From assembly GCA_964450845.1 (NCBI GenBank), contig CAYVGZ010000001.1, positions 15,060 to 79,059 of the forward strand: 64,000 nucleotides of DNA. The letters are read 5' to 3'. Every line of letters starts with the position of its first letter. Position 1 is the first letter of the stretch. The notes beneath the pieces were generated by a model, which was given only the letters and a program-made list of their open reading frames with translations, was not told the origin of the DNA and did no database searches. Made by a program: the position numbers and the translations under genes. The DNA comes from an uncultured Candidatus Bathyarchaeia archaeon. Its GTDB lineage: Archaea > Thermoproteota > Bathyarchaeia > Bathyarchaeales > Bathycorpusculaceae. This document shows, in pieces, positions 1-64,000 of the stretch.

Positions 1-197
1 AATTCTGTATACCATCAGATGATCCAGATCCACCAGTACCACTAGCGATAGTTAAGAAATAGGCAGTTAAAGATGAAAAGCTTAAAGCATATCCAAGAAT
101 ATGAAGAGTATTTTAGAGATCAGAATTATACACCTAAATTAGAGTTAAATGTTAAGAGAATGGTAGATAACATAAGAAAGAAATAAATAAGTACTGC

Positions 198-226
198 TTG
201 ACTTTGCCAATAAAATTGATTATATT
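198..226 (+). promoter_or_regulatory. sigma70/sigmaA-type promoter upstream of nrdJ
   Basis: TTGACT (198-203), 17-nt spacer, TATATT (221-226). Followed by a short GGCAC/GTGCC hairpin (231-247) and SD GGGAGGAG ahead of ATG 280. Confidence 0.5.
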
Positions 227-279
227 ATAAGGCACATTTATAGTGCCTTTCTTATTTAGCTCGAGGGAGGAGCATTACC

Positions 280-3200
280 ATGTCAAATACAGATCAAGCC
301 ATATCCAAGAAGATATTAAATGAGGTCGTAGATGATGTCGTAGACCCTGAGGTCGTAGACCCAGCAGTATCTAGAAAGATACTGTCTGATGTCGTAGACC
401 CAGCAGTATCTAGAAAGATACTGTCTGATATAGTTGTATATAGTAAGTATGCCAGATATATTCCTGACCAGAAGCGTAGAGAATCATGGGAAGAGATTGT
501 ATGGCGCAATGCCAACATGCATATAAATAAGTTCCCTTCATTTCAAGAAGAAATATTACAAGCATACCAATATGTGTTAGATAGGCAAGTATTGCCTAGT
601 ATGAGAGCATTAGAAGATTCTACCCCAATTAGAACGGGTGATGGGTGGAAGACTGCAGGCACTATTGTTAAAGGAGATCTCTTATTTGATTCCTCTGGTC
701 ATTTAACTGAAGTTAAAGAAGTTATAAAATTTATAGATAAAGATCTTTATACCCTCAAATTTAGTGATAAAAGCGAGTTAACTGCATGTGATGAACATTT
801 ATGGATTGTATCTACAGAAGATGATAGACATTTTGGAAAGACTAGGGTAGTTGATACTAAATTTATAAGAGAGCATCTTAAACAAGGAGAGAAAAATAAT
901 ATATCAATTGCTAATCCAAGTCCTGTAGAATTTACAATACAAGATGTACTGGAGTTAGATCCTTATATTTTGGGACATTGGTTAGGAGACGGATACTCTT
1001 CTGGCTATCAGTATTCGTGTTCAGTAGAAGATAGTGAATTTATAGCAAAACAATATGCTAAGTATTCTCCGAAGCAATCAACATCATCTAATATTTGGAC
1101 CTGGAATGTTCATGGGTTATCAAAAGATTTAAGAAAATACGATCTGATTAATAATAAACATATCCCATGGGAATATTTAGATTCTTCAATTGAATCTAGG
1201 TTATCTCTGTTACAAGGATTAATGGATTCTAATGGATATATTACCAAAGAAGGAATATGTTTATTTTCAAATACAAATATTACTTTAATTGATAATGTTA
1301 AAGAACTATTATCAAGTCTTGGAATTACGCATACAACAACTATATCTAAACCGAAAGAATATACAAATCATTTGCCTATTTATACAATTAAATTTACTAC
1401 AACATTAAAAGTAGCAAGACTTCCAAGAAAAGTAGAAAGATTAAGAACAGATAAATTAAAGCAAACAGAACATAGAAAAGTTATTGAGGTAGTATACAAA
1501 GGAAAAGGGAATGCAACTTGTTTTCATGTAGATTCTCCAGACCATAGTTTCCTCGCTGGAAAAGAAATGATCGTAACTCATAATAGCCTGCAGTTTGGTG
1601 GGAAGCCTATTGAGATATCACCTAACAGACTATTTAACTGCTTTAGTAGGGAAACTGAATTTATTACAGACAAGGGAACTAAGTCTTTTAATGATTTTAA
1701 TGATGGAGATACAGTTACTGTTCCTACTCATGAAAATACGTTTAGATTGGCTACAGTTCATAATTATGGTAAGCAACGTCTTAATAAAATAGTATTCCGT
1801 AGAGGAAAATCTAGTAAAACAGTATATGCTACTCCTGAGCATAGATGGATAAAGTTTGATGGATATGATACAACTGACTTAAGAGTTGGAGATATTATTT
1901 ATCCTTCACAGATGTATGATCAGCAGTTTGATTATGATAGTGCTGGACCAATGGCAAAATTATATTGGTGTTATGGTTTTGTTTATGGAGATGGCACTAT
2001 TGTTAAATCAGGAGATACTAAGTATTCTATGGTTAGACTATGTGGGAATGATGTTAAGTATTTACCAAGATTTTTAGAAATGGGATTTAGTTCATCAGAA
2101 CCAAATAGTTGTAATGGTGATATGTTTGTCTATACTGGAAAATACCAAAAAACAGCTCCCGACTTTTCTAAAGAAAGTCTTGATATGATTAGAGCATTTA
2201 TGGATGGATATCTAAGTGCTGCTGCTCATAAGAATCCTGATTGGTATGAAAATCAATATTTGTCAAAATATATTTCGATTCAAGCGTCTGATGAAGATCA
2301 TATTAATTTTCTTAAAAAAGGATTAGAACTTTGTGGTTATTTTATTACAAATGTACAGGATCTTACAGGACAGGAAACCAATTTTGGTATACTACCAGAA
2401 ACATATAAGTTTTCTATTACTACAAGAATTGGTTCCAGAGAAAATACAGCTTGGGTTGTTCATTCTATAGAAGAAACAGATAGATTCGAAGATGTATGGT
2501 GTTTAAGTGTACAAGATCATCATAGTTTTATTCTTTCTGGAGGGATTGTTACTGGAAATTGCGCCTATATGCCAGTAGATAATCATGCTGCTTTTAGTGA
2601 GACTATGTTTCTATTATTAGGTGGTACTGGTGTAGGATACAGTGTTCAAAAGCATCATGTAGAGAAGCTACCAGAGATACTGGGACCTAAGAAGAGGAAT
2701 AGACGTTATCTAATTGGCGATTCAATAGAGGGTTGGTCAGATGCTGTTAAAGTATTAGTTGAAGCATATTACTTCAATAAGGCCGATCCTATATATGACT
2801 TTAGAGATATTCGCCCCAAAGGGGCATTATTAGTAACTTCTGGTGGGAAGGCCCCAGGCCCACAGCCATTGAAGGACTGTCTGCATAACATCAGAAAGGT
2901 CTTTGATAGAGCGCTAGAACGTGGAACTGGAACACAGTTAACTACACTGGAAGTACATGACATCATTTGCTACATAGCTGATACTGTCCTTGCAGGAGGT
3001 ATACGACGTGCTGCTCTTATCTCACTCTTCAGTTTTGATGACGAAGACATGCTCACGTGTAAGTTCGGTAACTGGTGGGAGCTTAATCCGCAGCGAGCAA
3101 GGGCCAATAACTCTGCAGTCGCTTTGCGCCACAGAATCAAGAAGAAGGACTTCTTCGAGTTCTGGGAGAAGGTTAAAGCCAGTGGTTGCGGCGAGCCAGG

Positions 3201-5250
3201 CATCTATTTTACGAATGATAAAGAGTGGGGCTGTAACCCTTGCGTAACAGGTGACACTTGGATACAAACATCAGATGGAGCAAGCCAAGTTAAAGACTTA
3301 ATTGCCAAACCATTTAATGCTGTTGTTAATGGTGTCATATATCAAAGTAATGGATTTTGGTCCACAGGGGTCAAGCAGGTATATGAGTTGAGGACTAAAA
3401 GAGGTTATAAGATTAAACTGACCGATAACCATAAGTTACTAAGATATAATCATCAAGAAGAAGCAGATAATTGGACAGAACTAAAAAATCTTAAAGTTGG
3501 GGAAGACATATGCTTGTCGAGCCACGAGCTTAGACGTGATTATCCATATCACTATGATATAAATCAAGTTGAACTTGGTTGGCTCTTAGGTTATCTAGTC
3601 GGTAATGGCACCTTTGGTCATGATTCTGCTTGTCTCGATTATTGGGGGGAGAGTGCTCCGTATCTATCTAATTATTCATTAGATATTATTAAAAACCAAT
3701 TAAAGCATCGAAGCGACCTAGGAATTGCCGCTTGTGTTCAGGAAGGCAAACTAAGGATAAGCAGTACAGGATTAAGAGACCTAGCGTCACGTTATGGCAT
3801 TATTCAGGGCAATAAAACTATTACTGATCAGATTGAAAAAGCACCAAAATGGTTTAAACTAGGGTTTTTAAGAGGTTTATTTGATGCAGATGGAGGTGTC
3901 CAGGGAACGCAATCAAAGGGAGTATCTGTAAGGCTTAATCAAAGTGATCTTAAATTACTTGAAAGGGCACAACGTATGCTTTCCTCAATTGGTATTATTT
4001 CAACCATATATCCGAGGCAAGAAGCTGGCTTTAAACTTCTACCCGACGGAAATGGAGGAATGAAATATTATCCTACAAAAGACAATTATGAACTAGTTAT
4101 TTCTGGACAAGCACTATGTGTTTATGACTACTGGATTGGTTTTGAGGACCCATTTAAAAAACTGAAATTATCAGGACTATTAGCTCAATACCAAAGAACT
4201 CTTAACCAACAGACATTCTTTGATAAAATTGAATCCATAACCTATTTAGGTGAAGAAGAAGTTTATGATTGTACAGTTGAGGGAGCTCATGAATTTTGTG
4301 CTAATGGTATAAGAGCGCATAACTGTGTGGAGATTGGTTTAAGACCTAATCAGTTCTGTAATCTTACTACAGTTAACGTAAGCGATGTTGAATCTCAAGA
4401 AGACCTAAACAATAGAGTCCGAGCTGCTGCTCGTATTGCTACACTACAGGCAACGTATACCGAATTTCATTATTTAAGAGATATATGGCAGAAGACTACC
4501 GAGAAGGAAGCCTTAATAGGTGTATCCATGACTGGTATTGCTTCTGGTGCCGTATTAAAACTTAACCTCGAAGAGGCTGCTAATGTCGTTAAAGAAGAAA
4601 ATCAAAGGGTGGCTAAGATACTTGGAATTAATCCTGCTGCTAGAACAACCTGCATTAAGCCCGAAGGAACTGCTAGTTTGGTTGTGGGCAGTAGTTCTGG
4701 TATCCATGCTTGGCATAGCCCTTATTATATTCGTCGTATGAGAATAGGAAAGAATGAAGCTATTTACAAATATCTTAAGAAGACTATTCCTGACTTGCTT
4801 GAGGACGAAATGCTTAAGCCTGATCTTGAGGCGGTATTATCTATTCCAATTAAGGCGCCAGAAGGATCCATATTTAGAACTGAGACAGCTATAGACCTAT
4901 TAGAAAGAGGAAAACTGTTTTCTACTAAATGGATCACGCCAGGACACATATCAGGTTCAAATCAGCATAATGTATCTATTACTGTAAGTGTTAAAGATAA
5001 TGAATGGGATGAGGTTGGAGCATGGATGTGGGAGAATAGAAAGCTATATAACGGTATAGCTGTACTTCCGTATGATGGCGGAAACTATGTGCAGAAGCCT
5101 TATGAAGACTGCACTAAAGAGCAATATGAAGAGCTACTTGCAAAATGTCGCTCTATTAATCTTATGGATGTAGTAGAGGATGACGACTATACTTCTCTTA
5201 AGGAAGAGGCGGCATGCGCTGGTGGAGCTTGTACTATTACTAAAGTATAA
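280..5250 (+). CDS. nrdJ: Class II (adenosylcobalamin-dependent) ribonucleotide reductase precursor carrying three inteins
   Basis: 1656-aa ORF. Removing three inteins leaves a 662-aa extein with restored junctions VLPSMR|SLQFGG, NRLFN|CAYMPVDNHAAF and WGCNP|CVEIGLRPNQFCNL (the NPC-x-EI catalytic-Cys loop typical of class II RNR). It ends in a C-terminal Cys pair (ACAGGAC). Confidence 0.88.
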   Translation: MSNTDQAISKKILNEVVDDVVDPEVVDPAVSRKILSDVVDPAVSRKILSDIVVYSKYARYIPDQKRRESWEEIVWRNANMHINKFPSFQEEILQAYQYVLDRQVLPSMRALEDSTPIRTGDGWKTAGTIVKGDLLFDSSGHLTEVKEVIKFIDKDLYTLKFSDKSELTACDEHLWIVSTEDDRHFGKTRVVDTKFIREHLKQGEKNNISIANPSPVEFTIQDVLELDPYILGHWLGDGYSSGYQYSCSVEDSEFIAKQYAKYSPKQSTSSNIWTWNVHGLSKDLRKYDLINNKHIPWEYLDSSIESRLSLLQGLMDSNGYITKEGICLFSNTNITLIDNVKELLSSLGITHTTTISKPKEYTNHLPIYTIKFTTTLKVARLPRKVERLRTDKLKQTEHRKVIEVVYKGKGNATCFHVDSPDHSFLAGKEMIVTHNSLQFGGKPIEISPNRLFNCFSRETEFITDKGTKSFNDFNDGDTVTVPTHENTFRLATVHNYGKQRLNKIVFRRGKSSKTVYATPEHRWIKFDGYDTTDLRVGDIIYPSQMYDQQFDYDSAGPMAKLYWCYGFVYGDGTIVKSGDTKYSMVRLCGNDVKYLPRFLEMGFSSSEPNSCNGDMFVYTGKYQKTAPDFSKESLDMIRAFMDGYLSAAAHKNPDWYENQYLSKYISIQASDEDHINFLKKGLELCGYFITNVQDLTGQETNFGILPETYKFSITTRIGSRENTAWVVHSIEETDRFEDVWCLSVQDHHSFILSGGIVTGNCAYMPVDNHAAFSETMFLLLGGTGVGYSVQKHHVEKLPEILGPKKRNRRYLIGDSIEGWSDAVKVLVEAYYFNKADPIYDFRDIRPKGALLVTSGGKAPGPQPLKDCLHNIRKVFDRALERGTGTQLTTLEVHDIICYIADTVLAGGIRRAALISLFSFDDEDMLTCKFGNWWELNPQRARANNSAVALRHRIKKKDFFEFWEKVKASGCGEPGIYFTNDKEWGCNPCVTGDTWIQTSDGASQVKDLIAKPFNAVVNGVIYQSNGFWSTGVKQVYELRTKRGYKIKLTDNHKLLRYNHQEEADNWTELKNLKVGEDICLSSHELRRDYPYHYDINQVELGWLLGYLVGNGTFGHDSACLDYWGESAPYLSNYSLDIIKNQLKHRSDLGIAACVQEGKLRISSTGLRDLASRYGIIQGNKTITDQIEKAPKWFKLGFLRGLFDADGGVQGTQSKGVSVRLNQSDLKLLERAQRMLSSIGIISTIYPRQEAGFKLLPDGNGGMKYYPTKDNYELVISGQALCVYDYWIGFEDPFKKLKLSGLLAQYQRTLNQQTFFDKIESITYLGEEEVYDCTVEGAHEFCANGIRAHNCVEIGLRPNQFCNLTTVNVSDVESQEDLNNRVRAAARIATLQATYTEFHYLRDIWQKTTEKEALIGVSMTGIASGAVLKLNLEEAANVVKEENQRVAKILGINPAARTTCIKPEGTASLVVGSSSGIHAWHSPYYIRRMRIGKNEAIYKYLKKTIPDLLEDEMLKPDLEAVLSIPIKAPEGSIFRTETAIDLLERGKLFSTKWITPGHISGSNQHNVSITVSVKDNEWDEVGAWMWENRKLYNGIAVLPYDGGNYVQKPYEDCTKEQYEELLAKCRSINLMDVVEDDDYTSLKEEAACAGGACTITKV
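352..429. repeat. Perfect 39-bp tandem duplication (2 copies) inside the nrdJ N-terminal extension
   Basis: gtcgtagacccagcagtatctagaaagatactgtctgat occurs at 352-390 and again at 391-429. It encodes VVDPAVSRKILSD twice. A shorter gtcgtagaccc copy lies at 337-347. Confidence 0.95.
607..1584 (+). mobile_element. Intein 1 (326 aa) with LAGLIDADG homing-endonuclease domain; class-3-like (Ala1, W-C-T)
   Basis: Starts ALEDSTPIRT, with no Cys/Ser nucleophile. Block B is CDEHLW. LAGLIDADG motifs are LGHWLGDGYS and LLQGLMDSNGY. Block F ATCFHVDSPDHSF has Cys where Asp is usual. Ends IVTHN|S. Excision restores SMR-SLQFGG. Confidence 0.8.
1639..2559 (+). mobile_element. Intein 2 (307 aa), degenerate LAGLIDADG-type
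   Basis: Starts CFSRETEFIT. Block B is ATPEHRW. LAGLIDADG-like motifs are YGFVYGDG and FMDGYLSA. Block F is VWCLSVQDHHSF. Ends GGIVTGN|C, with penultimate Gly instead of His. Excision restores NRLFN-CAYMPVD. Confidence 0.75.
3241..4323 (+). mobile_element. Intein 3 (361 aa) with LAGLIDADG homing-endonuclease domain, inserted at the catalytic NPC site
   Basis: Starts CVTGDTWIQT. Block B is LTDNHKL. LAGLIDADG motifs are LLGYLVGNGTF and FLRGLFDADGGV. Block F/G is EEVYDCTVEGAHEFCANGIRAHN|C. Excision restores GCNP-CVEIGL. Confidence 0.85.
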
Positions 5251-5263
5251 ATAGGAAGCAAAT

Positions 5264-5458
5264 ATGCCTTTCGCATCTAAAGCACAAATGAGATGGATGT
5301 ATGCAACCGACCCTAAGATGGCTAAGAGATGGACTAAAGAGCAGAAGAAGTCCAAGGGCAAGAAGTCATTTAAGAAACTACCTGAGAAGGTTAAACGTAC
5401 TAGGGATGACTTCTGTTTATTTTTTCCAATGTTAATAGATGGAGACTGCAATGAATAA
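5264..5458 (+). CDS. Small basic hypothetical protein (64 aa)
   Basis: ORF MPFASKAQMRWMYATDPKMAKRW..., starting 14 nt after the nrdJ stop. Lys-rich. No function recognised. Confidence 0.4.
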   Translation: MPFASKAQMRWMYATDPKMAKRWTKEQKKSKGKKSFKKLPEKVKRTRDDFCLFFPMLIDGDCNE

Positions 5459-5585
5459 GAAGCGTAAATTGGAAAGTGTAGATGATATACCAGTAGTTGT
5501 GCCAACTATTAAACCTACTAAAGGCACATCTAAATCTGTACCAGGTCCTAAGAGATTAACCAATATTCCCAAACGAGGAAGATAA
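5451..5585 (+). CDS. Small hypothetical protein (44 aa)
   Basis: ATG preceded by GGAGA (5441-5445). Overlaps the upstream ORF stop as ATGAATAA. Product is MNKKRKLESVDDIPVVVPTIKPTKGTSKSVPGPKRLTNIPKRGR. Below the ORF-track length cutoff. Confidence 0.3.
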   Translation: MNKKRKLESVDDIPVVVPTIKPTKGTSKSVPGPKRLTNIPKRGR

Positions 5586-5805
5586 CATCGCTAATATTTG
5601 TGAACATTATCCATGTCACTCTGGATTATTTTCAGGCTTCAGTTGTGAGTTCTGTTACTGCCCAGAGTATGAGTTAGCTAAGTGTTCTGGTAATCCTAAA
5701 TGGATTAAGGTAGAGAGAAGTGAGATAAAGGATTGTTCGGATTGTTTAGTTCCGCACCATTCCGAGTATGTAACAAAGTATTATAAGGAGAAGAGAGATG
5801 AGTGA
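5560..5805 (+). CDS. Cys-rich small metal-binding domain protein (Pfam zf-like/PF04071-type) with no canonical start codon
   Basis: Open frame from 5560 (after TAA 5557-5559) to TGA 5803-5805. Encodes ...NICEHYPCHSGLFSGFSCEFCYCPEYELAKCSGNPKWIKVERSEIKDCSDCLVPHHSEYV.... There is no in-frame ATG/GTG/TTG. The only candidates are ATC 5587 (6 nt after GAGGAA) or ATT 5596. Confidence 0.5.
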   Translation, partial: PIFPNEEDNIANICEHYPCHSGLFSGFSCEFCYCPEYELAKCSGNPKWIKVERSEIKDCSDCLVPHHSEYVTKYYKEKRDE

Positions 5806-6316
5806 AGTAAAACTAATTGTAGAAAAGATTGATAAGAATGCTCCTCTTCCAGTAAGGAAGCACCCTGGAGATAGTGGATTAGATGTAACATTCAATAGTT
5901 TAATTAAAGTCTTTAAGCATGCAGGTGGTAATGGAGAAACTGAAGTATCAGATGATAAACAGCTTAAGAAACTAATAGATGATAAGACTTTAGAGCTCCA
6001 GTACTTGGAACGGGCATTAATTGGTACTGGGATTAAAGCTACTGTCGGACCAGGCTATGAGATTCAAGTAAGACCTAGAAGTGGACTAGCTCTTAAGCAA
6101 GGCCTTAGTGTATGTAATACTCCAGGAACTATTGATGCTGGCTATAGAGACGAAATTTGTGTAATTATAGTTAACCTATCACGCAAGGCTCAAAGAATTA
6201 CTATTGGTGATAGAATTGCACAACTAGTTGTATCTCCTGTTATTCTATGTGATGTCGTTGAAGGAAAACTAGATGATGTCGATAGAGGCGGTGGATTTGG
6301 AAGTACGGGGAAATAA
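5798..6316 (+). CDS. dut: dUTP pyrophosphatase (trimeric dUTPase)
   Basis: All five dUTPase motifs are present in order: PGDSGLDV, RPRSGLALK, GTIDAGYRDEI, RIAQLV, RGGGFGSTGK. SD AAGGAG is upstream. There is a roughly 45-aa insertion between motifs 1 and 2. Confidence 0.9.
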   Translation: MSEVKLIVEKIDKNAPLPVRKHPGDSGLDVTFNSLIKVFKHAGGNGETEVSDDKQLKKLIDDKTLELQYLERALIGTGIKATVGPGYEIQVRPRSGLALKQGLSVCNTPGTIDAGYRDEICVIIVNLSRKAQRITIGDRIAQLVVSPVILCDVVEGKLDDVDRGGGFGSTGK

Positions 6317-6318
6317 GT

Positions 6319-6861
6319 ATGAAAAAGATAAAATTTAACTATCCAAAACTAAGAGTAGGAGATATGGTTCTTTGTGGTTCATATTCTCCTTTAGCTGCAA
6401 CGATTAGGGCTGTTTCTGCTGGAGTCTCTAATATATTTGATCTTACTATACCTAATCATGTAGGGATAATAGTAGAGGTAGAGGGTCAAAAGTTAATAGC
6501 AGAGATGCTTGGCAAAGGCCTTTGTATAAATAGTTTAGAAGATTATAACAAAGGTGGCATACGACCATTTATAGTTGATATTAAAAGACATAACGCATAT
6601 AAGCTTGCTGCAGCAAGGAAGCGCTTAAATGCTGCTATATTTAATGATTTCAGACATAGCTTAGACTATGACTTTAAGGGATTGTTAGAATTTGTATCTA
6701 AGAGAGTAAAAGATGCAAAGGGTCGATATTATTGTTCTGAATACTTTGTTCATCAAACTAAAATTGATGGAATAATTTATCCAGATAAATTTGATATTAA
6801 AGTTTCACCCTTTAATCTTTATAAGTGTGCCGATTGGACCAGCATAGAGTATAAAGCATAA
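6319..6861 (+). CDS. Permuted papain-fold amidase/peptidase (YiiX/YaeF, C92-like; NlpC/P60 superfamily)
   Basis: LRVGDMVLCG...NHVGIIVE...(His first) then ...RYYCSEYFVHQ (catalytic Cys later). This is the permuted His-then-Cys order of the YiiX family. Confidence 0.5.
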   Translation: MKKIKFNYPKLRVGDMVLCGSYSPLAATIRAVSAGVSNIFDLTIPNHVGIIVEVEGQKLIAEMLGKGLCINSLEDYNKGGIRPFIVDIKRHNAYKLAAARKRLNAAIFNDFRHSLDYDFKGLLEFVSKRVKDAKGRYYCSEYFVHQTKIDGIIYPDKFDIKVSPFNLYKCADWTSIEYKA

Positions 6862-6984
6862 CCTATACTAACAAGGAGTGTTAAGTGAACTATTTTATGA
6901 GATCACTTGTAAGTACAGCATCTCATGCTGTCTTAAGTTTAGTCTTAAAAGAAATATTTAAAATAAGAATAAGAGGTAAATACA

Positions 6985-7482
6985 ATGGCAGATATTCAAG
7001 TTCAAACAGATGGTACAATTACAGGCACAAAGCTTATAGTGGACGGAAATGAAGTTACTAAGAAAGAGAAAGTAATTTCTATTTCTATGTATGCGTCTGC
7101 TCCCTATAAAAGTAAGTATAGTGGCGAAGTTATTCAAGGGTACGCCTCATGTAGCTATGAAGTAGCTAATGATAACGGTACAATTGAGAGAAAATCTTAT
7201 GGTACAACTGAAACAGCGTTTTCAGCAGGTATTGGCACCAAAGTCAGCTCAAACGACAGTATCGTCCGCTTCATTGGCCATAAAACTGATAAAGAGCTTA
7301 CTGACCTCGTCGATAGGATCGTCAGTCATTGCGAAAAAGCCAGTGTTAAGTGTCCAGATAGGGAAGTCCTTCTTTCAAGATCTATTGAGTCTCTTAAAGA
7401 TAAAGCAACAGACCTTGGTATCAGTCTGGAAGATAAAGCATCAGAAGTAATACTAGAACCTAAGGAAGAAGGGAAGAAATAA
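6985..7482 (+). CDS. Hypothetical protein (165 aa)
   Basis: Long ORF with SD AAGAGG 8 nt upstream. No recognisable motif. Confidence 0.55.
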   Translation: MADIQVQTDGTITGTKLIVDGNEVTKKEKVISISMYASAPYKSKYSGEVIQGYASCSYEVANDNGTIERKSYGTTETAFSAGIGTKVSSNDSIVRFIGHKTDKELTDLVDRIVSHCEKASVKCPDREVLLSRSIESLKDKATDLGISLEDKASEVILEPKEEGKK

Positions 7483-7543
7483 CTATGGCTTGCGGTGGAA
7501 AAAAGAAAAAGAAAAAGGGAAAGTAATCAGCGGAAAGTAGGAC

Positions 7544-7555
7544 GAACTATACTAA
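7544..7555 (+). promoter_or_regulatory. Copy of recurrent motif GAACTATACTAA (candidate phage promoter/-10-like element)
   Basis: Intergenic. The identical 12-mer recurs at 19436 and 50944. There is no TTGACA-like -35 at the 17-nt spacing. Confidence 0.3.
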
Positions 7556-7601
7556 ATACGGAGCCGAAAGGCTCCCTTCTGCACCTCCTTTCTCCTCCTG
7601 A

Positions 7602-7642
7602 GAAGTGCCGTCTAAATCTCACCTGGGCGGCACTTCGTTTTT
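7602..7642 (+). terminator. Rho-independent terminator
   Basis: GAAGTGCCG (7602-7610) pairs with CGGCACTTC (7628-7636). 17-nt loop, then GTTTTT. Confidence 0.65.
7617..7642. repeat. Direct repeat copy A (TCTCACCTGGGCGGCACTTCGTTTTT)
   Basis: Matches 8031-8056 (TCTCACCTGGGTGGTGCCCGTTTTAT). The first 11 nt are identical and the shared tail is CGTTTT. Together the two copies bracket the HNH remnant. Confidence 0.6.
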
Positions 7643-8001
7643 ACCTTTCCTTATGATCTATGTGATAGTCGTAACCTGAATAGTTATTTATATCAAAATT
7701 TAAAAATCCATTTTTAATTGCAGTTTTCTGTAGATGATTTTTTAAAGTGTTTAAATCACAACCAATTAACTTCATAGTAGCGGCACTTTTATTTTTTGTT
7801 TATTCCTAAGAATGTAGTTTTTCTATATACTTTTGATTTGTCTTTATGTTTATTTTTCCATTCTATATAGTAATTCTTATTTTCTTCTTTCCATTTTTTA
7901 ACACGGTCTTTACAGTGGTAGTTTAATCTATCTTTATTCTTAGCATTCTTATAGAATTCCGATTCTTCTTTTTTATTATTACATTTACTACATACTTTCA
8001 T
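7641..8001 (-). pseudogene. Decayed HNH homing-endonuclease gene (two fragments, frameshifted and truncated)
   Basis: Fragment 7789-8001 is MKVCSKCNNKKEESEFYKNAKNKDRLNYHCKDRVKKW..., a CxxC zinc-finger N-terminus typical of phage HNH enzymes whose second CxxC is degraded. Fragment 7641-7775, in another frame, is MKLIGCDLNTLKNHLQKTAIKNGFLNFDINNYSGYDYHIDHKER*. It stops immediately after the HIDH start of the HNH core. Confidence 0.55.
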
Positions 8002-8030
8002 AAATACTCCTTTCTCGTGGTATACTACAG

Positions 8031-8056
8031 TCTCACCTGGGTGGTGCCCGTTTTAT
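8031..8056. repeat. Direct repeat copy B
   Basis: See copy A, 414 bp upstream. This copy lacks the left arm of the terminator stem. Confidence 0.6.
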
Positions 8057-8074
8057 TTATCCTGCCAAAATAAC

Positions 8075-8086
8075 GACTATACTACA
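8075..8086 (+). promoter_or_regulatory. GACTATACTACA motif abutting ATG 8090 (possible promoter for a leaderless mRNA)
   Basis: TATACT at 8078-8083 lies 6 nt before the ATG. No SD precedes this ATG. TATACTACAG is duplicated at 8021-8030. Confidence 0.3.
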
Positions 8087-8089
8087 GCT

Positions 8090-8608
8090 ATGGAGACTAA
8101 ACGGTGTAAAATATGCTTAAGACTAGCTAAGTCTGGAGATCTTTGTGACTCTCATAAAAAAGTTTATATTTATGATAGCAAGTTAGATGGATATAGACTT
8201 AAGAAGAAAAAAAATGGGACTTCAACTAGATACATACCAAAGAAGTATCATAGTCACGAGATTAGTTTAACCAGATTGGTTGAGCATTTTTATGGCCCAA
8301 ATGAAGTGATAACAGGATTTCATCCTCTTTGGGCTGTATCAAAAAAGGGAGCATTGCTAGAATTCGATATATGTATACCATCTAAAAAGGTGTTAATAGA
8401 ATATAACGGTATACAACATTATGAGTTTACAGCATGTTTTCATAAGAATAAGACCAAGTTTTTAGAGCAACAGAGACGTGATAGGAAGAAACAGAAACTG
8501 GCCAAAAAGAATAATTATAAACTAATTATTTTTAAATATGATGAACCTCTTTTTGAAGATTATGTTATTAATAAGATACAAGGAGTAATAAATGGCAATA
8601 AGAACTAA
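8090..8608 (+). CDS. Free-standing endonuclease-like protein: N-terminal zinc ribbon plus Vsr/DUF559-like PD-(D/E)XK core
   Basis: N-terminus CKICLRLAKSGDLCDSH. Core is LLEFDICIPSKKVLIEYNGIQHYEF, matching the D-F...IE-x-x-G-x-x-H pattern of DUF559/Vsr-like nucleases. Confidence 0.45.
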   Translation: METKRCKICLRLAKSGDLCDSHKKVYIYDSKLDGYRLKKKKNGTSTRYIPKKYHSHEISLTRLVEHFYGPNEVITGFHPLWAVSKKGALLEFDICIPSKKVLIEYNGIQHYEFTACFHKNKTKFLEQQRRDRKKQKLAKKNNYKLIIFKYDEPLFEDYVINKIQGVINGNKN

Positions 8609-8796
8609 GTAGTAGACAAGAATATATAAAATAAATAGGAGATACATATGTCAGCTAGTGGTGGATTTTCAATGGGATTCAGCGATTGATTTGACTTTTA
8701 TAGCGGAGTCCTTCCCAGCAGCGGCGTATTAAGCCCTCCATTAATGAGTCAATACTGGCTCAATGAATTTAATAAACAGCAGGAGATAACTTATAT

Positions 8797-9159
8797 ATGG
8801 AACAGCTAATTATAACTGGGGCTACCGCTTCAGGTCTTATACAAGCTATTTCAGGATTAGGAACAGAGATTAGGTCAATCGAAATCGATGTTCCATTGAA
8901 TGAAGTAGGAACTACTGATCCATCCGTAACGCTTAGTGGATCGCTAACTGGAGTATATACTTTCCATAGCGATACTACACTCAATCTGAGATATGGCACT
9001 GAAGATATTTATGTTACTACAACGGACTTTGGCGCAGAATACTCAGCAATTATACGCTATGTAAGATACGGAGATCAGACTTGTTTACTTAACACAAGAA
9101 ACATGAGTGCAATTCCACTACCAAGTAGATTGACTCGAAGAACTCCAAGGTCATCATAA
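8797..9159 (+). CDS. Hypothetical protein (120 aa)
   Basis: ORF with AGGAG upstream. No motif recognised. Confidence 0.45.
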   Translation: MEQLIITGATASGLIQAISGLGTEIRSIEIDVPLNEVGTTDPSVTLSGSLTGVYTFHSDTTLNLRYGTEDIYVTTTDFGAEYSAIIRYVRYGDQTCLLNTRNMSAIPLPSRLTRRTPRSS

Positions 9160-9168
9160 GGAGTAGTT

Positions 9169-9894
9169 ATGGAATGGTTCATCGGTTTACCGCTTGCAGT
9201 ACAGATCATCAGTGTGATTCTATTCCTATTACTCCTTTTTGGACTTGGCTATATAGGAAAAGTTAATTTAAAATTTGGAAAAAATATAATAAGCTTTGGG
9301 CGAACAAGTAAAAGATCTTGTGGCGATTGTATATTATTATTAATGTCTAAGAGAGAACGATTTGATTCTCAGAGAAGTTTTATAATTGGAAGAATTCTTA
9401 AAGAACAGATGAACTTTGCTGAACAGAAAATAGTTGAAGTTCAAAATACTCTTCTAACATCATATAGAGATATACTTAATAGGAAATCAAAAGGTGTTAC
9501 TGGTCCTGAAGAAAATAAGCAGTACAGAATATACCAAGGAGTTCTTACTTCTGCATTCTTTTCTATTAAAGATGAGATTAGAAGATCTTTTAAAGAGAAC
9601 GGCTTTGAGAATCTTAGCGGCGCCGAGTTTTCAACGTATGTTCGTTCTAAACTAGTATCATTGGTTGCTCTTGGAAAAAGTCATATTAATGATCTTTATC
9701 CTTATGAAGGAATGCTTGTAACAACAGAAGATAGAATGAAAAATCTAGATGCTATGTTAGGTAAGCTTGAAGATATATGTTTTGAGCTATATATTAAGGC
9801 TAAAGATATTAAACTAGACGCCAAGAAGAAAGTAGAACTTCTTGAAAAAGAGTTCGCTAAAGAGATGGACGAATTTCTACAGGTCAAACGATAA
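9169..9894 (+). CDS. Membrane-anchored protein (possible lysis accessory/holin-like)
   Basis: N-terminal hydrophobic helix FIGLPLAVQIISVILFLLLLFGLGYIG followed by a coiled, charged domain. TAATG-coupled to the downstream M15 peptidase gene. Confidence 0.4.
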   Translation: MEWFIGLPLAVQIISVILFLLLLFGLGYIGKVNLKFGKNIISFGRTSKRSCGDCILLLMSKRERFDSQRSFIIGRILKEQMNFAEQKIVEVQNTLLTSYRDILNRKSKGVTGPEENKQYRIYQGVLTSAFFSIKDEIRRSFKENGFENLSGAEFSTYVRSKLVSLVALGKSHINDLYPYEGMLVTTEDRMKNLDAMLGKLEDICFELYIKAKDIKLDAKKKVELLEKEFAKEMDEFLQVKR

Positions 9895-10358
9895 TGGCTT
9901 CGAGAAATATAGAAGATTTAACAACTAAAATGCAGGAACTGTATAGACAATTCGCATTTAGAATGGGAATTGCAGGACTGGCATTTAAAATTACTTGTAC
10001 TGCTAGAACATCAGCAGAACAAGCAGCTTTGTATGCACAAGGAAGAAGTCCACTTAAAATTGTTAACGATTTGAGAGAAATTGCTGGGTTATCACCTATT
10101 TCTCAGAAAGAAAACAAGAAAGTAACTTGGACTACAAAATCTAAGCATATAATTGATAGTAATAATCCAAAGGCTAGGGCATTTGACATAGTTCTGATAA
10201 ATAATGGTAAAATTCACTGGGATATAAAGTCTGATGTGAACAAGAACCAAATACCAGACTATGAAGAGGCCGCTAGTATTGGAGAAGCTGTTGGACTCAA
10301 GGCAGGGGCAAGGTTTAAGATACCAGACTATCCTCATTTTGAAAGTCCAACTGAATAA
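9894..10358 (+). CDS. Peptidase M15 family cell-wall hydrolase (endolysin candidate, VanY/L-Ala-D-Glu peptidase-like)
   Basis: TCTARTSAEQAALYAQGR...SKHIIDSNNPKARAFDIV...DYPHFE. This is the H-x(n)-D ... H zinc-ligand pattern of M15 peptidases. Small size (154 aa). Confidence 0.65.
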   Translation: MASRNIEDLTTKMQELYRQFAFRMGIAGLAFKITCTARTSAEQAALYAQGRSPLKIVNDLREIAGLSPISQKENKKVTWTTKSKHIIDSNNPKARAFDIVLINNGKIHWDIKSDVNKNQIPDYEEAASIGEAVGLKAGARFKIPDYPHFESPTE

Positions 10359-10387
10359 TTAAAAAATAAAGAAATAGGAGAACTATA

Positions 10388-11863
10388 ATGGCAACTATTT
10401 ATGTTAATATTAATGAAGGATTTACCCAAACTGGGACTGCAGATGGATCTAGTGGTGATCCTTATGATTGGTCATGGCTAATTAATACTGGTAGGCTAAG
10501 TTCAAATGATTATAAACTTAAAGGAAGCAGAACTGCAGGATCTTTACCTGGTGGTTTTCAAGGTGGCACTACATTTGACTGGTGGAGCGAAGGCGATAAG
10601 CCTTGGAGAATTCAAGCCATATGGGGAAGTAGTACTTATGGTAATGTCACACCATCTAATGGTATCATATATTCGTCTGGCCTAGTTTATATGCAAACTG
10701 TCTTTACTAATATGTTTGTTAATGCCGACGCGAGTATTAGACCGACATCAAACAAAACATCTATTAATTGTACTTTTATATATAATACTACATATAGTTC
10801 TTGGGGAGAAGGCAACCCTGCGGGGTTTAGCGGATGTATAATTGATGCTTTAGCATCAGGTGCTAACGGTGCGGCTGGAAACATAACCTTTACACGTATT
10901 GCTACTAATAAGGCTAGCTTAGCAGAAATTCTTTCATCTTCAGCAATAGATGGTGGAAGCAACGTCTATGACCAAACATTTGGTTCAGTTCCAGCGTTTG
11001 ATGAGTCAGATCTATCTGCATTTAATTTGTTAGACAATTATGGCGTTGGTTTAACTTGGGCCGTGGCAGCTTCAACTCCTACCCAATGGGATACTAATCC
11101 AACAATTGCTGATAATACTACTGGAACAAGTGTAACTGCATCTGGTGTTATTAATCAAAGTGGTTATATTTATTCTGTCATTGTTCCTGCAGCAAGCGGT
11201 GCGCCTTCTGCAGAACAGATTGCAGCAGGGCAAGACTCAGCTAGCGGCGCACTAGGTGCGGGTTTTTATGACAGTGAAGAAGTGTCAGACAGTGGAGTGT
11301 ATGCTAGCCTCTCTGGTTATGGCCTAACCTCTGAGACAGAATATACAATGTATCTAGTAGGTTCTGGATATGATGGCGGACTGATGAGCTCAGGATGGGC
11401 ACTAGACTTTACAACACCAGACGTTACTGGACCAGCATGGGCAGCAGGCTATCCATTAATTACACCTAACTCAATAACTCAATCTTACGCAACATTAGAT
11501 CTAAAGCTTAATGATGCTGGGAGCTGTTATTTTGTTGTAGTTCCATCTGGATCATCTGCCCCAAGTGCAGCTCAGATTAAAGCATTTACTGATGCTAACG
11601 ATACTGCAATTGCTGCGGGTCTATATGGTTCTGGTGTATTAGTTGCAAATACTGAAAAAACTCTTAATGTTACTGCACTTAAATACTCTCAGTACTATAC
11701 CATTTATGTGGTAGGAGAAGATGACGCAGGTAATGCTACAAGTCCAGCGGTTGTTTCAGCAAGCTTTAGGGCAGCAGTTCCTCGACCAGGGGCACCGTCT
11801 AACCTATTCATGAGAAATGTAGAACAGCGCAGGAAACTTGATAACGCATTAAGAAATATGTAA
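10388..11863 (+). CDS. Surface/structural protein with two tandem Ig/FN3-like repeats
   Basis: Two repeats of about 110 aa: YIYSVIVPAASGAPSAEQIAAGQD...YTMYLVG and CYFVVVPSGSSAPSAAQIKAFTD...YTIYVVGEDDAGN. The N-terminal half is Gly/Ser/Thr-rich. Confidence 0.45.
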   Translation: MATIYVNINEGFTQTGTADGSSGDPYDWSWLINTGRLSSNDYKLKGSRTAGSLPGGFQGGTTFDWWSEGDKPWRIQAIWGSSTYGNVTPSNGIIYSSGLVYMQTVFTNMFVNADASIRPTSNKTSINCTFIYNTTYSSWGEGNPAGFSGCIIDALASGANGAAGNITFTRIATNKASLAEILSSSAIDGGSNVYDQTFGSVPAFDESDLSAFNLLDNYGVGLTWAVAASTPTQWDTNPTIADNTTGTSVTASGVINQSGYIYSVIVPAASGAPSAEQIAAGQDSASGALGAGFYDSEEVSDSGVYASLSGYGLTSETEYTMYLVGSGYDGGLMSSGWALDFTTPDVTGPAWAAGYPLITPNSITQSYATLDLKLNDAGSCYFVVVPSGSSAPSAAQIKAFTDANDTAIAAGLYGSGVLVANTEKTLNVTALKYSQYYTIYVVGEDDAGNATSPAVVSASFRAAVPRPGAPSNLFMRNVEQRRKLDNALRNM

Positions 11864-11873
11864 GGGAGAAAAG

Positions 11874-12545
11874 ATGGTACCAAATCTGAGAGATAATTCT
11901 GCTCAGACCCATCTGGATATATTGAAGCAAGAAGACCCTGATATTCAGAGTCTTCTTGCTGTCTATCCAGAGGAGATGGCGGAAAAGATATTAGCTAATA
12001 AGAAAAAATTAGGGAAAGTTATAAAAGTATTCCAAAGTATGAAGAATTATACTGACACGAATACAATTATAATGACTTGTGATACAAATAAATGTCCTTA
12101 TAAAGATGTATGTATTTTAAAAATAAATGATATGGCTCCAGATGGATATTCTTGTCCTGTGGAAAAGAAGCTAGTTATAGAACTTGAAACTGATATTGTA
12201 CAGTCTCTTGGTATAGATAGAAATGATCCTATAGAAATGGAATTGCTATGGGATTTAATAGATACTAAGTTACTGGATATGAGAACCTCTGGCTTCTTAA
12301 AGAATGGAGCCGTCACCCAACTAGCAACACAACAAGTTGCTAAGGTTGTTCAAACCAAAGAAGAGTTGTCGCCGACCTTGATGGTAAAACTTGATATTAA
12401 ACGCCTAAAGCATAGCATTATAGATGCCTTTGTAGCTACACGTAGAGCTAAGAAAAAATATGGCATGCAGAATGATGTAGGTACAATTGAAACGCTTATT
12501 CTTGCAGCAGCGAGAAAGAATCAAATTGAGGAGAAGAGCGAATAA
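11874..12545 (+). CDS. Hypothetical protein (223 aa), weak small-terminase candidate by position only
   Basis: Cys cluster CDTNKCPYKDVC...YSCP. Lies upstream of the packaging genes. No diagnostic motif. Confidence 0.25.
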   Translation: MVPNLRDNSAQTHLDILKQEDPDIQSLLAVYPEEMAEKILANKKKLGKVIKVFQSMKNYTDTNTIIMTCDTNKCPYKDVCILKINDMAPDGYSCPVEKKLVIELETDIVQSLGIDRNDPIEMELLWDLIDTKLLDMRTSGFLKNGAVTQLATQQVAKVVQTKEELSPTLMVKLDIKRLKHSIIDAFVATRRAKKKYGMQNDVGTIETLILAAARKNQIEEKSE

Positions 12546-13687
12546 TGGCATCAGTACCGCTTATGATAACTCGAGATATGAAACAACAACTTTTAGATCT
12601 AGGTTGGACTAAAGCTGAAATTGTTCTCATGACTCCTGAAGAAGCTCACGCCAGACTTAAACTGGGTGTTAGTAAAGCGGGTATTGAAGCAAATGTTCGC
12701 ATGGCTAAGGAAGGTATAATCGATCCAGGTGGCATAGAAGTTAGTAGGATTAATCCTGAAACTGGCTTGAGAGAAGAATTTGTTACATCGCGCATTACCG
12801 CAACACCTAAAGCAGTTAACCCAGATAAAGTACAAGTGCAACTAGAGGAGCCTCATCTTGAAGATACTAAGGTTAGACATAAGGTTGAAACTCTTAAACA
12901 ACAAGACGTTAAACAACAGCCTGCTCAACGAATGGATCAAAGAACTAGGCGAAAAGCTGCAGCTAGAAAAGCTAGGGCTGTTAAGGATACTAATCTAGAT
13001 GCAATTCAGCTTAAGACTAATACTGCTCAAGATAGAAAAGAAAATGCTAGGCATTCTGAGACTCTTTCTAAGCAAGATAAAGTAGTACAAGAAGCTAAAG
13101 CAAATGCCGATGTTCAATCTGAACCAATTAGTGCTACTGAAAAAGCATATAAAGAACAAGCAGAAAAGATAAAAGATAAACCTAAAGGTAGAGTTGGAAT
13201 AAAGAATAGTCGAGCTCGTCGAAGAATTAGAGCGCGACAACTAGGACCGTTCAAAGGCGGGGGATGGAAACTTTTCGAAAAAGATGTGGCTGGCATGTAT
13301 AAGCGTTCTAGCAGGTTTATGAACAGGCTTGCTAAAGAAAGCAAAGTTGGAGAAATTGCAGCAAAGATTTTTAAGCAAGGTTGGGCTAGAAAAACTATAG
13401 CTGGGTTAGGAATTACATTAGCAGTTAATCTTGGATTAGGTGCAGTTAAAAGAGCATTTCCACAACCAAGAGTCATTCCAGAAGACTATGAAAGAGGATA
13501 TGATGTTATGTCAGAATATTTAACTGACTTTGGATCTCCTCTTAATCTAGCAAAGGCCGCGCATAAAGTGCTAAGACCTTATTACTCGTCTGTTAGGTCT
13601 TCATTAAGAACCAATGTTAATACAATTATTAACAACAATGTCGCTCTTAAAGCACATAAATATGCAATTGGACATACGAGGTACTAA
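12545..13687 (+). CDS. Basic Lys/Arg/Ala-rich protein with C-terminal hydrophobic segment
   Basis: 380-aa ORF, TAATG-coupled. Long charged low-complexity centre, then TIAGLGITLAVNLGLGAV. Confidence 0.5.
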   Translation: MASVPLMITRDMKQQLLDLGWTKAEIVLMTPEEAHARLKLGVSKAGIEANVRMAKEGIIDPGGIEVSRINPETGLREEFVTSRITATPKAVNPDKVQVQLEEPHLEDTKVRHKVETLKQQDVKQQPAQRMDQRTRRKAAARKARAVKDTNLDAIQLKTNTAQDRKENARHSETLSKQDKVVQEAKANADVQSEPISATEKAYKEQAEKIKDKPKGRVGIKNSRARRRIRARQLGPFKGGGWKLFEKDVAGMYKRSSRFMNRLAKESKVGEIAAKIFKQGWARKTIAGLGITLAVNLGLGAVKRAFPQPRVIPEDYERGYDVMSEYLTDFGSPLNLAKAAHKVLRPYYSSVRSSLRTNVNTIINNNVALKAHKYAIGHTRY

Positions 13688-14238
13688 TGAATCTATTTAA
13701 AGCATTTACTAAGGGAGCAGCAGGCCAATTTTTTAATAGGGCTAGCGCCAAAGCAGCAAGGATGCCGAAAACAATGGCTGGACTTAAGCCTGCTTCTATT
13801 TTTAAAAAGGCTACTACTGCCGCCAGATATACGTTTACTGCCTCTAACCTAAAACAAGACTACGGATATCGTGCCGTTCGGGCTATTGCTAAGTCTAAGG
13901 CAGGGAAAGCGCTAGGGGCTATTGGTAAGTTTGCAGCCTATACCGCGCCTAAAGCAGCTGCTAGAACAATTGTTGGAGCAGGAAGAGCAATCGGTCCAGT
14001 TGGATTACTCTCAGTTGGAGCGGTAGCTATGATTGGCGTAGGTATTATGCGCGGCATGAATAATGCAGCCAAGGATTATGTGCTTGAGAGATATATGGCA
14101 GACCAGAGGTTTGCGAGAGATATATTACTTCAAAGTCGTGTAGGCGTATCTATGGGAACAAATAAAATGAATAGAATGGGCAGCACGATGGGTTTAAGTA
14201 ATGCACTATCAAGAACTAGACACGGAGCAAGCTACTAA
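13687..14238 (+). CDS. Basic Ala/Lys-rich protein with Gly/Ala hydrophobic segment
   Basis: 183-aa ORF, TAATG-coupled. Contains GPVGLLSVGAVAMIGVGIM. Confidence 0.5.
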   Translation: MNLFKAFTKGAAGQFFNRASAKAARMPKTMAGLKPASIFKKATTAARYTFTASNLKQDYGYRAVRAIAKSKAGKALGAIGKFAAYTAPKAAARTIVGAGRAIGPVGLLSVGAVAMIGVGIMRGMNNAAKDYVLERYMADQRFARDILLQSRVGVSMGTNKMNRMGSTMGLSNALSRTRHGASY

Positions 14239-15110
14239 TGGCATACGATGCATACGGCGGACAACAAGAAGAATTTAATGTAAAAAGCACACTTGCTGAT
14301 TATATAACTCCTGCTTCCTTAATAAAATATAAGTATCTTTACGATCCTTCTACTTATAGTGCAACTAAAGGATTATGGACTCCTGTTGGCGGTATTGCTG
14401 ATTTTAAAAAGGGATTTACTGCTACTCGTTCAGCCTTTAAAAAAGGTTTCTGGCCTGGAATAAAGACCGCTGGTAAAGAAATGTGGTACTTTGGTCCTTT
14501 AGGTAAAGACCATAGGGCAGCTTGGTCTGATCCTAGAAATCTACAAAAAGCAGAACAAGCTCTTAGAAAGACCAAATCTGATATCTCAACTTCTAAAAGA
14601 AGAATTTCAGAAATTAATGAAACCCTAGCTAAGAAAGCTAGGGCTGTACCGAAGGATACAGTTTTAAGAGGTAGGGCATTTGAACATCAAATTAGAGATT
14701 ATAAGATGTATTCAGGCAAATCCTCAAAACTTATAGCTAAACATACCCAGAAAATAACAGCACTAGAATCTAAACTTGGGTCATTAAATTTAAAAGTGTT
14801 TGGCGGTAAGATGTCTGAGTTTGGATTAAAAGTAGGTAGAGGTGTTACATACGGAATGTGGGCAATGACTCTTTGGGAAATGGGTAAAATGATAGGTGAA
14901 CCAATCGGAAGATATATTGTCGATAATATTAATAGGGTGTCAGAAGAGCATTCAAATAGATTTTCTCCTGAGATGGGAGGAAAAATTGCATTGGGCTATC
15001 TTAGCACTGGCGCGGCTACTGAGAGACAGCGCGCTGTTGAAGCTATTTCTAGATCTTATATTAATGGTAGGTCAGCTCTTGGTCAAGAAGCAATGTTTTT
15101 ACACGGGTAG
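14238..15110 (+). CDS. Hypothetical basic protein (290 aa)
   Basis: TAATG-coupled ORF. The only TAG stop among the listed ORFs. Confidence 0.5.
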   Translation: MAYDAYGGQQEEFNVKSTLADYITPASLIKYKYLYDPSTYSATKGLWTPVGGIADFKKGFTATRSAFKKGFWPGIKTAGKEMWYFGPLGKDHRAAWSDPRNLQKAEQALRKTKSDISTSKRRISEINETLAKKARAVPKDTVLRGRAFEHQIRDYKMYSGKSSKLIAKHTQKITALESKLGSLNLKVFGGKMSEFGLKVGRGVTYGMWAMTLWEMGKMIGEPIGRYIVDNINRVSEEHSNRFSPEMGGKIALGYLSTGAATERQRAVEAISRSYINGRSALGQEAMFLHG

Positions 15111-15118
15111 GAGAAGGA

Positions 15119-16936
15119 ATGAGTGTATTGAAAAATATAGCGTCGAAAGACGTACTTGATCTTTTTACAGACCCAGTAAAATGGTGCGAAGCATTTTTAA
15201 GAAATCCAAATGACAAAGATAAATCATTTGAGCTTAGGTCATATCAACGCGAGATATTAACAGAAACAAGAACCAGTAGGCGTATTATTTTAAGATATGG
15301 TCGCCGCATGGGTAAATCTATTACAATGTGCGCAGACACATTATGGTGGTGTTCGGCGTATCCAATTGTTAGGATGATCGAAGAGGGCAGACAAAGACAG
15401 TTACCATATACAATTATAATAGCTACTCCGTATGAAACTCAAATTAAAGAATTATGGTCTGTATATACGGCATTGATTGCTGATTCACCCTTATTACGAG
15501 AACAAATAATTAAAATCAGGACATCAGACATTCATACAATTGAGTTTGATAGTGGTTCTATAATTAAAGGATATACAATCGGTATATCTTCTTCTAATAG
15601 AGGCACATCTTTACGTTCTCTTTCTGCTGATATGGTGTTCTTGGATGAGATGGATTTTATTCCAAGAGAAATCATAGAACAGGTCATAATGCCTATTTGG
15701 ACTACTCACCCAGATACTAGGTTGAGAGTATGTTCTACACCAAGCGGACAAAGATCCTTGTTCTATGAATGGTGTACTAAAGCAGATGAACTTGGTTGGC
15801 TACATAGACACTATCCTTCTTGGCATCCTGATAATACTAACTGGCTATCTATTGAACAGGCAAAGGCTAAAGGAATGCCAGTCACAGAAAGCACAGAGTA
15901 TCAGGTCAAAGCTATAACCTCTGCAGCGAACTACGAACGAGAATATGGTGCTGAATTTGGTGAAGAATTCGGCGGAGTTTATAAGAGCCATATGATTGCT
16001 AAGTGTCTTAAAAAGTATGCTAGGAACATTGATATCACAAATCCAGAAATATTTGATCCAGGGTTTGAGCAGAATCCAAATAATTTATATATAATTGGAG
16101 TAGACTGGAATAGTTATATTAACGGAGGCCAAGTTGTTTTAGTAGAATATTGTAGAGAACGAACAATATCTCAATTCTATGACGATGATTCTGGAACAGA
16201 AGTTACAGTTGATTTTACTGGAAAGTATCGTCTGTTTTATAGACGAGGAATAACTTCCAGGGATGCTACTCAAAGAAAAACAAGAGAAGAAATTATTAGA
16301 CTACTAAGAACTCGTAAGATAGATTTTATCTATGTAGACTATGGTGCAGGAGATACCAATATAGAGGAGCTTACTCTATATGGAAGAGATCATCCTGAGC
16401 TTCATTTAAATACTAAACTAAAGGTAATAGATTCTGGTGCTTCAGTTGAGCACTTTGATCCTGTTCTTGGAAAACTAGTTAAGAAACGTAATAAATCTTT
16501 AATGGTTAACTTTTCAGCTCTTAATTTGGAAGAAAACATGTATATCTTGCCCAAAGAAGAAGACGAGCCAAAAAGACTAGTTGGTCAGATGAGAGGGTAC
16601 CAAGTTAAGAATGTTACTAATAGAGGAGACTATACTTATGAAGGTGAAGACCATATACTAGACGCATTTAACCTAGCTATATACGGGTTCCAAAAAGAAT
16701 TTGGATCTATTCTTAATAATAAAATAACATATCGTATAGTCTTTATGAATGATCCTAGGTTTAGTGATTATCCTACTAGAAACCAAGAAGCTGTTAGCCC
16801 AGTTGGGTCAAAACAGACTTCAATGAGAGTATCTGATCCAGAAAAAATTATACAGAGAGCTAAAATGCCAGTTAGAATAAAGATGCCAACTGCCAGACAA
16901 AATATAAATTTTAGAACATCTAGAGGAACATTTTAA
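15119..16936 (+). CDS. terL: Terminase large subunit
   Basis: Walker A LRYGRRMGKSIT, Walker B/catalytic MVFLDEMDF. C-terminal nuclease-type acidic motifs IIGVDWN and FIYVDYGAGD. Size 605 aa. Confidence 0.85.
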   Translation: MSVLKNIASKDVLDLFTDPVKWCEAFLRNPNDKDKSFELRSYQREILTETRTSRRIILRYGRRMGKSITMCADTLWWCSAYPIVRMIEEGRQRQLPYTIIIATPYETQIKELWSVYTALIADSPLLREQIIKIRTSDIHTIEFDSGSIIKGYTIGISSSNRGTSLRSLSADMVFLDEMDFIPREIIEQVIMPIWTTHPDTRLRVCSTPSGQRSLFYEWCTKADELGWLHRHYPSWHPDNTNWLSIEQAKAKGMPVTESTEYQVKAITSAANYEREYGAEFGEEFGGVYKSHMIAKCLKKYARNIDITNPEIFDPGFEQNPNNLYIIGVDWNSYINGGQVVLVEYCRERTISQFYDDDSGTEVTVDFTGKYRLFYRRGITSRDATQRKTREEIIRLLRTRKIDFIYVDYGAGDTNIEELTLYGRDHPELHLNTKLKVIDSGASVEHFDPVLGKLVKKRNKSLMVNFSALNLEENMYILPKEEDEPKRLVGQMRGYQVKNVTNRGDYTYEGEDHILDAFNLAIYGFQKEFGSILNNKITYRIVFMNDPRFSDYPTRNQEAVSPVGSKQTSMRVSDPEKIIQRAKMPVRIKMPTARQNINFRTSRGTF

Positions 16937-18195
16937 TGAATCTTGAAAGTCTATTTGATATAGAAAATCTTGCTGGTCAAGAAATACCACCCGAAATTGC
17001 AGAACAGCTTAAGGTTCTTGGACGAGTTCACTTTCCATTAAAAGATACTACTGCGTCTGCTTTTTCTTCTAGTTCAGAACAGCCGTCAGCTGATGAAGTA
17101 GAAAACGAATCACGAATAAAGGATATATTGGACCATGTAAAAAATATGGAAGATCTAACTGAACAACTAGAAGATATGTTAGATCAGCTAACTAAAAACA
17201 TGAATATTCCAGTTGATGCATCAAATACTGCTCTTGTAAATGCGATCAAGTCTCTTGGAGGAGATGGAAGTAATATAGATAAAGAGCTATTTGATAAAGC
17301 TCAGGCTATTATAGACCATGCCCCGATTATGATAGCAATGGGTCTTGATCCTATTGGTGTTATTCTAGGAAATGGAAAGCTGGATGGACCTTTCATGAAT
17401 TGCGATGAAATTACCAGAGGCGTTGCCAAAGTATGGAACGAAGCAGATCCAGATAGTTTCACTCCAGACGCTCCTCTTAAAGACGCAGCCAGCGAAATAG
17501 CAAAGACCTTTGAAGAAAACAAAGCTAAGCAAGTACTTGAAATGCTTTTAATGCTGTGGTGGAATATGATGTGGCCTAAGTTTATAATAATGCTAACTAT
17601 AGTAAATCCTATACGAACATTAATCGCTTATCCTTTAGATACTATTATTACCTTTTTTAAAAGTATGAAACCTCAATGTAATAAGCTAGCGTTTAAATTC
17701 AAACCTAAAGAATGTTTAAAAAACTACGGACCATTAAATAAGGCACTTAATAAGCTTGCGTGTTTTTTACTATGTAAAATACCGCCTAAGTTATATAAAA
17801 GATATAAGCCAATGATTGATCCTAGTGAATTTAAAATATTAAAAAATGGTAAACTAGTTCCATGCAATTGTGCTACGCTAGAAAAGTGCCCACCTTCTAA
17901 GACTAAAGACCCAGATAAATTTGACAAAGATAAGGGCATGACTGAAATGGGCAAGTTAATGGATAGTATTGATGATAACTGTGTTGAAGAAAGCGACTAT
18001 TTGGATGGAGTAGATACTAAACAACCAGAAGGATTAGGGCTTAATCCTAACTGTTTAGATGCAGCTCGTCAAGTATTAGATGCGGTTTTATCTGATGCGT
18101 TGACTCCGAGAGACCCGTCTAAAGCTGGAATTTCTGGTTCACAATCAGTAAGTTCTATATTACAATATCAAAATAGTCAAATAGGAGTAAATTAA
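16936..18195 (+). CDS. Hypothetical protein (419 aa), acidic N-terminus, hydrophobic core, Cys-rich C-terminal half
   Basis: TAATG-coupled to terL. Contains MLLMLWWNMMWPKFIIMLTIV and several Cys pairs. Confidence 0.5.
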   Translation: MNLESLFDIENLAGQEIPPEIAEQLKVLGRVHFPLKDTTASAFSSSSEQPSADEVENESRIKDILDHVKNMEDLTEQLEDMLDQLTKNMNIPVDASNTALVNAIKSLGGDGSNIDKELFDKAQAIIDHAPIMIAMGLDPIGVILGNGKLDGPFMNCDEITRGVAKVWNEADPDSFTPDAPLKDAASEIAKTFEENKAKQVLEMLLMLWWNMMWPKFIIMLTIVNPIRTLIAYPLDTIITFFKSMKPQCNKLAFKFKPKECLKNYGPLNKALNKLACFLLCKIPPKLYKRYKPMIDPSEFKILKNGKLVPCNCATLEKCPPSKTKDPDKFDKDKGMTEMGKLMDSIDDNCVEESDYLDGVDTKQPEGLGLNPNCLDAARQVLDAVLSDALTPRDPSKAGISGSQSVSSILQYQNSQIGVN

Positions 18196-18440
18196 TGCAT
18201 ATTACTAAAAACGGATATGTTGCGGGCGCAGTATTAATGATACCATTTGCTAAAAAGGTAAGAGACCATATTGAATACGAAAAATTTCTTTGTAGAATAA
18301 TGATAGATAATGAAGTCACCCAAGAATTTAAAAAGAAAACATCAGAGTTAAAAGATCAACTATATTCTCTAAGATATAATGGTAAAGGCGCTATTAGACT
18401 AACTGCTGAATGGAGAAATAAAAATGACAATAAGAGCTAA
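18195..18440 (+). CDS. Hypothetical protein (81 aa)
   Basis: TAATG-coupled small ORF. Confidence 0.4.
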   Translation: MHITKNGYVAGAVLMIPFAKKVRDHIEYEKFLCRIMIDNEVTQEFKKKTSELKDQLYSLRYNGKGAIRLTAEWRNKNDNKS

Positions 18441-19704
18441 TCAAGCAAATTCAAATGAAGATGTGTCAAATTTCTCTCAAAATGCAGAAGCTGTAGTAGA
18501 GAGTTCGTTTGGTAGACTTGGCAAGCTTTCTGTAAAAGATGTTTTAGGTTTTTCTACTCTTGAAAGAAAACTTGGAAAAAACGTTGGAGAGGTAATACTT
18601 CTTGATGAGCTTATTAATAATCTAGACAGACCTATTTTGAAGGGTTTGTTAATGGATACTATTGGTGTAGTCTCTACTTGGTTTGAAGACCCAGAAATTC
18701 TGTGTTGTTTAATACAAGGAATTTGGGCTATGTATGCTGCAACCTATTCAAATACTGATCTAGCTAAGCTTTCAAGAGATGGAGCAGGTTTAGCAGATAC
18801 AGACTTTGTTAAGTGGTTAGATGTGCTGATAGCATTTGTTGATCTTATTATTACTTTTATAAGTTCTGATATAAAAAAAATATCAACAATGATTCCAGAC
18901 TTTATTAAAGAGATAGCCAATGGTGTTATAGGTGCAGTGCTGTTAGTCCTTCAAGAAGTTTTATTTGCTCTTAGAGACAGCGCTATTAATTATATCATTC
19001 AACAAATTAATAGAGCCCAACAAATACCCTTAGATATAGAAAATATTTGGGCTAAATGTATTCCATTTGCTCAACTTCTTGATATATTAAAGAAGTATGT
19101 TTCCGATCATGGATTATTTGCTGAACTGTTTATAAAGATTAAAGGATTCATAGCTGCTAAGGTTGGCGACTTTGGCTATATGAAAAAATTAGATTTTCCT
19201 AAAAGCGTAAATGATTTAGAGTTTCTATATTGGTTTAGAGATCTTCTGATTAAATTAAAGCAAGCAGCTATTAATTTTGATTTATGTGTTTTTTATGGAT
19301 CAGCGGCGCCGACTGGTGCTGTTGCAAATGAAATTCCACCTAGTCCAGAAGATGAACAAAGAGTTGGACTTCCAAAAGAACAAACTAGACGCCCTAATCC
19401 TAATGAAGTTCAAGGAATTAAAGTAACCTCTGATGGAACTATACTAAGAGACGCTGATGGAGGACGCGATAGAATTCCTCTATTAGCAAATAGCTCTGTT
19501 AGAACTTTTCTTAATAAATATTATGGCTATCCCCTAGCGGTAGTTGACAACATTTTAGTTGGGTCATCGTCAGCAGATTCAATAGTTGGGTCAAATATAA
19601 ATACAGCGGCTAATATATCTAGCTTAAATGCGGATTGCCCAGGGGCTCCAATGCCACAAGAAACAGTTAAATGGGCTCTTAAAATAAGAAATAGGAACTT
19701 GTAA
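18424..19704 (+). CDS. Hypothetical protein (426 aa) with hydrophobic segments
   Basis: ORF between terL and the portal gene. No motif recognised. Confidence 0.5.
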   Translation: MTIRANQANSNEDVSNFSQNAEAVVESSFGRLGKLSVKDVLGFSTLERKLGKNVGEVILLDELINNLDRPILKGLLMDTIGVVSTWFEDPEILCCLIQGIWAMYAATYSNTDLAKLSRDGAGLADTDFVKWLDVLIAFVDLIITFISSDIKKISTMIPDFIKEIANGVIGAVLLVLQEVLFALRDSAINYIIQQINRAQQIPLDIENIWAKCIPFAQLLDILKKYVSDHGLFAELFIKIKGFIAAKVGDFGYMKKLDFPKSVNDLEFLYWFRDLLIKLKQAAINFDLCVFYGSAAPTGAVANEIPPSPEDEQRVGLPKEQTRRPNPNEVQGIKVTSDGTILRDADGGRDRIPLLANSSVRTFLNKYYGYPLAVVDNILVGSSSADSIVGSNINTAANISSLNADCPGAPMPQETVKWALKIRNRNL

Positions 19705-21749
19705 TGAATATAATAGAAAGAGGACGTAAAGCATTAAAGGCTTTCAATTCTAAAGAAGAAGAAGAAGAAATCCTAGCTAACGGTCAGCTGGCAGATAAAA
19801 AAGATGTAGATGATCCTACTGGAAAATTTTCTGGCATGAGACACGTTAGCACTTTCTATAAGACAGAGAGACTAAGACGTAACGTAGAGTTTTATAAACC
19901 AGAATACGATCTTCCTACCATAGCAAATGCTATCCAAATGGATGGTATACTTCAACGAGCCACCAATGTATTTGTGGAGCAGATCCTAAAGAATGGATAT
20001 GAATTTACGTCTAAGAACGAAAAACTACAGAAGCATGTAGTTAAAAGGCTTAAAGAAATTCAGAATCTTACTGGGGTCTCATTCTATGAAACAATGAATT
20101 ATGTTGCCAAACAGCTAGTTACGTACGGAAACTGTTATATTATTAAAGTTCGTTCTGCATCTAAGTGTGAGACTGGTAGACCTTTTAGATTATATGGGAA
20201 GAATCTTGATCCTGTAGTAGGCTTATTCGTAGCTGACGCGACTACTATTGAAATTGGTGTTAATAAAGATGGGCAAGTTGTTAATTATAAACAAATTATA
20301 CGAGGAGAAGAAACGTTCTGGGATGAAAGAGATGTAATACATCTTACTTACAATAAAATTCCAGGAACTCTTACTGGAATGTCTAGTATAATTCCAATCC
20401 TAGATGACGTAAGAGCCCTTAGAAAACTCGAAGAAGAAATAGAAATCTTAGGATTTCAATATTCTATTCCTCTCTATCTTTATAAAGTTGGAACCAAAGA
20501 CCAACCGCCAGCCCCAAATGAAATTGAACAAGTAACTTCAACAGTTAATAATATGCCAGCCTATGGCATGTTAGTTGTTCCTGGCCACCACACAATTGAA
20601 GTCCCAACTAATAACAACACACCAGTAGACTTAATTAGTTTTATAAATCACTTTAAGAGACGAATCTACTCTGGTCTAGGTATCTCTCCTATTGCTATGG
20701 GTGAAGTCGAGACTTCTAATAGAAATACCGCTGAAATTCTAGACCTATCTATGCAGACTATTACTAAGAGATATCAACAGATTATTAAGCACGGATTTGA
20801 GATGGAGCTTATTCGCGAATTCATGCTAGATGGTGGTTTTGATACTATTAGAGACCAAGTTGAATTTAGCTTCCCAGAAATAGACCTTGAAAATCAGATT
20901 AAGAAAGAAAATAATATTATTCAGAAATGGCAGAACAACCTTATTTCTAGATCTGAAGCAAGACTTGAACTTGACTACGAAAAGAGTATTGATGAAGCAG
21001 ATACCATCCTACAAGATGTTACTATTCCTGAAATTAATGCTAAGACTGGTATCGCAATTGGGGTAGCAAAGATTGGGGCTAAAGCTAGAGGCGCAGCTAT
21101 TGATAAGTCTGGCAGTTCGTCTACAGCAGCTAAGAAGTCTACTGCTAATGCTACTAGACCAACTAACCAACATGGAACATCCAGTGGAAGACCTAAAATT
21201 ACAAGAGATTTTATATCAGACTTAGATTACACTATTTCGGGTAAAATAAGTAACATGCTTCTTGATAATGGCTATACGAGCAATCTTAATGTAACAACGC
21301 TGGCAGATAAGATTTCTCTAGATGTCAAGTCTAAACTTAAAGAGCAGATTGACTATAACTTGAAGCAGATTAGCGATTTTCATCATGTAGATATTTCAAC
21401 TATTGATATGACTGCAGTCGACCTATATCTTTCTGATGTAGAACATCTTTTAAAGGATAAAATAACAAGAGTAGGTAGACGCGCAACAGACGAGATTAAA
21501 GTTAGCGTTATAACAGATGATATCAAAAAGTTTTTAGATATGCAGAAAACTAAGGCGCTTAATCTATCAAAAATGTTAATTTATAAATCGTTAGGCTTTA
21601 AGACTATACTAGTAGAGTCAAAGGAATGTTTGAACCATGTTCCTACAAATATAAGTTCAAACGACTTATTCTATGCACATATACCTCCTTTCAGGTATAA
21701 TTGCAAATGCAGCGTTGATGAAGAGAGTTTGTATGAATTTCAGGAATAA
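19704..21749 (+). CDS. Portal protein with MuF/SPP1-gp7-like C-terminal extension
   Basis: Sits between terL and the protease gene. VRALRKLEEEIEILGFQYSIPLYLYKVGT resembles the portal R-x-L-x-x-LE...P-x-x-x-x-x-VG stem motif. After a Ser/Thr/Ala linker, the C-terminus ECLNH...HIPPFRYNCKCSV resembles the MuF PPxHPNCRC motif. Confidence 0.65.
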   Translation: MNIIERGRKALKAFNSKEEEEEILANGQLADKKDVDDPTGKFSGMRHVSTFYKTERLRRNVEFYKPEYDLPTIANAIQMDGILQRATNVFVEQILKNGYEFTSKNEKLQKHVVKRLKEIQNLTGVSFYETMNYVAKQLVTYGNCYIIKVRSASKCETGRPFRLYGKNLDPVVGLFVADATTIEIGVNKDGQVVNYKQIIRGEETFWDERDVIHLTYNKIPGTLTGMSSIIPILDDVRALRKLEEEIEILGFQYSIPLYLYKVGTKDQPPAPNEIEQVTSTVNNMPAYGMLVVPGHHTIEVPTNNNTPVDLISFINHFKRRIYSGLGISPIAMGEVETSNRNTAEILDLSMQTITKRYQQIIKHGFEMELIREFMLDGGFDTIRDQVEFSFPEIDLENQIKKENNIIQKWQNNLISRSEARLELDYEKSIDEADTILQDVTIPEINAKTGIAIGVAKIGAKARGAAIDKSGSSSTAAKKSTANATRPTNQHGTSSGRPKITRDFISDLDYTISGKISNMLLDNGYTSNLNVTTLADKISLDVKSKLKEQIDYNLKQISDFHHVDISTIDMTAVDLYLSDVEHLLKDKITRVGRRATDEIKVSVITDDIKKFLDMQKTKALNLSKMLIYKSLGFKTILVESKECLNHVPTNISSNDLFYAHIPPFRYNCKCSVDEESLYEFQE

Positions 21750-23256
21750 TAAATACTTGCCTGACAGTATACAGATTAAACTTAAGGCTACTCACTTTAA
21801 CTATATTAATAAGAATGCTGTGAGGTATACTGACAATGCAGTTAAAGCTGGAGCCGATACTTGGGTAAAACCTTATCAGAAACCACAGCTAGTAGGCCAC
21901 GATAAGCAAACCGACCCCATAGGTAGAATAACTAGCTATCAGGTTCTTCACACCGATTCTTTGTCAGAACCACCAGATTATATTGAGCTTACAGCTAAAA
22001 TAACAGATGCCGCAGCCATTGAAAAAATAATGGATGGGCGCTATAATACTGTATCAGTTGGTTCAAAAAGTAGCAAAGTTATCTGCAGTGAATGTAGTCA
22101 GAACATAATTGAGGATGGTCTTTGCGCACATAAAAAGGGCGCATTGAATTCTAAAGGAAAACGTGTACATTGGATTATTGATCAACTTGACTACGTCGAG
22201 TGCTCTTTCGTTAATGAACCAGCAGACGAATATGCCTGTATTGATCAAATAAATATAGGGAATGGTTTTATTCCTTATAAAGATTTCTTGGATAACCGAG
22301 AAACTTTACTTTCTGAACTCTTAATGGAGGACGAGCTAATGGCTAGTAATACAGATGCAAAGCTTTCCTACGCTTCGAGACAGAATCTTCCAGATAGTGC
22401 TTTCTGTTATGTAACTGGTTCAGGTGAGCAGAAGGTCCGTAAGTTTCCTGCACATGATGCAGCTCACGTAAGAAACGGACTTGCTAGATTAACCCAAGCT
22501 AAGCTACCAGATAGTGCTAAATCAAAAATTCTTGCTTGCTTAAAGAGACGAGCAAAGCGTTTTGGAATCAAAGTTGGTACAGACTTTCTTTCTGAAGATG
22601 CTTTGAACTATATTAATAGCATTGACTCTACTCTTGGTCTTAATGACGGTTGGACTGAAGAAGAGATCAAGGCTGTTGAAGAACTCTTTGCGGCAGATCC
22701 AGACTTCGATACTATTCCAGAGGAAAAAGATTCAGCAACTCCTCAGGCAACTGAAGAAGTACAGGATGCAGACAAGATGAAAAAGGATGAGCTAATTGAG
22801 GCTTTTAAGAAGCTTCAGGAAGATTCAAAGAACGCGTTAGCTGAAAGAGATAATAAAATTAAGCAGTTGGAAGACAAAGTTAGCGAGATTCAAACTATAC
22901 TACTTGAAAGAGAAGATGAAGTGAATCGCTACCTTGATCAGACTGCTGATCTAGAGCGTAGGCTTAGAGATTCAATTGTTGAAAACATAATTGATCTGAA
23001 AAAGCCAGATAATAAAGAAGAGCGCGAGAGTATCAAAGCCAAACTAACAGGTAGAACACTTGAAAGTTTAGCAGACAGTCTCTCAGACTTGAGAAACATT
23101 GAAACTAAATCTGAAGATTCACCAGAATCTAAGGATAGAGTAAATGATCCTACGACACAGAAACAAGAACAAGCATATTCTGTGAAAGAGGATGAAAAGA
23201 CGAAAGACCCTTGGGCTGTCTTTTCAAAAGATAATAGAACCGTGGAGGTTGAATAA
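21733..23256 (+). CDS. Prohead protease (HK97 gp4/S78-U35-like) fused to a coiled-coil scaffold-like C-terminal half
   Basis: QLVGHDKQTDPIGRI (catalytic-His motif) and RYNTVSVGS (Ser motif). LPDSAFCYV...RKFPAHDAAHVRNGLARL box. C-terminal heptad-rich acidic region. Start chosen at ATG 21733; the track start 21673 overlaps the portal gene by 77 nt. Confidence 0.55.
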   Translation: MNFRNNKYLPDSIQIKLKATHFNYINKNAVRYTDNAVKAGADTWVKPYQKPQLVGHDKQTDPIGRITSYQVLHTDSLSEPPDYIELTAKITDAAAIEKIMDGRYNTVSVGSKSSKVICSECSQNIIEDGLCAHKKGALNSKGKRVHWIIDQLDYVECSFVNEPADEYACIDQINIGNGFIPYKDFLDNRETLLSELLMEDELMASNTDAKLSYASRQNLPDSAFCYVTGSGEQKVRKFPAHDAAHVRNGLARLTQAKLPDSAKSKILACLKRRAKRFGIKVGTDFLSEDALNYINSIDSTLGLNDGWTEEEIKAVEELFAADPDFDTIPEEKDSATPQATEEVQDADKMKKDELIEAFKKLQEDSKNALAERDNKIKQLEDKVSEIQTILLEREDEVNRYLDQTADLERRLRDSIVENIIDLKKPDNKEERESIKAKLTGRTLESLADSLSDLRNIETKSEDSPESKDRVNDPTTQKQEQAYSVKEDEKTKDPWAVFSKDNRTVEVE

Positions 23257-24398
23257 TGGCTATTGGAAATCTAGGATTGCCATTTAATCAACACAGGACT
23301 CAGAAGTACGACTTAAGAGCAAGGCCTTCTAAGTATGCTATGTCGGATATCAGAAGCTGGAGATTTGAACAGTCTGAAGGTATTCGCCCAGCAGAATATT
23401 ATGCCCCTTATAAGTATCTTCCTGTGCAGCTACAAGACGTAAACACCGATGACTGGGTAGTAATACCTAAGGGTCGCGTCGTGGCCGCGCTTTCTCAGAA
23501 CGATTCAACACCTCTATCAGGTATTGTAACTCCTTCTGCTACTGGATATATAAACGTTGGTTTTGAAGCTCCAGAGCTTGGAAGTAGTCTGATTACAGCG
23601 CAGATCGATGAGGCCTATTTTGGATATGATATTCATATCGCAGGACTATTAGTACCATGTAATGGTGGTGCTACAATGAGTGGATTTTATAGTTCAGATG
23701 ACGTTACAGCTGAAACTATAACTGCGGCAGGCACCGTAGCTACTGCAAGCGGAGCATTCACTCTACCTGCTAATGCACCTATCGGAGTTGTATTCCATGA
23801 CTGGTATCAAGATATCCGTGGAAAATGGCTTAACTATAGAATGCATTCAGATGGTGGACACGTTTTAACTGACTGGTATGTCGAAGTTCCATTCGTACAA
23901 GTTTACGATGCTGGATCATATTCTGGAGTAAATCCTCAGGCTGTGACAAACGACTATGCCCATATGGTTAAATGGAGAGAAATTAATAAGCAGTATACTT
24001 ATCTAACAGTAAATCTTAACGACGCTGAAGTTTTCAGAAATGGTCTGTACGTAAAATCAGACTTGATTGGAAACTATAAACTGCAGCTAGAAACAACAAA
24101 TGCTTCAGGCTTTGCACTTTATACAGATCCTTTCAATATGGTTAAAACTAACCAGACAGTTGGTAAGATATTAGCAATTGACAGCAGATTCCCTAAGGAC
24201 ATGCTAGAAGATGTGCAGACATATCCAAGATCAGGAATGCCAGGTACCCAGACAGCTGGAATGCCTAAGTTCTTGTTCGACTTCGTATATGACTGTATTC
24301 GCATCGGTACTGGCACTGCTCCTACGGTTGAAGGCGTCTATAATGCTATCCGAAGCGGTATGTTCGGATTAGTACGAATCCAGCTACTTGTTTCGTAA
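23256..24398 (+). CDS. Capsid-associated protein (second capsid/decoration candidate)
   Basis: 380-aa ORF between the protease-scaffold gene and the major capsid candidate. Called on position only. Confidence 0.3.
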   Translation: MAIGNLGLPFNQHRTQKYDLRARPSKYAMSDIRSWRFEQSEGIRPAEYYAPYKYLPVQLQDVNTDDWVVIPKGRVVAALSQNDSTPLSGIVTPSATGYINVGFEAPELGSSLITAQIDEAYFGYDIHIAGLLVPCNGGATMSGFYSSDDVTAETITAAGTVATASGAFTLPANAPIGVVFHDWYQDIRGKWLNYRMHSDGGHVLTDWYVEVPFVQVYDAGSYSGVNPQAVTNDYAHMVKWREINKQYTYLTVNLNDAEVFRNGLYVKSDLIGNYKLQLETTNASGFALYTDPFNMVKTNQTVGKILAIDSRFPKDMLEDVQTYPRSGMPGTQTAGMPKFLFDFVYDCIRIGTGTAPTVEGVYNAIRSGMFGLVRIQLLVS

Positions 24399-24410
24399 GG
24401 AGGAAACCTA

Positions 24411-25736
24411 ATGGCTAATTTTATGACAATAAGAGATCAGGTTGCTTACGAGCTTTATGGCCAGGATGCTGATAATCGAAACAAGTTCTACAACGTTTAC
24501 GACGCTTTCCAGAATCGTGGAAGAATCCTGGACAAGGATGGCAACTACAACAAGTTCGAACTAAAGGACTTGGTAACAAGAGAAGACCTAATGCGCTTTA
24601 TTCCTCAAACAGTTGAAACTGTTGTGAGAGAAGCGATTGAACCTAACCTCTTTATCGTTGATCGTCTGTTCCAGAGAATCACGATTGAGAGAGGATCACG
24701 TATACAGATCGGTGCTCTTGGAGCACTTGAGGCTGCACGCGTAGGTCAGGCAGGCGAATATCAGGAGAAAACTCTTGATCTAGATGGTGGAGATATGATT
24801 GCGCTTACGACAGATAAGCACGGTCTAAAGATCTCCCTAACAGAGGAAGTCCTTCGTGACAACCTTTGGGACGTTGTGAACGTGTGGCTTAGAGCCGCTG
24901 GCCGCGCTCTGGCAAGACACAAAGAACGTCAAGCTGCAAAGATTATTAGTGAAATGGGTTACGATGTGTTTGATAACATCAATCCAACTAATAGTTATGC
25001 AGGTGTAACTACAGGTCGTGATATTACTGGAACTGCAAATGGTTCAATGACAGCTAACGATATTTTTGAGATGTATGCTTATCTCCTAAACCGTGGCTTC
25101 ACACCAGACGTAGTAATGATGCATCCACTAGCGTGGAAGACATTCATGTGCGACACTGAGATGAGAGAAGTTGTTCTCGCTGGTAACACAGTGGTAAGTC
25201 GTAGAGCGCCTAACGGCGAAGCTCCTATGGCTTGGGGAACATCCCACAACGGCTTCGGCTTCAGAACATCGCAGACTGGTAATATGCAGACATCAGGGAA
25301 TACAATAAAGGGTGCTAGCCCATGGGTACAGACTCTGAACCCACTTGGCAACACATTCAATATTGCTCCAAGATATCTACCAGGACCTCTAGAAGTAATT
25401 GTTACTCAGTATGTTCCATTCTCCTACGGCGGAGCTCTCTATGAGAGAATCGACGCTGGTTGCAGAACAAACGTGGTTATGGTTGACTCCAGCAACTGCG
25501 GTGTTATCGGTCAGTCTCAGGAAGTTACAACTGATCGTTGGACAGATCCTGAAAGAGATATCGAGAACATCAAGATGAGAGAAGAATATGGCTTTGCTAT
25601 CCTCGAGCAGGGTAAGGGCATCGCTGTTGCACGTAACATTGCAATCGCACGCAACTACAACTTTGAGAATGCTAATAGTCAGACACTGTCTAATATAAAC
25701 CTTAGCGGTGCAATCCTTACAGGAACTTCTCTATAA
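24411..25736 (+). CDS. Major capsid protein candidate
   Basis: 441-aa ORF with a perfect SD (AAGGAGGAA). It is the last gene before a strong terminator and sits downstream of portal and protease. Codon usage looks highly expressed (GC-richer third positions). No diagnostic motif verified. Confidence 0.5.
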   Translation: MANFMTIRDQVAYELYGQDADNRNKFYNVYDAFQNRGRILDKDGNYNKFELKDLVTREDLMRFIPQTVETVVREAIEPNLFIVDRLFQRITIERGSRIQIGALGALEAARVGQAGEYQEKTLDLDGGDMIALTTDKHGLKISLTEEVLRDNLWDVVNVWLRAAGRALARHKERQAAKIISEMGYDVFDNINPTNSYAGVTTGRDITGTANGSMTANDIFEMYAYLLNRGFTPDVVMMHPLAWKTFMCDTEMREVVLAGNTVVSRRAPNGEAPMAWGTSHNGFGFRTSQTGNMQTSGNTIKGASPWVQTLNPLGNTFNIAPRYLPGPLEVIVTQYVPFSYGGALYERIDAGCRTNVVMVDSSNCGVIGQSQEVTTDRWTDPERDIENIKMREEYGFAILEQGKGIAVARNIAIARNYNFENANSQTLSNINLSGAILTGTSL

Positions 25737-25764
25737 TACTTGAGTAGCTTGAGGTAGTAGAGTA

Positions 25765-25796
25765 GGGGGCTTGAGAAATCAGGCTCCCCTTTTTTA
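25765..25796 (+). terminator. Rho-independent terminator after the capsid gene
   Basis: 10-bp stem (25765-25774 pairs with 25779-25788, two G-U pairs), GAAA tetraloop, then TTTTTT. Confidence 0.75.
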
Positions 25797-25837
25797 TTTG
25801 GGACAATTGATTACCTCTTAACTATAATAGATTAGTG

Positions 25838-25849
25838 GAACTATACTAT
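25838..25849 (+). promoter_or_regulatory. GAACTATACTAT motif copy, preceded by variant AACTATAATA (25820-25829)
   Basis: Intergenic, just after the terminator. TATACT ends 51 nt before ATG 25898. The copy at 50944 has the same spacing to ATG 51004. Confidence 0.35.
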
Positions 25850-25897
25850 TCAGGTATAGAATTTGGAGCATTCCAATTTTTGAGAAAGGAAATTAGA

Positions 25898-26581
25898 ATG
25901 GCGGCAGCTAAAGAAAAAGCATTTAAATTGCCACGTTATTTGAGATTAAATCGTGGCTCGATGTGGTTTGATACTGACGGAGAAAATGCGTCAGGCATTA
26001 AGTTGTATGCAGTTGATACAGTATTTGTTGGTCGTGGACATAGAGCCCTGTTGGATGAAAACAAGCAGCCTCAAAGTATGCCAGAAGTTCCAAAGGATAA
26101 ATTTGGGAATCAAAACTTTATAGACTATGGCTTTGTTGATGCTAAAAATCTTCCTTGGTATGTAGACACAAAAGACATACCAACAGAAAAGTTATCTAGA
26201 GTTATATTAGCGTATAAACATGCTATATTAGTAGAGGCTGATCCAAATAATCCTCCTAAGAAACCTAACTCTGAAGAACAGACTAAGGATTTTTCTTATA
26301 ACAATAAGGGTGAACGTGTCTTTGTTGGAAAAAACAAAGAAATGTTTAAGAGATTACATAATCTTAAATTTGATGAACTAAGACAGTTTGTGCTCTCATT
26401 CCCAAAAAATGAGACATCTAAAAATAACCTAATTGATTTATATCACTATGAACAGAAGGGTTATAATAGATTAGCTAGGCCAAGGCTTGAAGTATTAGAC
26501 ATGATTAGAGCTAAATTAAAAGAGTATGGTCCAACTATGTCAGCAATCAGAATTAATGAAGATCCCGATGAAGAGAAATAA
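25898..26581 (+). CDS. Hypothetical protein (227 aa from ATG 25898)
   Basis: ATG preceded by AAGGAA. The track start (GTG 25835) lies inside the promoter-like region. Confidence 0.5.
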   Translation: MAAAKEKAFKLPRYLRLNRGSMWFDTDGENASGIKLYAVDTVFVGRGHRALLDENKQPQSMPEVPKDKFGNQNFIDYGFVDAKNLPWYVDTKDIPTEKLSRVILAYKHAILVEADPNNPPKKPNSEEQTKDFSYNNKGERVFVGKNKEMFKRLHNLKFDELRQFVLSFPKNETSKNNLIDLYHYEQKGYNRLARPRLEVLDMIRAKLKEYGPTMSAIRINEDPDEEK

Positions 26582-26583
26582 AT

Positions 26584-27201
26584 ATGGCACTACTGGTAAT
26601 TAATCACTACCCTCCTATTAATGGTGTGGATATTCCTCGAAATATCCACATTAAAACTCAATTTAATTCTGGACTAATTCCAAATTCTTTAACTTATACA
26701 ACGATATCAGTTAATGATGCAGGAAACTATACAACAGTTCCAGGTACATTAGGAGTTGAGTATAATACTTCAGGTCAAGCAACTATAGCAGTTTTCCAGC
26801 CACTTCTTAATCTTACAGCAAATACAAAATATAAAGTTTATGTATTTGGTAAGCCTAATAGCGTGATCAGTACTGGAAATGAGCAATTAACAACTACCTA
26901 TTCGTGGGAATTTAATACAGGAACATCTTTGCTTGAAGGTCAAATGCCTGCTGGTATACCTAGTGGAGACTTAGATATAAGTGGAGTAGTTGAAAGTGGA
27001 GAAGTGCCAAGTGGAATTTATATTCCTGAAGAAGTAGATACAAGTACGTTCAGCGTGGTATCAACCGATCCTCAAAACCAGCAACCAAATAATCCAAGTG
27101 GATTAAGTTCAATTGATATTACTTTTAATCTGCAAATTGCTACTTCATTATCTGATATATCAGGATTTGTAACAGTTGAAGAAAAGGACGTATTAGCATA
27201 A
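26584..27201 (+). CDS. Ig-like (SbsA/Big_5-type) domain protein, probable head/neck decoration
   Basis: One complete Ig-like domain (...LNLTANTKYKVYVFG...YSWEFNTG). After a linker comes only the first half of a second domain (STDPQNQQ...SSIDITFNLQIATSLSDISGFVTVEEKDVLA*). Confidence 0.5.
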   Translation: MALLVINHYPPINGVDIPRNIHIKTQFNSGLIPNSLTYTTISVNDAGNYTTVPGTLGVEYNTSGQATIAVFQPLLNLTANTKYKVYVFGKPNSVISTGNEQLTTTYSWEFNTGTSLLEGQMPAGIPSGDLDISGVVESGEVPSGIYIPEEVDTSTFSVVSTDPQNQQPNNPSGLSSIDITFNLQIATSLSDISGFVTVEEKDVLA

Positions 27202-27956
27202 TGGACTATACACTTAGTATTAATCAGAATGTATTATCAATAATACCAGCTAGCGGACTGAGTTATAATACGCAGTATACTGTATATCTTGATGCAAATA
27301 TTTCTGGGTATAATCCACTTACTAGTGGATATTATGCTATGGATTCAGATTATTCATTCTGGTTTACTGGTCCCTATTGTCCTCAGTTTACTACGGTTAC
27401 TAGAATTAGACTAGAGGTTGGTCCTAACGGCGATAATTTAATAGACGATACAATCCATAGAATGATTCTAAAGAATTCGCAAGATGCGTTAGAACTATTA
27501 GCTGTATCTACTAATAGTACTTCTCGTGTTCCATACTCTGTTTATGGATGCTCATGGGAAGATGTGCCATATATTCTTAGAAGATATGTTGAGTGTAAAA
27601 CTGCATATGATATATTAGCACTAATAGAATTAGTTAATAATTCAGGTGGCGCCGCAGGGTTTCAACTAAAAACTTTAGGAGATATGACTATTCGGTATGG
27701 TGGGCCAAATGCTGCAAGTAGTAAGATTGATCCTGGAAAGAAAAAACAATTATATGACTGCTGGATGGAAATGTTAGCAGCAATTAAAGCACTAACAATT
27801 AATAGTGCTGTTAGAGGTTGGTACGATGTTTCTAAAGGATATCCTCACCCTACATTCAATCCAGATCATAACCGAGTAATCAGAACAGTAGATTTTATTA
27901 ATTCTCAACCCTACGGACCATGGGAACGCGCAAGATACTGGAGGTCTAATATATAA
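27201..27956 (+). CDS. Structural protein starting with the second half of an Ig-like domain (head-tail connector candidate)
   Basis: N-terminus MDYTLSINQNVLSIIPASGLSYNTQYTVYLDANI...YSFWFTG mirrors the C-terminal half of the Ig domain in the upstream ORF. Confidence 0.45.
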   Translation: MDYTLSINQNVLSIIPASGLSYNTQYTVYLDANISGYNPLTSGYYAMDSDYSFWFTGPYCPQFTTVTRIRLEVGPNGDNLIDDTIHRMILKNSQDALELLAVSTNSTSRVPYSVYGCSWEDVPYILRRYVECKTAYDILALIELVNNSGGAAGFQLKTLGDMTIRYGGPNAASSKIDPGKKKQLYDCWMEMLAAIKALTINSAVRGWYDVSKGYPHPTFNPDHNRVIRTVDFINSQPYGPWERARYWRSNI

Positions 27957-28510
27957 TGGCACTAACATGGACATTTGACACTTCTAGTACAGATAATTAT
28001 CTTAATCAAGGCCTTTATGGAGGTTTCGGTCAAGGAGAAGGAATTGATCTTAGGATAGAGCTTAATAGAATTTTATATGGTACGATGGGAAAGAAACCTA
28101 AGGGACATTGGGTTATGCTTAGAAAATTTGATACCAGCAAGCCCTCAACTACTTACAACAAATATACCCATGAAGGTGTAGACGGTCCAGCATATGACTA
28201 TACAGATGTTATAGTAAGAACTAGATGTGTTCCAGTTTCTAAGAGATCAGATGCGTTAGAACCAATAAAGCCAGGCATAGCCATAGGCGATATGTATACT
28301 TACTACTTTGAATATACAGTTAATCCAAAGATTGGGTATGAAATTCTAGAACCAGACCCTACCTTTGATCATACAACTACATCTCCTAATTTTACTGATA
28401 TACTATTTTGTAATAAACTTACTATTAAACGAGTCCATCCTTATAGGCTAGAAAACGGTAACATACAGTACTGGGCTTGTGTATGTGAAATAGACCAAGT
28501 GAGGTTCTAA
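27956..28510 (+). CDS. Head-tail joining module protein (hypothetical)
   Basis: TAATG-coupled 184-aa ORF. Called on position only. Confidence 0.4.
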   Translation: MALTWTFDTSSTDNYLNQGLYGGFGQGEGIDLRIELNRILYGTMGKKPKGHWVMLRKFDTSKPSTTYNKYTHEGVDGPAYDYTDVIVRTRCVPVSKRSDALEPIKPGIAIGDMYTYYFEYTVNPKIGYEILEPDPTFDHTTTSPNFTDILFCNKLTIKRVHPYRLENGNIQYWACVCEIDQVRF

Positions 28511-29406
28511 TGATAAATCTAGCTATTAAAGATGCACCAGACTTTAGTTTTATAATAGTTGAAAATACTGCCAATAAACCAGACATGAAGATTATACAGT
28601 GGGACGCTGAACATAGAAGATTAAGGTCTGTTGGAGAAATTTCTACTATTTTAGAGATGAATACATTGATGAGCAAATCTCTCAATATTATTGCTCCTTT
28701 AGGAGAAGCCACTCAGCATTATACTGGGCAACCAATGTATAATCAGAGTGGAATATTTTTCGCTCCTGACTTTCCAGACTTCTTACTTCCTTTAGATAAT
28801 CCAAGTTATAAGACAGCGCCAGGGGTTGTAAGCAATGCTATCACTTGGGGCAATGTAAGGAAAGAACCTGGAACGATGAGCGGAAAACCATTTAGGGGAA
28901 CACAAGAGATTAAACCTAGATATCGAGAATTTATAGCAGTGTTTGGAGATTATGCCAAACAGTGGGTAATTGGTAGTAATGTTTCATCATTAGAGGGGTA
29001 TGGAGAGTTAACGGGATATGTCAAAATTTCAGCTCAGGCATTTGATAATTTAGTTCAATATAATATATGGGCTAGGTCAAATTATGAGGTGGAAGAATTA
29101 ACGGAGTGGTTCGAAGAATATATGGAACAGTATACTGGCATGTTTAGAGAAGCTGGTATTGTTCAAATGGTCTTCGATAGGAGAGTTCGAGATGATACGC
29201 TGGTTCAAATGAAAAACGGCTATCATGTAAGGTCTGTCCTATACTACGTTAGAACCGAAAGGGTTCGAGTGGAATCGATTTCTCCTATAAAAAGAATCGA
29301 TTTGAAAATCAATGTAAATGATCTCATGAGCGTTTCAAATGCTTTGAAGGATCATATTATTGATACCAACCTGTATGACAGGATTCTTAATAAGTGGCAT
29401 CAATAA
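28510..29406 (+). CDS. Head-tail joining/tail terminator module protein (hypothetical)
   Basis: TAATG-coupled 298-aa ORF directly upstream of the sheath gene. Called on position only. Confidence 0.4.
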   Translation: MINLAIKDAPDFSFIIVENTANKPDMKIIQWDAEHRRLRSVGEISTILEMNTLMSKSLNIIAPLGEATQHYTGQPMYNQSGIFFAPDFPDFLLPLDNPSYKTAPGVVSNAITWGNVRKEPGTMSGKPFRGTQEIKPRYREFIAVFGDYAKQWVIGSNVSSLEGYGELTGYVKISAQAFDNLVQYNIWARSNYEVEELTEWFEEYMEQYTGMFREAGIVQMVFDRRVRDDTLVQMKNGYHVRSVLYYVRTERVRVESISPIKRIDLKINVNDLMSVSNALKDHIIDTNLYDRILNKWHQ

Positions 29407-29425
29407 ACGATGGAGGATATAAATA

Positions 29426-32176
29426 ATGGCTAGAGAAAGAACCATACCATCTACAAGTACCTTTATTCAGGACTTTGGATTGAATGTCACTCCGCCTCCA
29501 GCAACTAGAAATAGGAAAGTGGTAATACTTGGAACAGCAGAAGATGGTCCAATGTATGAACCAGTTCTTATCGATAAACCAGAAGACGCCGAATTTGTTT
29601 GGGGTCGTAATGGTGCTGGTGACCTTGTACGAGGTATATTTGAGGCTTGGGATGTTCAGACTGGATATCCTACTGTTGTAGGTGTTAGAATTGGAAACGG
29701 AGAAAAAGCTTCTCTAGAAATTAATGAATCAACTGGAACTGGTGTGGATCTTCCACAGGCAGTTGCTAGTGCCGCATTAAAGCTAGAGGCTCGTTATCCT
29801 GGAGCTATATATAATCAAGTTACTATTGGATATAATGACAACCGCGAGGTTGCTATTTACAATCCAAAGACTGGTTTAACATCAACTTTTACAGTAGATA
29901 CAGAACATCCAAATAATCCTAATGTAGACGCACATAATGTTTCAGAACTTGTAGACGCTATTAATAATGATAGAAATCTACGATCAATTCTGATTGCATC
30001 ATATGAGCCTCTGCAGGCAGACTATGAAGTCATGATCAGTGGTACCTCCGTAGGAGTGACAAACCAAGAAAACAAGGTAGCTATAAGTCTTGGAGATATA
30101 CTTGAGAATAATTACGTAACAGTTAGTGGATTCATGATCACAGCTCCTGAAGGTACTGGTGTTACATCTGCAAATAACTTAGTTGAGCTTGAATTAGTTG
30201 AAGCTGTTAGTATTTCTGAATGGGAAGACCTAGAAAATAAGGGAGTAGTTAATACTAACCTTAATCTTATGCCTCTTGATGGCAAAGGTCAATCTCGTTG
30301 GGATACTATTCAGGCAATGAAAGACTACGATGCTGACAACTATTGGCAGCACTCGCCATCTGGAAACGTTGTTTCTGAATACATTTACTCACTAAAATAT
30401 GAGTTTATGGATGGTGGAAATGGCGAAGGGGGTCCAACTGAGTCTGGCGGACTTTCTGGAGTAACCAATCAGTTTAGAATAGCAGTTCCTATTTGTCTTG
30501 ACGACAGTGAAGAAGCTGGCGGCACAAATATAGCTTCTGGTTATATTGTTAGCCTAGCAGGATCTACTTATAAGGATTATCAGGGATCTTGGACAGATGC
30601 AACCTGCCAAGCAATTGATACTAAGCTAGTAGACGGTTATGAAGTTAGACCATCTGGTCTAATTAAGGTATATGTAAGCGATGATTCTGATATAAACGGA
30701 TTCTGGAGTGAGCTTCCATATAGCGAGAACTCAGGTGTATACATGAGCGGATATGCTGATGGTTATGCAACCTTTGCTCTTGGAAGCGGACTAATCGCAG
30801 GTACAATTAGTGGAGTAATGAGACGTCTAGTAGATGCTAGCGGAGTAATTCTTCCTAATAAGTATCTACGCGTATCTGCTAATACTGTTAAAGGAACTCT
30901 TGGCGAAGTGGAAACACTTCCAGAACTAGAAGATGCAGGCAGCTCAGCTCTTGCTACTTACTTTGTTCGTGGTCAAGAAATTCTATTTAACAAAGCTCCA
31001 GATTTTGACATGATTGTTAACTATGGAACTCGTACAACATACGAACCAGGATCAACAGTAAGCGTGTCAGATATAACTAATGGAGAGATCTCCTTTACTG
31101 TATCAGGTCTATTACCAGGTCCAGCAGGCGGAATGTTGTCTGATACTCAGGTTTCATATCTGAGATTTAGATACACCTATATGCCAAACTGGCCAGACAT
31201 CACATCTGCAGCAAAGAGTCTTTCTGGTGGTAAGAACGGAAACGTTCTTTCTGGTAGAGAAAGACGCGATGAACTTCAAAAGGCGTACGACCTATTGAGG
31301 AACTACGATGGCGAAATTTGGGTACCAATGGGTGCGTTTATTGACGCAACTACAGAAAGGTTCAATCCAATCACAGGACTCAAAGAAACCGTACCAGTAG
31401 GGTATCATACTCAAATAGAAGACTTCTTAGAAGATCTATCTATTAACTCACTACAGCCACATGCGGTCCTTGGTGTATCACCAATGACTGAAGTGACACA
31501 AGCTAATAAAGATAAGTGGGTCGAGAAACTTACTGTAACTGATATAAACGATCCTAATCGTGGTTCTAATATCATGAGTTTGATACAGAATAAGTTTATG
31601 TCAGTGGTAGCGTTTGAACCAATATTCTTTAACATTGGAAGAGGACAACCATATACAGCTAATGGTCAGGCAGCTTATGCAGGACTTATTTCTAGCTTAC
31701 CATATGATATATCTCCAACCAACAAGTCGTTAAGGGGTATTTCAAGTGCAAGATTTGGACTATCTGTTTCTCAATACGAAGCAATGAATAGTATGAGATA
31801 CGTTACACTTAAGACAAGATCTGGACGCGCTCCAGTGATTGTTGAAGACGTAACAGCCGCTCCTTATGGCTCCGACTTTGTAAACTGGTCAACATTCAGT
31901 ATTACAAAGGAAGCGTCAGATAGAGTAAAAGCAGTAGCAAACGAATTCATTGGAAGACCAAATAGCGTAGAGATTAGAACTTCGCTTGAGCAATTGATTG
32001 CTAATGCACTTAATAACATGGACGGATTGAGAGCATTCGACTTCTCACTAACATCAAGTCCAACTCAACAGGTTCTTGGTATTATAGAAGTTGATTTAAT
32101 TCTAGTTCCAATCTTCACAATCAAGAAGATCAGAACAACTGTTAAGCTTAGGAAGAATTTGCCTACTAACAGATAA
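29426..32176 (+). CDS. Contractile tail sheath protein (large, 916 aa)
   Basis: N-terminus RKVVILGTAEDGPMYEPVLIDKPEDAEFVWG...LVRGIFEAW...TVVGVRI follows the sheath N-terminal pattern seen in T4 gp18 (AxxG...GP...V...FG...VVR). Lies directly upstream of the tube-like genes. The baseplate J and gp25 genes downstream confirm a contractile tail. Confidence 0.65.
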   Translation: MARERTIPSTSTFIQDFGLNVTPPPATRNRKVVILGTAEDGPMYEPVLIDKPEDAEFVWGRNGAGDLVRGIFEAWDVQTGYPTVVGVRIGNGEKASLEINESTGTGVDLPQAVASAALKLEARYPGAIYNQVTIGYNDNREVAIYNPKTGLTSTFTVDTEHPNNPNVDAHNVSELVDAINNDRNLRSILIASYEPLQADYEVMISGTSVGVTNQENKVAISLGDILENNYVTVSGFMITAPEGTGVTSANNLVELELVEAVSISEWEDLENKGVVNTNLNLMPLDGKGQSRWDTIQAMKDYDADNYWQHSPSGNVVSEYIYSLKYEFMDGGNGEGGPTESGGLSGVTNQFRIAVPICLDDSEEAGGTNIASGYIVSLAGSTYKDYQGSWTDATCQAIDTKLVDGYEVRPSGLIKVYVSDDSDINGFWSELPYSENSGVYMSGYADGYATFALGSGLIAGTISGVMRRLVDASGVILPNKYLRVSANTVKGTLGEVETLPELEDAGSSALATYFVRGQEILFNKAPDFDMIVNYGTRTTYEPGSTVSVSDITNGEISFTVSGLLPGPAGGMLSDTQVSYLRFRYTYMPNWPDITSAAKSLSGGKNGNVLSGRERRDELQKAYDLLRNYDGEIWVPMGAFIDATTERFNPITGLKETVPVGYHTQIEDFLEDLSINSLQPHAVLGVSPMTEVTQANKDKWVEKLTVTDINDPNRGSNIMSLIQNKFMSVVAFEPIFFNIGRGQPYTANGQAAYAGLISSLPYDISPTNKSLRGISSARFGLSVSQYEAMNSMRYVTLKTRSGRAPVIVEDVTAAPYGSDFVNWSTFSITKEASDRVKAVANEFIGRPNSVEIRTSLEQLIANALNNMDGLRAFDFSLTSSPTQQVLGIIEVDLILVPIFTIKKIRTTVKLRKNLPTNR

Positions 32177-32181
32177 ATAAT

Positions 32182-32203
32182 GTAGGGGAGGAAACTCCCC
32201 TAC
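32182..32203 (+). other. Stable GAAA-tetraloop stem-loop after the sheath gene (RNA stabiliser or weak terminator)
   Basis: GTAGGGGAG-GAAA-CTCCCCTAC, a 9-bp stem. No clear T-run follows. Confidence 0.5.
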
Positions 32204-32227
32204 TTCCAACTAAATTGGAGGTATATT

Positions 32228-32965
32228 GTGGCTAATAGTGCACCATTTAGCACATTAACGGACATTAATGAGGGTATCAAGCAGACATACAATTCCAATT
32301 CTGGTTGTGATATCGTAGCTACTCTTGACGGAGTTTTACTTGGGAACTTGAATGGTATATCATTCTCAACTACTCGTGAAAAAGCTCCTATATATGTAAT
32401 GGGCAGCGTAGACGCAGTTTCATTTGGTAGAGGCAAGCGTGGTCATGCAGGATCATTGATCTTTACAAACTTTGATCGTCATGCTCTCTATGACATCATG
32501 GAAGGCGCATCTACAAGTGGTCTAAGCGAAGATCAAAAGAAAAGATATTACTACTGGAAGAAGAACACAGACATTCCTGCAGGTGGAAGAAGCAAGTTCC
32601 TAAAAGGCGCAAGCGACATTGACTTGAGCGCACTTGGAATTACTCTTGCTCCGCCAAACTATAGCGACCAGATTCCTCCTTTCACAATTACGCTAACAGG
32701 CATGAACGAATATGGAAACGTAAACGTAATGCACATTCTAGGTGTAGAATTGATTAACGAAGGTTCTGGTGTTTCTATTGACGATATTGTTACAGAAACT
32801 CAGATGACGTTTGTAGCTAGAGCAATTCTAGGCTGGAAGCCTCTGTTCAGAGCAGCAGCTGGTGGTCCAGAAACTTATAGTGTAGATAATAGTGACATTG
32901 TTGAAAGGCTAAGGAAGTTAACCGCTGTACAGCAGGCAGAAGATACTGTAGTAAATTTAAGTTAA
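32228..32965 (+). CDS. Tail tube protein candidate (paralog 1)
   Basis: GTG start with SD GGAGG. SFSTTREKAPIYVMG...AGSLIFTNFDRHALYDIM...DQIPPFTITLTGMNEYG...ILGVELINEG. Clear paralog of the next ORF. Confidence 0.5.
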   Translation: MANSAPFSTLTDINEGIKQTYNSNSGCDIVATLDGVLLGNLNGISFSTTREKAPIYVMGSVDAVSFGRGKRGHAGSLIFTNFDRHALYDIMEGASTSGLSEDQKKRYYYWKKNTDIPAGGRSKFLKGASDIDLSALGITLAPPNYSDQIPPFTITLTGMNEYGNVNVMHILGVELINEGSGVSIDDIVTETQMTFVARAILGWKPLFRAAAGGPETYSVDNSDIVERLRKLTAVQQAEDTVVNLS

Positions 32966-33027
32966 TTTGAAATTAATAAGCCTTAGTCTTTGAAAATTGA
33001 CTATGGCTTATTATATCTTGGAGAAGA

Positions 33028-34176
33028 ATGGCATTTGAAAACACCATAGCAGGAAAGATTGTGAATGATGTCGGAGATCGTACTGGAATTAATGATCTCA
33101 GTAAAGGCATTAAAGATGGAGATCCCGACCTAATTATTAACAGTCTTAATACTCTTAGAGGAGGCCCAAGACCGTATCTTGTTGATAATCCAATTAGAGA
33201 TGCTATTGTTGAAGCCAATTCGTCTTTTAGTGGAACCGACTGTATTCCTATTGCTCAAGTTAATGACAAATTAATAATGCTTGGCAACGTTGCCACTTTT
33301 TCATATTCCATTTTTAGAGAAAAATCTCCTGTAAGAACGCTTGGTCGATCATATGCAAAGGGCTATACGGCAGGTCCAAGAACAATTGCGGGTTCAATAA
33401 TTTTCATAGTATTCGATAGAAATCCTTTATATGAGATTTTAAATGCTCTTGATTATGATAAAGGTCCGCCTAATGATCGTTATTCTACCCCTGTAGCTGA
33501 CCAGATTCCGCCAATAGACTTGATACTTTGGTTTAGCAATGAATATGGCCATAAATCTGTTCTTAGATTATATGGCGTAGAATTCTTGCAAGAAGGTCAG
33601 ACTCATTCTATTAATGACTTGTATACTGAAAATGTTATGCAGTATGTAGCTAAAGATATGGACGTTTTACTAAACTATAAAGACGTAGAAGGTTTTAGAA
33701 ACTTATTATACGAACGCCAGATATCTGGACAATTTACTGATAATCATCTTACATCTATGTTAGAGTATCAAAAGAAAATTCAACAGCAAATAACAGATGT
33801 AAATGTTAAAATCCATAATATACAACAAGAACGAGGCAAACGCGGATTGGTTACCTTTGGTATTTCTGAATTACCGTTTGCTAATAAGGACCTCAAGAGA
33901 GAATATGAAAAGCAGCTAAAGATAAAGAGCTATCTTGTTTTAGAGCTTGATAAAATAAATACAGCAATTATATATCATCAAGAAAATGTATATGGCTGGA
34001 ATCCTGGAACTAAAGCAGAAGCTACAATGGGTCATGACCGACTAGCGGCGGAAAAGCTTACATCAGGAGCAAATCTACAACCATCTAGTACAAATATGGA
34101 TAGTCCCGAATTTATTGCTGAATATAATGAAGCAGTACGAGCTCGTACAGAATATCTAGCTACGCGTAAGGAATAA
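33028..34176 (+). CDS. Tube-like paralog 2 with coiled-coil C-terminal extension
   Basis: TFSYSIFREKSPVRTLG...AGSIIFIVFDRNPLYEIL...DQIPPIDLILWFSNEYG...LYGVEFLQEG aligns block by block with paralog 1. Confidence 0.5.
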   Translation: MAFENTIAGKIVNDVGDRTGINDLSKGIKDGDPDLIINSLNTLRGGPRPYLVDNPIRDAIVEANSSFSGTDCIPIAQVNDKLIMLGNVATFSYSIFREKSPVRTLGRSYAKGYTAGPRTIAGSIIFIVFDRNPLYEILNALDYDKGPPNDRYSTPVADQIPPIDLILWFSNEYGHKSVLRLYGVEFLQEGQTHSINDLYTENVMQYVAKDMDVLLNYKDVEGFRNLLYERQISGQFTDNHLTSMLEYQKKIQQQITDVNVKIHNIQQERGKRGLVTFGISELPFANKDLKREYEKQLKIKSYLVLELDKINTAIIYHQENVYGWNPGTKAEATMGHDRLAAEKLTSGANLQPSSTNMDSPEFIAEYNEAVRARTEYLATRKE

Positions 34177-34178
34177 AT

Positions 34179-35687
34179 ATGGCAAGCAAACAAATGAAAA
34201 CCGCCGACTTTAACGAGGCTACGGTTGAAAGAAATTCAAGTCTTAGAAATACTAATAATGCCATATCTACTATTCAACAAAATGCTAATGAAGCCTTCTT
34301 TAAATCATATAAAGAACAACAGAGTCCAGACCCTGAAAGTCCAGAAAGAAAGAACTATAGAACATATCCATATGATTATTTTTCTGGAATTGATGCTAAA
34401 GTATTCTTTGGTGATGTCTGGGTAGACGACATAATTACAATACAATATACTGTTTCTCAAAATAAGATACCAATTTATGGTTATGCTTCGCAGCTTTATG
34501 ATGCAGTAGCAAGAGGAACAGTTATAGTAAACGGATCGGTTACTATTGCTTTTAAAGAAATGGGTTACCTGAACATGGTTCAACGACTCATTGATACTCA
34601 GCAACAGGGAGCAGTTTCTGCTCTTGAACAAACTGTTAGGAAGTACGCAGCTAAGGCAGCAGAGAACCGCCTTCAGTTTATACCAAATCTTCAAGGAACT
34701 CCAGACAGAAATGGAGAAAATGTTGGAGGCTTAGATAAGCTTGGTTTTTCTCCTACTGGCACAGCTCAGATAATTAGACAAGCTGAGACAATTGAAAGTA
34801 TATTACAGAGAAAAAAAGGTGGAAATAAAGGAGAAGGTAATATCATTTCTGCTGGCCTAGGCGCAGCTTATTTTGATGAGACTAATCCAAATGGCAACAG
34901 AGATTTTGAAGACTTTGCTGAAATACTGGAAGATACTATTTGGGGAGATAGTAATGGTAGACCTCTTGGAAAAACTCTAAAGTACAGAAGAGCGGATGAG
35001 TTTGATTATAAATGGGGTACAAGAGGAGAAGATACAGGGGCAGTAAAAGTTGGTCGAGACGACTATGCTGGTTGTCTTAACATACTAATGACCTTTGGTG
35101 ATATGAATGATTTTAGGGCAGAGCACACAGTCATAGCTTTAAATGATGTACACTTTTTGTCACAAAGCGTTATCTTGTCTCCTACTGGAGATCCTATTGG
35201 GGAAACATATAATTTCTTTGCTAGAGATATTAATCAAAATATAACTAGTAAGACCTTTAATGTTCCTGAAATAAAGTTTCAACTTGGAGATGGTGTAAGC
35301 CCATCAAAACTAGCAGACATCGAAGCATTACAAAACTATATAGATTATAAAGAAAGTATTAAAGAGATTAAGATTTATACAGTTGCTTCTTTCCGAGAAG
35401 GAGAAGAGTGGGTTACACAAAGAAGTCAAAAACCAATAGTCTCTAGCACATCTATTAACTTTAACTCTCGAGAACCATTCACTGATCAGCTTATCAGAAT
35501 AGTAGAAAATCTTATTAATAATATATCTTATTCAGAAATCGATACAACATATGCTCAACATATTCTTGAAGTAGAAATTGTATCAGCTGCAGATCCAGGA
35601 CTTGTGGATACGTATGGCGGGCTATCTGAAGCGACTGTTACTCCTGGAAACCCTATTATGAGAAATCAAGAAGGAGAACTACAATAA
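34179..35687 (+). CDS. Distant tube-like paralog 3 (502 aa)
   Basis: IQYTVSQNKIPIYGYAS...GSVTIAFKEMGYLNMV and ...LNILMTFGDMN...GDPIGETYNFFARDI follow the same block order as paralogs 1 and 2, with large insertions. Confidence 0.35.
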   Translation: MASKQMKTADFNEATVERNSSLRNTNNAISTIQQNANEAFFKSYKEQQSPDPESPERKNYRTYPYDYFSGIDAKVFFGDVWVDDIITIQYTVSQNKIPIYGYASQLYDAVARGTVIVNGSVTIAFKEMGYLNMVQRLIDTQQQGAVSALEQTVRKYAAKAAENRLQFIPNLQGTPDRNGENVGGLDKLGFSPTGTAQIIRQAETIESILQRKKGGNKGEGNIISAGLGAAYFDETNPNGNRDFEDFAEILEDTIWGDSNGRPLGKTLKYRRADEFDYKWGTRGEDTGAVKVGRDDYAGCLNILMTFGDMNDFRAEHTVIALNDVHFLSQSVILSPTGDPIGETYNFFARDINQNITSKTFNVPEIKFQLGDGVSPSKLADIEALQNYIDYKESIKEIKIYTVASFREGEEWVTQRSQKPIVSSTSINFNSREPFTDQLIRIVENLINNISYSEIDTTYAQHILEVEIVSAADPGLVDTYGGLSEATVTPGNPIMRNQEGELQ

Positions 35688-36826
35688 TGTCTAATCCTCT
35701 TAGATTTGTTGTTCAGCAACAGATAGCTGGAACCTATACCTATAAAGTTATATATCCAACTAGGAATAACTTTGCCGCTGTTAATATATTTGATAGAGAA
35801 ACTATGTGGGCTCCAATCACAGCAGAACAGCTTCAGGCTAATAAAGATAAAGAAGCCATTTTAAAGAATGAAGAAGCAGCAAGAAAAGTACAAGATGCAG
35901 AAAATAATCAGAATTTAGAAGATAAGAATAAGCCAGTTTCTACAGATCCTGTTACAGCTGATAATATAAAATCAGCTGAATCAATTAAAGAATCAATTAA
36001 ACAAGATGCACAGACTTCCGCCCCATCAGATGCAACGCGCGTAGAACAAGGCGAGCTTGGACCTGCCACTCAAAAGAAACCTGGAGAAACAGACCAAGAG
36101 TTTGCAGAACGAATTTTTCTTGGATCAGGTGCAGAACCAAGCGCGGTATCTGAACAACAAGTTCAAGTTGATAAATTCAATGGTGGTAAAAGTGGCGGTA
36201 GTGGGGCAAGTGGTACATATGAATCTAATTCTGAAGCAGCAGCAAGAGAATCGCTCGCTAGAGAAGAAAAGCTTTCTGAATCACAGGCGACTATACCTGA
36301 GACCACAATAATTACTCCTAATATAGATACTTTTAATCTAAGTTTAGAAGAGCAAGCTAAACTAGCAGAGGCCCAAGTTTCACAAAACCCTACACCAGCT
36401 AATGCTCAGAGCTCTGGTAAACTAAAACAAGCACTAAAAAAGTATTATAATATTGAAACAAAGAGTGAAGCGGTTAATGTTGACGCATTAAAGACGGAAG
36501 CAATTAATGCCGCTATAGCTTCTAGTAAGATATATCAAAAGTATAAAAAAACTGCGATAATTACTAGCGCATATGATAGCTTTGAAGAGCATGCTATTAA
36601 TTCTGCCCATAGGGACGGAAGAGCTATAGACTTACAAACTCAAAGGCTAGGCCTAACACCAGAAGAAAAGATCTCTATAGCCAATGATATTCAAAAAGAA
36701 TTAAATAACATATCATATGGCTATACTGTTTTACTTGAAGATAGGGGCGGAGAATCAGAACATATTCATATACAATTTAACGGTACCTCACAAGATGATG
36801 TGCAACGAAATATACTAGATGAGTAA
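35687..36826 (+). CDS. Tail-module protein with C-terminal M15-type zinc peptidase domain (virion-associated lysin candidate)
   Basis: ITSAYDSFEEHAINSAHRDGRAIDL...GGESEHIHIQF. This is the SxHxxGxAxD ... HxH pattern of M15A/VanY-like peptidases. The N-terminal half is low-complexity. Confidence 0.55.
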   Translation: MSNPLRFVVQQQIAGTYTYKVIYPTRNNFAAVNIFDRETMWAPITAEQLQANKDKEAILKNEEAARKVQDAENNQNLEDKNKPVSTDPVTADNIKSAESIKESIKQDAQTSAPSDATRVEQGELGPATQKKPGETDQEFAERIFLGSGAEPSAVSEQQVQVDKFNGGKSGGSGASGTYESNSEAAARESLAREEKLSESQATIPETTIITPNIDTFNLSLEEQAKLAEAQVSQNPTPANAQSSGKLKQALKKYYNIETKSEAVNVDALKTEAINAAIASSKIYQKYKKTAIITSAYDSFEEHAINSAHRDGRAIDLQTQRLGLTPEEKISIANDIQKELNNISYGYTVLLEDRGGESEHIHIQFNGTSQDDVQRNILDE

Positions 36827-36847
36827 CCTTTCTTCAAAGGAGGAAAA

Positions 36848-37159
36848 ATGAAAGAAGAAAAGATAACAAAAGAACAGATCGAAAAGTGGAAGAACGATTA
36901 TAAGTTTGTTTACAGAGCAACTATTGATAACGTAGATTATTATTTTAGAACGTTATCTAGAGATGATTATTTATCTATATCAGCAAAGCAAGCAACTCTT
37001 GGTCAAGGTCTAGACTATGAGCTTGAAACTGTAAAGGTTTGCCTATTAAATGATATAGATGAGGCAACACTTAAGGCTAAGTCAGGTATAGTTACGATTC
37101 TCTCTGAAAAAATAATGACTCGATCAGGCTTTTTACAAGTCGAAGAAGAAGAGCTATAA
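36848..37159 (+). CDS. Tail assembly chaperone-position protein (103 aa)
   Basis: Small acidic ORF two genes upstream of the tape-measure-position gene. Called on position only. Confidence 0.35.
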   Translation: MKEEKITKEQIEKWKNDYKFVYRATIDNVDYYFRTLSRDDYLSISAKQATLGQGLDYELETVKVCLLNDIDEATLKAKSGIVTILSEKIMTRSGFLQVEEEEL

Positions 37160-37182
37160 TCGTTTAAGTTAGAAAAGAGGAG

Positions 37183-37206
37183 GGGGTCGGAAACGACCCC
37201 TTTTCA
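37183..37206 (+). terminator. GAAA-tetraloop hairpin plus T-run (intrinsic terminator/attenuator)
   Basis: GGGGTCG-GAAA-CGACCCC followed by TTTTCATTT. Lies between the two chaperone-position ORFs. Confidence 0.6.
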
Positions 37207-37219
37207 TTTAAGGAGGAGT

Positions 37220-37786
37220 ATGACTAAAAATACAACATTTTATAGAATTAAACATCAAAATAAAGAGATACTTTATAAAGACCTGTCTGTTAGTACTCTT
37301 TGCTACTTAGAAAATATTAAAAATGAGGTAAATAGAAACGAACTTGCAGCCAAAGCAAGCATCATATCTCCAACCAATTTAGAAGAAATTCCTTGGCCTA
37401 TCCTACAACAGGTAGGGCGCAATGCTATTGAAAACTCTGTCAAATATATATCAGACAAGCAGCTTTTTGAGATCTTAGTTAAAGAATATAGAGAAGGTTT
37501 AACAGATGGCAGCAGCCCGCTTAGCATGATTAAACATATAATGGTCGCATTTCCAGGTCAATCTATCACAGAACTTTTAAAACTAACATGGAAAGACCTG
37601 GTAGAATTAGTTTGTTTATCAGAAGAAGTCATTGGTAAAAGGATTTTTAATGTGGGTGGAGCCCCTGCTGCACCTAGAAGAAAAGGATCTAGACTTGTTA
37701 ATTCTAGTCTTTTTACTAATGATGGAAAAAGCCTACAAGAAAAGATGAACGAACTAAATAATATTCTTGGCGGAATTCCAAAATAA
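37220..37786 (+). CDS. Tail assembly chaperone-position protein (188 aa)
   Basis: SD AAGGAGGAG. TAATG-coupled to the 2052-aa gene. In the same frame as the 103-aa ORF. Confidence 0.35.
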   Translation: MTKNTTFYRIKHQNKEILYKDLSVSTLCYLENIKNEVNRNELAAKASIISPTNLEEIPWPILQQVGRNAIENSVKYISDKQLFEILVKEYREGLTDGSSPLSMIKHIMVAFPGQSITELLKLTWKDLVELVCLSEEVIGKRIFNVGGAPAAPRRKGSRLVNSSLFTNDGKSLQEKMNELNNILGGIPK

Positions 37787-40700
37787 TGGCTCAACATAAT
37801 CCTTATGATACTGGGTCAGATTACTACGACCCATATCAAAACTCTCAACAAGCACCTGGCCCAAACCTCGGAAATTTAGTACTAAATGCAGCTAAAACAA
37901 TGGTTGTCTTTGGTATTTTAAATACAGTTGGCAGAGGCGCCAGCAAGGTATTTAGCTCAAAAGCTGCGTCAATAGTAACTAGATATAGCAAGACTGCTGC
38001 AACTATACAAAAAGCAACTGGAGCTAATACTTTAGGAGGTTTGTTTGCTGGAACAAGCGCTGGAAAAGAAATTAATAAGATCTTTTCTGGAGCAACTAAA
38101 TCATTTAGTTCAGCACTTAAGTCTAAAGACGCATACGTAGCTAGTGTTGCTAGGACTCAAGGAGCAGGTGCTGCAAAGATAGCTGGCTTTAAGTCTTCGT
38201 TTAAAGATATGCGAACCTTTGCTGGAACTGTTGGCAGAGCATGGAAAAATACTGTTTGGGCTGGCGCTGGTGTTGCGTATGCGATAGATACCTTCGCTGG
38301 CGTTACTCGTGATTATGGAATTAAACCTAAAGCATGGTACGATGTTCCTGGTCAAATAGGAAACTTTGGCAAATGGCTTGCTATTAATTCTATATACTGT
38401 ATGGGATTCAAGGGTGCCACAAAATTTGCGCAAATGGCTGGGTCCAAAGGAATGCAGAGTGTTAGCAATGTATTTAAAGGTCCATTAGGCAAGGCATCTG
38501 CACAATTCCTTGAACGTGTATTAGCTGATGGTGCTCCAGCGGGATTACGAAGAACATCTTCTCAGGGTGGTACCATATTTAAGAAACAGATCTTTGATAA
38601 TATACCACAAGAACGAGTAAGATCTAATTTTAATCAGCACTTCGTTTCATCTGGCGTTCGTAACATGCTTGCATTTGGAAAAACAGTACCAGGGGCAATT
38701 AGAACTCTTAACGAAACCTTTCATCAATTTGGACAGAATTTTAAAGATGCTATATCTACTGACCAAGTTAAGATAGGCAGAGTTCTAAAAAGAACATTAT
38801 CAGACCCAGTTGCAGGTGCTATAAAACAGATAAAGAATCAGTTTCGTGCTAATCGAGTAATGAGAAAAGAACTGTCTCCTGTAGAACATGCTGGGTTAAA
38901 TGTTTTACAGTTTGCTGATGATTATGCTGCTAAACTTGGTGCAGGCTCTCAAGCTAATAAAACTAGGAAAGAGCAAGTAGAATTCTCAGTATTAGCTAGG
39001 AGAATAGCAAAGATAGGAAAAGCTCAGCAAGGTAGAAGAATCCTGGCAGATAAAATATTTCCTGAACTTGATAGAGTAACTAATAGAGATCTGGTAGATC
39101 AAGATTGGGTTACTAGGACTCAAGGAGTATATGCAAAACACTTTGGTGCAGATAGGGCTAAGGTATTTATGGACAGCATTCTTAACATGCATGCTGGTCT
39201 ACATATGTACAAACCAAAGGGCGGAAAGATAAAAGGCGCAGGCATTGATTTAAGCCTATTTGACCCAGTATATAGTCTTAAGAAAACAATGGGACGAGTT
39301 CTTAATAAGAATATTAAAGTACCATTTACTAATCAAGATATTAACTTCGGTGATATTCTTCAAGTTAATTTTTTGCTAAAAGATTCTCCTAGTTTTGACT
39401 TCTTTAAAGGCCCTCAAGACTTTGCTATTGGAGAAAATGCAAAGGCTCTTACATTTAGATTAGACCATGGAACAGTAAAATCTTCTAGTCAATTAGATAA
39501 AGAAGCGTGGTTTACCATAGGTATGAAGGGTGAACTTGCTGTTGTTGGGCCTGGCGGGATAAGTATAGTAAAAACTGGTAATAAACTAGGCTTGTCAGCC
39601 CCCAATAGCGGACTAAAGAAAGCAGAAAGGTCTAGAATTGAACGAGCTGTTCTTGGCGGAGAACAAGGAGAAACGAGACCATTAGCAGATACTGGTAATA
39701 GGTTTTTAGACTTTTTTATAAATAAAACTCAACTAAGCTGGCCAGGAATTGCTAGGCGTTTGGGAAGGAAAGTTGTTGGTGCAATTGAAGGTAAAAATGC
39801 AAAGTTTTTAGATGCAACTACTGGATTTGCAGGAGCATTTACAGATAACCCAGCGGAATGGTATAAGCGTGGAGATATTATACATGCTATTAAAGAAGCA
39901 ACTGGGCAGGATGTAGCAGCATTAATGCGAAATGGCGAGTTTCATTCAATGCTTGGAAAGCTTTCTGGAGCAACTGCTTTTGGAGATTCATTTGATGTAC
40001 TTTATAATGCTAGGAGTCTTAGAGATAAATTAACAGATATTGAAATGAAACTAGGTGATGAGTTTGGCCACTGGCTAAATAAGCGAGGCATAGCAGAAGA
40101 CGTAGCACTAATAAAAGCGGATCCAACTTATGCAGCAAATCACACAACTACAAAGAGACTTGGTCATAGAATGGAAATGAATCCTTATGATAAAGTTAGG
40201 CTAGCCCTTGTAGAGGATGCATTTGTAGATAGCTTTAATGTAGGAGACGGCATTGAACACCCTGTAATAAATGCTATTCCCGAGCTTCTTAAAAAAGGAG
40301 CAATCAATGAAAAGCAAGCTAAGTCTCTAGCTTTATTCGCCAAACTTTCTGCTTTTACCAATACAGGTATGTATGACAGAAAGAATGGTATGTCTCCAAC
40401 TGGAGACATACTTAATGCTGGTAGAAATATTCTTAGACGATCTCATCAGTTAAACTGGAACATACAGCAAGATATAATAAACTATGTTAAGACTAGTGAT
40501 TTTAGATCTGCGTCAGTTAGAGATATAGGCGATATCAAAGTGCACGACCCAAATGCCTTTGTATTCAAAAATAATACAGCATACGCTAGTATTCAAATGA
40601 ATCCAATGGGCTTTGCAAAGGATTGGGTAGAGACAGTATTTGATAATGTTAATAACATGTTACACGATACGATATTTCCATTTAGAAAGGATCCTACCAA

Positions 40701-43700
40701 GAATCTTTCTATCAAAGGTAATGCTAAGTATCTATTTGGAGGCCTAGCAAAGATAGCAGCTGGAGCCTTTGCTGTAAAGGCCCTAGATGCTGTTATAGCA
40801 GCTAATCCGTTGTTTGATGATACTGCACTAGATGCTGGTATAGGTGGCTTCCTAGCGGATAATGTGGCCCGTGCAAGGCTTGGACAATCAAGAGTATTTG
40901 ATGCATTAGGTTTTACTGGAATCGCTAAGCATATTAATGGACTAATGCCTGGATTTACTACTACAGCGCCAGGAGCAGTTATAGGTTCTGTTGTTTCTAG
41001 AACATTGGGTGGCGGTATGTTAGGCGGGTTTGCGTGGGGCGCAATTGGAAACAGAATATTAGCTCCTTATCTTCCTGACTTCACTAAAGACTATCAACAG
41101 CTAGAAGACGAGTACCAAGGAAAATCAGAAGTTCCAATTATGAAGGCACCAACGTGGCTTCTAGGCGCAACTCCATGGGAAGGATCTAAAGTAATTGGAT
41201 ATCAGCCTAACTGGTATGTAAGAATCAAGAGCCGCTGGAAGGAAACAGATACTCTATACGGTTCTACATTTAGAAAGCTTTTACATGAACCATTACCATT
41301 CTTAGGTATTTCTATTGGAGACTTTGTTGACCCATATTACATGGAAAGAAAGCATTATTTTTCTAGACCTTATCCAGAAACTGGCGAATGGGGAAAAGAA
41401 GTGCCTCTAGTTGGACCTTTAATTGCTGGAACTTTGGGCCGTATTTTCAAGCCAAAGAAAACAATGCATCAAGAGTTTTTAACAGGACCAAATGATTTAA
41501 GTGAAAATTCTACCTATCCGTTTGCTATACAACCTCCTACTGTACAAGAGCAGGAAGGTATGATGGCTCACGATAGAGGATTAAGGACTATGGGCGGACG
41601 CTCTGCCTTAATGGGCAGCTATGTATATGGTAGTGATTCTAAAATGTGGGCACACGCTGCTGGTGAAGATTTTTTAAACAATATTATGGACTTTACTGGT
41701 CTTCCTGGATTCCTAGCCAAGACCGCTCAAGGAAAACTTGTTAATAGACCGATAGTTATGCCTACCCTAGAAACTGCAGGTCGTATGGCATCAATGTCAA
41801 GGTCTTACTATGATATGAATCTAGGAGGTATGGGAGTATTTACAGAACCTGTTCGAAGATTAATTGATAAACCTGATTATAGAAGATATGGTTTAAATCC
41901 AATACCTAATATGATGCCAAACTGGTTACCAAATGAATTTTTATCAGGCGATCCTTACGCCAAGATAATTAGGGGAGAACTTAGGTTACCAGGTGCAGCG
42001 TACCAAGCTACTCATAAGGTTAAGAAAACAATGCCTGCTAGATCGTCTATGTTTGGTGCTCCAGAAGAACATATAATACAGTACTTCACTGGACTTCTTC
42101 CACCTCTACTAAAAGAAGAGTACGATATATTGTCTACTGGTACTACAATGCACGAGAAGATACAAGACTCATTAGCAGCAGAGGGATTATTGATTCAAGC
42201 AGAAGCAGTTGTGTATGATGTTAAAAATGATATATCTGGCCACGTTGATGCTATAGTTAGAGATGGGCAAGGCGGTAAAGGCAGAAGAGCGTTAGAAATT
42301 AAAAGTATAAACCAAGCTGCATTTGATAAACTAGAGGGGCCAAAAGACCAGCACATTGGACAGCTTAACTTTTATTTGAAAATGCTTAATCTTCAAAAAG
42401 GAACTCTTATGTATGTTAGCAGAGACAATCCTGCTAATGTCAAACTTTTTAATATTAACTATAGTAAGACTAGATATTTAAAAGACCTTAAAAAGCTTCA
42501 AAAGTCTAGACAGATCGCCGCCGACATGATGAAAGAAGGAGTAGATGATAAGTTTGGCTATGCATATTCTTGGCTAGATAGGCTTAATATCTTAGCTGAC
42601 GTAGGTCCTGCATCTCAAGAATTTAAAGAAGCAAAGTATTTTGTAGAACAACAAATTAAATACGGAATGTTGACTGACGCAGAAATAACTAAATATGATA
42701 AAGCGCTTAAACACAGACAAGCTAGGATTAGAAAGTATGAGCTCTATCCAAATAGATTTAAAGGTAAAATATTAAGTCCTGACCACGAAAGACAGATACA
42801 ATCTATTAATGAAGATATTAAAGCTGGTGTCGAATATACTCTTCCAGAAAGAGTAATAGGAGCAGCATGGGAAACTCTAACAAACTCTAATACGTTCCTT
42901 ACTAATAAATTATTAGCCTTTAAAGATCCTCTAGAACATTATAAAATGCTTCAACTTTATGGAAAAGAATATAAACCTTGGGATGAAGTTTATAACTCGT
43001 TTATTGATCCTGCACTTAAAGGTATGGCTGCACAAACTGGTCCTTTAGGTGGGGCCTATAAATTTGGAATGCCTGCTTATATGTTTTTAGGTAATATAGG
43101 TGCAGTTGCTGGAGGTCTTATTGGTGCTGGGTATGGCACAGTTCATGGATTATATAGACATTTTAGCGATTCTGCTTATATACCAGAACAAGTTAAAGAA
43201 CGAAGAGACATAGAGCAGTATTTTGACGAAGCTAAGTATGAACGTAATAGAAGAATGCTAGAGCTTTCTAGCGGCCTGGCTGCGAGAGAATATCAGGATG
43301 CTATGAATGCTACTCTTACTGCTTTTAATCAAAGTGGTGAGGACATAGCTAATCTATTTAGGGCTACTCCTTATATGGAAAAGCCGTATATTTCTGCATG
43401 GCTTGGTATTAAGAATAAAAAAGAAAGACAAGAAGTACTTAAATATATTCCTAAAGAGTTAAAGCAAGCACTAAAAAATCAATGGAACATGCTTGATCAA
43501 AAAGACGAAAATCAAGAATATGAAAAGTCGAGTAGTGAGTTTATAGCTGGCGGCGGATTAAAACATAAATTTGATAGGAGTATATTAGACCCTTCTGTTA
43601 GGCTTGAAGATATTAAACTAAAAACAGTTGAAGATGCTGGTTTTTCAGCCCATGATTTTGGACTTGGATGGAATGACCAGATGTATAGAATGCAAGACAA

Positions 43701-43944
43701 CTATAATAAGATTAGGTCAGCAGAAATAGCTCCAGCTCAAGAATACTCACCGCCAGATATTAATTCTGGTCAAGTAAGGCAGGCAATTATTAATATGATA
43801 CATCAGCGAAATTATAAGGGTTCTGCAGCTGTATATGTTAATGAAGGCGCAAACGATATTAATTTTTTAAACATTACAATTAGAAGAGATAGGTCCCTTA
43901 CTATAATTAATGCAATGAGAAACGCGTCACAGTACTATGGCTAA
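37786..43944 (+). CDS. Giant tape-measure-position protein (2052 aa) with embedded RecB/Cas4-like PD-(D/E)XK nuclease motifs
   Basis: Located after the chaperone-position ORFs. Has Gly/Ala-rich hydrophobic segments at aa ~30-230 and ~1000-1100. aa 1440-1560: STGTTMHEKIQ...ISGHVDAIVRD(D1488)...RRALEIKS(E1504,K1506)...HIGQLNFYL(Q1526,Y1530). Confidence 0.5.
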   Translation: MAQHNPYDTGSDYYDPYQNSQQAPGPNLGNLVLNAAKTMVVFGILNTVGRGASKVFSSKAASIVTRYSKTAATIQKATGANTLGGLFAGTSAGKEINKIFSGATKSFSSALKSKDAYVASVARTQGAGAAKIAGFKSSFKDMRTFAGTVGRAWKNTVWAGAGVAYAIDTFAGVTRDYGIKPKAWYDVPGQIGNFGKWLAINSIYCMGFKGATKFAQMAGSKGMQSVSNVFKGPLGKASAQFLERVLADGAPAGLRRTSSQGGTIFKKQIFDNIPQERVRSNFNQHFVSSGVRNMLAFGKTVPGAIRTLNETFHQFGQNFKDAISTDQVKIGRVLKRTLSDPVAGAIKQIKNQFRANRVMRKELSPVEHAGLNVLQFADDYAAKLGAGSQANKTRKEQVEFSVLARRIAKIGKAQQGRRILADKIFPELDRVTNRDLVDQDWVTRTQGVYAKHFGADRAKVFMDSILNMHAGLHMYKPKGGKIKGAGIDLSLFDPVYSLKKTMGRVLNKNIKVPFTNQDINFGDILQVNFLLKDSPSFDFFKGPQDFAIGENAKALTFRLDHGTVKSSSQLDKEAWFTIGMKGELAVVGPGGISIVKTGNKLGLSAPNSGLKKAERSRIERAVLGGEQGETRPLADTGNRFLDFFINKTQLSWPGIARRLGRKVVGAIEGKNAKFLDATTGFAGAFTDNPAEWYKRGDIIHAIKEATGQDVAALMRNGEFHSMLGKLSGATAFGDSFDVLYNARSLRDKLTDIEMKLGDEFGHWLNKRGIAEDVALIKADPTYAANHTTTKRLGHRMEMNPYDKVRLALVEDAFVDSFNVGDGIEHPVINAIPELLKKGAINEKQAKSLALFAKLSAFTNTGMYDRKNGMSPTGDILNAGRNILRRSHQLNWNIQQDIINYVKTSDFRSASVRDIGDIKVHDPNAFVFKNNTAYASIQMNPMGFAKDWVETVFDNVNNMLHDTIFPFRKDPTKNLSIKGNAKYLFGGLAKIAAGAFAVKALDAVIAANPLFDDTALDAGIGGFLADNVARARLGQSRVFDALGFTGIAKHINGLMPGFTTTAPGAVIGSVVSRTLGGGMLGGFAWGAIGNRILAPYLPDFTKDYQQLEDEYQGKSEVPIMKAPTWLLGATPWEGSKVIGYQPNWYVRIKSRWKETDTLYGSTFRKLLHEPLPFLGISIGDFVDPYYMERKHYFSRPYPETGEWGKEVPLVGPLIAGTLGRIFKPKKTMHQEFLTGPNDLSENSTYPFAIQPPTVQEQEGMMAHDRGLRTMGGRSALMGSYVYGSDSKMWAHAAGEDFLNNIMDFTGLPGFLAKTAQGKLVNRPIVMPTLETAGRMASMSRSYYDMNLGGMGVFTEPVRRLIDKPDYRRYGLNPIPNMMPNWLPNEFLSGDPYAKIIRGELRLPGAAYQATHKVKKTMPARSSMFGAPEEHIIQYFTGLLPPLLKEEYDILSTGTTMHEKIQDSLAAEGLLIQAEAVVYDVKNDISGHVDAIVRDGQGGKGRRALEIKSINQAAFDKLEGPKDQHIGQLNFYLKMLNLQKGTLMYVSRDNPANVKLFNINYSKTRYLKDLKKLQKSRQIAADMMKEGVDDKFGYAYSWLDRLNILADVGPASQEFKEAKYFVEQQIKYGMLTDAEITKYDKALKHRQARIRKYELYPNRFKGKILSPDHERQIQSINEDIKAGVEYTLPERVIGAAWETLTNSNTFLTNKLLAFKDPLEHYKMLQLYGKEYKPWDEVYNSFIDPALKGMAAQTGPLGGAYKFGMPAYMFLGNIGAVAGGLIGAGYGTVHGLYRHFSDSAYIPEQVKERRDIEQYFDEAKYERNRRMLELSSGLAAREYQDAMNATLTAFNQSGEDIANLFRATPYMEKPYISAWLGIKNKKERQEVLKYIPKELKQALKNQWNMLDQKDENQEYEKSSSEFIAGGGLKHKFDRSILDPSVRLEDIKLKTVEDAGFSAHDFGLGWNDQMYRMQDNYNKIRSAEIAPAQEYSPPDINSGQVRQAIINMIHQRNYKGSAAVYVNEGANDINFLNITIRRDRSLTIINAMRNASQYYG

Positions 43945-46900
43945 TTACAATCCTTTTAAACGACGAGACGACCAAGATAAAGAAGACAAGAATTGGTTTA
44001 TGAAAACCTCTATTAAAGTTGCTGCTGGCGCTGGTACTGCCTTCGGTATATATGGTCTATGGAAAATGAGAGGACCAGCTAAGAAAATTTTGGAAGAAGC
44101 AATGGATAAAGAAATGAAAAGAAAAATATCCATTGAACAGTCCAATAACATGGATAAGCACTCATTTGACATAGCTGAAAACTGGAATAAAGAACAGAGA
44201 GACCTTCTTAATGAGACTTGGGGAGAAGGAAAAAATCCATTCTTTGCTGATCCTAAAGAATCATGGGGAAAAGTAGATACGCCAGAATACACTAAGATAA
44301 ATATTTCTATTATTGAAACAGATATAATTTCTGACTTAGAACGCGAGGCATCATATCTATCGCCTAATGCAGAAATTAGAAAAATACAGCCAGGCGAGCA
44401 CTTTTCTGGAGCAGACTGGATAGCTATAAATAAAAAGAAAACAAAGATATTAAGAAAGGTTGTATCTCTTTCTGGATCAGAAGCAGAACAATTTGCTAGA
44501 CTTAGACAAGAGGCTATCGCTGAATACCTAGAAACCTATATGTTTACAGGCGTTGAACGAGAAGTTGCTGAACGTTTAGAAGAGATGTCAGAGCTTTCAA
44601 CATATTTTTCTAGTAAAGACTATCTTGATTCTGACCGTATTACTGATGGGTTTGGAAAAAAATCAGTTGATAGAATTACCACTATCCATAATGCATATAT
44701 GGAAGATAAGCAATATGCTGACATATATCAAAGAAAAATAAAACAACTATATAGAAGGTTTAAACTTTTTAGCCATAGAACTAGAACAGCTAAGATAGGA
44801 GAACCAGAACGAGTTCAATTTAATGGTGGAGGATATAGGAAGGCTCTTTATGGAAACATTCTAGGAGAAGTAATAGACCCAAAAAGCCTAGCGTCAAAAC
44901 CTCTATCTGCTCTTCCTTTGTTTGATAGCACTAATCCTGAAGTCAAGATGACCAAGGATATAACTTCTATGGGATCTAATAACTGGGGTCCAGAGAATAG
45001 ATTTAGCAAATTGCAGCAGACTAATTATACAGGTAGGATATTCAATTTGGATAAAACATTGAAAGGCTTACAAGACGAAGGAAATATTGCTGGATATTCT
45101 ATTACATTAATTGATTATGGTACTAAGTCGTTTCCAGATAAGAGGCTTAGAATTAGCTTGCTTCATACTGATGCCGCTATTGGTAAAAATAAAAGTTACC
45201 AAATAGAAATTCCGCTTGGAATTGATGGTAGAATACCTGGCGCGACACCTGGGCTACAGTATGCTGCAGAAAGATATCATATAGTTGGTAATGTGTATGG
45301 TAAGTCAGATGAGATGGTGCAGCTCATCAATACTACTGAACTTAATTTAATAGAAGTAGAAAAAGCTCTTAAAGGATCCTTAATGACAGGGTGGGATTCA
45401 TTTCAAGATAATCCTGATAAATTTGTTCGTCAAGTAAATAGAATGGTTCGTCAGATAATAGCTCAGAACGCTACAGCTAATGGCAGCAGATATGATTTAT
45501 ACAATGCTATGTCAGTAGACATACCCGCTATACGTGATCTTTTTGATTCATCAAGACCAAAGTTTGCTTCCGCTAGGAGAACAGCTGAAAGCTACATTTC
45601 TTCTGCAAGGGCAATGAAAAGAATAATTAATGCTAGGCATAATAAGAAAAAATCAGTAGTAATTAACTTAGACTTAGAAACATTAGATAATACTGGAGCA
45701 TCCCCTGGGGCCGCCATCCTTTCTAAAAACTCTCAGATTACTAAGTATGGTATAGTTGTACAAGATATGAATTCTGCTAAAATATTAGATCACTTTGAAG
45801 AATCTAACTGGTCTGGTTATAAGCATTTTAAAAATATCGACAATAGAAGGAAAGGCACAGGATTTAATGATAAATTAAGGAAATGGTTGAGAGACAGTGT
45901 ACTTCCCGAAGGTACACCAGTAGGTATGGAAGTTGAGGCATATGAAGAACTATTAAAAAATGAAGGTGCAGTTGATGTCGGAGACAGGACAGCTGTTGTA
46001 AAACGTATCACTGATAAAGTTAGAGCTATTAAAGCTGACCTTATGAAAAAAGGATATTCTGAAGACGAGATTTTCATAGCAACTAAGAACGGATTTATGT
46101 TCGACCTGCGCGCCATTAACATGGATGACCAAAGCTTTGCTAAGGAGTTTGAGGGAAACTTTATAGATATACAAGCTCTTCATGCTTTTAAAAATAATGC
46201 ACTTGGTGAAAATAATGCTCTAAACATTGAGCGCGTAATGCAACGCTTAATGGGGGAAATTGGCGAGCCAGGTGTTAACTATTCTATAAAAAATCAAGCG
46301 GGTATTACTAATATAATGAAGGCTCTTAAGAAAAAGGGAAGATCTATTCAAGGTGGAGGGACATCATTATTGAACTGGACTGATCCATTTTGGGAATATA
46401 AGGGCCGTGCTGGTATAGTAAAAGCTCACGGATCTCCTAGGGTAGACGCTGCGTTTGTTGCTGCACTATTAATGAAAGAAGTCGCTAGCTATACTGCAGA
46501 AAGCAGCTATCTAGATCACGCAGATTATATGGCTCGTCTTCTAAAAATGTCGTCTGGCCCAAGACGTCCAGAAGACCTTATAGAACTTTTTAGAATGATT
46601 AATGAGAAATATTTTGAAGGCTTTGGTGTAGCTAGTTTTAGAAGCTCTTCACAAAGAATGATATCAAATTTAGTTGCTAACTTTATTGAACCTGCTGAAA
46701 TGTCGGCGTTTGCTGATCCATATAATACAAGCGGAATTAGAAGAAGACATGCTATGCCCTTTAACTTGAGATTAAAGAAAAGTTATATTGATAAGTTTGG
46801 AGGTCCAGCAAATGCAGCTAATCTTCATAAGCAACATCTTGGCGAGTTTTTAATGACAACTAGTATAGAAGATGCAAACCGTGCACTGAACAACTATATA

Positions 46901-49900
46901 ATGAGAACAGACGATGCTGTAAATCATTTTTCAAATGCAGTATTAGCTGATACACTATATACGTTAGACTTAGAAAAGGAGCCAACCCTTGCTGTCTCTG
47001 AAGGCCTAGCTAAAAAATATGAGCAGGTAAAAATAGTTAACCTTCAAACAGATACATTAGTTGGAGACGAAAGAGTTAATGCTAAGATATTAGAATTTAA
47101 TAGACAAGTAGATAAGCGGGCTAAAGAGATCGCTGGCGGAAAATTTATTTCACCAGAAATAATAGAAGCAGCTGAGAAAGAAGTTGCAGGCAAGGGTGAC
47201 TGGGGAATAGACTTGTCTAGCGAAATTTTATCTGCAGGTAAGTATGGTGGAGAAGTTAAGACTAGAAGAAAGTCTCTTCATGGTAGAATAGTTTCGGCGT
47301 TACTAGAACCTGATAAAACATCACTTGGTAAGACTTCAGTTAGACGTCTATTAGTTAAGGTTGAAGAAACTATTTCTGGCAGAGATATATTCTTTGGGTC
47401 TCAAGCACAAACACCAGCAAGCCATGCTCTAATCGGAAATATTACTGTACTATCAGAAGGTATATCAAAAAGAATACTTGGTGCAGGTAAAGACTTTGTA
47501 ATGAGTAATACTCCAGAATTTTTAAAGAAGGGTCATATTGGGTCTGCTAAGGATGTAATGATTAGCGGACTACTTAAAAAATTATATACAGACCATGAAA
47601 CTACAACTGATCCTGCTACTAAGCGTAGTATTAAAAAGCTTATTGATAAAATTACAAGGGCCCTGGATGCCACTCCAGACATTGAAGGAAATAGAGTTAT
47701 ATTTAATAAGAAAGATATTGCTTATTCTAGTGACCTTAAAACTAGAGTACTAGGTAGTACTGATGTTAGATTAAAACAGATTATTCAATGGTATAAACAA
47801 GCTGGAATAGTCTGGAATAAAACTGAAATCGAAGACCTACATAAAAATGGATTTAGATTTGAAGCAACCTTTAAACCATATATGGATCATTTTAAAAAGA
47901 TGTCCAGACTAAGCGACGAACAGCTTAAAGCAACCTATGAGGGATGGGAAGGTCTTACTAAAGAAGGACTAAATGCAGCTAGGGATGATATTAAGGCATT
48001 TGAGAAAATGATGTATGATAATGTTCATAATACAGAAGGATCAGTAAAGCTATTTAGAGTTGTTCCTCAGATTGATCAAGGCTTCACCCTTGGTATTTTA
48101 GGTTATGGACCAGTAGCATTATATAGGCAAGATGCTAGGGGACTAACTAATAAAGACCTAACGTTTAGACAAGACTACTTCTTAGGGCTTAGACATACAT
48201 ATCATGGTCAAGATAAAACTACCATGGACTTTGTAGCTAGGCACACCTTTGCTTCAAGGTTTGATACATATAAGTCTGTCAGAAGAACATATACAAGATT
48301 TCTCGACCAACTCTTTTCTGAAAGACTAACTAAAGAACCTCTTAATATTAATGCTCTAGACTATTTACTAGATATTAAACAAAGGATTGCTTTACAATCT
48401 AAAGAAGCAGAAATGGCAAGTAGAAAAACTTGGAGCAATATGAGTGCTGGTGAACTGGCAGCTGCCGCTCGAGATAGAGATAATTTATTAGAAAAAAAAT
48501 TAGAGCTTACTGGAGCAGAAGCAGATGCTCTTAAACGTGAACGATTAGAGATAGCGGACGCTCTAAATGCTAAAGAAGGCGGATCTAGAATACTAGAAAA
48601 TGTTAAAGGTATTAAGAGATTTTATACAACTAGAGACGTTGCAAAGTTATCAGAGATAGCTGCAGAAAATAATGGAATAGTGGCTTTTAGTTTACCTGTT
48701 TCAAATAATGCATTAGAAATTGATCTTGATCAAGTTGTAGATAGGTTTCAAGGACAAATGCCAGGGAAACCAAAGTGGGACGCAAAGCAAATTACAAGTG
48801 CTAAAGATAGGCTTAAAAGTATACTGAGAAATAAATTAAAAAACTCAACTAAAGATTCTCCACTAAGATTTAATGAAGACGGAAAGTTAGTATTGGGTGC
48901 TCTTGTTATGGACTGGGATCCAATGGCAGTTAATCAATTTGATCGTTTAAGATCAGTAGACGCTTGGAGGTCTAACGGTTCAACTGAAATCAAAATGAAT
49001 GTGCTTAGGGCATTACACGAATGGCAGAAAGTAGTAAAAGAAGCTGGCGGTGGCATGGGAACAGATGTTTCTGCTGCCCAAGATAAGTTTATCAGAGCTT
49101 GGACTGTCTTCATGCTTACTGGAACTAATGCTGATAAAAACTCTCAATTTTGGAAATCAGGTCAATATGCTCCGCCTTCCCTGAAGTCTTATGCGGCAGA
49201 TATGACACAACTTCAACGATCAGTTATACAACTTGAGCAGTCTAGACCAGGTGCGTTTAAAAGGTATCGTCAACAATTTAAATTACTTAAAGAAGCTAGG
49301 ATGGATACTGTACTTATATCTGAAGAGGCATTTAAAAAAATGAGAATGGTAAATCAAAATGGAGAACTAGTAAGCGCTGCTAGAATGATAGAAGATCATT
49401 TTAAGGCACAAAATTCTACAATTGGAAAAGAAATTGCAGAAGGTAGAAGATTGCTTCCTGGAGGACTAATAGAAAGATTTCCTATTCCTCAAGCAGGAGA
49501 CAGAGGTATGCAGACGATTAATTATTTAGTAATGCCAAAAAAAGCATTAGAAGCTCTTGGTGCAGATGCAAATGCTATTTATGTTAATCCTGTTTATTGG
49601 GCTGGACAAGGTGGTGACTTTGATGGAGACATTATATTTGCTCAATTAAAAGAACTTGGTATTTTTTATAAATATAAAGAGCTTAGAGAAGCAAATGATA
49701 GAACTTTTCAAAGAATACTTGAAACTCCTGATATGGTCGACTTTATGAAGAATAATCAAATCGTATTAGATTCTAAAGGAAACGTTACCAAAGAAGTAAA
49801 AATAGGAAATATGAATTCTGTATTATACAGTAAAGGCGACAAGACTCTTATTCATACTTATGATTTAAAAGGAAATGCCAAACAAGTATGGGTTGGCTCA

Positions 49901-51004
49901 CATATGTTAGATGTTAGTGATAGAGTTGGACATGTATTAAATCTAATTGGTGGTATGGCATCATCTAGTCCAGCGTATGCTACTAGTGCTAGGGTTTCAC
50001 AAATAGCTGAGTCTCAAGTTAATACCTTGATATCTAAAGAACTTATACCTCTTACAACTAACCTTCTCAAAAAGAGAGTCAAGCAGATTTATGGAGACGC
50101 GCACATTAGAAAAAATCCATTACGTGTTCAAAACTTTGTTGGAAATACATTGCATGGCCTTGCTGGTATGGCTCAGTCTGTAATAGACCTGGCTAAGCAC
50201 CCAGAAGAAAGAGCTAAGTTATCTAAGGTTTTAAACTTTTTCACTACTGGTAAGGCTACACCTGAGGTTAAAGAATTATATTTAGAGCTTGAAAAAAAGG
50301 TAAAGGGTAGTGCCTTTGACGAAGAATTAGCTTCTGCTGACTTTGATATACTCTCTGGCCGAATAGAAGCAATTGAAACTGTATCTAAACGTAATCCTAC
50401 TTTCAAAATGCATGAAAATGCTAAAGATATGTACTACATGGGAAAACAGGGAGCTACGGTATTTGACTCACTAATGTTTGATAGCGATACCTACTTTGAT
50501 AATTTATTTAGTCCATCAAAGCCAGCGTCAGCAATGGACCAGTTAAATACTGCTTTTTCTAAACGACTTGGTAAACAAGTAGATATCTCTCCTGTGTTTA
50601 AAAAGGCAGGTAAATATGGCGCAATCGGTTCCGCTGTATTTATGGGACTAAGTTTATTTACTCCATTTGGAAATAGTAAGTCATTGAATCCTATAGATAT
50701 GTTTACAGATATTGGAGATATAGACGGTCAGCGATCTTCAATTTCAAGCCCATTAGAATTGTCTAGATCACAGCCACTAGATATGGTTAATGCCTCTTTC
50801 TCAAAAGAAGCATTCATACGTCAGAATAAAAGCAATTCAAAGAAAAGCCAAGGGGCTATTATGAACTCTATATTACAGAGCTCAATGCTATCTAGAGTAG
50901 ATGCTCCTTTTGAATTTCAAGTATCTTATAAAGGAACGTATTCGAACTATACTAAGAGCATCAATATGATTGGAACCAAAGAGCTTAAAAGGAAATATGA
51001 ATAA
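43937..51004 (+). CDS. Giant protein (2355 aa) with DnaQ-like DEDD exonuclease motifs and a two-barrel RNA polymerase catalytic DPBB signature (DFDGD)
   Basis: N-terminal TM helix. Exo motifs are VVINLDLET (D579/E581), KNGFMFDLRAI (D723) and AHGSPRVDAAF (H831/D837). Polymerase signature is ERFPIPQAGD (R1847-D1855) ... AIYVNPVYWAGQGGDFDGDIIFAQ (D1894/D1896/D1898). Confidence 0.6.
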   Translation: MANYNPFKRRDDQDKEDKNWFMKTSIKVAAGAGTAFGIYGLWKMRGPAKKILEEAMDKEMKRKISIEQSNNMDKHSFDIAENWNKEQRDLLNETWGEGKNPFFADPKESWGKVDTPEYTKINISIIETDIISDLEREASYLSPNAEIRKIQPGEHFSGADWIAINKKKTKILRKVVSLSGSEAEQFARLRQEAIAEYLETYMFTGVEREVAERLEEMSELSTYFSSKDYLDSDRITDGFGKKSVDRITTIHNAYMEDKQYADIYQRKIKQLYRRFKLFSHRTRTAKIGEPERVQFNGGGYRKALYGNILGEVIDPKSLASKPLSALPLFDSTNPEVKMTKDITSMGSNNWGPENRFSKLQQTNYTGRIFNLDKTLKGLQDEGNIAGYSITLIDYGTKSFPDKRLRISLLHTDAAIGKNKSYQIEIPLGIDGRIPGATPGLQYAAERYHIVGNVYGKSDEMVQLINTTELNLIEVEKALKGSLMTGWDSFQDNPDKFVRQVNRMVRQIIAQNATANGSRYDLYNAMSVDIPAIRDLFDSSRPKFASARRTAESYISSARAMKRIINARHNKKKSVVINLDLETLDNTGASPGAAILSKNSQITKYGIVVQDMNSAKILDHFEESNWSGYKHFKNIDNRRKGTGFNDKLRKWLRDSVLPEGTPVGMEVEAYEELLKNEGAVDVGDRTAVVKRITDKVRAIKADLMKKGYSEDEIFIATKNGFMFDLRAINMDDQSFAKEFEGNFIDIQALHAFKNNALGENNALNIERVMQRLMGEIGEPGVNYSIKNQAGITNIMKALKKKGRSIQGGGTSLLNWTDPFWEYKGRAGIVKAHGSPRVDAAFVAALLMKEVASYTAESSYLDHADYMARLLKMSSGPRRPEDLIELFRMINEKYFEGFGVASFRSSSQRMISNLVANFIEPAEMSAFADPYNTSGIRRRHAMPFNLRLKKSYIDKFGGPANAANLHKQHLGEFLMTTSIEDANRALNNYIMRTDDAVNHFSNAVLADTLYTLDLEKEPTLAVSEGLAKKYEQVKIVNLQTDTLVGDERVNAKILEFNRQVDKRAKEIAGGKFISPEIIEAAEKEVAGKGDWGIDLSSEILSAGKYGGEVKTRRKSLHGRIVSALLEPDKTSLGKTSVRRLLVKVEETISGRDIFFGSQAQTPASHALIGNITVLSEGISKRILGAGKDFVMSNTPEFLKKGHIGSAKDVMISGLLKKLYTDHETTTDPATKRSIKKLIDKITRALDATPDIEGNRVIFNKKDIAYSSDLKTRVLGSTDVRLKQIIQWYKQAGIVWNKTEIEDLHKNGFRFEATFKPYMDHFKKMSRLSDEQLKATYEGWEGLTKEGLNAARDDIKAFEKMMYDNVHNTEGSVKLFRVVPQIDQGFTLGILGYGPVALYRQDARGLTNKDLTFRQDYFLGLRHTYHGQDKTTMDFVARHTFASRFDTYKSVRRTYTRFLDQLFSERLTKEPLNINALDYLLDIKQRIALQSKEAEMASRKTWSNMSAGELAAAARDRDNLLEKKLELTGAEADALKRERLEIADALNAKEGGSRILENVKGIKRFYTTRDVAKLSEIAAENNGIVAFSLPVSNNALEIDLDQVVDRFQGQMPGKPKWDAKQITSAKDRLKSILRNKLKNSTKDSPLRFNEDGKLVLGALVMDWDPMAVNQFDRLRSVDAWRSNGSTEIKMNVLRALHEWQKVVKEAGGGMGTDVSAAQDKFIRAWTVFMLTGTNADKNSQFWKSGQYAPPSLKSYAADMTQLQRSVIQLEQSRPGAFKRYRQQFKLLKEARMDTVLISEEAFKKMRMVNQNGELVSAARMIEDHFKAQNSTIGKEIAEGRRLLPGGLIERFPIPQAGDRGMQTINYLVMPKKALEALGADANAIYVNPVYWAGQGGDFDGDIIFAQLKELGIFYKYKELREANDRTFQRILETPDMVDFMKNNQIVLDSKGNVTKEVKIGNMNSVLYSKGDKTLIHTYDLKGNAKQVWVGSHMLDVSDRVGHVLNLIGGMASSSPAYATSARVSQIAESQVNTLISKELIPLTTNLLKKRVKQIYGDAHIRKNPLRVQNFVGNTLHGLAGMAQSVIDLAKHPEERAKLSKVLNFFTTGKATPEVKELYLELEKKVKGSAFDEELASADFDILSGRIEAIETVSKRNPTFKMHENAKDMYYMGKQGATVFDSLMFDSDTYFDNLFSPSKPASAMDQLNTAFSKRLGKQVDISPVFKKAGKYGAIGSAVFMGLSLFTPFGNSKSLNPIDMFTDIGDIDGQRSSISSPLELSRSQPLDMVNASFSKEAFIRQNKSNSKKSQGAIMNSILQSSMLSRVDAPFEFQVSYKGTYSNYTKSINMIGTKELKRKYE
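50944..50955 (+). promoter_or_regulatory. GAACTATACTAA motif copy inside the 3' end of the 2355-aa gene
   Basis: The 15-mer GAACTATACTAAGAG is identical to 19436-19450. TATACT ends 51 nt before ATG 51004. Confidence 0.3.
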
Positions 51005-51186
51005 TGAGCACAATTGAAGCTAACATTACAATAGATATTCCTGATGGCATCGATCCACAAGAAATGATTAACTCCCTACGATATCAAATATCAAATATTA
51101 ATGGAAAAGATACACACGTTAATATAGTGGAAGTTGATAATCCTTTATCTTTAAGCCCAATTACAATGAAAAAAATTAAGGACTAA
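51004..51186 (+). CDS. Small hypothetical protein (60 aa) between giant genes
   Basis: TAATG-coupled ORF. Confidence 0.4.
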   Translation: MSTIEANITIDIPDGIDPQEMINSLRYQISNINGKDTHVNIVEVDNPLSLSPITMKKIKD

Positions 51187-51187
51187 C

Positions 51188-54100
51188 ATGGCAGGAGACG
51201 TAAAAATCAAATTTCTTAGCACTGAAAACCTACCAGCATTTGGCGAGATACTTCATAGAGCGTTTCTGAAGGAAGCTAAAGAGCTTTACGATGTTAGTAA
51301 AGACTATGAAAAGCCTGATGTATGGAATAAGGTAAAAGCTGCCATAAGTACAGTTTATGAAAAAGCAGGCTTAGCTAAATACGAGGATATTAAAGAAGGT
51401 TATACAGAGAGACTTAGGATAGGAGATATTGTCTTACTTGAAGACGACAAACGCGCCTATGCTGTTACTGGTATCAGCAATGATAATGTAAGGACATATC
51501 CTAGGCCTATTGCTAGGGATGTTGATTCACTTAAACCTTCAAAAATTGGTGGAAGAAGTGGAAGAGTTAAAAGACCAAACCTTAGCCAAATTAAAAGTGA
51601 GTCCTATGAGAATATAGTTTTAGAAAATTTGCCAGATGAAATTATTAATAGAGAAGCTAAGAATACTGCTACATTTAAAGCTATTTCTCTATCTGATGAT
51701 AGTACCCATTTGCAAATTGGAGATCTTATTCTTGGTGTAGACCCAATACAACTGTCATTTACAACTCAAAATGGCTACCAGTATTTCCCAACTTTACGCA
51801 CTAGTGGAAATCCAAAGCTTCCAACAATGCAGCAAATTAAGAATATAACTATAGTATTAATGTTTCCAAATGTAGACGCAATTAACTATCAGTTAATTCC
51901 TTTATATGCAATGTTCAGGCGCACCCCATTTGTTAATATTAAGAATAGAGACCTGCTTAGATTCTTTAAAGATGTAGCTAGTCCTACTGGTTATATTCCA
52001 GTTGCGTTAGAAAGTATTCAAATACAGTCTATTGACGGGTTCCCTAATTCTTTACAAGCAACTATATCCGTTCTTCCATTTGACCCAGGGCCAACATCTA
52101 ATGGAAGTCTTCAAGCATTAAAGAGCTTTGATGATGTTTTTATCCAGCAAGAAAGCTTGAGCAAAGATATAATTCTTAATAAGATGATAGAAACTGCTGA
52201 TTTGAAGATGCAAGACATATCATCTTTACCTACTACTTTTGATTCTTTAACTCAAATTGTTAGTGAAGCCAGCGAAAATTTCAAAGAAAGTTTTCCATTT
52301 AGAGCATTTTACCAATCCCTAATAGCAGGAAGAAAGTCTGTTTTAAATGAAAACGGAGAAGAGGCTAAGCTCTATAACTCAGATGACTCATCTGCTTTGC
52401 TTGCCAGCGATATCTCATTTTTGTCTCCAAGAAATAGAGAAAACTTCTTGCATGAATACAATATAGAAGCAAATAGAAAGCAAGTAGGATTTAAATATAC
52501 ATATGTAACTCTATTTGATAAAGATAAAAAGGAAACACCAAATCTTGCTGATATTGGAAAATACTTTTCAGATGAACGAATAGATAGTAGAGATAAACGC
52601 TTAGACTCATTCAGAAAGCTATTTGATGCAATAGGAAGCTACGAGGGCCTAGCTAATACTATGTTCTCTGCCTTTCATAATATGTCTGACGCATTTAGAC
52701 CTATTGAGTATGAATTTAGTAAGATGGACAATTTGGTTAATCATGTCCTAGCACTACATGGAGTTGATCCAAAGATGGTTGTTAAAGGTACTCCTAGCAC
52801 TGGCGCTGGATTTTTAACTAATCTTGGAAAACTTATGTCCTTTCTTACTAGAAGTACAATGCAACAAGTTGGAGTTGCTCCTATAGCTTCAGCTATAGAA
52901 GCTATTAATAAAAACATAGTAGCTGATGGTAAAATAGATTATAATAAAGCTGCGGCAGACCAATGGGCTCTTCTGAAAAAAGCTGGCCTGCTATATAATG
53001 AGGCTAATACTGGGGAACTAAGCAAGTATGGTATTCACACATTAGATGGAGCATTCCAAGCACTGTGGGCATGGATAGAAGAGGATAAAAGTGGTAAGCG
53101 TAAACAAGATTTTATTGTTGTCTTACAAGACATAATGAATGCGCTTAAAGGAGATCTTTCTACTTCTATAATGGTTGTAAACGCGGGTCAGTCTGTTGAT
53201 GAGTCAGAATATAAGATTGTTAGATTGCCAGTTAAAACTGTTGAATTCTATATAGATAACAAGACTGATGTTATAACGTCATGGTCTCTTGTATATTCTA
53301 ATAAGTTTGTTCCAATTAATCTCCTAGCGTATAAGTATCCATTTTATCAACATCTAGGATCAGACGATCCAACGTTATCTCTTTCTATTACATCTGTTCC
53401 TAATGGCGAAAGATTTGATCTAAAAGAACAGCTTGCTCTACTTTCTGACAGAATGTATGACTCTGTTAAGTTAGTTAATTATACGTCTCCTGACTTATAT
53501 ACTTGGATGGACCCTCGAGTAGAACTCGACTATGCTCCAGGACATATATTTCATTGCTTTGGAATTCATAAGGTTGTTTTAAACTCTTCTAATTCTACTA
53601 ATATACAAGGCCAACCAGATGCTTGGAACACAACAATTAATCTTACCCAAGCAAATTTTAGTCTTGAACAGTATCATAGCATTAGCTCGGCTAATAATTT
53701 AACTGAAATTGATGCTATAATTTCACAGCTAATTCCAAGACTTCGCATTGATGAAAGTGGAAACCTTACAGTCCTCGCGCTAAAGCATCCTACAGAAACA
53801 TTAACTTTAGATGAAGTAGTTTATCTATCATTCCTATTTTCTACTCCTGGTCAAAGATACGTTGAGCATGTTGACCAAATGATTAAAACATATGGAAAAT
53901 TAGAAAATTCAAAGAAAGTAACTGGTAAAGACTTAATTAACTTGCTTGCTCCTAAAATGAAATTGTATTATAGCATGGATCCAAATCAAATAGACAAAGG
54001 AGCAACTAAAAAACTTGAAGCTCTTTGTCTTGAAAATAAGAAGTTTAAAGGACTAATTACTGCTATAGCTAAAGAATACGAGCAGCTATTGGAAGTGCAA

Positions 54101-57100
54101 GCAGATGCTTTTATTAATATTATAGATAGAGAAAAATCTATATTTGAGCAGGTTGTCAAAGGAATTAGAGACTCGAAGAATGTTATAGCTGGCGCAGCTA
54201 TTGGAGCAGCTGGCCTAGATTATACTTTGCTATTTTTACTATCACTTGGTCCAGCTGGACCTTGGGCAGCGGCCGTAGGTGTAGGACTCATAGCTACAGG
54301 TGCACTTTTATATACTGGAGTAAATATAGGGGCTGAGCTTGCTAGGAACAAAGTAAAGAAAGACCTCTCAGCACTAGTTGCTAATATTATTAATGTATAT
54401 AAAAAAGAAATTTTGTTAGAGCTATCTAGAGCTATAGTAAAAGACCCTCCTATTAGGAGACGACTTCTTAGTAAAGAGTTCATATCTCTATTAAGACCAC
54501 CTACAGTTGATGGAGACCAAGTAGATATAGAAAAATATATATCACAAGTACAATATCAAAAGAGACTTAACTGTTATCCTGACTTTGACATGCCTGTAAT
54601 TTGGGAAAGCGCAGATAGGATATATAAAGCAAGTCCTGACTTTTATCTTTATAATTTTTCTAATCCTCAAACTTATATTAATACATATGTTAAAGAGAGC
54701 ACAGATAGACTAATTAAAATTGGTAAAATGGGAATGCAACTTGCCTTAGTTGAGCATAAAAACTTGTATGAGTCTCTAGAACAGCTGACAACCCAAGTTA
54801 GTAGTCAAGGTGATAAAAATATTCAGAATGTTTTATCTGGAGTATATACAGAAATTGGGTATGCAAACTCAGCAGATTCGTTTTTAAACCTTGCTCAGAT
54901 GTATAGATTGGTTGCTTTCAAAGATGAAAATATTAAGACAAGCGATGTATCAACAGAACAAGATACGACCTTTTTAACTGAACAAAGAAAAGAAGAGCTT
55001 ATAAAAGAACACGAATCAGTTAATTCTGAATTAAAAAAGACAAATCCTAAACTTTTTGAATATGAACAAACAATACTTAATTATATGCTTAGCATGGATA
55101 TTGCACCAAAGATTCAAGACACGAATATAATTAAGTATAACATTGTCTGGACTGCCAGAATGAAAACGTTGATAGAACTTATAGCACTCGGATATCAGAT
55201 ACAGACATACTTTGCTTCTGAAACTGCGTTAAAAGGAAGCATATCTGTTGCTGATAGTTCAGCTAAAAAAGACTTGAACAAATATGTAGAGCAAGAGAAA
55301 AAGAAGCAGCAATTGTCTGGACAAATTTTAGAAAAACTAGTTAGCTTAAAGGCTGATGTATGGGCAATTCTAGAAAACTGGAAAGATGCTACTTCTAAAA
55401 CAGTCAACTCTACTACTGATACTAGGTTTAAAACTTTAAAAAAGAAATATAATAAAGGCTTCTTTGCTGAGACTATTAATGATAGTAGCAAAGAAGAGTC
55501 TTCAGATTTTCTACAGGTGCCTTCTATTAGAAATTTAGAAGCTGAAGTATATAATAAAATAGGATTCTTTATTAGGCTTAATACAGTTATAGAGCTAGCA
55601 AATGGCGGGAACAGTGTGCTTAAACCATATAGTGGTAATGTTCCTAATCTATCTCTGGACTCCCTTCCTGAACTTGGTTTTATTGACGCATTTAACGTAA
55701 GACAGACTGAATCAGTATTTAGAGCACTTGAGATTGAGCGTCAACTATTTGACTCTATGCAGAAAAATAAGAACGTTACACTTAAGTATTTTCCTACATT
55801 TAAAATATTTTTTATAGAAGAAGAGAGTAAGAGATATCAAGTGTTGGATGATTACTATGCATATAATGCTGTGCAGTCTATAGAGATCTCAAAAAATAAG
55901 CATTCATCTAGCGTAGTTGCAGTTATACGACTAAACAATTTGAATGGTACAATTACAGATAAGTTGTCATTTCATCGCGAAAGATCTGACTTTATGCAAG
56001 CGAATGATTTCTTAAATGAAGATGACGCCTTTTTTGGAACGTTAGATGTTAAGCCTGGTACTAAAGTTCAAATCAAACTTGGATATGCTGCTAATGACAG
56101 CGATCTTCCTACGGTGTTTACTGGAAGAATTCTAGAAATGAACGCGGGACCAGTTACAGAAATCATATGTCAAAGCTATGGTGCCCAGCTAAATCATAAA
56201 GTACTTCAAACTAATGTTGGCTTCTTCTCATCAGAGAAAGAATATGGAGACATAGCATCGGCTTTGTTAGATATTATTCCAGGTCTTGAAAATCTAGGTA
56301 AAAAAGAAATTGCATCATTTGGACTTCTTAGTGGTTTTACTGGACGAGATCTTAAAAAAATTAGAACTAGTCTTTTCGACAATTTCTTATTAAGCACAGT
56401 GCTAGGACGTCTGACTGCTAATCTTCGCGGATTTGATAATCCTAGGGATGAAAATATTTACTTGCCATTTAATTTATCTATATACCCTAAGTGGAAACCT
56501 CGCTTTGACTGGGTAGTATATAACCAGAGCGTATGGGACTCTGTTAAAGAATTATGTTTATATTGTAATAATACTGAAGCTGTGATTAAACAGTACAATA
56601 ATGATCCTTTATCTCAACGAGGAGAACAAAGGGAAACTATCGTAATTGGAAATAAATCTGGATATTATAAGTGGACAGATTCTTTAGCTTTAAGCTCGAT
56701 TGATACAGATGATATAGATAATAGAATAGCAAAGTTTAAAGACATCTTATCTAAGGATGGTATTAAAAATCCTCAATTTACTACAGCTGGTAAACAATAT
56801 AAGCTTAAAGGAATTCAAACTCTTAGAGAAGATAAATATAGATTGTTATCTCCTCTTAAATTTGTTTACGATAACGTTAAGACAACTTTTCTTCCTAAAG
56901 GAATAAATAAACCAATAGGGTCTGAAGTCAAGTATGCTAATCTTAAGCCTGAATTTCTTCCATTGTGGGAATGGTTAAGCGATCCGTTAAATTCTAATAT
57001 TATAAAGAAACGACTATTAAATGAGCTCGATCTTACTATCAAAACTGTTTCAAACTTTGCAAGCGAAGCTTTTAAGCGTCAGTTTAAATCATTTGCTGAC

Positions 57101-58627
57101 CCCATTTCATCTATAATAGACAGCTTAGATAAGTTTTCTAGTAGTTCTATTGTCAGAGATCCTATTAAAGGCAACGTTGCTACTAGCCAAAAAGGCGAAT
57201 ATTTTCCAACTATAGTTTTCTTTATTAGTGCGATAGAAGGAATAGAAGGTAAATCAAACTTTTGGGACCTTTGTCCTGAAGATTTTTATTCAGTTAAGGC
57301 TGCTGTTGATAATTTAAATCCAGCACTATCGTCTGACATAAGATATAGAAAGATTCAGCAACATCATTTGGTCTCTGAGTCTATCAATCTTATTTCAAAT
57401 GATATATCACTGAATGCAAACTTTCCTAATAAGATTAATCTGTTCTACTTTGATGAACCACAGTTTATTTCTAGCATAGATGGGGTACAACCAGATAAAT
57501 TTAAGAAAATAAACATGTGGCCTATTAGATCTTTTGGAGATATTAAAGACGAACATATTAGAGAGCTAAACGTTTTCCAGAAAAACATAGACCCATACTG
57601 GTTAGACATTAAAGAGAGTACAGAAGGATTTTTCAAGGGATATAGAAGACTAATGGTTAAGGCTGCTGGAAAGAATAAAAAGAAAGGTGATACAGGTGCT
57701 GATAAAGTTGATAAATATATTGAGAGTATCAACAAAGACTTTGGCACCTTTAATATTAACACTCCAGACTGGAGAGCATTTCCATCTTATCAGATAGTTG
57801 GAGTTAATATCCTTAAAAAAGAAGTATCTAAAATGTACAGGGGTACTATTCAGATTGTAGGAGACCCAGAAATAGAACCACTTGATATTGTTCATATTCA
57901 AGATTATATTAATGATATGCACGGAGCGGTAGAAGTAGAAGAAGTTGTACATACCTTTACTCCAGATAGAGGTTTTATAACTACTATAACACCATGCTTA
58001 ATTACATATGATAGAGACCCAATACAATTAGAAGATGTATCTGTTATTAATAGAATATACGACGTAGCTCAAGCACACTCTAAAGCTACAGTATACAAGG
58101 TAATAGGAGGTGCGGCTGGAGCCATTGCTGGAACAGGTATGTTATTGTCTGGAAATCCTACAACAATGAGCGCTGCTGTTGGAGTTGGAGGACTTGGATT
58201 GCTTTCTTCTTTAAGTGGGTTAAGCGCCATATTTGGAAATAAATATCATAGATTCTTATACGATAGCCTTGGAAATATTCTTGGACGAGATGTAATTAAC
58301 TTTACTGCGCTATTATATCACGGTCTGCCGTTTATGTGTGGATTCGATGGAGTAGATTATACCAATCTTAAAACCTTAATGACACATAAAGCAGATAATG
58401 TTGAGGGCGGTATTATTTCTAGGCTGTCGGTCTTTAGTGACGAATTTGCAGCATGCATCTATACCAACTTTACTCCTGGTAATTTCACTCTTAGAGATGC
58501 CGTTGTTAATAAACTTGGATTCCTTAAATACTTCACTAATCTTCCGAGTGCTGGACAACTCAAAGACGGGTTTAGTTTTGGTGATAGATATTTACCTTGG
58601 AATAGATTAATTGGTAGCATTAGATAA
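51188..58627 (+). CDS. Giant baseplate-hub protein (2479 aa): gpD/gp27-like hub domain in the C-terminal third plus a ~1500-aa N-terminal extension
   Basis: aa ~1600-2330: GTLDVKPGTKVQIKLGYAANDSDLPTVFTGRILEMNAGPVTEIICQSYG and YRGTIQIVGDPEIEPLDIVHIQD...VEEVVHTFTPDRGFITTITP resemble P2 gpD/Mu gp44/T4 gp27-type hub blocks. Gly/Ala hydrophobic segments sit mid-protein and near the C-terminus. Confidence 0.5.
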   Translation: MAGDVKIKFLSTENLPAFGEILHRAFLKEAKELYDVSKDYEKPDVWNKVKAAISTVYEKAGLAKYEDIKEGYTERLRIGDIVLLEDDKRAYAVTGISNDNVRTYPRPIARDVDSLKPSKIGGRSGRVKRPNLSQIKSESYENIVLENLPDEIINREAKNTATFKAISLSDDSTHLQIGDLILGVDPIQLSFTTQNGYQYFPTLRTSGNPKLPTMQQIKNITIVLMFPNVDAINYQLIPLYAMFRRTPFVNIKNRDLLRFFKDVASPTGYIPVALESIQIQSIDGFPNSLQATISVLPFDPGPTSNGSLQALKSFDDVFIQQESLSKDIILNKMIETADLKMQDISSLPTTFDSLTQIVSEASENFKESFPFRAFYQSLIAGRKSVLNENGEEAKLYNSDDSSALLASDISFLSPRNRENFLHEYNIEANRKQVGFKYTYVTLFDKDKKETPNLADIGKYFSDERIDSRDKRLDSFRKLFDAIGSYEGLANTMFSAFHNMSDAFRPIEYEFSKMDNLVNHVLALHGVDPKMVVKGTPSTGAGFLTNLGKLMSFLTRSTMQQVGVAPIASAIEAINKNIVADGKIDYNKAAADQWALLKKAGLLYNEANTGELSKYGIHTLDGAFQALWAWIEEDKSGKRKQDFIVVLQDIMNALKGDLSTSIMVVNAGQSVDESEYKIVRLPVKTVEFYIDNKTDVITSWSLVYSNKFVPINLLAYKYPFYQHLGSDDPTLSLSITSVPNGERFDLKEQLALLSDRMYDSVKLVNYTSPDLYTWMDPRVELDYAPGHIFHCFGIHKVVLNSSNSTNIQGQPDAWNTTINLTQANFSLEQYHSISSANNLTEIDAIISQLIPRLRIDESGNLTVLALKHPTETLTLDEVVYLSFLFSTPGQRYVEHVDQMIKTYGKLENSKKVTGKDLINLLAPKMKLYYSMDPNQIDKGATKKLEALCLENKKFKGLITAIAKEYEQLLEVQADAFINIIDREKSIFEQVVKGIRDSKNVIAGAAIGAAGLDYTLLFLLSLGPAGPWAAAVGVGLIATGALLYTGVNIGAELARNKVKKDLSALVANIINVYKKEILLELSRAIVKDPPIRRRLLSKEFISLLRPPTVDGDQVDIEKYISQVQYQKRLNCYPDFDMPVIWESADRIYKASPDFYLYNFSNPQTYINTYVKESTDRLIKIGKMGMQLALVEHKNLYESLEQLTTQVSSQGDKNIQNVLSGVYTEIGYANSADSFLNLAQMYRLVAFKDENIKTSDVSTEQDTTFLTEQRKEELIKEHESVNSELKKTNPKLFEYEQTILNYMLSMDIAPKIQDTNIIKYNIVWTARMKTLIELIALGYQIQTYFASETALKGSISVADSSAKKDLNKYVEQEKKKQQLSGQILEKLVSLKADVWAILENWKDATSKTVNSTTDTRFKTLKKKYNKGFFAETINDSSKEESSDFLQVPSIRNLEAEVYNKIGFFIRLNTVIELANGGNSVLKPYSGNVPNLSLDSLPELGFIDAFNVRQTESVFRALEIERQLFDSMQKNKNVTLKYFPTFKIFFIEEESKRYQVLDDYYAYNAVQSIEISKNKHSSSVVAVIRLNNLNGTITDKLSFHRERSDFMQANDFLNEDDAFFGTLDVKPGTKVQIKLGYAANDSDLPTVFTGRILEMNAGPVTEIICQSYGAQLNHKVLQTNVGFFSSEKEYGDIASALLDIIPGLENLGKKEIASFGLLSGFTGRDLKKIRTSLFDNFLLSTVLGRLTANLRGFDNPRDENIYLPFNLSIYPKWKPRFDWVVYNQSVWDSVKELCLYCNNTEAVIKQYNNDPLSQRGEQRETIVIGNKSGYYKWTDSLALSSIDTDDIDNRIAKFKDILSKDGIKNPQFTTAGKQYKLKGIQTLREDKYRLLSPLKFVYDNVKTTFLPKGINKPIGSEVKYANLKPEFLPLWEWLSDPLNSNIIKKRLLNELDLTIKTVSNFASEAFKRQFKSFADPISSIIDSLDKFSSSSIVRDPIKGNVATSQKGEYFPTIVFFISAIEGIEGKSNFWDLCPEDFYSVKAAVDNLNPALSSDIRYRKIQQHHLVSESINLISNDISLNANFPNKINLFYFDEPQFISSIDGVQPDKFKKINMWPIRSFGDIKDEHIRELNVFQKNIDPYWLDIKESTEGFFKGYRRLMVKAAGKNKKKGDTGADKVDKYIESINKDFGTFNINTPDWRAFPSYQIVGVNILKKEVSKMYRGTIQIVGDPEIEPLDIVHIQDYINDMHGAVEVEEVVHTFTPDRGFITTITPCLITYDRDPIQLEDVSVINRIYDVAQAHSKATVYKVIGGAAGAIAGTGMLLSGNPTTMSAAVGVGGLGLLSSLSGLSAIFGNKYHRFLYDSLGNILGRDVINFTALLYHGLPFMCGFDGVDYTNLKTLMTHKADNVEGGIISRLSVFSDEFAACIYTNFTPGNFTLRDAVVNKLGFLKYFTNLPSAGQLKDGFSFGDRYLPWNRLIGSIR

Positions 58628-58637
58628 TGGAGGATAA

Positions 58638-59420
58638 ATGGAAAAGTCTATTGGAGAATGGAAATTTTATGTACTAGAGCTTTCTGCTTCTAATTACTAT
58701 AATCCTAAGCATCAAATTGCTAGGGTTAAGTATAAGGGGAAGAGAATAGATATTAGAATTAATCCTGGTACGGAAAATCCCAATCCTCAAGACCATTTAG
58801 TTTTGGTGATAGCGCCAGAAAAAACAATGGAGTACGAGGAAGTTGATAGCTCTCAATATGACCTTCCGCCTGGAACAACGGCAGATGGAGAAGTAACTGA
58901 TATTCAGCAAGGCTTATGTTTCTTAATCGATAAGAGACAACGAGTTAACACTACCGCTCCACAGAACGGACAGGCTGGTTTTTCAGTTTCTGAAAGCAAC
59001 ATGTTTGATCCAGAAAACGTCGTATCAGTTATGTCTCCTAGGATGGTAGATCGAGACTATACTAGTGTAGATTCTACAGGACAAGATCCTAATTATGGAT
59101 CAATTGGAATTTTCATGAATAGGGATGGATGTATCTTAATCAAGGCCAGCGGTTCATCTATTACTATGGGAAAAGAAGGAATTCATCTTGGCGGAAGATT
59201 ATTTCAGGAATCTTCTGCAGTAGAAACTGGTCCTTTGTCTGACAATACAATAGCTGATTTAATAGGATCAACTATACCTACTGCAGGTGCCGCTTGGCCT
59301 AAGCTTCCAAATATCGGTCACATAGCGCAGTATGCAAATGCAGGGCTAAAGTTTATTAAAATTGCTGACGCAGCTAAGGCTGGTATTAAAATTGCAGATA
59401 GTATTGGAGCTCTCGTATAA
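58638..59420 (+). CDS. Baseplate central spike/plug candidate (260 aa)
   Basis: Sits between the hub and gp25-like genes. No diagnostic motif. Confidence 0.3.
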   Translation: MEKSIGEWKFYVLELSASNYYNPKHQIARVKYKGKRIDIRINPGTENPNPQDHLVLVIAPEKTMEYEEVDSSQYDLPPGTTADGEVTDIQQGLCFLIDKRQRVNTTAPQNGQAGFSVSESNMFDPENVVSVMSPRMVDRDYTSVDSTGQDPNYGSIGIFMNRDGCILIKASGSSITMGKEGIHLGGRLFQESSAVETGPLSDNTIADLIGSTIPTAGAAWPKLPNIGHIAQYANAGLKFIKIADAAKAGIKIADSIGALV

Positions 59421-59950
59421 TGGCGACAGAACCTTTTAATAAAATGAAAGATGTTCTTTTTGGGTACGATACAGATATTCATTTTGAAAATGACGATCTA
59501 ATGACTACTACAGGAATCGATTTTATTGAAAGAGAACTCTACAAGCTTCTGATTACTCTTCCAGGAGAATGGAGAGCCGATCCAACTATTGGTGTATCAC
59601 CAAACAAATATACTGGAGAACAAAATACTAGAGAAAACGCAAAGGAAATGGAAGCTTATATTGAACAAGGAATACGCCTTACTGTCGCACCAGGAACTCC
59701 AAGAGTAAGAGTCGTACCAACTGGTCCTGATAAGGTAATGGTATTTATTGATATACATCTTCCTACTTTTGAACAATTATCAGTTCCATTTGAGTTTGAT
59801 TACATCAATGGTATTAGAAGATTAATCAAAAGAGACGCTAAAGTTACTCCTATTGTTTCTGCTAATAATGAAATTAATAATATAGAAAATTTAAGGAGAC
59901 CAAACAAATACTGGTCACGTATGAGTTATAACTCTACTAATAATACTTAA
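59420..59950 (+). CDS. Baseplate wedge protein, GpW/gp25-like
   Basis: TTGIDFIERELYKLLITLPGEWRADPTIGV matches the gp25/GpW pattern (G-x-D/E-x-I-x-Q-x-L-x-x-L-x-T-x-x-GE-x-x-x-x-P-x-x-G). Directly upstream of the Baseplate-J-like gene. Confidence 0.6.
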   Translation: MATEPFNKMKDVLFGYDTDIHFENDDLMTTTGIDFIERELYKLLITLPGEWRADPTIGVSPNKYTGEQNTRENAKEMEAYIEQGIRLTVAPGTPRVRVVPTGPDKVMVFIDIHLPTFEQLSVPFEFDYINGIRRLIKRDAKVTPIVSANNEINNIENLRRPNKYWSRMSYNSTNNT

Positions 59951-59958
59951 GAGGTACC

Positions 59959-61215
59959 ATGCCAACTCGCAGAAATTACGCAACTATATATCAAGAAGGA
60001 AGAACAAGAATAGTTAATAATACCCCTGTAAATAATTTTAATCCACAGGGAATTGCTAAGTCTTTTCTAGATATTCTTGGTTTAGAAATGGAAAGGCTAT
60101 ATGACAATGCTGAGTACATATATAGGTCTATAGACCCTACTAGAGCGGTCGGGCGCGATCTTGATAGAATCGGATTTTTAGTTGGAGTTCAACGTCAGGG
60201 CTCTGTATACGCCGCAGACTTTAGTGAAACCAACTTTAGTTTCTACATAGATAAGAAACTCAACTGGAGTATTAACCAATTAATTGATGAACTATATAGT
60301 AGCTCAGAGAAAGATATTCTTGTTCAAAATGGGTTCCTCTTTTTAAATGCAGACCGATCTGTTAGTTATATGACTATACCAGCTGGAACGAGTGTTACTA
60401 ATTCAGACCAGACAATTGCTTATACAACTGTTAATGACGTACATCTTACTGGAACAACTGAAGCATATGTAGCTGTGACCGCTGTTGGTTCGGGCCCTTC
60501 TTACAATGTAGAATCTAACATGTTAATTGCGCACTCTCTATATCAGGTTCCAGAATTAAGAAAACTTGCTAGGTATATTAAATGTTCAAATTCTTTTCCT
60601 ATCCAAAATGGAAAATATACACAGACTGACGAAGAGTATAGATATAATATAACAACTGCTAAGGCCGCGCTGCCAGCTAACGAACTATATATTCGTCGCA
60701 CTGCTCTTGGTACTCCTGGTGTAAGAGATATTCTATTTGAGAAGAATAAGTATGGATCAGGTACTGTTCATATTATTGTAGATGGTATCTCTCCTCTAGT
60801 TTCTACTGGACTCATAGCTGTAGTTAAACAGAATGTACAAACGGCTGCTTCATATGGAGACATTATATATGTTAGCGCCCCAGAGTATCTTGGTGTTGAA
60901 CTTAACTTTTCTATTCGAACAAACCCTACTGCTACTGACCCTCTCACAATAAGAAATCAAGTTCGAAGCGCAATCATAAGCTACATCAATAACCTTCCTA
61001 TTGGAGGAGAAATAATTTGGAATAGACTAGTATCTATTGCTCTAGATATTCCAGATGTAATAGACTTTATACCAAACTATTTTAAATATGGCAAGTATGA
61101 CGCTCTTAATAAAGTAAATAAAGAACAAATCATATTAAACTTTATTAATCAGCGAGCAAGATATAATGAGAAGTGGTATACAGACTCTGGCTTAATGACA
61201 TGTTGTATTGCCTAA
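59959..61215 (+). CDS. Baseplate J-like protein (P2 gpJ / T4 gp6 family)
   Basis: LGLEMERLYDNAEYIYRSIDPTRAVGRDLDRIGFLVGVQRQGSVYA matches the Baseplate_J signature (A-x-G-x-x-LD-x-x-G-x-x-x-G-V-x-R-x-x-x-x-x-A). Confidence 0.7.
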   Translation: MPTRRNYATIYQEGRTRIVNNTPVNNFNPQGIAKSFLDILGLEMERLYDNAEYIYRSIDPTRAVGRDLDRIGFLVGVQRQGSVYAADFSETNFSFYIDKKLNWSINQLIDELYSSSEKDILVQNGFLFLNADRSVSYMTIPAGTSVTNSDQTIAYTTVNDVHLTGTTEAYVAVTAVGSGPSYNVESNMLIAHSLYQVPELRKLARYIKCSNSFPIQNGKYTQTDEEYRYNITTAKAALPANELYIRRTALGTPGVRDILFEKNKYGSGTVHIIVDGISPLVSTGLIAVVKQNVQTAASYGDIIYVSAPEYLGVELNFSIRTNPTATDPLTIRNQVRSAIISYINNLPIGGEIIWNRLVSIALDIPDVIDFIPNYFKYGKYDALNKVNKEQIILNFINQRARYNEKWYTDSGLMTCCIA

Positions 61216-61224
61216 GGAATTCTA

Positions 61225-63417
61225 ATGAGAACAAGAAAACCAATTCAAGCTAAGTCTACCGAATCCATAATTAAAGCAATTTTACCACAAGAATTTAAGA
61301 TGGTAAAGGACAAAACTTCTAACGGCTATAAGTTTATAAATCTTTTATATGGTGTAGAAATTGATCAAGCTAAAGAATATCTGCAAAGTGTCTATGATAA
61401 TTCTTTTTTGGAATCAGTAGATCTAGCTGATGATGGCATTCTATATGAAGTATATCTTTCGGGAATTCCTTCAAGTGGATTTTTAAATGCTGGTGGAACT
61501 AAAGTTAAAATAACTAATTGGGACTCTCTTTCCAACTCTGAGTTTTACGATGGACCTCCAACTAGACTTACTCTCTCAAATCAAATATCTATTTCTGGAA
61601 TTGTTCAATCTGGAAATATAGTTGGTTTAAATTATTTTAGATCCAATGCTAGTGGTTATGGTTATTATCTAATTAATGCTGATATTGATTCTAGTGAGTT
61701 TCTATCTTTAAGCGGATCTTCTTGGAAAATATATTTAGATAATAATGGAAATATACAAGAAAGTTCTGGTTTTTGGCCAGCAGTTGGAACATTTAACTAT
61801 TCTGAACAAGGACGAGACGATGTACTTTATCCATTAACATCTGGATACTTATCTAAAACATATCCATTAACAAGACGAATCAGAGACGATAGCGGAGTAT
61901 ATTGGAATATAGATCACTATGAACCATATCTTGGATGGACGAGAGATAACTATTCTAATGTTGTAGCCATTAACAATTATTCTGGTGACTATTATTACAG
62001 CCAAGATGGAAAGAAGATCTGGTATAGAACTGCATTTAATAATCCATATGGCTCTGGTAACTACACCACTGAATATCTTAATTTGCGTAACATTCCAATT
62101 AGTGGAACTTTAAAACTATACGATATAGATATAATCGATGTAAGCGGCAACGCTGTCGAAATTCCGTCTTCTGGTAAAATTTTATATAAACTTCAATCAT
62201 CTAATATGCTGCGTGGTTCGGCCACTGGCGTATTTGATCCTGTGTATGTTGGGTATGATCCATATGTTCCTGAAGGTAGAGGCTTTGGAGATATAGAAGG
62301 GCTTGCCGCTAACTACTATCTTACAACATCTTGGTTATATCAACAAGATGGATCGTTTCTTGATGAGGGGTCGATGCAATACGTTGAAGGCAGCGGATCA
62401 CTCTCTAACGTAGTCAAAATAAATAATCCAGTCAGCAGATATATTGCAGAATATAAGTTTAAACAATATAACAAGGCTAAGTATATTACCTCATTAGATA
62501 GTACTAGATACGTTAACTTTGATACCGATAGCCCAGTTTATTCTATTGAGTCTATCTTTAATAATCAAGAAGAACTACAGTTTGAGTTTACAAGGGACCC
62601 TTCGTATAATACAGAAAGGTCTAGATTTATTACCTTTGATGGATGGAAAATCAGACCAAATAGTAAGATATCTAAGATTGATTTTAAGATACCCGTTATG
62701 ATTTCTACAGGCCCACTAGATTCATTTCTTTCCGTAGCTGGGTTAAAATCTAAAGCTGGGTATGGCGAATTCGTTCCAGACATAGTCACAACTAGAAATT
62801 ATAGCTTAAACTGTATTTTTGACCAAGAAGTATATCTAGGCGGTGTTACCGAGGATGATAAATCTGGTAGCGGAAACTATTTGATATGGACTAATACTGG
62901 GTCTAATGAAATATACAGATATCCAATCGATACCAACTATGGTAAAAGAATTAAATATGTAGATGCATCAGGTTACTATCGCATTAATTCACAGGAATTC
63001 TTAAAAGATAATACCTTTTTTAGATTTAGATTTAGAGCTTATACTCCGCAGGTCCTTACATTAATGGAACTTGAGTCAGCAACTAATAAGTATATTAAGG
63101 TACAAGTAACAGCGGCAGGCATGATATCTATTATTTCAAATGGAGTTGAGCAGTACTACAGCTTTGACAAGCTAGCCTTTGGCAACAGCTTTCATGACTT
63201 AATAATCCGATACTATCCTGATCCAAACTGGACTGATAATCCAGTGTTTGATTTATATATTAAAGGCTCTTTAGGATATTATAAACCAAGAGTCTTTACC
63301 AGAGAGACTACGTCAGGTACCTTTAGCTCAACATATCTACATGTATATCAAAACTGTAGTATAGATGCAGACCTCTTCCAAATTTATTACGAGACAAACT
63401 ATGGCGACACTATATAA
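61225..63417 (+). CDS. Baseplate-distal/tail-fibre module protein (730 aa)
   Basis: Follows the J-like gene. Rich in Tyr/Asn/Gly/Ser, as receptor-binding proteins are. No diagnostic motif. Confidence 0.35.
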   Translation: MRTRKPIQAKSTESIIKAILPQEFKMVKDKTSNGYKFINLLYGVEIDQAKEYLQSVYDNSFLESVDLADDGILYEVYLSGIPSSGFLNAGGTKVKITNWDSLSNSEFYDGPPTRLTLSNQISISGIVQSGNIVGLNYFRSNASGYGYYLINADIDSSEFLSLSGSSWKIYLDNNGNIQESSGFWPAVGTFNYSEQGRDDVLYPLTSGYLSKTYPLTRRIRDDSGVYWNIDHYEPYLGWTRDNYSNVVAINNYSGDYYYSQDGKKIWYRTAFNNPYGSGNYTTEYLNLRNIPISGTLKLYDIDIIDVSGNAVEIPSSGKILYKLQSSNMLRGSATGVFDPVYVGYDPYVPEGRGFGDIEGLAANYYLTTSWLYQQDGSFLDEGSMQYVEGSGSLSNVVKINNPVSRYIAEYKFKQYNKAKYITSLDSTRYVNFDTDSPVYSIESIFNNQEELQFEFTRDPSYNTERSRFITFDGWKIRPNSKISKIDFKIPVMISTGPLDSFLSVAGLKSKAGYGEFVPDIVTTRNYSLNCIFDQEVYLGGVTEDDKSGSGNYLIWTNTGSNEIYRYPIDTNYGKRIKYVDASGYYRINSQEFLKDNTFFRFRFRAYTPQVLTLMELESATNKYIKVQVTAAGMISIISNGVEQYYSFDKLAFGNSFHDLIIRYYPDPNWTDNPVFDLYIKGSLGYYKPRVFTRETTSGTFSSTYLHVYQNCSIDADLFQIYYETNYGDTI

Positions 63418-64000
63418 AACAGTCAGACAGAACGGTAGTGGAGACTACACCGACTTTGTTACAGGAGTGACAGATATACTTGCTAGTGGTCTGGCTGCTA
63501 CAGGCTATTATACAGAATATATACTGAGTGTTGATAATGCTGAGTACTCTGGCTATTTCGTAGCTGAGGTTCCTTATTCTGGATACCTTCATATAATTGG
63601 AAGCGGCACATGGTGGGTGCCATCTCAAGTATCTGAAATATCAGGCTATAGTAACCTTTCTGCGCCAAATGTTGAAATGGAAGGATTTTGTATAAGAGCA
63701 ACTAATACATCAGATGTATTTAGTGTCTATGCTGGATCAGCCTTTTCATTGAGAGATACAGAGTTCCTGCAGACAACTAACGGCATAACAAACTCGGGCA
63801 GTCTTTATTTAGATAATGTTTCTGCACATGGTGTTGGACAAGTAAGTGGCGGCTGTTTCATTTATGACTATGGCTATAGCTCAATTTCAAATTCAAGAGT
63901 AGCCAACTTTATAAGTGGACTTTATACTTCAGATTCCAACATTAATAACTCTGTATTTATAGATAATGGTATTCATATAATTGGCTATAGCGGATTAATT
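63401..64000 (+). CDS. Partial CDS (N-terminal 200 aa, runs off the window): right-handed beta-helix tailspike/fibre candidate
   Basis: ATG 63401 overlaps the upstream gene by 17 nt. The frame is open to the window end. MATLYKTVRQNGSGDYTDFVTGV... is the usual pectate-lyase-fold opening (V-x-x-x-G-x-G-D-Y-T). It is followed by repetitive N/S/G-rich rungs. Not in the ORF track because no stop is reached. Confidence 0.5.
   Translation, partial: MATLYKTVRQNGSGDYTDFVTGVTDILASGLAATGYYTEYILSVDNAEYSGYFVAEVPYSGYLHIIGSGTWWVPSQVSEISGYSNLSAPNVEMEGFCIRATNTSDVFSVYAGSAFSLRDTEFLQTTNGITNSGSLYLDNVSAHGVGQVSGGCFIYDYGYSSISNSRVANFISGLYTSDSNINNSVFIDNGIHIIGYSGLI

What the first reader, a model, noticed from the sequence alone, without database searches (positions are those of the whole stretch)
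37786..58627. 20.8-kb block of three giant ORFs in the tape-measure-to-hub position: candidate enzyme cargo delivered through a contractile tail
Between the chaperone-position genes and the gp25/J baseplate genes, a myovirus normally has one tape measure and a modest hub. Here there are three ORFs of 2052, 2355 and 2479 aa, plus a 60-aa ORF. They are translationally coupled by ATGGCTAA and TAATG overlaps. Each carries N-terminal or internal Gly/Ala-rich hydrophobic segments of the kind seen in ejection or membrane-inserting proteins, and each contains a recognisable embedded module:
- ORF 1: RecB/Cas4-like nuclease motifs;
- ORF 2: DEDD exonuclease motifs and an RNA-polymerase DPBB;
- ORF 3: a gpD/gp27-like hub.
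Giant virion RNA polymerases are known from podoviruses (N4-like phages; crAss-like phages, where several giant cargo genes are adjacent). I do not know of an equivalent arrangement inside a contractile-tail/baseplate gene cluster. The working hypothesis is that polymerase and nucleases are packaged in or behind the tail tube and injected with the DNA. That would make early transcription independent of the host and possibly attack host nucleic acids.
Basis: partly seen in the sequence, partly recalled or inferred. Interest (0 to 1): 0.85.

Follow-up and report, generated by a model that had tools for sequence, protein, structure and literature searches.

The report
Hidden RNA polymerase in myovirus tail gene
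A roughly 200-kb contractile-tailed phage has three giant genes where the tail "tape measure" and hub normally sit, and the middle one carries a previously unrecognised RNA-polymerase-type catalytic core plus a probable exonuclease, which suggests it injects its own transcription enzyme with the DNA.

Summary
ORFs of 2052, 2355, 60 and 2479 aa lie at the stated coordinates with the stated overlaps, between sheath/tube/chaperone genes and gp25/J baseplate genes.

The three-giant layout is not new. It is syntenic with gp145/gp146/gp147 of Bacillus phage 0305phi8-36, whose gp145 and gp146 were found in virions by mass spectrometry. ORF1 is homologous to gp145 and ORF3 to the gp147 hub.

ORF2 matches nothing in Pfam, PHROGs or GenBank phages. 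It belongs to a rare family of 49 clusters, nearly all 2234-2491 aa. In 42 full-length members P1849 and D1894-x-D1896-x-D1898 are invariant (R1847 39/42). An AlphaFold model (pLDDT 78) matches RNA polymerase beta-prime subunits (top 50 Foldseek hits, E~1e-7). DEDDh-type exonuclease residues are also invariant, but that call rests on motifs only.

Cultured Bacillus phages Edson and KLEB27-3 carry both motif sets in the same gene slot. ORF1 has a cysteine-free RecB/Cas4-like PD-(D/E)xK nuclease.

The closest precedent is the tape-measure-fused virion RNA polymerase of Thermus siphovirus P23-45. This is a new variant: contractile tail, different domain order, added exonuclease. Virion delivery and polymerase activity are inferred, not shown.

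The parts
36848..37159 (+). Tail-chaperone-like ORF (103 aa)
   Evidence: BLASTP to 0305phi8-36 gp143 C-terminus (E=1e-6) and gp144 N-terminus (E=3e-6), both annotated as hypothetical tail chaperonins. A ~100-aa ORF holds this position on all five related contigs.
37220..37786 (+). Second chaperone-position ORF (188 aa), stop overlaps the ORF1 start (TAATG)
   Evidence: Positional only; no Pfam or PHROG hit. A 175-188 aa ORF is conserved at this position in the clade.
37786..43944 (+). ORF1, 2052 aa: homologue of the 0305phi8-36 virion protein gp145, with Gly/Ala-rich hydrophobic segments
   Evidence: Four BLASTP HSPs to gp145 (E=1e-13 to 2e-20). gp145 was identified in virions by MS according to the record. 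Hydrophobic segments at aa 27-45, 982-1000 and 1764-1782. Clade homologues are 35-63% identical.
42124..42489 (+). PD-(D/E)xK (RecB/Cas4-like) nuclease module of ORF1 (aa 1447-1568), without cysteines
   Evidence: PHROG 1706 E=5e-20, 2506 E=4e-10, 1990 E=9e-6. GH-V-D, L-E-I-K and Q-L-N-F-Y are invariant in 6/6 clade members and present in gp145. The module is absent from the Edson, KLEB27-3, MTATph1 and ME3 homologues. An intein in the L013 homologue is inserted about 27 aa upstream.
43937..51004 (+). ORF2, 2355 aa: giant protein in the gp146 ('tape measure') slot, founder of a length-conserved family
   Evidence: No Pfam, PHROG, PDB-sequence or GenBank-phage hit. Five full-length homologues in 5.8e9 proteins. 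49 representatives in 1.84e9, nearly all 2234-2491 aa. No similarity to gp146.
45614..46486 (+). DEDDh-type 3'-5' exonuclease candidate (ORF2 aa 560-850): D579-x-E581, N718-G-x3-D723, H831-x5-D837
   Evidence: D579, E581, D723, D744, H831 and D837 are invariant in 42/42. hhalign places the KNGxxFDL block on Exo II of DnaQ (E=0.42) and RNase T (E=0.027), neither significant. No PDB or Pfam profile hit. Canonical D-x-E, N-x3-[YF]-D and H-x4-D motifs are also present in the Edson and KLEB27-3 middle proteins.
47528..47551 (+). Near-invariant K1198-G-x2-G1202-x2-K1205 block, a candidate for the two basic residues of the second barrel (unresolved)
   Evidence: K1198 41/42, G1202 40/42, K1205 39K+3R of 42. 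No significant alignment to rpoB or gp96.
48614..50311 (+). Two-barrel RNA-polymerase-like core of ORF2 (aa 1560-2125), as modelled
   Evidence: AlphaFold2 with 31 sequences: pLDDT 78, pTM 0.61. Foldseek vs PDB: 509 hits at E<=1e-3, and the top 50 are all RNAP largest subunits at E~2e-7, probability 1.0, TM~0.2. BFVD hits are viral RNAP subunits, LEF-9 and crAss-like proteins.
49442..49651 (+). Beta-prime-type double-psi beta-barrel with the catalytic loop (aa 1836-1905); DFDGD at 49616-49630
   Evidence: P1849, D1894, D1896 and D1898 are 42/42 and R1847 is 39/42. Of 37 weak PDB-sequence profile hits, 35 are beta-prime/gamma chains aligned on NADFDGD. Local hhalign: P23-45 gp96 probability 60%, E=8.5e-5; E. 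coli beta-prime 442-471, E=4.8e-4.
50024..50206 (+). Conserved helical blocks downstream of the barrel (aa 2030-2090), candidates for bridge helix and trigger-loop base
   Evidence: K2034, T2041, N2042 and R2047 are at least 80% conserved; Q2080 and K2087 are 41/42 and H2088 39/42. The model has long helices there. The assignment is by analogy with the domain order described in PMC10770324; no alignment was obtained.
50612..50992 (+). Conserved C-terminal module of ORF2 (aa 2226-2352), including a mildly hydrophobic stretch
   Evidence: About 30 columns are at least 80% conserved across 42 members. Function is inferred from position (contact with hub or tail tip).
51004..51186 (+). Conserved 60-aa ORF between ORF2 and the hub gene
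   Evidence: A 55-63 aa ORF holds this place on every related contig, including after the fragment hits. The alignment shows conserved MS.IEANITID..DG.D...GK.T..N..EVD[DN]P[LI]S.
51188..58627 (+). ORF3, 2479 aa: giant baseplate-hub protein (gp147-like) with two pairs of TM-like segments
   Evidence: PHROG 20474 E=9e-38 and 8809 E=2e-15. BLASTP to gp147: ORF3 1471-1793 (E=2e-15) and 2202-2306 (E=5e-11). tblastn to the hub genes of ME3, Edson, WH1, MTATph1 and KLEB27-3. gp147 was linked to T4 gp27 and P2 gpD in PMC2147016. Hydrophobic segments at aa 999-1045 and 2302-2349. No Pfam enzyme domain.
58638..61215 (+). Downstream baseplate genes: 260-aa ORF, gp25-like (59420-59950), Baseplate_J (59959-61215)
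   Evidence: GPW_gp25 E=4e-4 (below Pfam threshold); Baseplate_J E=4e-18; PHROG 975 and PHROG 6.

Best explanation
The block is the tail-core and hub module of an uncultured clade of roughly 200-kb myoviruses, distantly related to Bacillus phage 0305phi8-36. It encodes three giant proteins built as conserved scaffolds carrying exchangeable enzymes.

ORF1 is the gp145 homologue and carries a cysteine-free RecB/Cas4-like PD-(D/E)xK nuclease. ORF3 is the gp27/gpD-type hub. ORF2 sits in the slot called 'tape measure' in 0305phi8-36. It carries a DEDDh-type exonuclease (aa ~560-850) and, in its last third, the catalytic core of a two-barrel RNA polymerase of the cellular beta-prime type (aa ~1560-2125).

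The most likely mechanism is as follows. ORF2 is built into the tail or baseplate interior through its conserved N- and C-termini. It is expelled on sheath contraction and acts at the entry site as a virion RNA polymerase, making the first phage transcripts independently of host RNAP. This is what was shown for the tape-measure-fused polymerase gp96 of Thermus phage P23-45. The two nucleases probably process the entering DNA end or attack host nucleic acids.

Shown here: gene structure, synteny, homology of ORF1 and ORF3, invariant catalytic motifs, and fold-level similarity to RNAP beta-prime. Inferred: virion location of ORF2, ejection, polymerase and nuclease activities, and their roles.
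For: Synteny with the 0305phi8-36 order (sheath, tube paralogues, two chaperones, gp145, gp146, gp147, baseplate), where gp145 and gp146 are MS-verified virion proteins. ORF1 is homologous to gp145 and ORF3 to gp147. The ORF2 family comprises 49 clusters with conserved length and identical nine-gene synteny on contigs of 35-213 kb. Invariant in 42/42: P1849, D1894, D1896, D1898 and D579, E581, D723, H831, D837; R1847 is 39/42. The model has pLDDT 78. All top 50 Foldseek PDB hits are RNAP largest subunits at E~1e-7, and BFVD hits are viral RNAPs. Profile hits land on the NADFDGD loop. hhalign to P23-45 gp96 DPBB-A gives E=8.5e-5 and to E. coli beta-prime E=4.8e-4. In cultured relatives, Edson has R-x-P...DHDGD (family HMM E=1.3e-6), KLEB27-3 gp034 has DYDGD with a weak Pfam RNA_pol_Rpb1_2 hit (E=0.015), and both have canonical DEDDh motifs. 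ORF1 nuclease: PHROG E=5e-20 with conserved catalytic motifs. Functional precedent: PMC10770324.
Against: There is no direct evidence that ORF2 or any family member is in virions. gp146, the MS-verified protein in that slot, is not detectably homologous and has no DxDxD. The second (beta-type) barrel with its two basic residues was not identified. TM scores to beta-prime are low (~0.2). The exonuclease has no significant profile or structural support. Folded domains of this size are hard to fit inside a tail tube. Only 64 kb of a 196.6-kb genome was visible, so I could not check for a second non-virion RNAP or for early promoters. In Moorella phage MTATph1 the middle gene is interrupted by a transposase, so the slot protein may not always be essential.
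Confidence: 0.6

Rival explanations
1. ORF2's two-barrel enzyme is not a DNA-dependent transcriptase. It could instead be a primer-making or RNA-dependent polymerase (QDE-1-like), or a PolD-like DNA polymerase that works with the DEDDh exonuclease as a proofreader. Its job would be to repair, fill in or prime the genome ends on entry or during replication.
For: Two-barrel catalytic cores also occur in eukaryotic RdRPs and archaeal PolD (PMC10770324, PMC7824862). Fusion of a polymerase to a DEDD 3'-5' exonuclease is typical of DNA polymerases, and the only natural PDB hits for the KLEB27-3 N-terminal region are the exonuclease domain of RB69/T4 DNA polymerase. The exonuclease-polymerase pairing is conserved in both deep branches of the group.
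Against: All top fold matches are DNA-dependent RNAP beta-prime chains, not PolD or RdRP. The closest pairwise sequence match is a proven transcriptase, P23-45 gp96. No link to the YonO/RdRP family was found.
Confidence: 0.15
2. The three proteins are essentially structural: ruler, tail-lumen plug and hub. The enzyme-like segments would be inactive relics or structural adaptations.
For: 0305phi8-36 gp146, ME3_36 and MTATph1 CDS0027 occupy the same slot without any DxDxD. Family length is tightly conserved, as expected for a ruler. Pfam and PHROGs recognise nothing in ORF2.
Against: All metal-binding aspartates and all five DEDDh residues are invariant in 42/42 members whose core identity falls to 15-20%. 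That is the signature of purifying selection on catalysis rather than of relics. The same motif sets persist in the distantly related Edson and KLEB27-3.
Confidence: 0.1
3. The proteins are injected mainly as anti-host or anti-defence effectors, analogous to phage 'polyvalent proteins'. The nucleases would degrade host DNA, RNA or signalling nucleotides, and the polymerase-like domain would serve some non-transcriptional conflict role.
For: Enzymatic domains are swapped freely in this module. The ORF1 nuclease is present or absent between relatives. Hub homologues carry staphylococcal nuclease, M23, NlpC/P60 or VanY domains. Injected multidomain polyvalent proteins are described in PMC7824862.
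Against: Unlike the swapped domains, the RNAP and exonuclease pair is fixed across the whole ORF2 family and recurs in the Bacillus-phage branch, which argues for a core function. This reading is compatible with the best explanation for ORF1 and ORF3.
Confidence: 0.15

Closest known systems
Thermus phage P23-45 gp96: tape-measure-fused virion RNA polymerase (PMC10770324)
   Same: A single-chain two-barrel RNAP embedded in a giant protein of the tail tape-measure slot. The DPBB-A segments align (R-x-P...DFDGD; hhalign E=8.5e-5, probability 60%). It is the functional model for virion delivery and pre-early transcription.
   Different: P23-45 is a siphovirus with a non-contractile tail. Its RNAP occupies the N-terminal ~1100 aa of a 5002-aa protein, whereas here the core is in the last third of a 2355-aa protein. 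P23-45 has no exonuclease domain. Similarity is detectable only in DPBB-A, and no non-virion paralogue was found here.
Bacillus phage 0305phi8-36 gp145/gp146/gp147 tail module (PMC2147016; EF583821)
   Same: The same gene order, from sheath to baseplate, with three giant genes after two chaperone genes. ORF1 is homologous to gp145, including the nuclease motifs, and ORF3 to the gp147 hub. gp145 and gp146 were detected in virions by MS.
   Different: gp146 has no detectable similarity to ORF2 and no DxDxD or DEDD motifs. 0305phi8-36 instead encodes a stand-alone YonO-like RNAP, gp99, next to its right terminal repeat. gp147 carries NlpC/P60 and M23 lysins, while ORF3 has no recognisable enzyme.
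Middle giant proteins of cultured Bacillus phages Edson, vB_BceM_WH1 and vB_BauM_KLEB27-3
   Same: Same slot and similar length (2434-2515 aa). R-x-P...D[HY]DGD sits at the same relative position, with canonical DEDDh motifs upstream. Edson and KLEB27-3 were tested directly; WH1 was judged only from its gene layout and annotation.
   Different: Extremely divergent: only the barrel is detectable (family HMM E=1.3e-6). Their exonuclease lies near the N-terminus (aa ~110-390) rather than at 560-850. They are annotated only as hypothetical or structural proteins, and their ORF1 homologues lack the nuclease module.
crAss-like phage virion RNAP (phi14:2 gp66) and N4 vRNAP gp50
   Same: Giant virion-packaged polymerases injected with the DNA. 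gp66 is also a single-chain two-barrel enzyme. BFVD fold hits include crAss-like proteins at E~3e-3.
   Different: Both are podoviruses whose cargo genes lie outside a contractile-tail cluster. N4 gp50 is a T7-like enzyme with an unrelated fold. No sequence-level link to gp66 was tested or found here.
YonO / QDE-1-like single-chain RNAPs (Pfam PF05183), e.g. 0305phi8-36 gp99
   Same: Single polypeptide with a DxDGD barrel. The R-to-D spacing of 47 is closer to that of QDE-1 (45) than to cellular beta-prime.
   Different: No Pfam PF05183 hit and no hhalign alignment to gp99 at the catalytic loop. Those enzymes are stand-alone proteins of about 800-1400 aa (0305phi8-36 gp99 is 1218 aa), not embedded in a tail-module giant.

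Membership tests
Two-barrel (DPBB) RNA polymerase superfamily | Beta-prime-type barrel with a metal-binding DxDxD triad | tested here: met
   D1894, D1896 and D1898 are invariant in 42/42. Profile and hhalign alignments land on NADFDGD of beta-prime and DFDGD of gp96.
Two-barrel (DPBB) RNA polymerase superfamily | Conserved R-x-P upstream of the triad (Rpb1 R446/P448 equivalent, per PMC2919709) | tested here: met
   R1847 39/42 and P1849 42/42, located 47 residues before D1894.
Two-barrel (DPBB) RNA polymerase superfamily | Fold-level similarity to the RNAP catalytic subunit | tested here: met
   Model pLDDT 78. Foldseek PDB top 50 are all beta-prime, gamma, Rpa190 or archaeal RpoA at E~1e-7, probability 1.0, though TM is only ~0.2. 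BFVD hits are viral RNAPs.
Two-barrel (DPBB) RNA polymerase superfamily | Second (beta-type) barrel supplying two basic residues and an Asp | tested here: inconclusive
   No sequence signal in aa 1560-1830 or 900-1330 against rpoB or gp96. Candidates are the beta-rich 1643-1813 region in the model and the near-invariant K1198/K1205 pair.
Two-barrel (DPBB) RNA polymerase superfamily | Template-dependent NTP polymerisation | not testable with these tools
   Needs biochemistry.
P23-45-type tape-measure-fused virion RNAP | RNAP domain embedded in the protein of the tape-measure slot | tested here: met
   ORF2 lies between the chaperone/gp145-like genes and the hub, in the gp146 position.
P23-45-type tape-measure-fused virion RNAP | Homology to gp96 beyond the shared catalytic barrel, with the same N-terminal domain placement | tested here: not met
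   Only DPBB-A aligns (57 columns). The RNAP is in the C-terminal third here, against the N-terminus in gp96 (PMC10770324).
P23-45-type tape-measure-fused virion RNAP | Presence in virions and transcription of pre-early genes | not testable with these tools
   No proteomics or transcription data exist for this family. KLEB27-3 gp034 is annotated 'structural protein', but I could not find the basis.
YonO/QDE-1-like RNAP (PF05183) | Match to the PF05183 profile or to a family member | tested here: not met
   No Pfam hit for ORF2 or for the 31 core sequences. hhalign vs 0305phi8-36 gp99 is negative.
DEDDh 3'-5' exonuclease | Exo I (DxE), Exo II (Nx2-3[FY]D) and Exo III (Hx4-5D) motifs in order | tested here: met
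   D579-x-E581, N718-G-x3-D723 and H831-x5-D837 are all 42/42. Canonical versions are present in Edson and KLEB27-3.
DEDDh 3'-5' exonuclease | Significant profile or structural similarity to a known DEDD domain | tested here: inconclusive
   No PDB profile hit and no per-member Pfam hit. hhalign vs DnaQ gives E=0.42 and vs RNase T E=0.027, both on Exo II. KLEB27-3 vs RB69/T4 polymerase Exo II gives E~0.3. No structure model was available for this region.
Cas4 / RecB-family PD-(D/E)xK nuclease (ORF1) | D...ExK core and QxxxY motif; profile match | tested here: met
   PHROG 1706 E=5e-20. GHVD, LEIK and QLNFY are invariant in the clade and in gp145.
Cas4 / RecB-family PD-(D/E)xK nuclease (ORF1) | Four-cysteine Fe-S cluster of Cas4 proper | tested here: not met
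   There are no cysteines in aa 1440-1600 (sequence). It is therefore a RecB/lambda-exonuclease-like nuclease, not Cas4 in the strict sense.
gp27/gpD-type baseplate hub (ORF3) | Homology to a hub protein, and position directly upstream of the gp25/J genes | tested here: met
   BLASTP to gp147 (E=2e-15 and 5e-11), PHROG 20474 E=9e-38, and position. The gp147-to-gp27/gpD link comes from PMC2147016.
gp27/gpD-type baseplate hub (ORF3) | Direct match to a gp27 or Phage_GPD profile | tested here: not met
   No Pfam hit at E<=1 and no PDB sequence hit. The assignment is transitive only.
Tail tape measure protein (ORF2) | Length conserved or co-varying with tail length; located after the chaperones and before the hub | tested here: inconclusive
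   Length is 2234-2491 aa across a highly divergent family and ORF2 lies directly before the 60-aa ORF and hub. However, the chaperone-like genes directly precede ORF1, and tail length is unknown.

The most novel reading that the evidence does not exclude
A whole clade of roughly 200-kb contractile-tail phages, including cultured Bacillus phages Edson, WH1 and KLEB27-3, loads a self-contained 'first-transcription kit' into the tail core. On contraction the ORF1 nuclease and/or the ORF2 DEDDh exonuclease would resect the entering genome end to expose single-stranded template. The ORF2 two-barrel polymerase, anchored at the membrane-spanning hub, would then make the first transcripts. This would be the first virion RNA polymerase delivered through a contractile tail, and the first two-barrel RNAP with a built-in exonuclease partner.
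Probability: 0.25. Interest if true: 0.85.

Novelty: new variant of a known kind. Interest (0 to 1): 0.7.

Why it matters
Virion-delivered RNA polymerases explain how some phages start transcription without the host enzyme. They are known from podoviruses (N4, crAss-like), phiKZ-like jumbo phages (capsid-packaged multisubunit enzymes) and one siphovirus (P23-45, fused to the tape measure).

Finding a two-barrel polymerase core in the tape-measure slot of contractile-tail phages would extend that strategy to myovirus tails. It would also raise the physical problem of moving more than 850 residues of folded enzyme through or alongside a contracting tail. The invariant exonuclease partner has no counterpart in known virion RNAPs.

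The family is invisible to Pfam, PHROGs and BLAST, so such enzymes are probably under-counted in phage genomes. Distant members exist in cultured Bacillus phages, so the hypothesis can be tested directly. It also revises the reading of the 'tape measure' slot in the 0305phi8-36 group as a scaffold carrying swappable enzymes.

Tried and rejected
1. Pfam and PHROG scans of ORF2 found nothing. Per-member Pfam scans of the exonuclease and RNAP regions found nothing meaningful.
2. tblastn and megablast of ORF2 and the whole block against GenBank phages found no match.
3. phmmer and hmmsearch of full-length ORF2 and alignment A1 against PDB sequences found nothing.
4. The first AlphaFold job (aa 1200-2200, 6 sequences) was too poor to use, at pLDDT 51.
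5. I first took the short profile hits (P0040, P0045, P0049) for stand-alone YonO-like or non-virion paralogues. I rejected that: all three are contig-edge fragments followed by the ~60-aa ORF, with no Pfam or phage hits.
6. ORF2 is not a diverged gp146: neither the HMM nor BLAST shows any similarity.
7. ORF2 is not YonO-like: rejected.
8. The second barrel was sought by local hhalign against rpoB, rpoC, gp96 and gp99, without result.
9. Scans of genome contigs and IMG/VR with ORF2 found no relatives, and the A3 alignment was too divergent for pattern scanning.
10. Source or host identification failed: the last window ORF is not on record and the window has no tRNAs.
11. MAFFT through the tool on 46 full-length sequences failed, so I ran it in the sandbox instead.

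Full report
OBSERVATION. The window contains a single-strand array of phage genes. ORFs of 2052, 2355, 60 and 2479 aa occupy 37786-43944, 43937-51004, 51004-51186 and 51188-58627. Upstream lie a terminase, portal, major capsid protein, a 916-aa sheath, three tube-like paralogues and two small ORFs in the chaperone position. Downstream lie a gp25-like gene (below Pfam threshold) and a Baseplate_J gene.

THE ARRANGEMENT IS A KNOWN LAYOUT. tblastn of ORF1 and ORF3 against GenBank phages hits a small set of jumbo myoviruses: Bacillus phage 0305phi8-36, Edson, vB_BceM_WH1, vB_BauM_KLEB27-3, Moorella phage MTATph1 and Acinetobacter phage ME3. In 0305phi8-36 the order is sheath, tube, tube paralogue, two 'tail chaperonins' (gp143, gp144), then gp145 (1930 aa), gp146 (2537 aa, 'hypothetical tape measure') and gp147 (1903 aa, 'baseplate hub'). 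According to the record, gp145 and gp146 were identified in virions by mass spectrometry. ORF1 aligns to gp145 in four segments (E=1e-13 to 2e-20). ORF3 aligns to the central part of gp147 (E=2e-15 and 5e-11). The 103-aa ORF aligns to gp143/gp144. Hardies et al. linked gp147 to T4 gp27 and P2 gpD by profile comparison, and assigned gp146 as tape measure mainly from tail length (PMC2147016). All the cultured relatives have the same triad. Three giant genes between chaperones and baseplate are therefore a lineage trait described in 2007, not a new arrangement.

ORF2 IS THE NOVEL ELEMENT. ORF2 has no hit in Pfam, PHROGs, PDB sequences or GenBank phages, and no similarity to gp146. The 5.8-billion-protein search returned only five homologues, all full length at 31-68% identity. 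A profile search of 1.84 billion representatives returned 49 clusters, nearly all 2234-2491 aa. The few short hits are contig-edge fragments.

In a MAFFT alignment of 42 full-length members, core identity to the window falls to 15-20%. Two residue sets are nevertheless invariant in all 42:
- D579, E581, D723, D744, H831 and D837.
- P1849, D1894, D1896 and D1898, with R1847 in 39/42.
Q2080, K2087 and H2088 are nearly invariant, as are K1198/K1205 and blocks at the N-terminus and the last ~130 residues.

The segment 'ERFPIPQAG...NPVYWAGQGGDFDGDIIF' has the R-x-P...DxDGD signature of the beta-prime double-psi beta-barrel, as listed for all two-barrel RNAPs in PMC2919709.

FOLD EVIDENCE. A first model with six sequences was unusable (pLDDT 51). 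A second model of aa 1560-2125, built with 31 diverse sequences, reached pLDDT 78 and pTM 0.61. Foldseek against the PDB gave 509 hits at E<=1e-3. The top 50 are all RNAP largest subunits (bacterial beta-prime, cyanobacterial and plastid gamma, yeast Rpa190, archaeal RpoA) at E~2e-7 and probability 1.0. TM scores are low (~0.2), as expected for a 566-aa core aligned to 1200-1500-aa chains. BFVD returned RNAP subunits of giant viruses and jumbo phages, LEF-9, crAss-like proteins and one 'minor tail protein' of an uncultured siphovirus.

At sequence level, 35 of 37 weak PDB profile hits are beta-prime/gamma chains aligned on NADFDGD. A DPBB-A sub-profile aligns to P23-45 gp96 (probability 60%, E=8.5e-5) and to E. 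coli beta-prime residues 442-471 (E=4.8e-4). It does not align to the YonO-like gp99 of 0305phi8-36.

I conclude with high confidence that ORF2 contains a beta-prime-type catalytic barrel under strong purifying selection. I could not locate the second, beta-type barrel. That is the main gap in calling it a complete polymerase.

THE EXONUCLEASE. D579-x-E581, N718-G-x3-D723 and H831-x5-D837 have the order and local context of DEDDh Exo I, II and III. Profile searches are negative or insignificant. Even so, hhalign places the KNGxxFDL block on the true Exo II motifs of DnaQ and RNase T. The middle proteins of Edson and KLEB27-3 carry canonical D-x-E, N-x3-[YF]-D and H-x4-D motifs near their N-termini. 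The only natural PDB matches of the KLEB27-3 region are the Exo II motif of RB69/T4 DNA polymerase. I rate the DEDDh assignment at about 0.7.

CULTURED RELATIVES CARRY THE SAME PAIR. Edson's 2515-aa middle protein has R-x-P...DHDGD at residue 1996 (family HMM E=1.3e-6). KLEB27-3 gp034 (2434 aa, annotated 'structural protein') has DYDGD at 1933, with a sub-threshold Pfam RNA_pol_Rpb1_2 hit exactly there (E=0.015). 0305phi8-36 gp146, ME3_36 and MTATph1 CDS0027 lack any DxDxD. 0305phi8-36 instead has the stand-alone YonO-like gp99 next to its right terminal repeat. Edson's C-terminus is homologous to that of gp146 (E=2e-4). The slot protein therefore seems to be a scaffold whose interior is replaceable.

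ORF1 AND ORF3. ORF1 aa 1447-1568 matches Cas4/exonuclease PHROGs (E=5e-20). The GHVD, LEIK and QLNFY motifs are invariant in the clade and present in gp145, but the whole module is missing from the Edson, KLEB27-3, MTATph1 and ME3 homologues. It has no cysteines, so it is RecB/lambda-exonuclease-like rather than Cas4 proper. In one relative a canonical intein sits in the conserved segment just upstream, which marks a functionally important site. ORF3 has no recognisable enzyme domain. Its homologues carry NlpC/P60 plus M23, staphylococcal nuclease, SNase plus M23, or VanY. ORF1 and ORF3 have TM-like Gly/Ala-rich segments; ORF2 has none above my threshold.

SYNTENY ACROSS THE CLADE. Five other contigs of 35-213 kb keep the same nine-gene order: ~100 aa, ~180 aa, ~2040-2440 aa, ~2330-2414 aa, 57-63 aa, ~2430-2560 aa, ~260-277 aa, ~170 aa (gp25-like where a Pfam hit is on record), then Baseplate_J (not visible on L012). 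Their ORF2-family proteins range from about 47% full-length identity (P0003, P0004) to about 17-20% core identity (P0016, P0028, P0041) with the window. The 60-aa ORF is a conserved small protein. From memory, its position before the hub recalls the small LysM-type gpX proteins of P2 and pyocin baseplates. That is a lead only and was not tested.

MECHANISM. The best-supported reading is that ORF2 is a tail-core protein delivered on contraction, and that it acts as a virion RNA polymerase, as shown for P23-45 gp96. The authors of that work suggest a flat, clamp-less enzyme can pass through the tail channel and transcribe pre-early genes at the entry pore (PMC10770324). The nucleases may prepare single-stranded template at the entering end or attack host nucleic acids. 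Virion location, ejection and all catalytic activities are inferred. Alternatives are a non-transcriptional polymerase (primer synthesis, RdRP or PolD-like with a proofreader), purely structural relics, or effector-type functions. They are weighed in the rivals section.

NOVELTY. I found no description of a two-barrel RNAP in the tape-measure slot of a contractile-tail phage. The Iyer/Aravind jumbo-phage survey lists only gp99 for 0305phi8-36. Relative to P23-45, this is a new variant of a known kind: a contractile tail, a different domain order, an added exonuclease, and a separate family detectable only by motif and fold.

LIMITS. Only 64 kb of a 196.6-kb genome was visible. Host and habitat are unknown. 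The family is absent from the GTDB representative genomes and IMG/VR at the sensitivity used.

Noticed in passing
window 280-5250: A 1656-aa ribonucleotide-reductase-like ORF (RNR barrel and B12-RNR insertion hits) interrupted by Intein_splicing, LAGLIDADG_3 and Hom_end domains. It probably contains two inteins.
   Followed up: no
window 8090-8608 and 9894-10358: An HNH/homing-endonuclease-like ORF (phrog_559, E=9e-17) and an endolysin-like ORF (phrog_465, E=1e-20) lie upstream of the terminase.
   Followed up: no
L013:2688-10001 (ORF1 homologue); site corresponds to window ~42043-42048: A canonical 406-aa intein (starts Cys, ends His-Asn, followed by Ser) is inserted after the residue equivalent to ORF1 aa 1420. 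That lies in the conserved 'TMPAR|SM.G..EEHI.QYFTG' segment just before the nuclease module and marks a functionally critical site.
   Followed up: partly
L014:16980-17765: A 261-aa ORF with a faint LAGLIDADG hit is inserted between the ORF2 homologue and the ~60-aa ORF in one relative, so homing elements invade this module.
   Followed up: no
L006 (Moorella phage MTATph1) 21564-28920: The middle giant gene appears to be split by a transposase: CDS0027 (1309 aa), then a transposase, then CDS0031 (313 aa). The C-terminus of CDS0031 matches the C-termini of the Edson and KLEB27-3 middle proteins. This raises the question of whether the slot protein is dispensable in that phage.
   Followed up: partly
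L004:7838-15385 (Edson), L007:22274-29578 (KLEB27-3 gp034), L008:10593-18140 (WH1 gp095): Cultured Bacillus jumbo phages are annotated only 'hypothetical' or 'structural protein' in this slot. In Edson and KLEB27-3 the protein carries DEDDh motifs near the N-terminus and R-x-P...D[HY]DGD near aa 1930-2000. WH1 gp095 has the same length as Edson's but I did not test it for the motifs. This gives an experimentally tractable system.
   Followed up: partly
L001:30269-35980, L004:15399-22358, L005:25206-32195, L006:28932-35609: Hub homologues carry different enzymes: NlpC/P60 plus M23 in gp147, staphylococcal nuclease in Edson, SNase plus M23 in ME3, and VanY in MTATph1. The window's ORF3 has none detectable.
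   Followed up: partly
window 35687-36826: A 379-aa ORF just before the chaperone-position genes has a low-complexity, acidic N-terminal half. Its C-terminal 'SAHRDGRAID...EHIHIQF' pattern is reminiscent of M15/VanY zinc peptidases and may represent a tail-associated lysin. Pfam and PHROGs give no hit.
   Followed up: partly
window 51004-51186: The 60-aa ORF is a conserved small protein, present after every family member including the fragment contigs. Its function is unknown. Its position before the hub recalls small gpX/LysM-type baseplate proteins, which I recall from memory and did not test.
   Followed up: partly
window 32228-35687: Three consecutive tube-like paralogues (245, 382 and 502 aa) share the same PHROG (9206, labelled 'major head protein' but corresponding to the 0305phi8-36 tube genes). 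The sheath, at 916 aa, is unusually large.
   Followed up: no
L017:8027-11683 (0305phi8-36 orf99): The stand-alone YonO-like RNAP of 0305phi8-36 lies almost next to the right terminal repeat (only the small ORF100 between) and is transcribed toward the genome interior. That placement would suit an early-entering gene in the relative whose slot protein lacks a polymerase motif.
   Followed up: no
window 1-64000: No tRNA or tmRNA genes. All 37 ORFs of at least 150 aa are on the + strand, and cumulative GC skew rises monotonically across the window.
   Followed up: no

Follow-up and report, generated by a model that had tools for sequence, protein, structure and literature searches.

The window, which is the 64,000-nucleotide stretch of DNA that was analysed from a genome of about 197 kb, contains a phage tail module in which a sheath gene (position 29426) is followed by the tube gene and its paralogues (32228-35687), a chaperone gene (36848), ORF1, ORF2, a hub gene and baseplate genes (59420 and 59959). 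From sheath to baseplate this order equals that of ORF137-148 of Bacillus phage 0305phi8-36, and Acinetobacter phage ME3 is arranged likewise. The genes around ORF1 were as follows:

36848..37159, forward strand: tail assembly chaperone homolog, 103 aa, matched by BLASTP to the domain common to 0305phi8-36 gp143 and gp144 (E 1.4e-7 and 4.3e-7)
37220..37786, forward strand: second small gene, 188 aa, assigned to the gp144 position by location only, with no sequence match
37786..43944, forward strand: ORF1, 2052 aa, a single open frame for a putative giant virion tail-interior protein, counterpart of gp145
43937..51004, forward strand: ORF2, 2355 aa, in the gp146 position, overlapping the ORF1 stop by 8 nt
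51188..58627, forward strand: ORF3, 2479 aa, located where 0305phi8-36 has gp147, the baseplate hub

The stop codon of the 188-aa gene overlaps the start of ORF1 (ATAATG). A conservation profile divided the ORF1 protein into a variable N-terminal region of ~1000 aa and a conserved C-terminal region of ~1000 aa that forms the core of a large family, with full-length homologs showing 41-75% identity. A megablast search of the ORF1 gene against 50,697 phage records returned no match, indicating that among these records a close sequenced relative of the source phage is absent. The terminase large subunit (TerL) nevertheless places the source phage in the same deep lineage as 0305phi8-36. Comparison of ORF1 with gp145 of that phage by tblastn and BLASTP yielded five collinear segments (E down to 1e-19). 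The gene for gp145, a protein annotated as 'virion structural protein', likewise has the tail chaperonin genes on one side and the gp146/gp147 giants on the other. Its C-terminal half is homologous to ORF1 at about 28-30% identity, whereas its N-terminal half is unrelated. According to the annotation of the 0305phi8-36 record, gp145, gp146 and gp147 were all detected in virions by mass spectrometry. The best explanation of these sequence relationships is that ORF1 encodes a tail-interior structural protein from a jumbo myovirus belonging to the 0305phi8-36 lineage. Within the protein, aa 27-45, 982-1000 and 1764-1782 are weak hydrophobic segments rich in Gly/Ala, and AlphaFold modelling of the C-terminal 968 aa predicted that this half is mostly helical except for the nuclease described below.

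The sequence-only reading had placed ORF1 in the tape-measure position, which is accurate as a positional description: the gene lies between the tube and baseplate genes and directly follows two small genes that come after the tube genes, the first of the two being chaperonin-homologous. Searches of the tape-measure families in PHROG and Pfam gave no match to ORF1, and the tape-measure label of 0305phi8-36 went to gp146, the gene after gp145 (PMC2147016); the same paper gives neither a function nor a nuclease domain for gp145. The link between ORF2 and gp146 is one of position only, since homology between the two was undetectable and gp146 lacks the DxDGD motif present in ORF2. At one further locus (L004) a single giant gene, that of the nuclease-less ORF1 homolog P0012, immediately follows the chaperone-position genes; a 2867-aa gene begins ~10 kb downstream, and the downstream genes there matched only PHROGs of unknown function. 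Paralogy between ORF1 and ORF2 was considered and rejected, as the two proteins share no similarity.

Within the conserved C-terminal region of ORF1 lies an insert of ~175 aa, the boundaries of which were set by comparison with nuclease-less homologs. The insert, its catalytic motifs and its flanks are:

41947..41994, forward strand: upstream flank GDPYAK...GELRLPG, common to nuclease-bearing and nuclease-less homologs
42022..42546, forward strand: predicted PD-(D/E)XK nuclease insert of the Cas4/lambda-Exo/RecB branch, aa ~1413-1587, identified by PHROG and Foldseek and delimited by the nuclease-less comparison
42151..42153, forward strand: H1456, motif I (GTTMHEKIQ), kept in 155 of 160 homologous domains
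42247..42249, forward strand: D1488, motif II (GHVD; GHVDAIV), kept in 159 of 160 and aligned with the Cas4 SSO0001 motif
42295..42303, forward strand: E1504-I-K1506, motif III (D/E)xK (LEIKS), the first residue being E (117) or D (40) among the 160 domains, and K kept in 158 of them
42361..42375, forward strand: Q1526-L-N-F-Y1530, QhxxY motif, with Q and Y each in 157 of 160
42574..42636, forward strand: downstream flank LDRLNILADVGPASQEFKEAK, conserved in both forms

A RecB/Cas4-type motif set had been reported at aa ~1440-1560 from the sequence alone, and the numbering of H1456, D1488, E1504-x-K1506 and Q1526-x3-Y1530 proved exact, with the quoted peptide present in the translation. The interval given for it (42100-42470, aa 1439-1562) does enclose the motifs, but the complete insert is larger, spanning nt 42022-42546. 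Assignment to the RecB/Cas4/lambda-exonuclease branch was borne out by both profile and structure searches. Phage Cas4/exonuclease profiles from PHROG matched aa 1447-1568 (E 1.6e-21, 6.4e-12, 4.2e-07 and 1.9e-05). Sequence and profile searches of the PDB returned a sole match, Cas4 SSO0001 (4ic1), with an alignment spanning the D, ExK and QxxxY motifs. Two AlphaFold models submitted to Foldseek retrieved at E <= 1e-3 only PD-(D/E)XK folds of the Cas4/MGME1/lambda-Exo/LHK-Exo/RecE type (E 5.6e-6 to 1e-3), in keeping with an alpha-beta-beta-beta-alpha-beta core of the restriction-endonuclease kind. The best structural matches were Cas4 SSO0001 (4ic1), lambda exonuclease (1avq, 3slp), RecE (3h4r) and MGME1 (5zyv), with E 5.6e-6 to 4e-4, TM about 0.5-0.6, identity of only 11-21% and alignment of the catalytic motifs. 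Structural matches in BFVD were phage Cas4, PD-(D/E)XK and YqaJ proteins. The model confidence (pLDDT) of the domain was 69.8 when modelled alone and 80-92 inside the larger model, and a six-frame scan of the window detected a single copy.

Pfam gave no match to the domain at E <= 1 and matched no other part of ORF1; outside the nuclease, the protein was likewise without a PHROG family. When the search was extended to 22 family members it produced one weak PDDEXK_3 match only, indicating that Pfam does not cover this subfamily. Conservation of the catalytic residues was assessed in 160 homologous domains drawn from 50%-identity clusters. The full set H/D/(E|D)xK/QxxxY was intact in 154 of them, including homologs only ~30% identical to ORF1, which, as judged from this alignment, demonstrates that the residues are under strong purifying selection. 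Neither outcome that the sequence-only reading had named as refuting it, a missing profile or structure match or unconserved catalytic residues in homologs, came about. The 0305phi8-36 gp145 protein carries the same insertion with H, D, DxK and QxxxY, differing from ORF1 by an extra ~60-aa insert within the nuclease and by D in place of E in motif III. We therefore regard the domain as very probably a genuine PD-(D/E)XK nuclease with catalytic competence, housed in a virion tail protein.

Despite its similarity to Cas4, the domain is not a true Cas4. Like 158 of the 160 homologous domains, it contains no cysteines, and it therefore lacks the four-cysteine Fe-S cluster that characterizes Cas4 sensu stricto. 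The NCBIfam cas4 model TIGR00372 scored 20 bits against a cut-off of 65, placing the domain below the family threshold, and PF01930 was not matched at E <= 1. Judged by its flanking genes, the domain also has no cas1, cas2 or CRISPR association: it resides in a tail-module gene flanked by chaperone, giant virion and baseplate genes. Its closest sequence kin are the free-standing Cas4-like and RecB-like exonucleases of phages (PHROG 1706, 2506, 1990 and 434), which share the same motif set. Those enzymes are proteins of 200-350 aa made after infection from replication and recombination modules, in contrast to the domain described here, which is embedded in a 2052-aa virion protein of the tail module. 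The best free-standing relative (57 bits) was NrS3_26 of Nitratiruptor phage NrS-3, the gene for which lies directly upstream of Red-beta and SSB genes; further free-standing relatives are annotated as exonuclease or Cas4 exonuclease, such as an actinophage 'Cas4 exonuclease'. No gene for a single-strand annealing protein (Red-beta, RecT or Erf) adjoins ORF1 in the 64-kb window. Recruitment of the insert from phage recombination exonucleases is the best explanation of these sequence similarities.

Comparison of the two forms of the protein showed the domain to be cleanly inserted, with a conserved motif on either side. Some homologs, including Acinetobacter phage ME3 gp035 and P0011-P0016, have a short linker (~10 aa) in its place, and among seven aligned nuclease-less homologs no alternative domain occupied the site. 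At least 482 cluster representatives (50% identity) contain the domain at E < 1e-10 in a search that used the nuclease as query and is thus biased toward nuclease-bearing forms; nearly all of the 150 representatives listed are proteins of 1300-4900 aa. A profile search with the shared flank matched short fragments only. The GC and GC3 contents of the insert equal those of the rest of the gene, which rules out a recent horizontal import. A neighbour-joining tree was only suggestive as to gain and loss of the insert. In the favoured explanation, a Cas4/lambda-exonuclease-type nuclease of ~175 aa entered a loop of the conserved C-terminal half during evolution of the family. That a very large radiation has kept it in one place is more suggestive of a core infection step than of arms-race cargo. 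The site of the upstream flank is a frequent intein insertion point in relatives, and one relative has an intein directly before the catalytic Q.

Catalytic modules within long tail-lumen proteins that are expelled at infection have precedents in tape measure proteins with enzymatic domains. The tape measure protein of mycobacteriophage TM4 contains an Rpf-like motif (PMC1796659), and T5 pb2 and the phiIPLA35 muramidase are enzymatic examples cited in PMC8570332 and PMC4870245. Phage tail-lumen proteins are known to carry cell-wall-degrading modules. The modules of TM4, T5 and phiIPLA35 act on peptidoglycan, whereas the domain predicted here, also in a putative tape measure, is a DNA nuclease; a conserved DNA nuclease forming part of a tail-lumen protein was not described in the literature searched. 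Cargo of contractile injection systems (PMC6748791) and polyvalent proteins (PMC5512222) are likewise pre-made proteins delivered by a tail or together with DNA. They differ in that the former cargo is a separate protein, and the latter combine many effector domains with processing peptidases, whereas the nuclease is the only enzymatic domain recognizable in the modelled C-terminal 968 aa of ORF1, and no LPD or peptidase Pfam match was obtained in ORF1 or its 22 relatives. T4 gp4 and gp2 (PMC7824862) are also virion-borne and handle genome ends, but they are head or neck proteins of other families, with gp4 acting in packaging and gp2 binding the ends uncut.

These observations suggest a model in which a ready-made nuclease is probably delivered into the cell together with the phage DNA. 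Upon contraction of the tail, the ORF1 protein would pass out along the tube, either preceding or accompanying the DNA, and the nuclease would therefore reach the cell earlier than any phage gene expression. At the entry site it would most likely act as a Mg-dependent 5'-3' exonuclease on DNA ends, the most probable substrate being the ends of the phage's own genome. Resection would bare 3' single strands in the terminal repeats, permitting annealing, circularization or recombination-primed replication, and would precede the action of host RecBCD/AddAB. The nuclease activity, its substrate and its polarity are predictions, and the complete chain, from delivery of ORF1 to end processing, is put forward tentatively as a real possibility that falls somewhat short of probable. 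Several considerations weigh against it. Early expression of an exonuclease would be an option for a phage, which makes the benefit of packaging one conjectural; several lineages, judged from their sequences (ME3 gp035, P0011-P0016), appear to manage without the domain; resection of the incoming genome would be risky for the phage; and a folded 18-kDa domain would have to fit a tube lumen of ~4 nm or refold after passage.

The main rival to end processing is a nuclease directed at host or defence DNA, an injected effector that would attack the host chromosome, plasmids, prophages or the DNA of defence systems before phage expression, so shutting down the host or weakening its immunity. The sequence-only reading had proposed an injected effector, and for a nuclease-bearing ORF1 this is a reasonable suggestion, the domain being part of a protein expected to enter the cell. 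Precedent is found in the lumen cargo of contractile injection systems (PMC6748791) and in polyvalent proteins as enzymes delivered with phage DNA (PMC5512222, PMC7824862), and one BFVD structural homolog is annotated with a 'Large polyvalent protein associated domain'. The domain is also dispensable in some lineages, as accessory effectors are, and a prophage relative of 0305phi8-36 bears a staphylococcal nuclease on its hub protein (PMC2147016), a different fold, suggesting that selection has repeatedly favoured a nuclease where the DNA enters. Enzymes of this branch, however, act on DNA ends or single strands, of which an intact circular chromosome has none. Unlike typical arms-race modules, the domain is conserved over hundreds of 50%-identity clusters without swaps at its site; no immunity or inhibitor gene is apparent beside ORF1, and the closest free-standing kin belong to recombination rather than toxin modules. 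We consider an offensive role rather unlikely on balance. Stable retention at one site, together with kinship to recombination exonucleases, points to DNA-end processing being favoured at least as much as an attack on host DNA.

Three further explanations of the insert were considered. By analogy with T4 gp4, the nuclease might work within the particle or while it is being assembled, for instance by trimming or holding the end of the DNA on its way into the tail; gp4 is cited in PMC7824862 as a virion-associated nuclease of restriction-endonuclease fold needed for packaging, and the ORF1 homolog gp145 is itself a virion protein. Such a role appears quite improbable, given that the domain shows no similarity to gp4/TnsA-type nucleases (the top matches being Cas4 and lambda Exo) and that myovirus tails are assembled apart from DNA-filled heads. 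In the tape measure proteins T5 pb2 and lambda gpH the C-terminal part is at the tip of the tail, a long way from the neck, where the DNA end lies, and by this analogy a nuclease in the C-terminal half of ORF1 would also lie on the tail-tip side. T4 gp2 and Mu N are injected proteins that bind DNA ends, and the insert could by comparison be a non-catalytic module, either structural or end-binding, that serves as a pilot dragging or protecting the leading end. Exaptation of this kind has been described for TP1 of archaeal virus TTV1, a nucleocapsid protein derived from Cas4 that is a structural DNA binder (PMC4625639), and gp2 is among the injected end-binding proteins mentioned in PMC7824862. 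TP1 has lost its catalytic residues, unlike the domain in ORF1, and the maintenance of H, D, E/D, K, Q and Y in 154 of 160 diverged domains would be unexpected after loss of catalysis, leaving this explanation with only a slight chance of being correct. A selfish insertion with no role for the phage, be it a homing-type endonuclease or what is left of a mobile element, has been largely refuted and is very improbable indeed. The gene family is rich in mobile inteins and only some of its members have the domain, but the insert lacks intein splice junctions (no N-terminal Cys/Ser, no C-terminal HN followed by Cys/Ser/Thr) and, being unspliced, remains in the mature protein. Moreover, it occupies one site throughout, diverges together with the rest of the protein in very distant homologs, has the composition of its flanks, and is related to exonucleases rather than to LAGLIDADG, HNH or GIY-YIG homing enzymes.

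The architecture is recurrent rather than a single occurrence, and 0305phi8-36 gp145 provides a cultivable model. If the enzyme is delivered with the DNA as the end-processing model proposes, it would bear on how a very large linear jumbo-phage genome withstands RecBCD/AddAB and restriction, and is processed, within seconds of entering the cell; in the alternative case, anti-host enzymes delivered by injection would gain a new class. Point mutants of the catalytic residues would serve as clean controls, making the question directly testable.

Finally, the neighbouring giant genes encode features of their own. ORF2, for which searches of the phage collection, PDB sequences, Pfam, PHROG and NCBIfam were all negative, contains a conserved R-x-P...DFDGD motif (aa 1894-1898, nt 49616-49630) and is a candidate virion RNA polymerase. 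In ORF3, aa 1518-1675 resemble an endolysin, and four segments are hydrophobic. A more speculative and improbable arrangement is that the translationally linked ORF1, ORF2 and ORF3 form a pre-loaded 'ejectosome', in which ORF1, as a trimeric tape-measure-like protein, would place a ring of three lambda-Exo-like domains at the cytoplasmic exit of the channel to resect the leading end of the incoming phage genome and so initiate circularization or replication driven by recombination, with ORF2 (beta'-like DFDGD) as a co-injected RNA polymerase. Were this so, the tail of a jumbo myovirus would deliver enzymes for both DNA-end processing and transcription.

The window carries a myovirus structural module, in which the genes lie as follows.

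Structural genes, by window position
15119, large terminase
19704, portal
24411, major capsid protein
29426-32176, sheath
32228-32965, 33028-34176 and 34179-35687 (+), tube protein and two paralogues
35687-36826 (+), 379-aa protein, encoded after the tube paralogues and before the chaperone gene
36848, small gene (103 aa)
37220, small gene (188 aa)
37786-43944 (+), ORF1, first giant (2052 aa, a single uninterrupted frame)
43937-51004 (+), ORF2, second giant (2355 aa)
51188-58627 (+), ORF3, third giant (2479 aa)
59420 and 59959, baseplate genes

The same order is found in Bacillus phage 0305phi8-36, where ORF137-148 encode sheath, tube, tube paralogue, gp142, the tail chaperonins gp143 and gp144, gp145 (1930 aa), gp146 (2537 aa, labelled 'hypothetical tape measure protein'), gp147 (the hub, with peptidoglycan-degrading domains) and a P2 gpV-like protein. 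Five collinear segments of alignment link gp145 to the C-terminal half of ORF1, and the 103-aa gene product matched a domain common to gp143 and gp144. Moreover, the terminase groups the window phage with 0305phi8-36, Acinetobacter phage ME3, Moorella phage MTATph1 and Bacillus phages Edson, WH1 and KLEB27-3 (24-30% identity), and ME3 has the gene order of the window. ORF1 is therefore the counterpart of gp145, by homology and gene order. According to the annotation of the 0305phi8-36 record, mass spectrometry identified gp145, gp146 and gp147 in virions, so that the counterpart of ORF1 is annotated as a virion component, and the ORF1 gene lies within the tail-lumen block. As the sequence-only reading had it, ORF1 occupies the classical tape-measure slot, directly 3' of the chaperone genes; none of the tape-measure families in Pfam or among the phage protein family (PHROG) profiles matched it, and it may be the tape measure, another protein of the tail lumen, or both.

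At ATAATG (37783-37788) the stop of the 188-aa gene overlaps the ORF1 start, and ORF2 starts within ORF1, overlapping its stop by 8 nt (43937-43944), suggesting that the three genes are expressed together; the overlaps appear to be translational coupling. The three tandem tube genes matched phrog_9206, labelled 'major head protein'. Their 0305phi8-36 equivalents carry that product name but the note 'tail tube' or 'tail tube paralog', and the label looks like a propagated mis-annotation of what are tube proteins.

The interval 42100-42470, read earlier as a RecB/Cas4-family PD-(D/E)XK motif set, corresponds to ORF1 aa 1439-1562, with the quoted peptide and all residue numbers exact. The fold and its motifs are textbook material.

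Nuclease motifs in ORF1
H: H1456, in GTTMHEKIQ
GxxD: D1488, in GHVD
ExK: E1504 and K1506, in LEIKS
QxxxY: Q1526 and Y1530, in QLNFY

A six-frame scan with the domain profile found one copy of the domain in the window. Four PHROG profiles matched it over ORF1 aa ~1447-1568: phrog_1706 ('CRISPR/Cas system associated', E 1.6e-21), phrog_2506 ('exonuclease', E 6.4e-12), phrog_1990 ('Cas4-domain exonuclease', E 4.2e-07) and phrog_434 ('RecE-like recombination exonuclease', E 1.9e-05). Pfam returned no match to ORF1 or the domain, and NCBIfam cas4 scored 20 bits against the domain, below its cut-off of 65. The best PDB-sequence match was Cas4 SSO0001 (4ic1), at E 0.03 for a single-sequence query and 0.008 for a profile query; the alignment spans GxxD, ExK and QxxxY. 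An AlphaFold model of the domain alone (10-sequence alignment, pLDDT 69.8) matched SSO0001 (E 5.6e-6), MGME1, lambda exonuclease, LHK-Exo and RecE; chains of the AdnAB nuclease ranked lower. A second model, of ORF1 aa 1085-2052 (22 sequences), gave pLDDT 80-92 in the nuclease region and retrieved the same folds; outside the nuclease, this 968-residue model had no significant PDB match. Viral predicted structures matching the domain were phage proteins named Cas4, PD-(D/E)XK nuclease, exonuclease or YqaJ recombinase.

The sequence-only reading had proposed conservation of the catalytic residues among homologues as one check on its assignment. Full-length homologues (41-75% identity) retained all of H, D, (E/D)xK and QxxxY, as did an intein-bearing homologue of 3536 aa and gp145 (~30% identity to ORF1). 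Searching 1.84 billion cluster representatives with the domain profile recovered 1919 proteins at E <= 1e-3, 482 of them at E <= 1e-10. The full D/(E|D)/K/Q/Y set was intact in 154 of 160 domain matches, and in one further homologue (P0030) it is intact but divided by an intein. With 158/160 domains cysteine-free, the Fe-S cluster defining Cas4 proper is missing, and the domain is a member of the RecB/Cas4/lambda-Exo branch without being a true Cas4. Profiles, predicted structure and conservation independently bear out the RecB/Cas4-family assignment: the insert is a PD-(D/E)XK nuclease fold, catalytically complete and under strong purifying selection.

The widely conserved part of ORF1 is its C-terminal half (aa ~1000-2000); the N-terminal ~1000 aa are common to close relatives only. 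Within the conserved half the nuclease is a clean insertion. Upstream GDPYxK...GE(L/M)RLPGxxY(E/Q) and downstream FGxY..DR..ILADVAPxSxEYK flanks are common to both forms of the protein, separated by ~175 aa in nuclease-bearing members and by a linker of only ~5-15 aa in six homologues (P0011-P0016) and ME3 gp035. The GC and GC3 of the insert equal those of the remaining gene. In a rough neighbour-joining tree of the flanks, three nuclease-less proteins fell separately within nuclease-bearing lineages and ME3 gp035 fell outside; this tree, which lacks support values and rests on a biased sample, favours an old insertion with occasional loss. ME3 also encodes a separate 301-aa protein matching the nuclease structurally (viral predicted structure BFVD A0A172Q052), while its gp035 lacks the insert, a hint from this single genome that fused and free-standing forms may replace one another.

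Among free-standing proteins of the phage collection, NrS3_26 of Nitratiruptor phage NrS-3 (291 aa) scored highest with the domain profile, at 57 bits; its gene lies directly upstream of those for 'phage recombination protein Beta' and SSB. Further matches were actinophage 'Cas4 exonuclease' genes, an Eggerthella phage 'exonuclease' and a Bacillus phage BCD7 'CRISPR/Cas system associated' gene. Because NrS3_26 adjoins Beta and SSB genes and other relatives are named exonucleases, the likeliest source of the domain is the exonuclease component of a phage recombination system.

On contraction, ORF1 would exit via the tail tube and its nuclease domain would then act in the cell. We favour a role in end processing, in which the domain would resect DNA ends 5'-3' at the point of entry, the most probable substrate being the phage's own terminal regions. 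This role is suggested because the nearest relatives are recombination exonucleases, because this branch of enzymes depends on DNA ends, the sole new ones in the cell being those of the incoming genome, and because one domain has stayed at one site throughout a very large radiation, no other cargo being seen there in those nuclease-less homologues that were compared. T4 gp2 and Mu N are precedents for injected or virion proteins dealing with genome ends. Another is gp4, a REase-fold nuclease of the T4 virion (PMC7824862).

The main rival is that the nuclease targets host or defence DNA. Lumen-loaded cargo of contractile injection systems (PMC6748791) and polyvalent proteins (PMC5512222) provide precedents, the domain is dispensable in some lineages, and a prophage relative of 0305phi8-36 bears a staphylococcal-nuclease domain on its hub (PMC2147016); stable retention at a single site, though, does not look like an arms-race module. 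Less likely than either are action inside the virion, a selfish insertion, and a non-catalytic DNA binder comparable to the Cas4-derived TP1 (PMC4625639).

Muralytic modules in tape measure proteins are known, as is cargo loaded beforehand into contractile systems. In the literature searched, PMC2147016 and PMC7824862 included, we found neither a description of a tail-lumen or tape-measure-position protein with a conserved DNA nuclease built into it nor a functional assignment for gp145-like proteins; where sources name homologues, the label is 'hypothetical protein' or, once, 'intein/homing endonuclease'. The nuclease-in-tail-protein design is widespread, and 0305phi8-36 allows direct testing.

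The gp145-like family is unusually rich in inteins. Across its conserved C-terminal half, inteins with Cys...HN(S/T/C) junctions occupy at least 10 different sites (homologues P0010, P0017-P0071 and others), at positions equivalent to ORF1 aa ~1130, 1188, 1355, 1383, 1392, 1404, 1439, 1524, 1606, 1690-1699 and 1905. In ~17 representatives an intein follows GDPY, and in P0030 one directly precedes the catalytic Q of the nuclease. Inteins account for family members of 2400-4900 aa; ORF1 of the window has none. The ribonucleotide reductase gene of the window (280-5250 (+), 1656 aa) is interrupted by inteins and carries homing-endonuclease domains (Pfam Intein_splicing and LAGLIDADG_3 in two stretches each, and Hom_end).

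ORF2 contains an LPGG..R.P..QAG ... GGDFDGD block (aa 1840-1898; DFDGD at 49616-49630) resembling the catalytic R-x-P...NADFDGD region of RNA polymerase beta'. DxDGD was kept in 6/6 ORF2 homologues and exact GGDFDGD in five. A PDB-sequence profile search with the block hit RNA polymerase beta' only, at NADFDGD, with a non-significant E of 0.3. The giants at the ORF2 position in two other loci (L002 and L006) lack BLAST similarity to ORF2, yet each has DxDGD at 0.80 of its length; 0305phi8-36 gp146 and ME3 gp036 lack the motif. ORF2 may be a virion-borne RNA polymerase, which we regard as a lead rather than a finding.

The 379-aa protein, at the position of virion protein gp142, ends in 'SAHRDGRAIDL ... 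ESEHIHIQF', which resembles the zinc site, H-x(3-6)-D / H-x-H, of cell-wall peptidases of the LAS type (M15/VanY-like); the sole support was a faint Pfam HH_signal match (E 0.056). ORF3 occupies the gp147 hub position, and its aa 1518-1675 are endolysin-like (phrog_20474, E 8.9e-38). Four hydrophobic segments in it (aa ~999-1045 and 2302-2349) are stronger than any in ORF1, and ORF3 could itself form the membrane channel or be the tape measure.

Follow-up and report, generated by a model that had tools for sequence, protein, structure and literature searches.

A candidate virion RNA polymerase core in a giant tail-module protein of a contractile-tailed phage

The window (the whole stretch of DNA that was analysed, 64,000 nucleotides) contains a giant open reading frame on the + strand, ORF 43937-51004, whose 2,355 aa product (ORF list and translation) appears, judging from a conserved motif and a predicted structure, to hold the catalytic core of an RNA polymerase (RNAP) of the cellular type. 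We consider it reasonably probable (roughly 0.6) that the product is a divergent virion RNAP of the two-barrel type, with the polymerase core at aa ~1100-2100 and exonuclease motifs N-terminal to it, which is ejected for early transcription. According to this model, the C-terminal half (aa ~1100-2100) would form a Mg2+-dependent RNA polymerase core, in which a beta'-like double-psi beta-barrel (DPBB) with R1847-x-P and D1894/D1896/D1898 would be followed by a helix resembling the bridge helix and a segment resembling the trigger loop, with a probable beta-like barrel ~700 residues upstream of the beta'-like one. The N-terminal region carries DEDDh exonuclease motifs. The gene is one of three co-linear giants between the tail-chaperone-like and baseplate genes of a contractile-tailed phage, and its product would most likely become part of the particle, probably placed inside the tail lumen or at it, beside the tape-measure-like giant 3. 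Contraction of the sheath would then expel the protein into the host, where it would transcribe the first phage genes without the host polymerase. The data presented below show the motif, its invariance, the beta'-like fold predicted for it and the conserved synteny of the tail module; catalysis, an RNA rather than a DNA product, packaging in the virion, ejection, the identities of second barrel, bridge helix and trigger loop, and the role of the exonuclease are what we infer from them.

Catalytic motif and protein family

Translation of positions 49454-49651 gives LPGGLIERFPIPQAGDRGMQTINYLVMPKKALEALGADANAIYVNPVYWAGQGGDFDGDIIFAQLK, which lies inside ORF 43937-51004 and begins at aa 1840 (L). 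The initial annotation had placed the signature of a metal-binding DPBB here; the motif is present, with the trivial offset that the string given earlier starts three residues further upstream (RRL), and the numbering of the aspartate triad as D1894/D1896/D1898 (codons 49616-49630) is correct. The barrel to which the motif is assigned is the following:

49442..49651 (+): aa 1836-1905, DPBB-A, putative catalytic beta'-like double-psi beta-barrel with the pattern LPGG-x3-R1847-x-P1849-x2-QAG ... D1894-F-D1896-G-D1898 (from invariance, hhalign, AF2 and Foldseek)

In a protein of 2,355 aa, chance alone would produce a bare DxDxD about 0.5 times (our estimate, at roughly 6% Asp), and the motif by itself is therefore no proof. 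The combination RxP...DFDGD is more than chance because it is conserved across the family. LPGG, R1847, P1849, QAG and D-x-DGD are all invariant in the 6 close homologs. Among 44 full-length members, which are 15-68% identical (mean column identity 24%), as few as 13 of the ~2,355 columns show no variation, and P1849, D1894, D1896 and D1898 account for four of these; position 1847 is occupied by K or R in 93% of the members, and 95% of them keep G1843. Of the hallmarks of the barrel named earlier, the Pro of R-x-P and the Asp triad do not vary among these homologs. Two further details of the earlier description did not hold up: the Asp of 'GD' (D1855) lacks conservation, and the Pro at the end of the hydrophobic strand is conserved in the closest clade only.

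An exhaustive profile search returned 56 relatives (representatives), nearly all of them 2,230-2,490 aa long. The first homolog search had yielded 6 homologs, and the same 6 proteins were retrieved when it was repeated with the 44-sequence alignment as query. The family is sequence-orphan and is missed by standard annotation tools. Nothing relevant for ORF 43937-51004 was found in Pfam or PHROGs, which were searched with the whole ORFs of the three giants, with sub-domains and with 21 family members. Searches of the PDB sequences with phmmer and hmmsearch gave no real match for the single protein, the 6-sequence profile or the 44-sequence profile, and this set should include 6VR4 (gp66 of a crAss-like phage), which neither program matched. 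In tblastn searches of 50,697 phage genomes there was no match to the whole ORF, nor to the 86-aa motif region at E<=10. An exact look-up of the protein among contigs gave no record, and an exact 42-mer had no match in the GTDB genome collection. In the literature that was searched, no such family has been described from myoviruses.

Profile alignments and structure model of the putative polymerase core

The best local hhalign alignment of the family profile was in each case the RxP...DFDGD segment, which was placed on residues 442-472 of E. coli beta', 738-794 of P23-45 gp96 and 285-335 of P23-45 gp64. Against these single sequences the P values were 0.004-0.01 (beta'), 0.0006-0.002 (gp96) and 0.003-0.006 (gp64), and the distance from RxP to the aspartates is 35-47 residues in all four (the family, beta', gp96 and gp64). 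The hhalign probabilities against polymerases were low, at 4-30%, and are based on a segment of roughly 50 residues.

A confident AF2 model of aa 1085-2100 (pLDDT 79.2, pTM 0.75) was obtained with 44 sequences; the model made with 6 sequences only (pLDDT 47) was unusable. The barrel region reached a pLDDT of 81-93 and contained strands at model residues 756-763, 774-782, 797-799 and 815-820. A Foldseek search of the confident model against the PDB returned 228 matches at E<=1e-3 (best E 1.1e-6, probability 1.0), and the 50 of these 228 that were listed all represent the largest subunit of an RNAP, from bacteria (beta'), Pol I (A190) or Pol II (Rpb1). The alignments to beta' extend over about 800 columns with low TM-scores of about 0.18 and an rmsd of about 28 Å; the model superposes in part only. 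In BFVD the search matched a 'minor tail protein' of a phage, RNAP subunits of giant viruses, a 'DNA-directed RNA polymerase' of a myovirus and, with a weak score, gp64 of P23-45. QDE-1, YonO and gp66 were absent among the Foldseek matches listed.

The invariance of the motif, the hhalign alignments of the catalytic segment and the combination of AF2 and Foldseek together support the earlier proposal that this giant tail-module ORF carries a DPBB, and a beta'-like DPBB-A with a DxDxD metal-binding loop is accordingly predicted. Similarity to DPBB polymerases was borne out in the predicted structure, with beta' and Rpb1 among the matches listed, and not in sequence, where no known polymerase reached significance in Pfam, PHROGs or the PDB searches with phmmer and hmmsearch. 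Of the two barrels that AlphaFold was meant to locate, DPBB-A was modeled with confidence; the second barrel is still a candidate with moderate pLDDT.

Tail-module neighborhood and candidate promoter

ORF 43937-51004 lies among genes for terminase, portal, major capsid protein, sheath and baseplate. The elements that bear on its context are listed in order of position:

29426-32176: tail sheath
37786..43944 (+): giant ORF 1, 2,052 aa, directly upstream of ORF 43937-51004 with an 8-nt overlap
50946..50954 (+): ACTATACTA, 9-mer element inside the 3' end of ORF 43937-51004, candidate promoter
51003..51185 (+): 60-aa ORF between ORF 43937-51004 and giant ORF 3, its position kept in homologous loci
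51188..58627 (+): giant ORF 3, 2,479 aa, with hydrophobic clusters at aa 999-1047 and 2331-2349 and the PHROG label 'endolysin'
59959-61215: baseplate wedge

The sheath and the baseplate wedge agree with the contractile-tail context described in the initial annotation. The gene downstream, which had been called a baseplate hub, does not look like one: giant ORF 3, with its cluster of TM segments, looks the most tape-measure-like of the three giants. In giant ORF 1, aa 1447-1568 form a Cas4/PD-(D/E)XK nuclease region (PHROG matches), and hhalign shows the protein to be a homolog (prob 100%, E 1.8e-59) of gp145 from Bacillus phage 0305phi8-36, which is annotated as identified by MS in virions. 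No hhalign match was found between giant 3 and gp146 of the same phage, or between the ORF 43937-51004 family and either gp145 or gp146. In 10 divergent phage loci the order of genes is conserved: two small chaperone-like genes are followed by giant 1, the homolog of ORF 43937-51004, the 60-aa ORF and giant 3, and then by a gene for ~260 aa, a gp25-like one and Baseplate_J.

The element ACTATACTA lies 58 nt before the last base of the stop codon of ORF 43937-51004, precedes the 60-aa ORF by 49 nt and is kept at syntenic sites in 10/10 loci. Copies stand before late (structural) genes. The element occurs 22 times on the + strand and 0 times on the - strand, and some occurrences are intergenic or lie in a different reading phase. 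We considered whether the element consists merely of codons for a conserved N-Y-T peptide and rejected this explanation: the rare codon AAC/GAC, together with TAT and ACT, occurs at every syntenic site, with a per-site chance of about 0.08 from the codon usage of these genes, and the strand bias of 22:0, the intergenic sites and the other phases are likewise at odds with it. From these features of its sequence and placement, ACTATACTA is a candidate promoter.

The position of the elements and of the gene itself also bears on whether the polymerase travels in the particle. It could be a genuine RNAP that is made after infection, is 'non-virion' and serves middle or late genes, its location in the tail module being incidental; the ACTATACTA elements before late (structural) genes could then be its promoters. 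The lack of a strong TM segment in ORF 43937-51004 would fit such an enzyme, and none of the homologs has been seen in characterised virions. Yet the place between the tail chaperone-like and baseplate genes is strictly kept in 10 divergent genomes, the protein has its N-terminal module in common with giant 1, a homolog of which is established as a component of virions, and its length is as tightly constrained (2,230-2,490 aa) as that of its tape-measure-like neighbor. An enzyme made late comes after the onset of infection and cannot trigger it, though particles could carry it into the following cycle. On balance, we regard a purely intracellular RNAP as decidedly unlikely.

Other parts of the chain

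Outside DPBB-A, the following segments were delineated in ORF 43937-51004:

43937..44077 (+): aa 1-47, N-terminal module (MA-x-Y-N-P-[FY], polar stretch, G/A-rich hydrophobic helix, GP)
45644..46456 (+): aa ~570-840, DEDDh-type 3'-5' exonuclease motifs (D579-x-E581 in VVINLDLETLD, N718-G-x-x-F-D723, D744, H831-x5-D837)
47264..47566 (+): aa ~1110-1210, candidate DPBB-B (beta-like), tentative (G1116, G-[STG]-K-[AS]-V at 1163, K1198, G1202, K1205)
47567..49441 (+): aa 1211-1835, connector/clamp-like region, long and mostly helical (AF2), between candidate DPBB-B and DPBB-A
49985..50095 (+): aa 2017-2053, putative bridge helix (SK-x-LIP-x-TTN-x2-KKR)
50135..50206 (+): aa 2067-2090, putative trigger loop (F-x-G-x3-HG-x2-G-x2-Q2080-x6-K2087-H2088)
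50603..51001 (+): aa 2223-2355, C-terminal tail, with a hydrophobic, G/A-rich stretch (GKYGAIG...FTPFGNSKSLNPxDMF), then VNASFSK and YSNYT

The N-terminal module is common to the ORF 43937-51004 family and the giant ORF 1 family (hhalign prob 75%, P 2.6e-5) and is possibly a signal for virion incorporation or membrane interaction. The TM helix that had been described here is weak and G/A-rich, and no segment of the ORF passes the 19-residue Kyte-Doolittle threshold of 1.6. The C-terminal tail shows dense conservation in 44 sequences and is possibly an anchoring or assembly end; hhalign found no C-terminal module common to the three giants.

The exonuclease motifs reported in the initial annotation are present, and their acidic residues and His are invariant in 44 sequences. 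Pfam gave nothing significant on this region, the nearest being a match of one family member to RNase_H_2 (E 0.037), and in the hhalign comparison with E. coli DnaQ Exo I alone was aligned (P 0.26). DEDDh motifs on the same chain and N-terminal to the polymerase core correspond to the classic exonuclease-then-polymerase order, which would suit a two-barrel fold that synthesizes DNA (a primase/polymerase akin to archaeal PolD) with the exonuclease as its proofreader. In the same direction, the Asn of beta' NADFDGD, which helps select ribonucleotides, is not conserved in the family, where residues such as GG, GW or KA are found; this Asn is, however, missing also in the RNAPs gp96 and gp64. The Arg of RxP is conserved in the family and presumably corresponds to beta' R425, which contacts the 2'-OH of the NTP, and this speaks for RNA. 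Two-barrel enzymes that make DNA are known (PMC10770324 discusses PolD), but the 50 Foldseek matches listed are RNA polymerases throughout, with no PolD among them, and all phage two-barrel enzymes characterised so far are RNAPs. DNA synthesis by this protein thus appears improbable.

On the N-terminal side of the Asp triad, basic residues are conserved in candidate DPBB-B only; at position 1163 the family has K, R or H, with H in this phage. The top hhalign alignment of the family in this region fell on GNK1073GV of E. coli beta and was not significant (P 0.42 against full-length beta, 0.21 against a beta profile of low diversity, as the search with the E. coli beta C-terminus gave only beta fragments at least 78% identical), and a global alignment disagrees with this placement. 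AF2 predicts strands at the site with moderate pLDDT only. We tentatively place a candidate beta-like barrel at aa ~1110-1210, about 700 residues upstream of DPBB-A. The candidate beta-like lysine would be 731 aa from the Asp triad, close to the 729 aa that we calculate for a head-to-tail beta-beta' fusion (E. coli). No residue of the connector (aa 1211-1835) is conserved at 80% or above, save for an aromatic at W1293 and one at F1799.

No significant beta-like barrel was found in ORF 43937-51004, and the Foldseek matches listed are beta'/Rpb1 chains aligned over about 800 columns, not single-chain polymerases. Both observations would be expected if the protein were only the beta'-like subunit of a multisubunit enzyme as in the phiKZ type, with its beta-like partner in a neighboring giant or elsewhere in the ~197-kb genome, of which the window covers 64 kb. 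We rate this arrangement as very improbable: the profiles of giant 1 and giant 3 gave no hhalign match to beta, beta', gp96 or gp64 (P>0.15), the conserved K/G-rich segment has its top alignment on the beta lysine motif, and DPBB-B is poorly conserved in single-chain enzymes (PMC10770324).

Downstream of DPBB-A, the model contains a 37-residue helix (model residues 933-969, pLDDT 80-86), in which T2041, N2042 and R2047 are 93-95% conserved; in QDE-1, N1087 and R1091 of the bridge helix bind the template (PMC9508822). The segment behind it is placed after the helix as the trigger loop is in gp66, QDE-1 and beta', and in 44 sequences its Q2080 and K2087 are invariant, with H2088 at 91% and G2069 at 93%. 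Neither candidate received hhalign support against beta', gp96 or gp64. From position and conservation, the helix at 2017-2053 may be a bridge helix and the segment at 2067-2090 a trigger loop. That the beta'-like domain is a structural or repurposed relic in a tape-measure or ejection protein, devoid of nucleotidyl-transferase activity, can be given hardly any credence, since relics lose catalytic residues, yet the Asp triad, the Pro of RxP, Q2080 and K2087 are invariant over sequences with no more than 15-30% identity elsewhere, even if giant tail-lumen proteins often bear assorted domains, the beta-like barrel is unproven and the polymerase similarity in sequence is limited to one short segment.

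Implications of a proposed virion polymerase in myoviruses

Virion two-barrel RNAPs are known from crAss-like podoviruses and one Thermus siphovirus group. If ORF 43937-51004 indeed encodes one, contractile-tailed phages would be added, and the family would be the third of its kind and a sequence-orphan one (~56 clusters among 1.8 billion representative proteins), whose members annotation pipelines label 'hypothetical'. Its architecture would be unlike that of known virion RNAPs, with exonuclease motifs ahead of the polymerase, a separate gene beside the tape measure and an affinity closest to cellular beta'. The protein would be a candidate for the start of transcription in these large myoviruses (contigs of roughly 110-230 kb), for which ACTATACTA offers a ready candidate promoter. 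It would also inform on how RNA polymerases evolved and on the passage of large folded enzymes through tail tubes. Delivery by this route would require that a globular polymerase some 1,000 residues in size traverse the tail tube, which counts against it.

A more elaborate version can be formulated, in which the polymerase would not be kin to the single-chain crAss, YonO and QDE-1 enzymes. It would instead descend from the cellular multisubunit lineage, resemble a beta-beta' fusion with a DEDDh exonuclease attached, belong to a cargo of three giants in the lumen of the contractile tail, and have ACTATACTA as its own promoter or that of a partner. The three length-matched giants would then be a PD-(D/E)XK nuclease carrier, an exonuclease-plus-RNAP carrier and a TM/lytic tape measure, forming a composite 'tape-measure cargo'. 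Taken jointly, these propositions are speculative and unlikely.

Comparison with known polymerases

A close parallel is gp96 of Thermus phage P23-45, a virion RNAP fused to the tape measure (PMC10770324). Its RxP...DFDGD barrel is likewise part of a giant protein of the tail module, for which exit via the tail to transcribe the first genes has been proposed, and it gave the best hhalign P of the polymerases tested, with the sequence similarity confined to the motif. P23-45 is a siphovirus in which the polymerase forms the N-terminal 1,050-1,200 residues of a 5,002-aa tape measure, whereas the phage studied here is a myovirus and its putative polymerase is separate from the tape-measure-like giant 3 and C-terminal, behind exonuclease motifs. 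A family relationship is not detectable beyond motif-level hhalign similarity (prob 15-30% for gp96/gp64); gp96 is absent among the Foldseek matches listed, and its paralog gp64 (A7XX94) appears with E 0.4.

The virion RNAP gp66 of phi14:2, a crAss-like phage (PDB 6VR4; bioRxiv 10.1101/2020.03.07.982082), is also one virion polypeptide, of ~2,200 aa, with a polymerase core amid unknown domains and the order DPBB, bridge helix, trigger loop. It differs in belonging to a podovirus, in its motif, which is DFDID as against DFDGD, and in its inter-barrel connector of about 140 residues, compared with a gap of about 690-730 residues in ORF 43937-51004 if candidate DPBB-B is right. The gp66 gene adjoins other giant virion genes. 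As to homology, the ORF 43937-51004 family had no sequence match in the PDB set, and 6VR4 is not among the 50 PDB matches listed.

The strongest structural matches are the cellular largest subunits beta', Rpb1 and A190, with E down to 1.1e-6, and the local pattern xRxPxxxxxG ... AIxxxPxxxxxxxxDFDGD is held in common with beta'. Unlike beta', the putative core is part of a single chain in a 2,355-aa phage tail-module protein, for which no separate beta partner was found, and the Cys4 zinc-site motif was not seen in the translated ORF. YonO of SPbeta and the QDE-1-type enzymes have both barrels in a single chain, as is proposed for this core, together with a motif of the DbDGD type. YonO differs in being a small enzyme of the cell interior that is not encoded in a tail module, and QDE-1 is not among the Foldseek matches listed. 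The likeness to coliphage N4 gp50, a giant ejection protein (PMC13434306), and to the phiKZ-type virion RNAP would be functional, namely a polymerase that is carried in the particle and ejected for early genes: N4 gp50 has a T7-like right-hand fold, and the phiKZ enzyme is multisubunit and packaged in the head. The family of ORF 43937-51004 is best read as a new, sequence-orphan virion RNA polymerase family of myoviruses, fused to DEDDh-type exonuclease motifs and analogous to P23-45 gp96 and crAss gp66.

A polymerase motif conserved across a family of giant proteins

The initial annotation had placed the catalytic double-psi beta-barrel (DPBB) of a two-barrel RNA polymerase in a giant ORF of a tail module (the target, 43937-51004, + strand, 2,355 aa). 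The motif, LPGGLIERFPIPQAGDRGMQTINYLVMPKKALEALGADANAIYVNPVYWAGQGGDFDGDIIFAQLK, was present on the translation of 49454-49651, and the codons of the Asp triad D1894/D1896/D1898 were confirmed at 49616-49630. The peptide had been quoted correctly, and only its start coordinate was off, as the quoted string begins 3 residues earlier. A lone DxDxD is expected by chance about 0.5 times in a protein of such length (estimate for roughly 6% Asp) and, therefore, conservation and fold must be the test.

A word-indexed search returned six relatives, 31-100% identical to the target, and the motif block was unchanged in 6/6. The query aa 1150-2250, run through an exhaustive HMM search of 1.84 billion proteins, retrieved 56 representatives; with few exceptions they were 2,230-2,490 aa long, and the matches covered the whole query region. 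Conservation was analyzed on an alignment of 44 full-length members that were 15-68% identical to the window protein (mean column identity 24%), in which 13 columns were invariant.

Invariant columns in the 44-member alignment
P1849, D1894, D1896, D1898: motif of DPBB-A, the beta'-like catalytic barrel
Q2080, K2087: trigger-loop candidate
D579, E581, D723, D744, H831, D837: exonuclease motifs
Y364

Variation of the Asp triad or of the RxP motif had been named as evidence against a polymerase; the three Asp and P1849 did not vary, and R1847 was K or R in 93% of the 44 members. G1843, G1854 and G1875 were kept in ∼90%, and the family-wide pattern was LPGG-x3-R-x-P-x2-Q-x-G ... G-x-D-x-N ... D-x-D-[GSAKRNVT]-D. 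Two further proposed hallmarks, the Asp of 'GD' and the Pro ending the hydrophobic strand, turned out to be clade-specific. Conservation in the family was highest over the last ∼130 residues.

Pfam and PHROGs gave no match for the target or for 21 diverse family members, and neither the single protein nor a 6-sequence or a 44-sequence profile had a match among PDB sequences. In tblastn against 50,697 phage genomes the target had no match, and the motif region none even at E<=10. By sequence comparison, the family is a new orphan.

Comparison with known polymerases

The family profile was aligned by hhalign with E. coli rpoB/rpoC and with the Thermus phage P23-45 polymerases gp96 and gp64. For beta', gp96 and gp64 alike, the best local alignment was the catalytic segment.

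Best local hhalign alignments
beta' (E. coli): residues 442-472, P 0.004-0.01
gp96 (P23-45): residues 738-794, P 0.0006-0.002
gp64 (P23-45): residues 285-335, P 0.003-0.006

ERFPIPQAG of the target was paired with NRAPTLHRLG (beta'), FRNPVMGHG (gp96) and NRRPDLPTG (gp64), and NAIYVNPVYWAGQGGDFDGD formed the Asp-loop side of the pairing. These matches are consistent with a polymerase without proving it. Their HH probabilities were low (4-30%), and their confinement to the motif agrees with the report that two-barrel families have little in common outside the DxDxD region (PMC10770324).

An AF2 model of aa 1085-2100, built with 43 full-length relatives, had a pLDDT of 79.2 (81-93 in the barrel) and a pTM of 0.75; from six sequences only, the pLDDT was 47. 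Foldseek, the comparison proposed in the initial annotation, gave 228 PDB matches at E<=1e-3, of which the best 50 were all the largest RNA polymerase subunit; those listed included mycobacterial, Streptomyces and E. coli beta', yeast and human Pol I A190 and Pol II Rpb1. The top match (E 1.1e-6, probability 1.0) aligned ∼800 columns. TM-scores were low (∼0.18), so the domain arrangement differs or the superposition is limited to the core. In BFVD the matches came from giant viruses (RNA polymerase subunits), from a myovirus ('DNA-directed RNA polymerase') and from an uncultured siphovirus ('minor tail protein'), with several unnamed entries and a weak match to P23-45 gp64. A compositional artefact is argued against by the matches listed, which were uniformly RNA polymerases and never unrelated helical proteins. 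Family conservation and predicted structure thus support the catalytic DPBB of a two-barrel RNA polymerase.

Single-chain enzymes have the order N-terminal domain, duplex-binding helix, DPBB-B (the second, beta-like barrel), connector, DPBB-A, bridge helix and trigger loop (PMC10770324; for gp66, bioRxiv 10.1101/2020.03.07.982082). In the model, a 37-residue helix at aa 2017-2053 bears the conserved T2041, N2042 and R2047, and in QDE-1 template binding involves N1087 and R1091 of the bridge helix (PMC9508822). By position and conservation, this helix is a candidate bridge helix, and aa 2067-2090, with G2069, the invariant Q2080 and K2087, and H2088, a candidate trigger loop. Separate hhalign comparisons supported neither.

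N-terminal to the triad, basic residues were conserved at three positions only: K1198 (42/44), K1205 (39/44) and position 1163, which is Lys in 33/44 members, Arg in four and His in five, this phage among them. G1116 and G1202 accompany them, and this stretch is a tentative candidate for DPBB-B. When aa 1085-1260 was aligned with whole beta and with a shallow beta profile, the top alignment fell on beta 1048-1083 (P 0.2-0.4), where the family motif G-x-K-[SA]-V lies opposite GNK1073GV. A global alignment, when forced, gave a different result. The family profiles of neighboring giants 1 and 3 gave no beta-like signal in hhalign.

Other domains and genomic context

The Exo I/II/III pattern that marks DEDDh exonucleases is matched by D579-x-E581, N718-x4-D723, D744 and H831-x5-D837. 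The motifs noted earlier thus held as residues, and the exonuclease fold is a prediction from them. The proposed N-terminal TM helix is weak, as no segment of the whole ORF passed the TM threshold. The target (43937-44077) and giant 1 (37786-37960) share an N-terminal module (hhalign probability 75%) of MA-x-YNP[FY], a polar linker, a G/A-rich hydrophobic helix and GP, which may serve both proteins as a signal for incorporation or ejection. Giant 3 lacks it.

The window is the structural region of a myovirus, and its tail sheath and baseplate wedge bear out the contractile-tail setting.

Features of the structural region
15119-16936: terminase
19704-21749: portal
24411-25736: major capsid protein
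29426-32176: tail sheath
36848-37159 and 37220-37786: two small chaperone-position genes
37786-43944 (+): giant 1, 2,052 aa
43937-51004 (+): target
51003-51185: 60-aa ORF (MSTIEANITIDIPDG...), between target and giant 3
51188-58627 (+): giant 3, 2,479 aa
58638-59420: 260-aa gene
59420-59950: gp25-like baseplate gene
59959-61215: baseplate wedge (Baseplate_J in homolog loci)

Gene order was identical in 10/10 loci examined (the window, two contigs from exact look-up and seven IMG/VR contigs of 17-230 kb). The three giants have similar lengths, tightly kept across the family, and the 60-aa ORF is constant in size and position in homologous contigs. The closest terminases were those of Bacillus phage 0305phi8-36 and Moorella phage MTATph1 (29-30% identity). 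Giant 1 is homologous to gp145 of 0305phi8-36 (probability 100%, E 1.8e-59), annotated as MS-identified in virions, and has a Cas4/PD-(D/E)XK nuclease region (PHROG match, aa 1447-1568); it looks like a nuclease carried in the tail module. The C-terminal half around this region is very highly conserved. In giant 3, strongly hydrophobic segments occur side by side as a group of three at aa 999-1047 and singly at aa 2331-2349, and there are a PHROG 'endolysin' region and matches to PHROG families of unknown function. Of the three giants, this one most resembles a tape measure and is probably the real one and, therefore, its earlier label 'baseplate hub' is doubtful.

Elsewhere in the window, a 1,656-aa ORF (280-5250) matches ribonucleotide reductase at aa 760-1654 and terminase-, helicase-loader- and endonuclease-like PHROGs in its first ∼440 residues, which points to a fusion or to insertion of an intein/homing endonuclease.

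A conserved DNA element

The element (G/A)ACTATACTA occurred 8 times in the window against 0.73 expected, 8/8 on the + strand.

Sites in the window (+ strand)
7545, 8075, 19437, 21602, 22893, 25839: starts of RACTATACTA
50946-50954 (in the target gene) and 59056-59064: 9-mer ACTATACTA

Across the 10 loci the 9-mer was found 22 times on the + strand and 0 times on the - strand, exact at syntenic positions in these very divergent phages (the window, L002, L003 and L006-L012): within the target gene, 43-70 nt from its end, and within the ∼260-aa gene, about 343-376 nt from its end. Other copies, upstream of the tail genes, were either intergenic or at the ends of genes. The reading phase at coding sites was invariably x-AC/TAT/ACT/A. 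Because this uses AAC and GAC, which are rare in the genes concerned (17-18% of the codons for Asn and Asp; per-site chance ∼0.08), and the surrounding peptide in the ∼260-aa gene is not conserved, the DNA itself is under selection. The 9-mer also accounts in part for the 'invariant' YSNYT peptide of the target C-terminus. The element is a good candidate for a family-wide promoter read by phage-encoded machinery common to the phage family; the target polymerase is one possible reader, although the sites precede late genes. The GACTATACTA element at 8075 is followed, after 6 nt, by the start of an HNH/homing-endonuclease gene (8090-8608), apparently a mobile gene inserted directly behind a promoter-like site.

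A model by comparison with known systems

For the target, we infer an exonuclease role, packaging, ejection and polymerase activity. In the simplest model, by analogy with P23-45 gp96 and gp66, the virion RNA polymerase of crAss-like phage phi14:2, the target would be built into the particle together with the other tail-lumen giants, contraction would expel it, and it would then transcribe the incoming DNA. If the GNK1073GV pairing is right, lysine and Asp triad are 731 aa apart in the target, compared with 729 aa in a head-to-tail E. coli beta-beta' fusion, whereas the corresponding distance in QDE-1 and gp66 is ∼265 aa; a fusion-like spacing would fit the preference of Foldseek for beta'. 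The known principle of virion two-barrel RNA polymerases would extend to contractile-tailed phages, with a distinct architecture.
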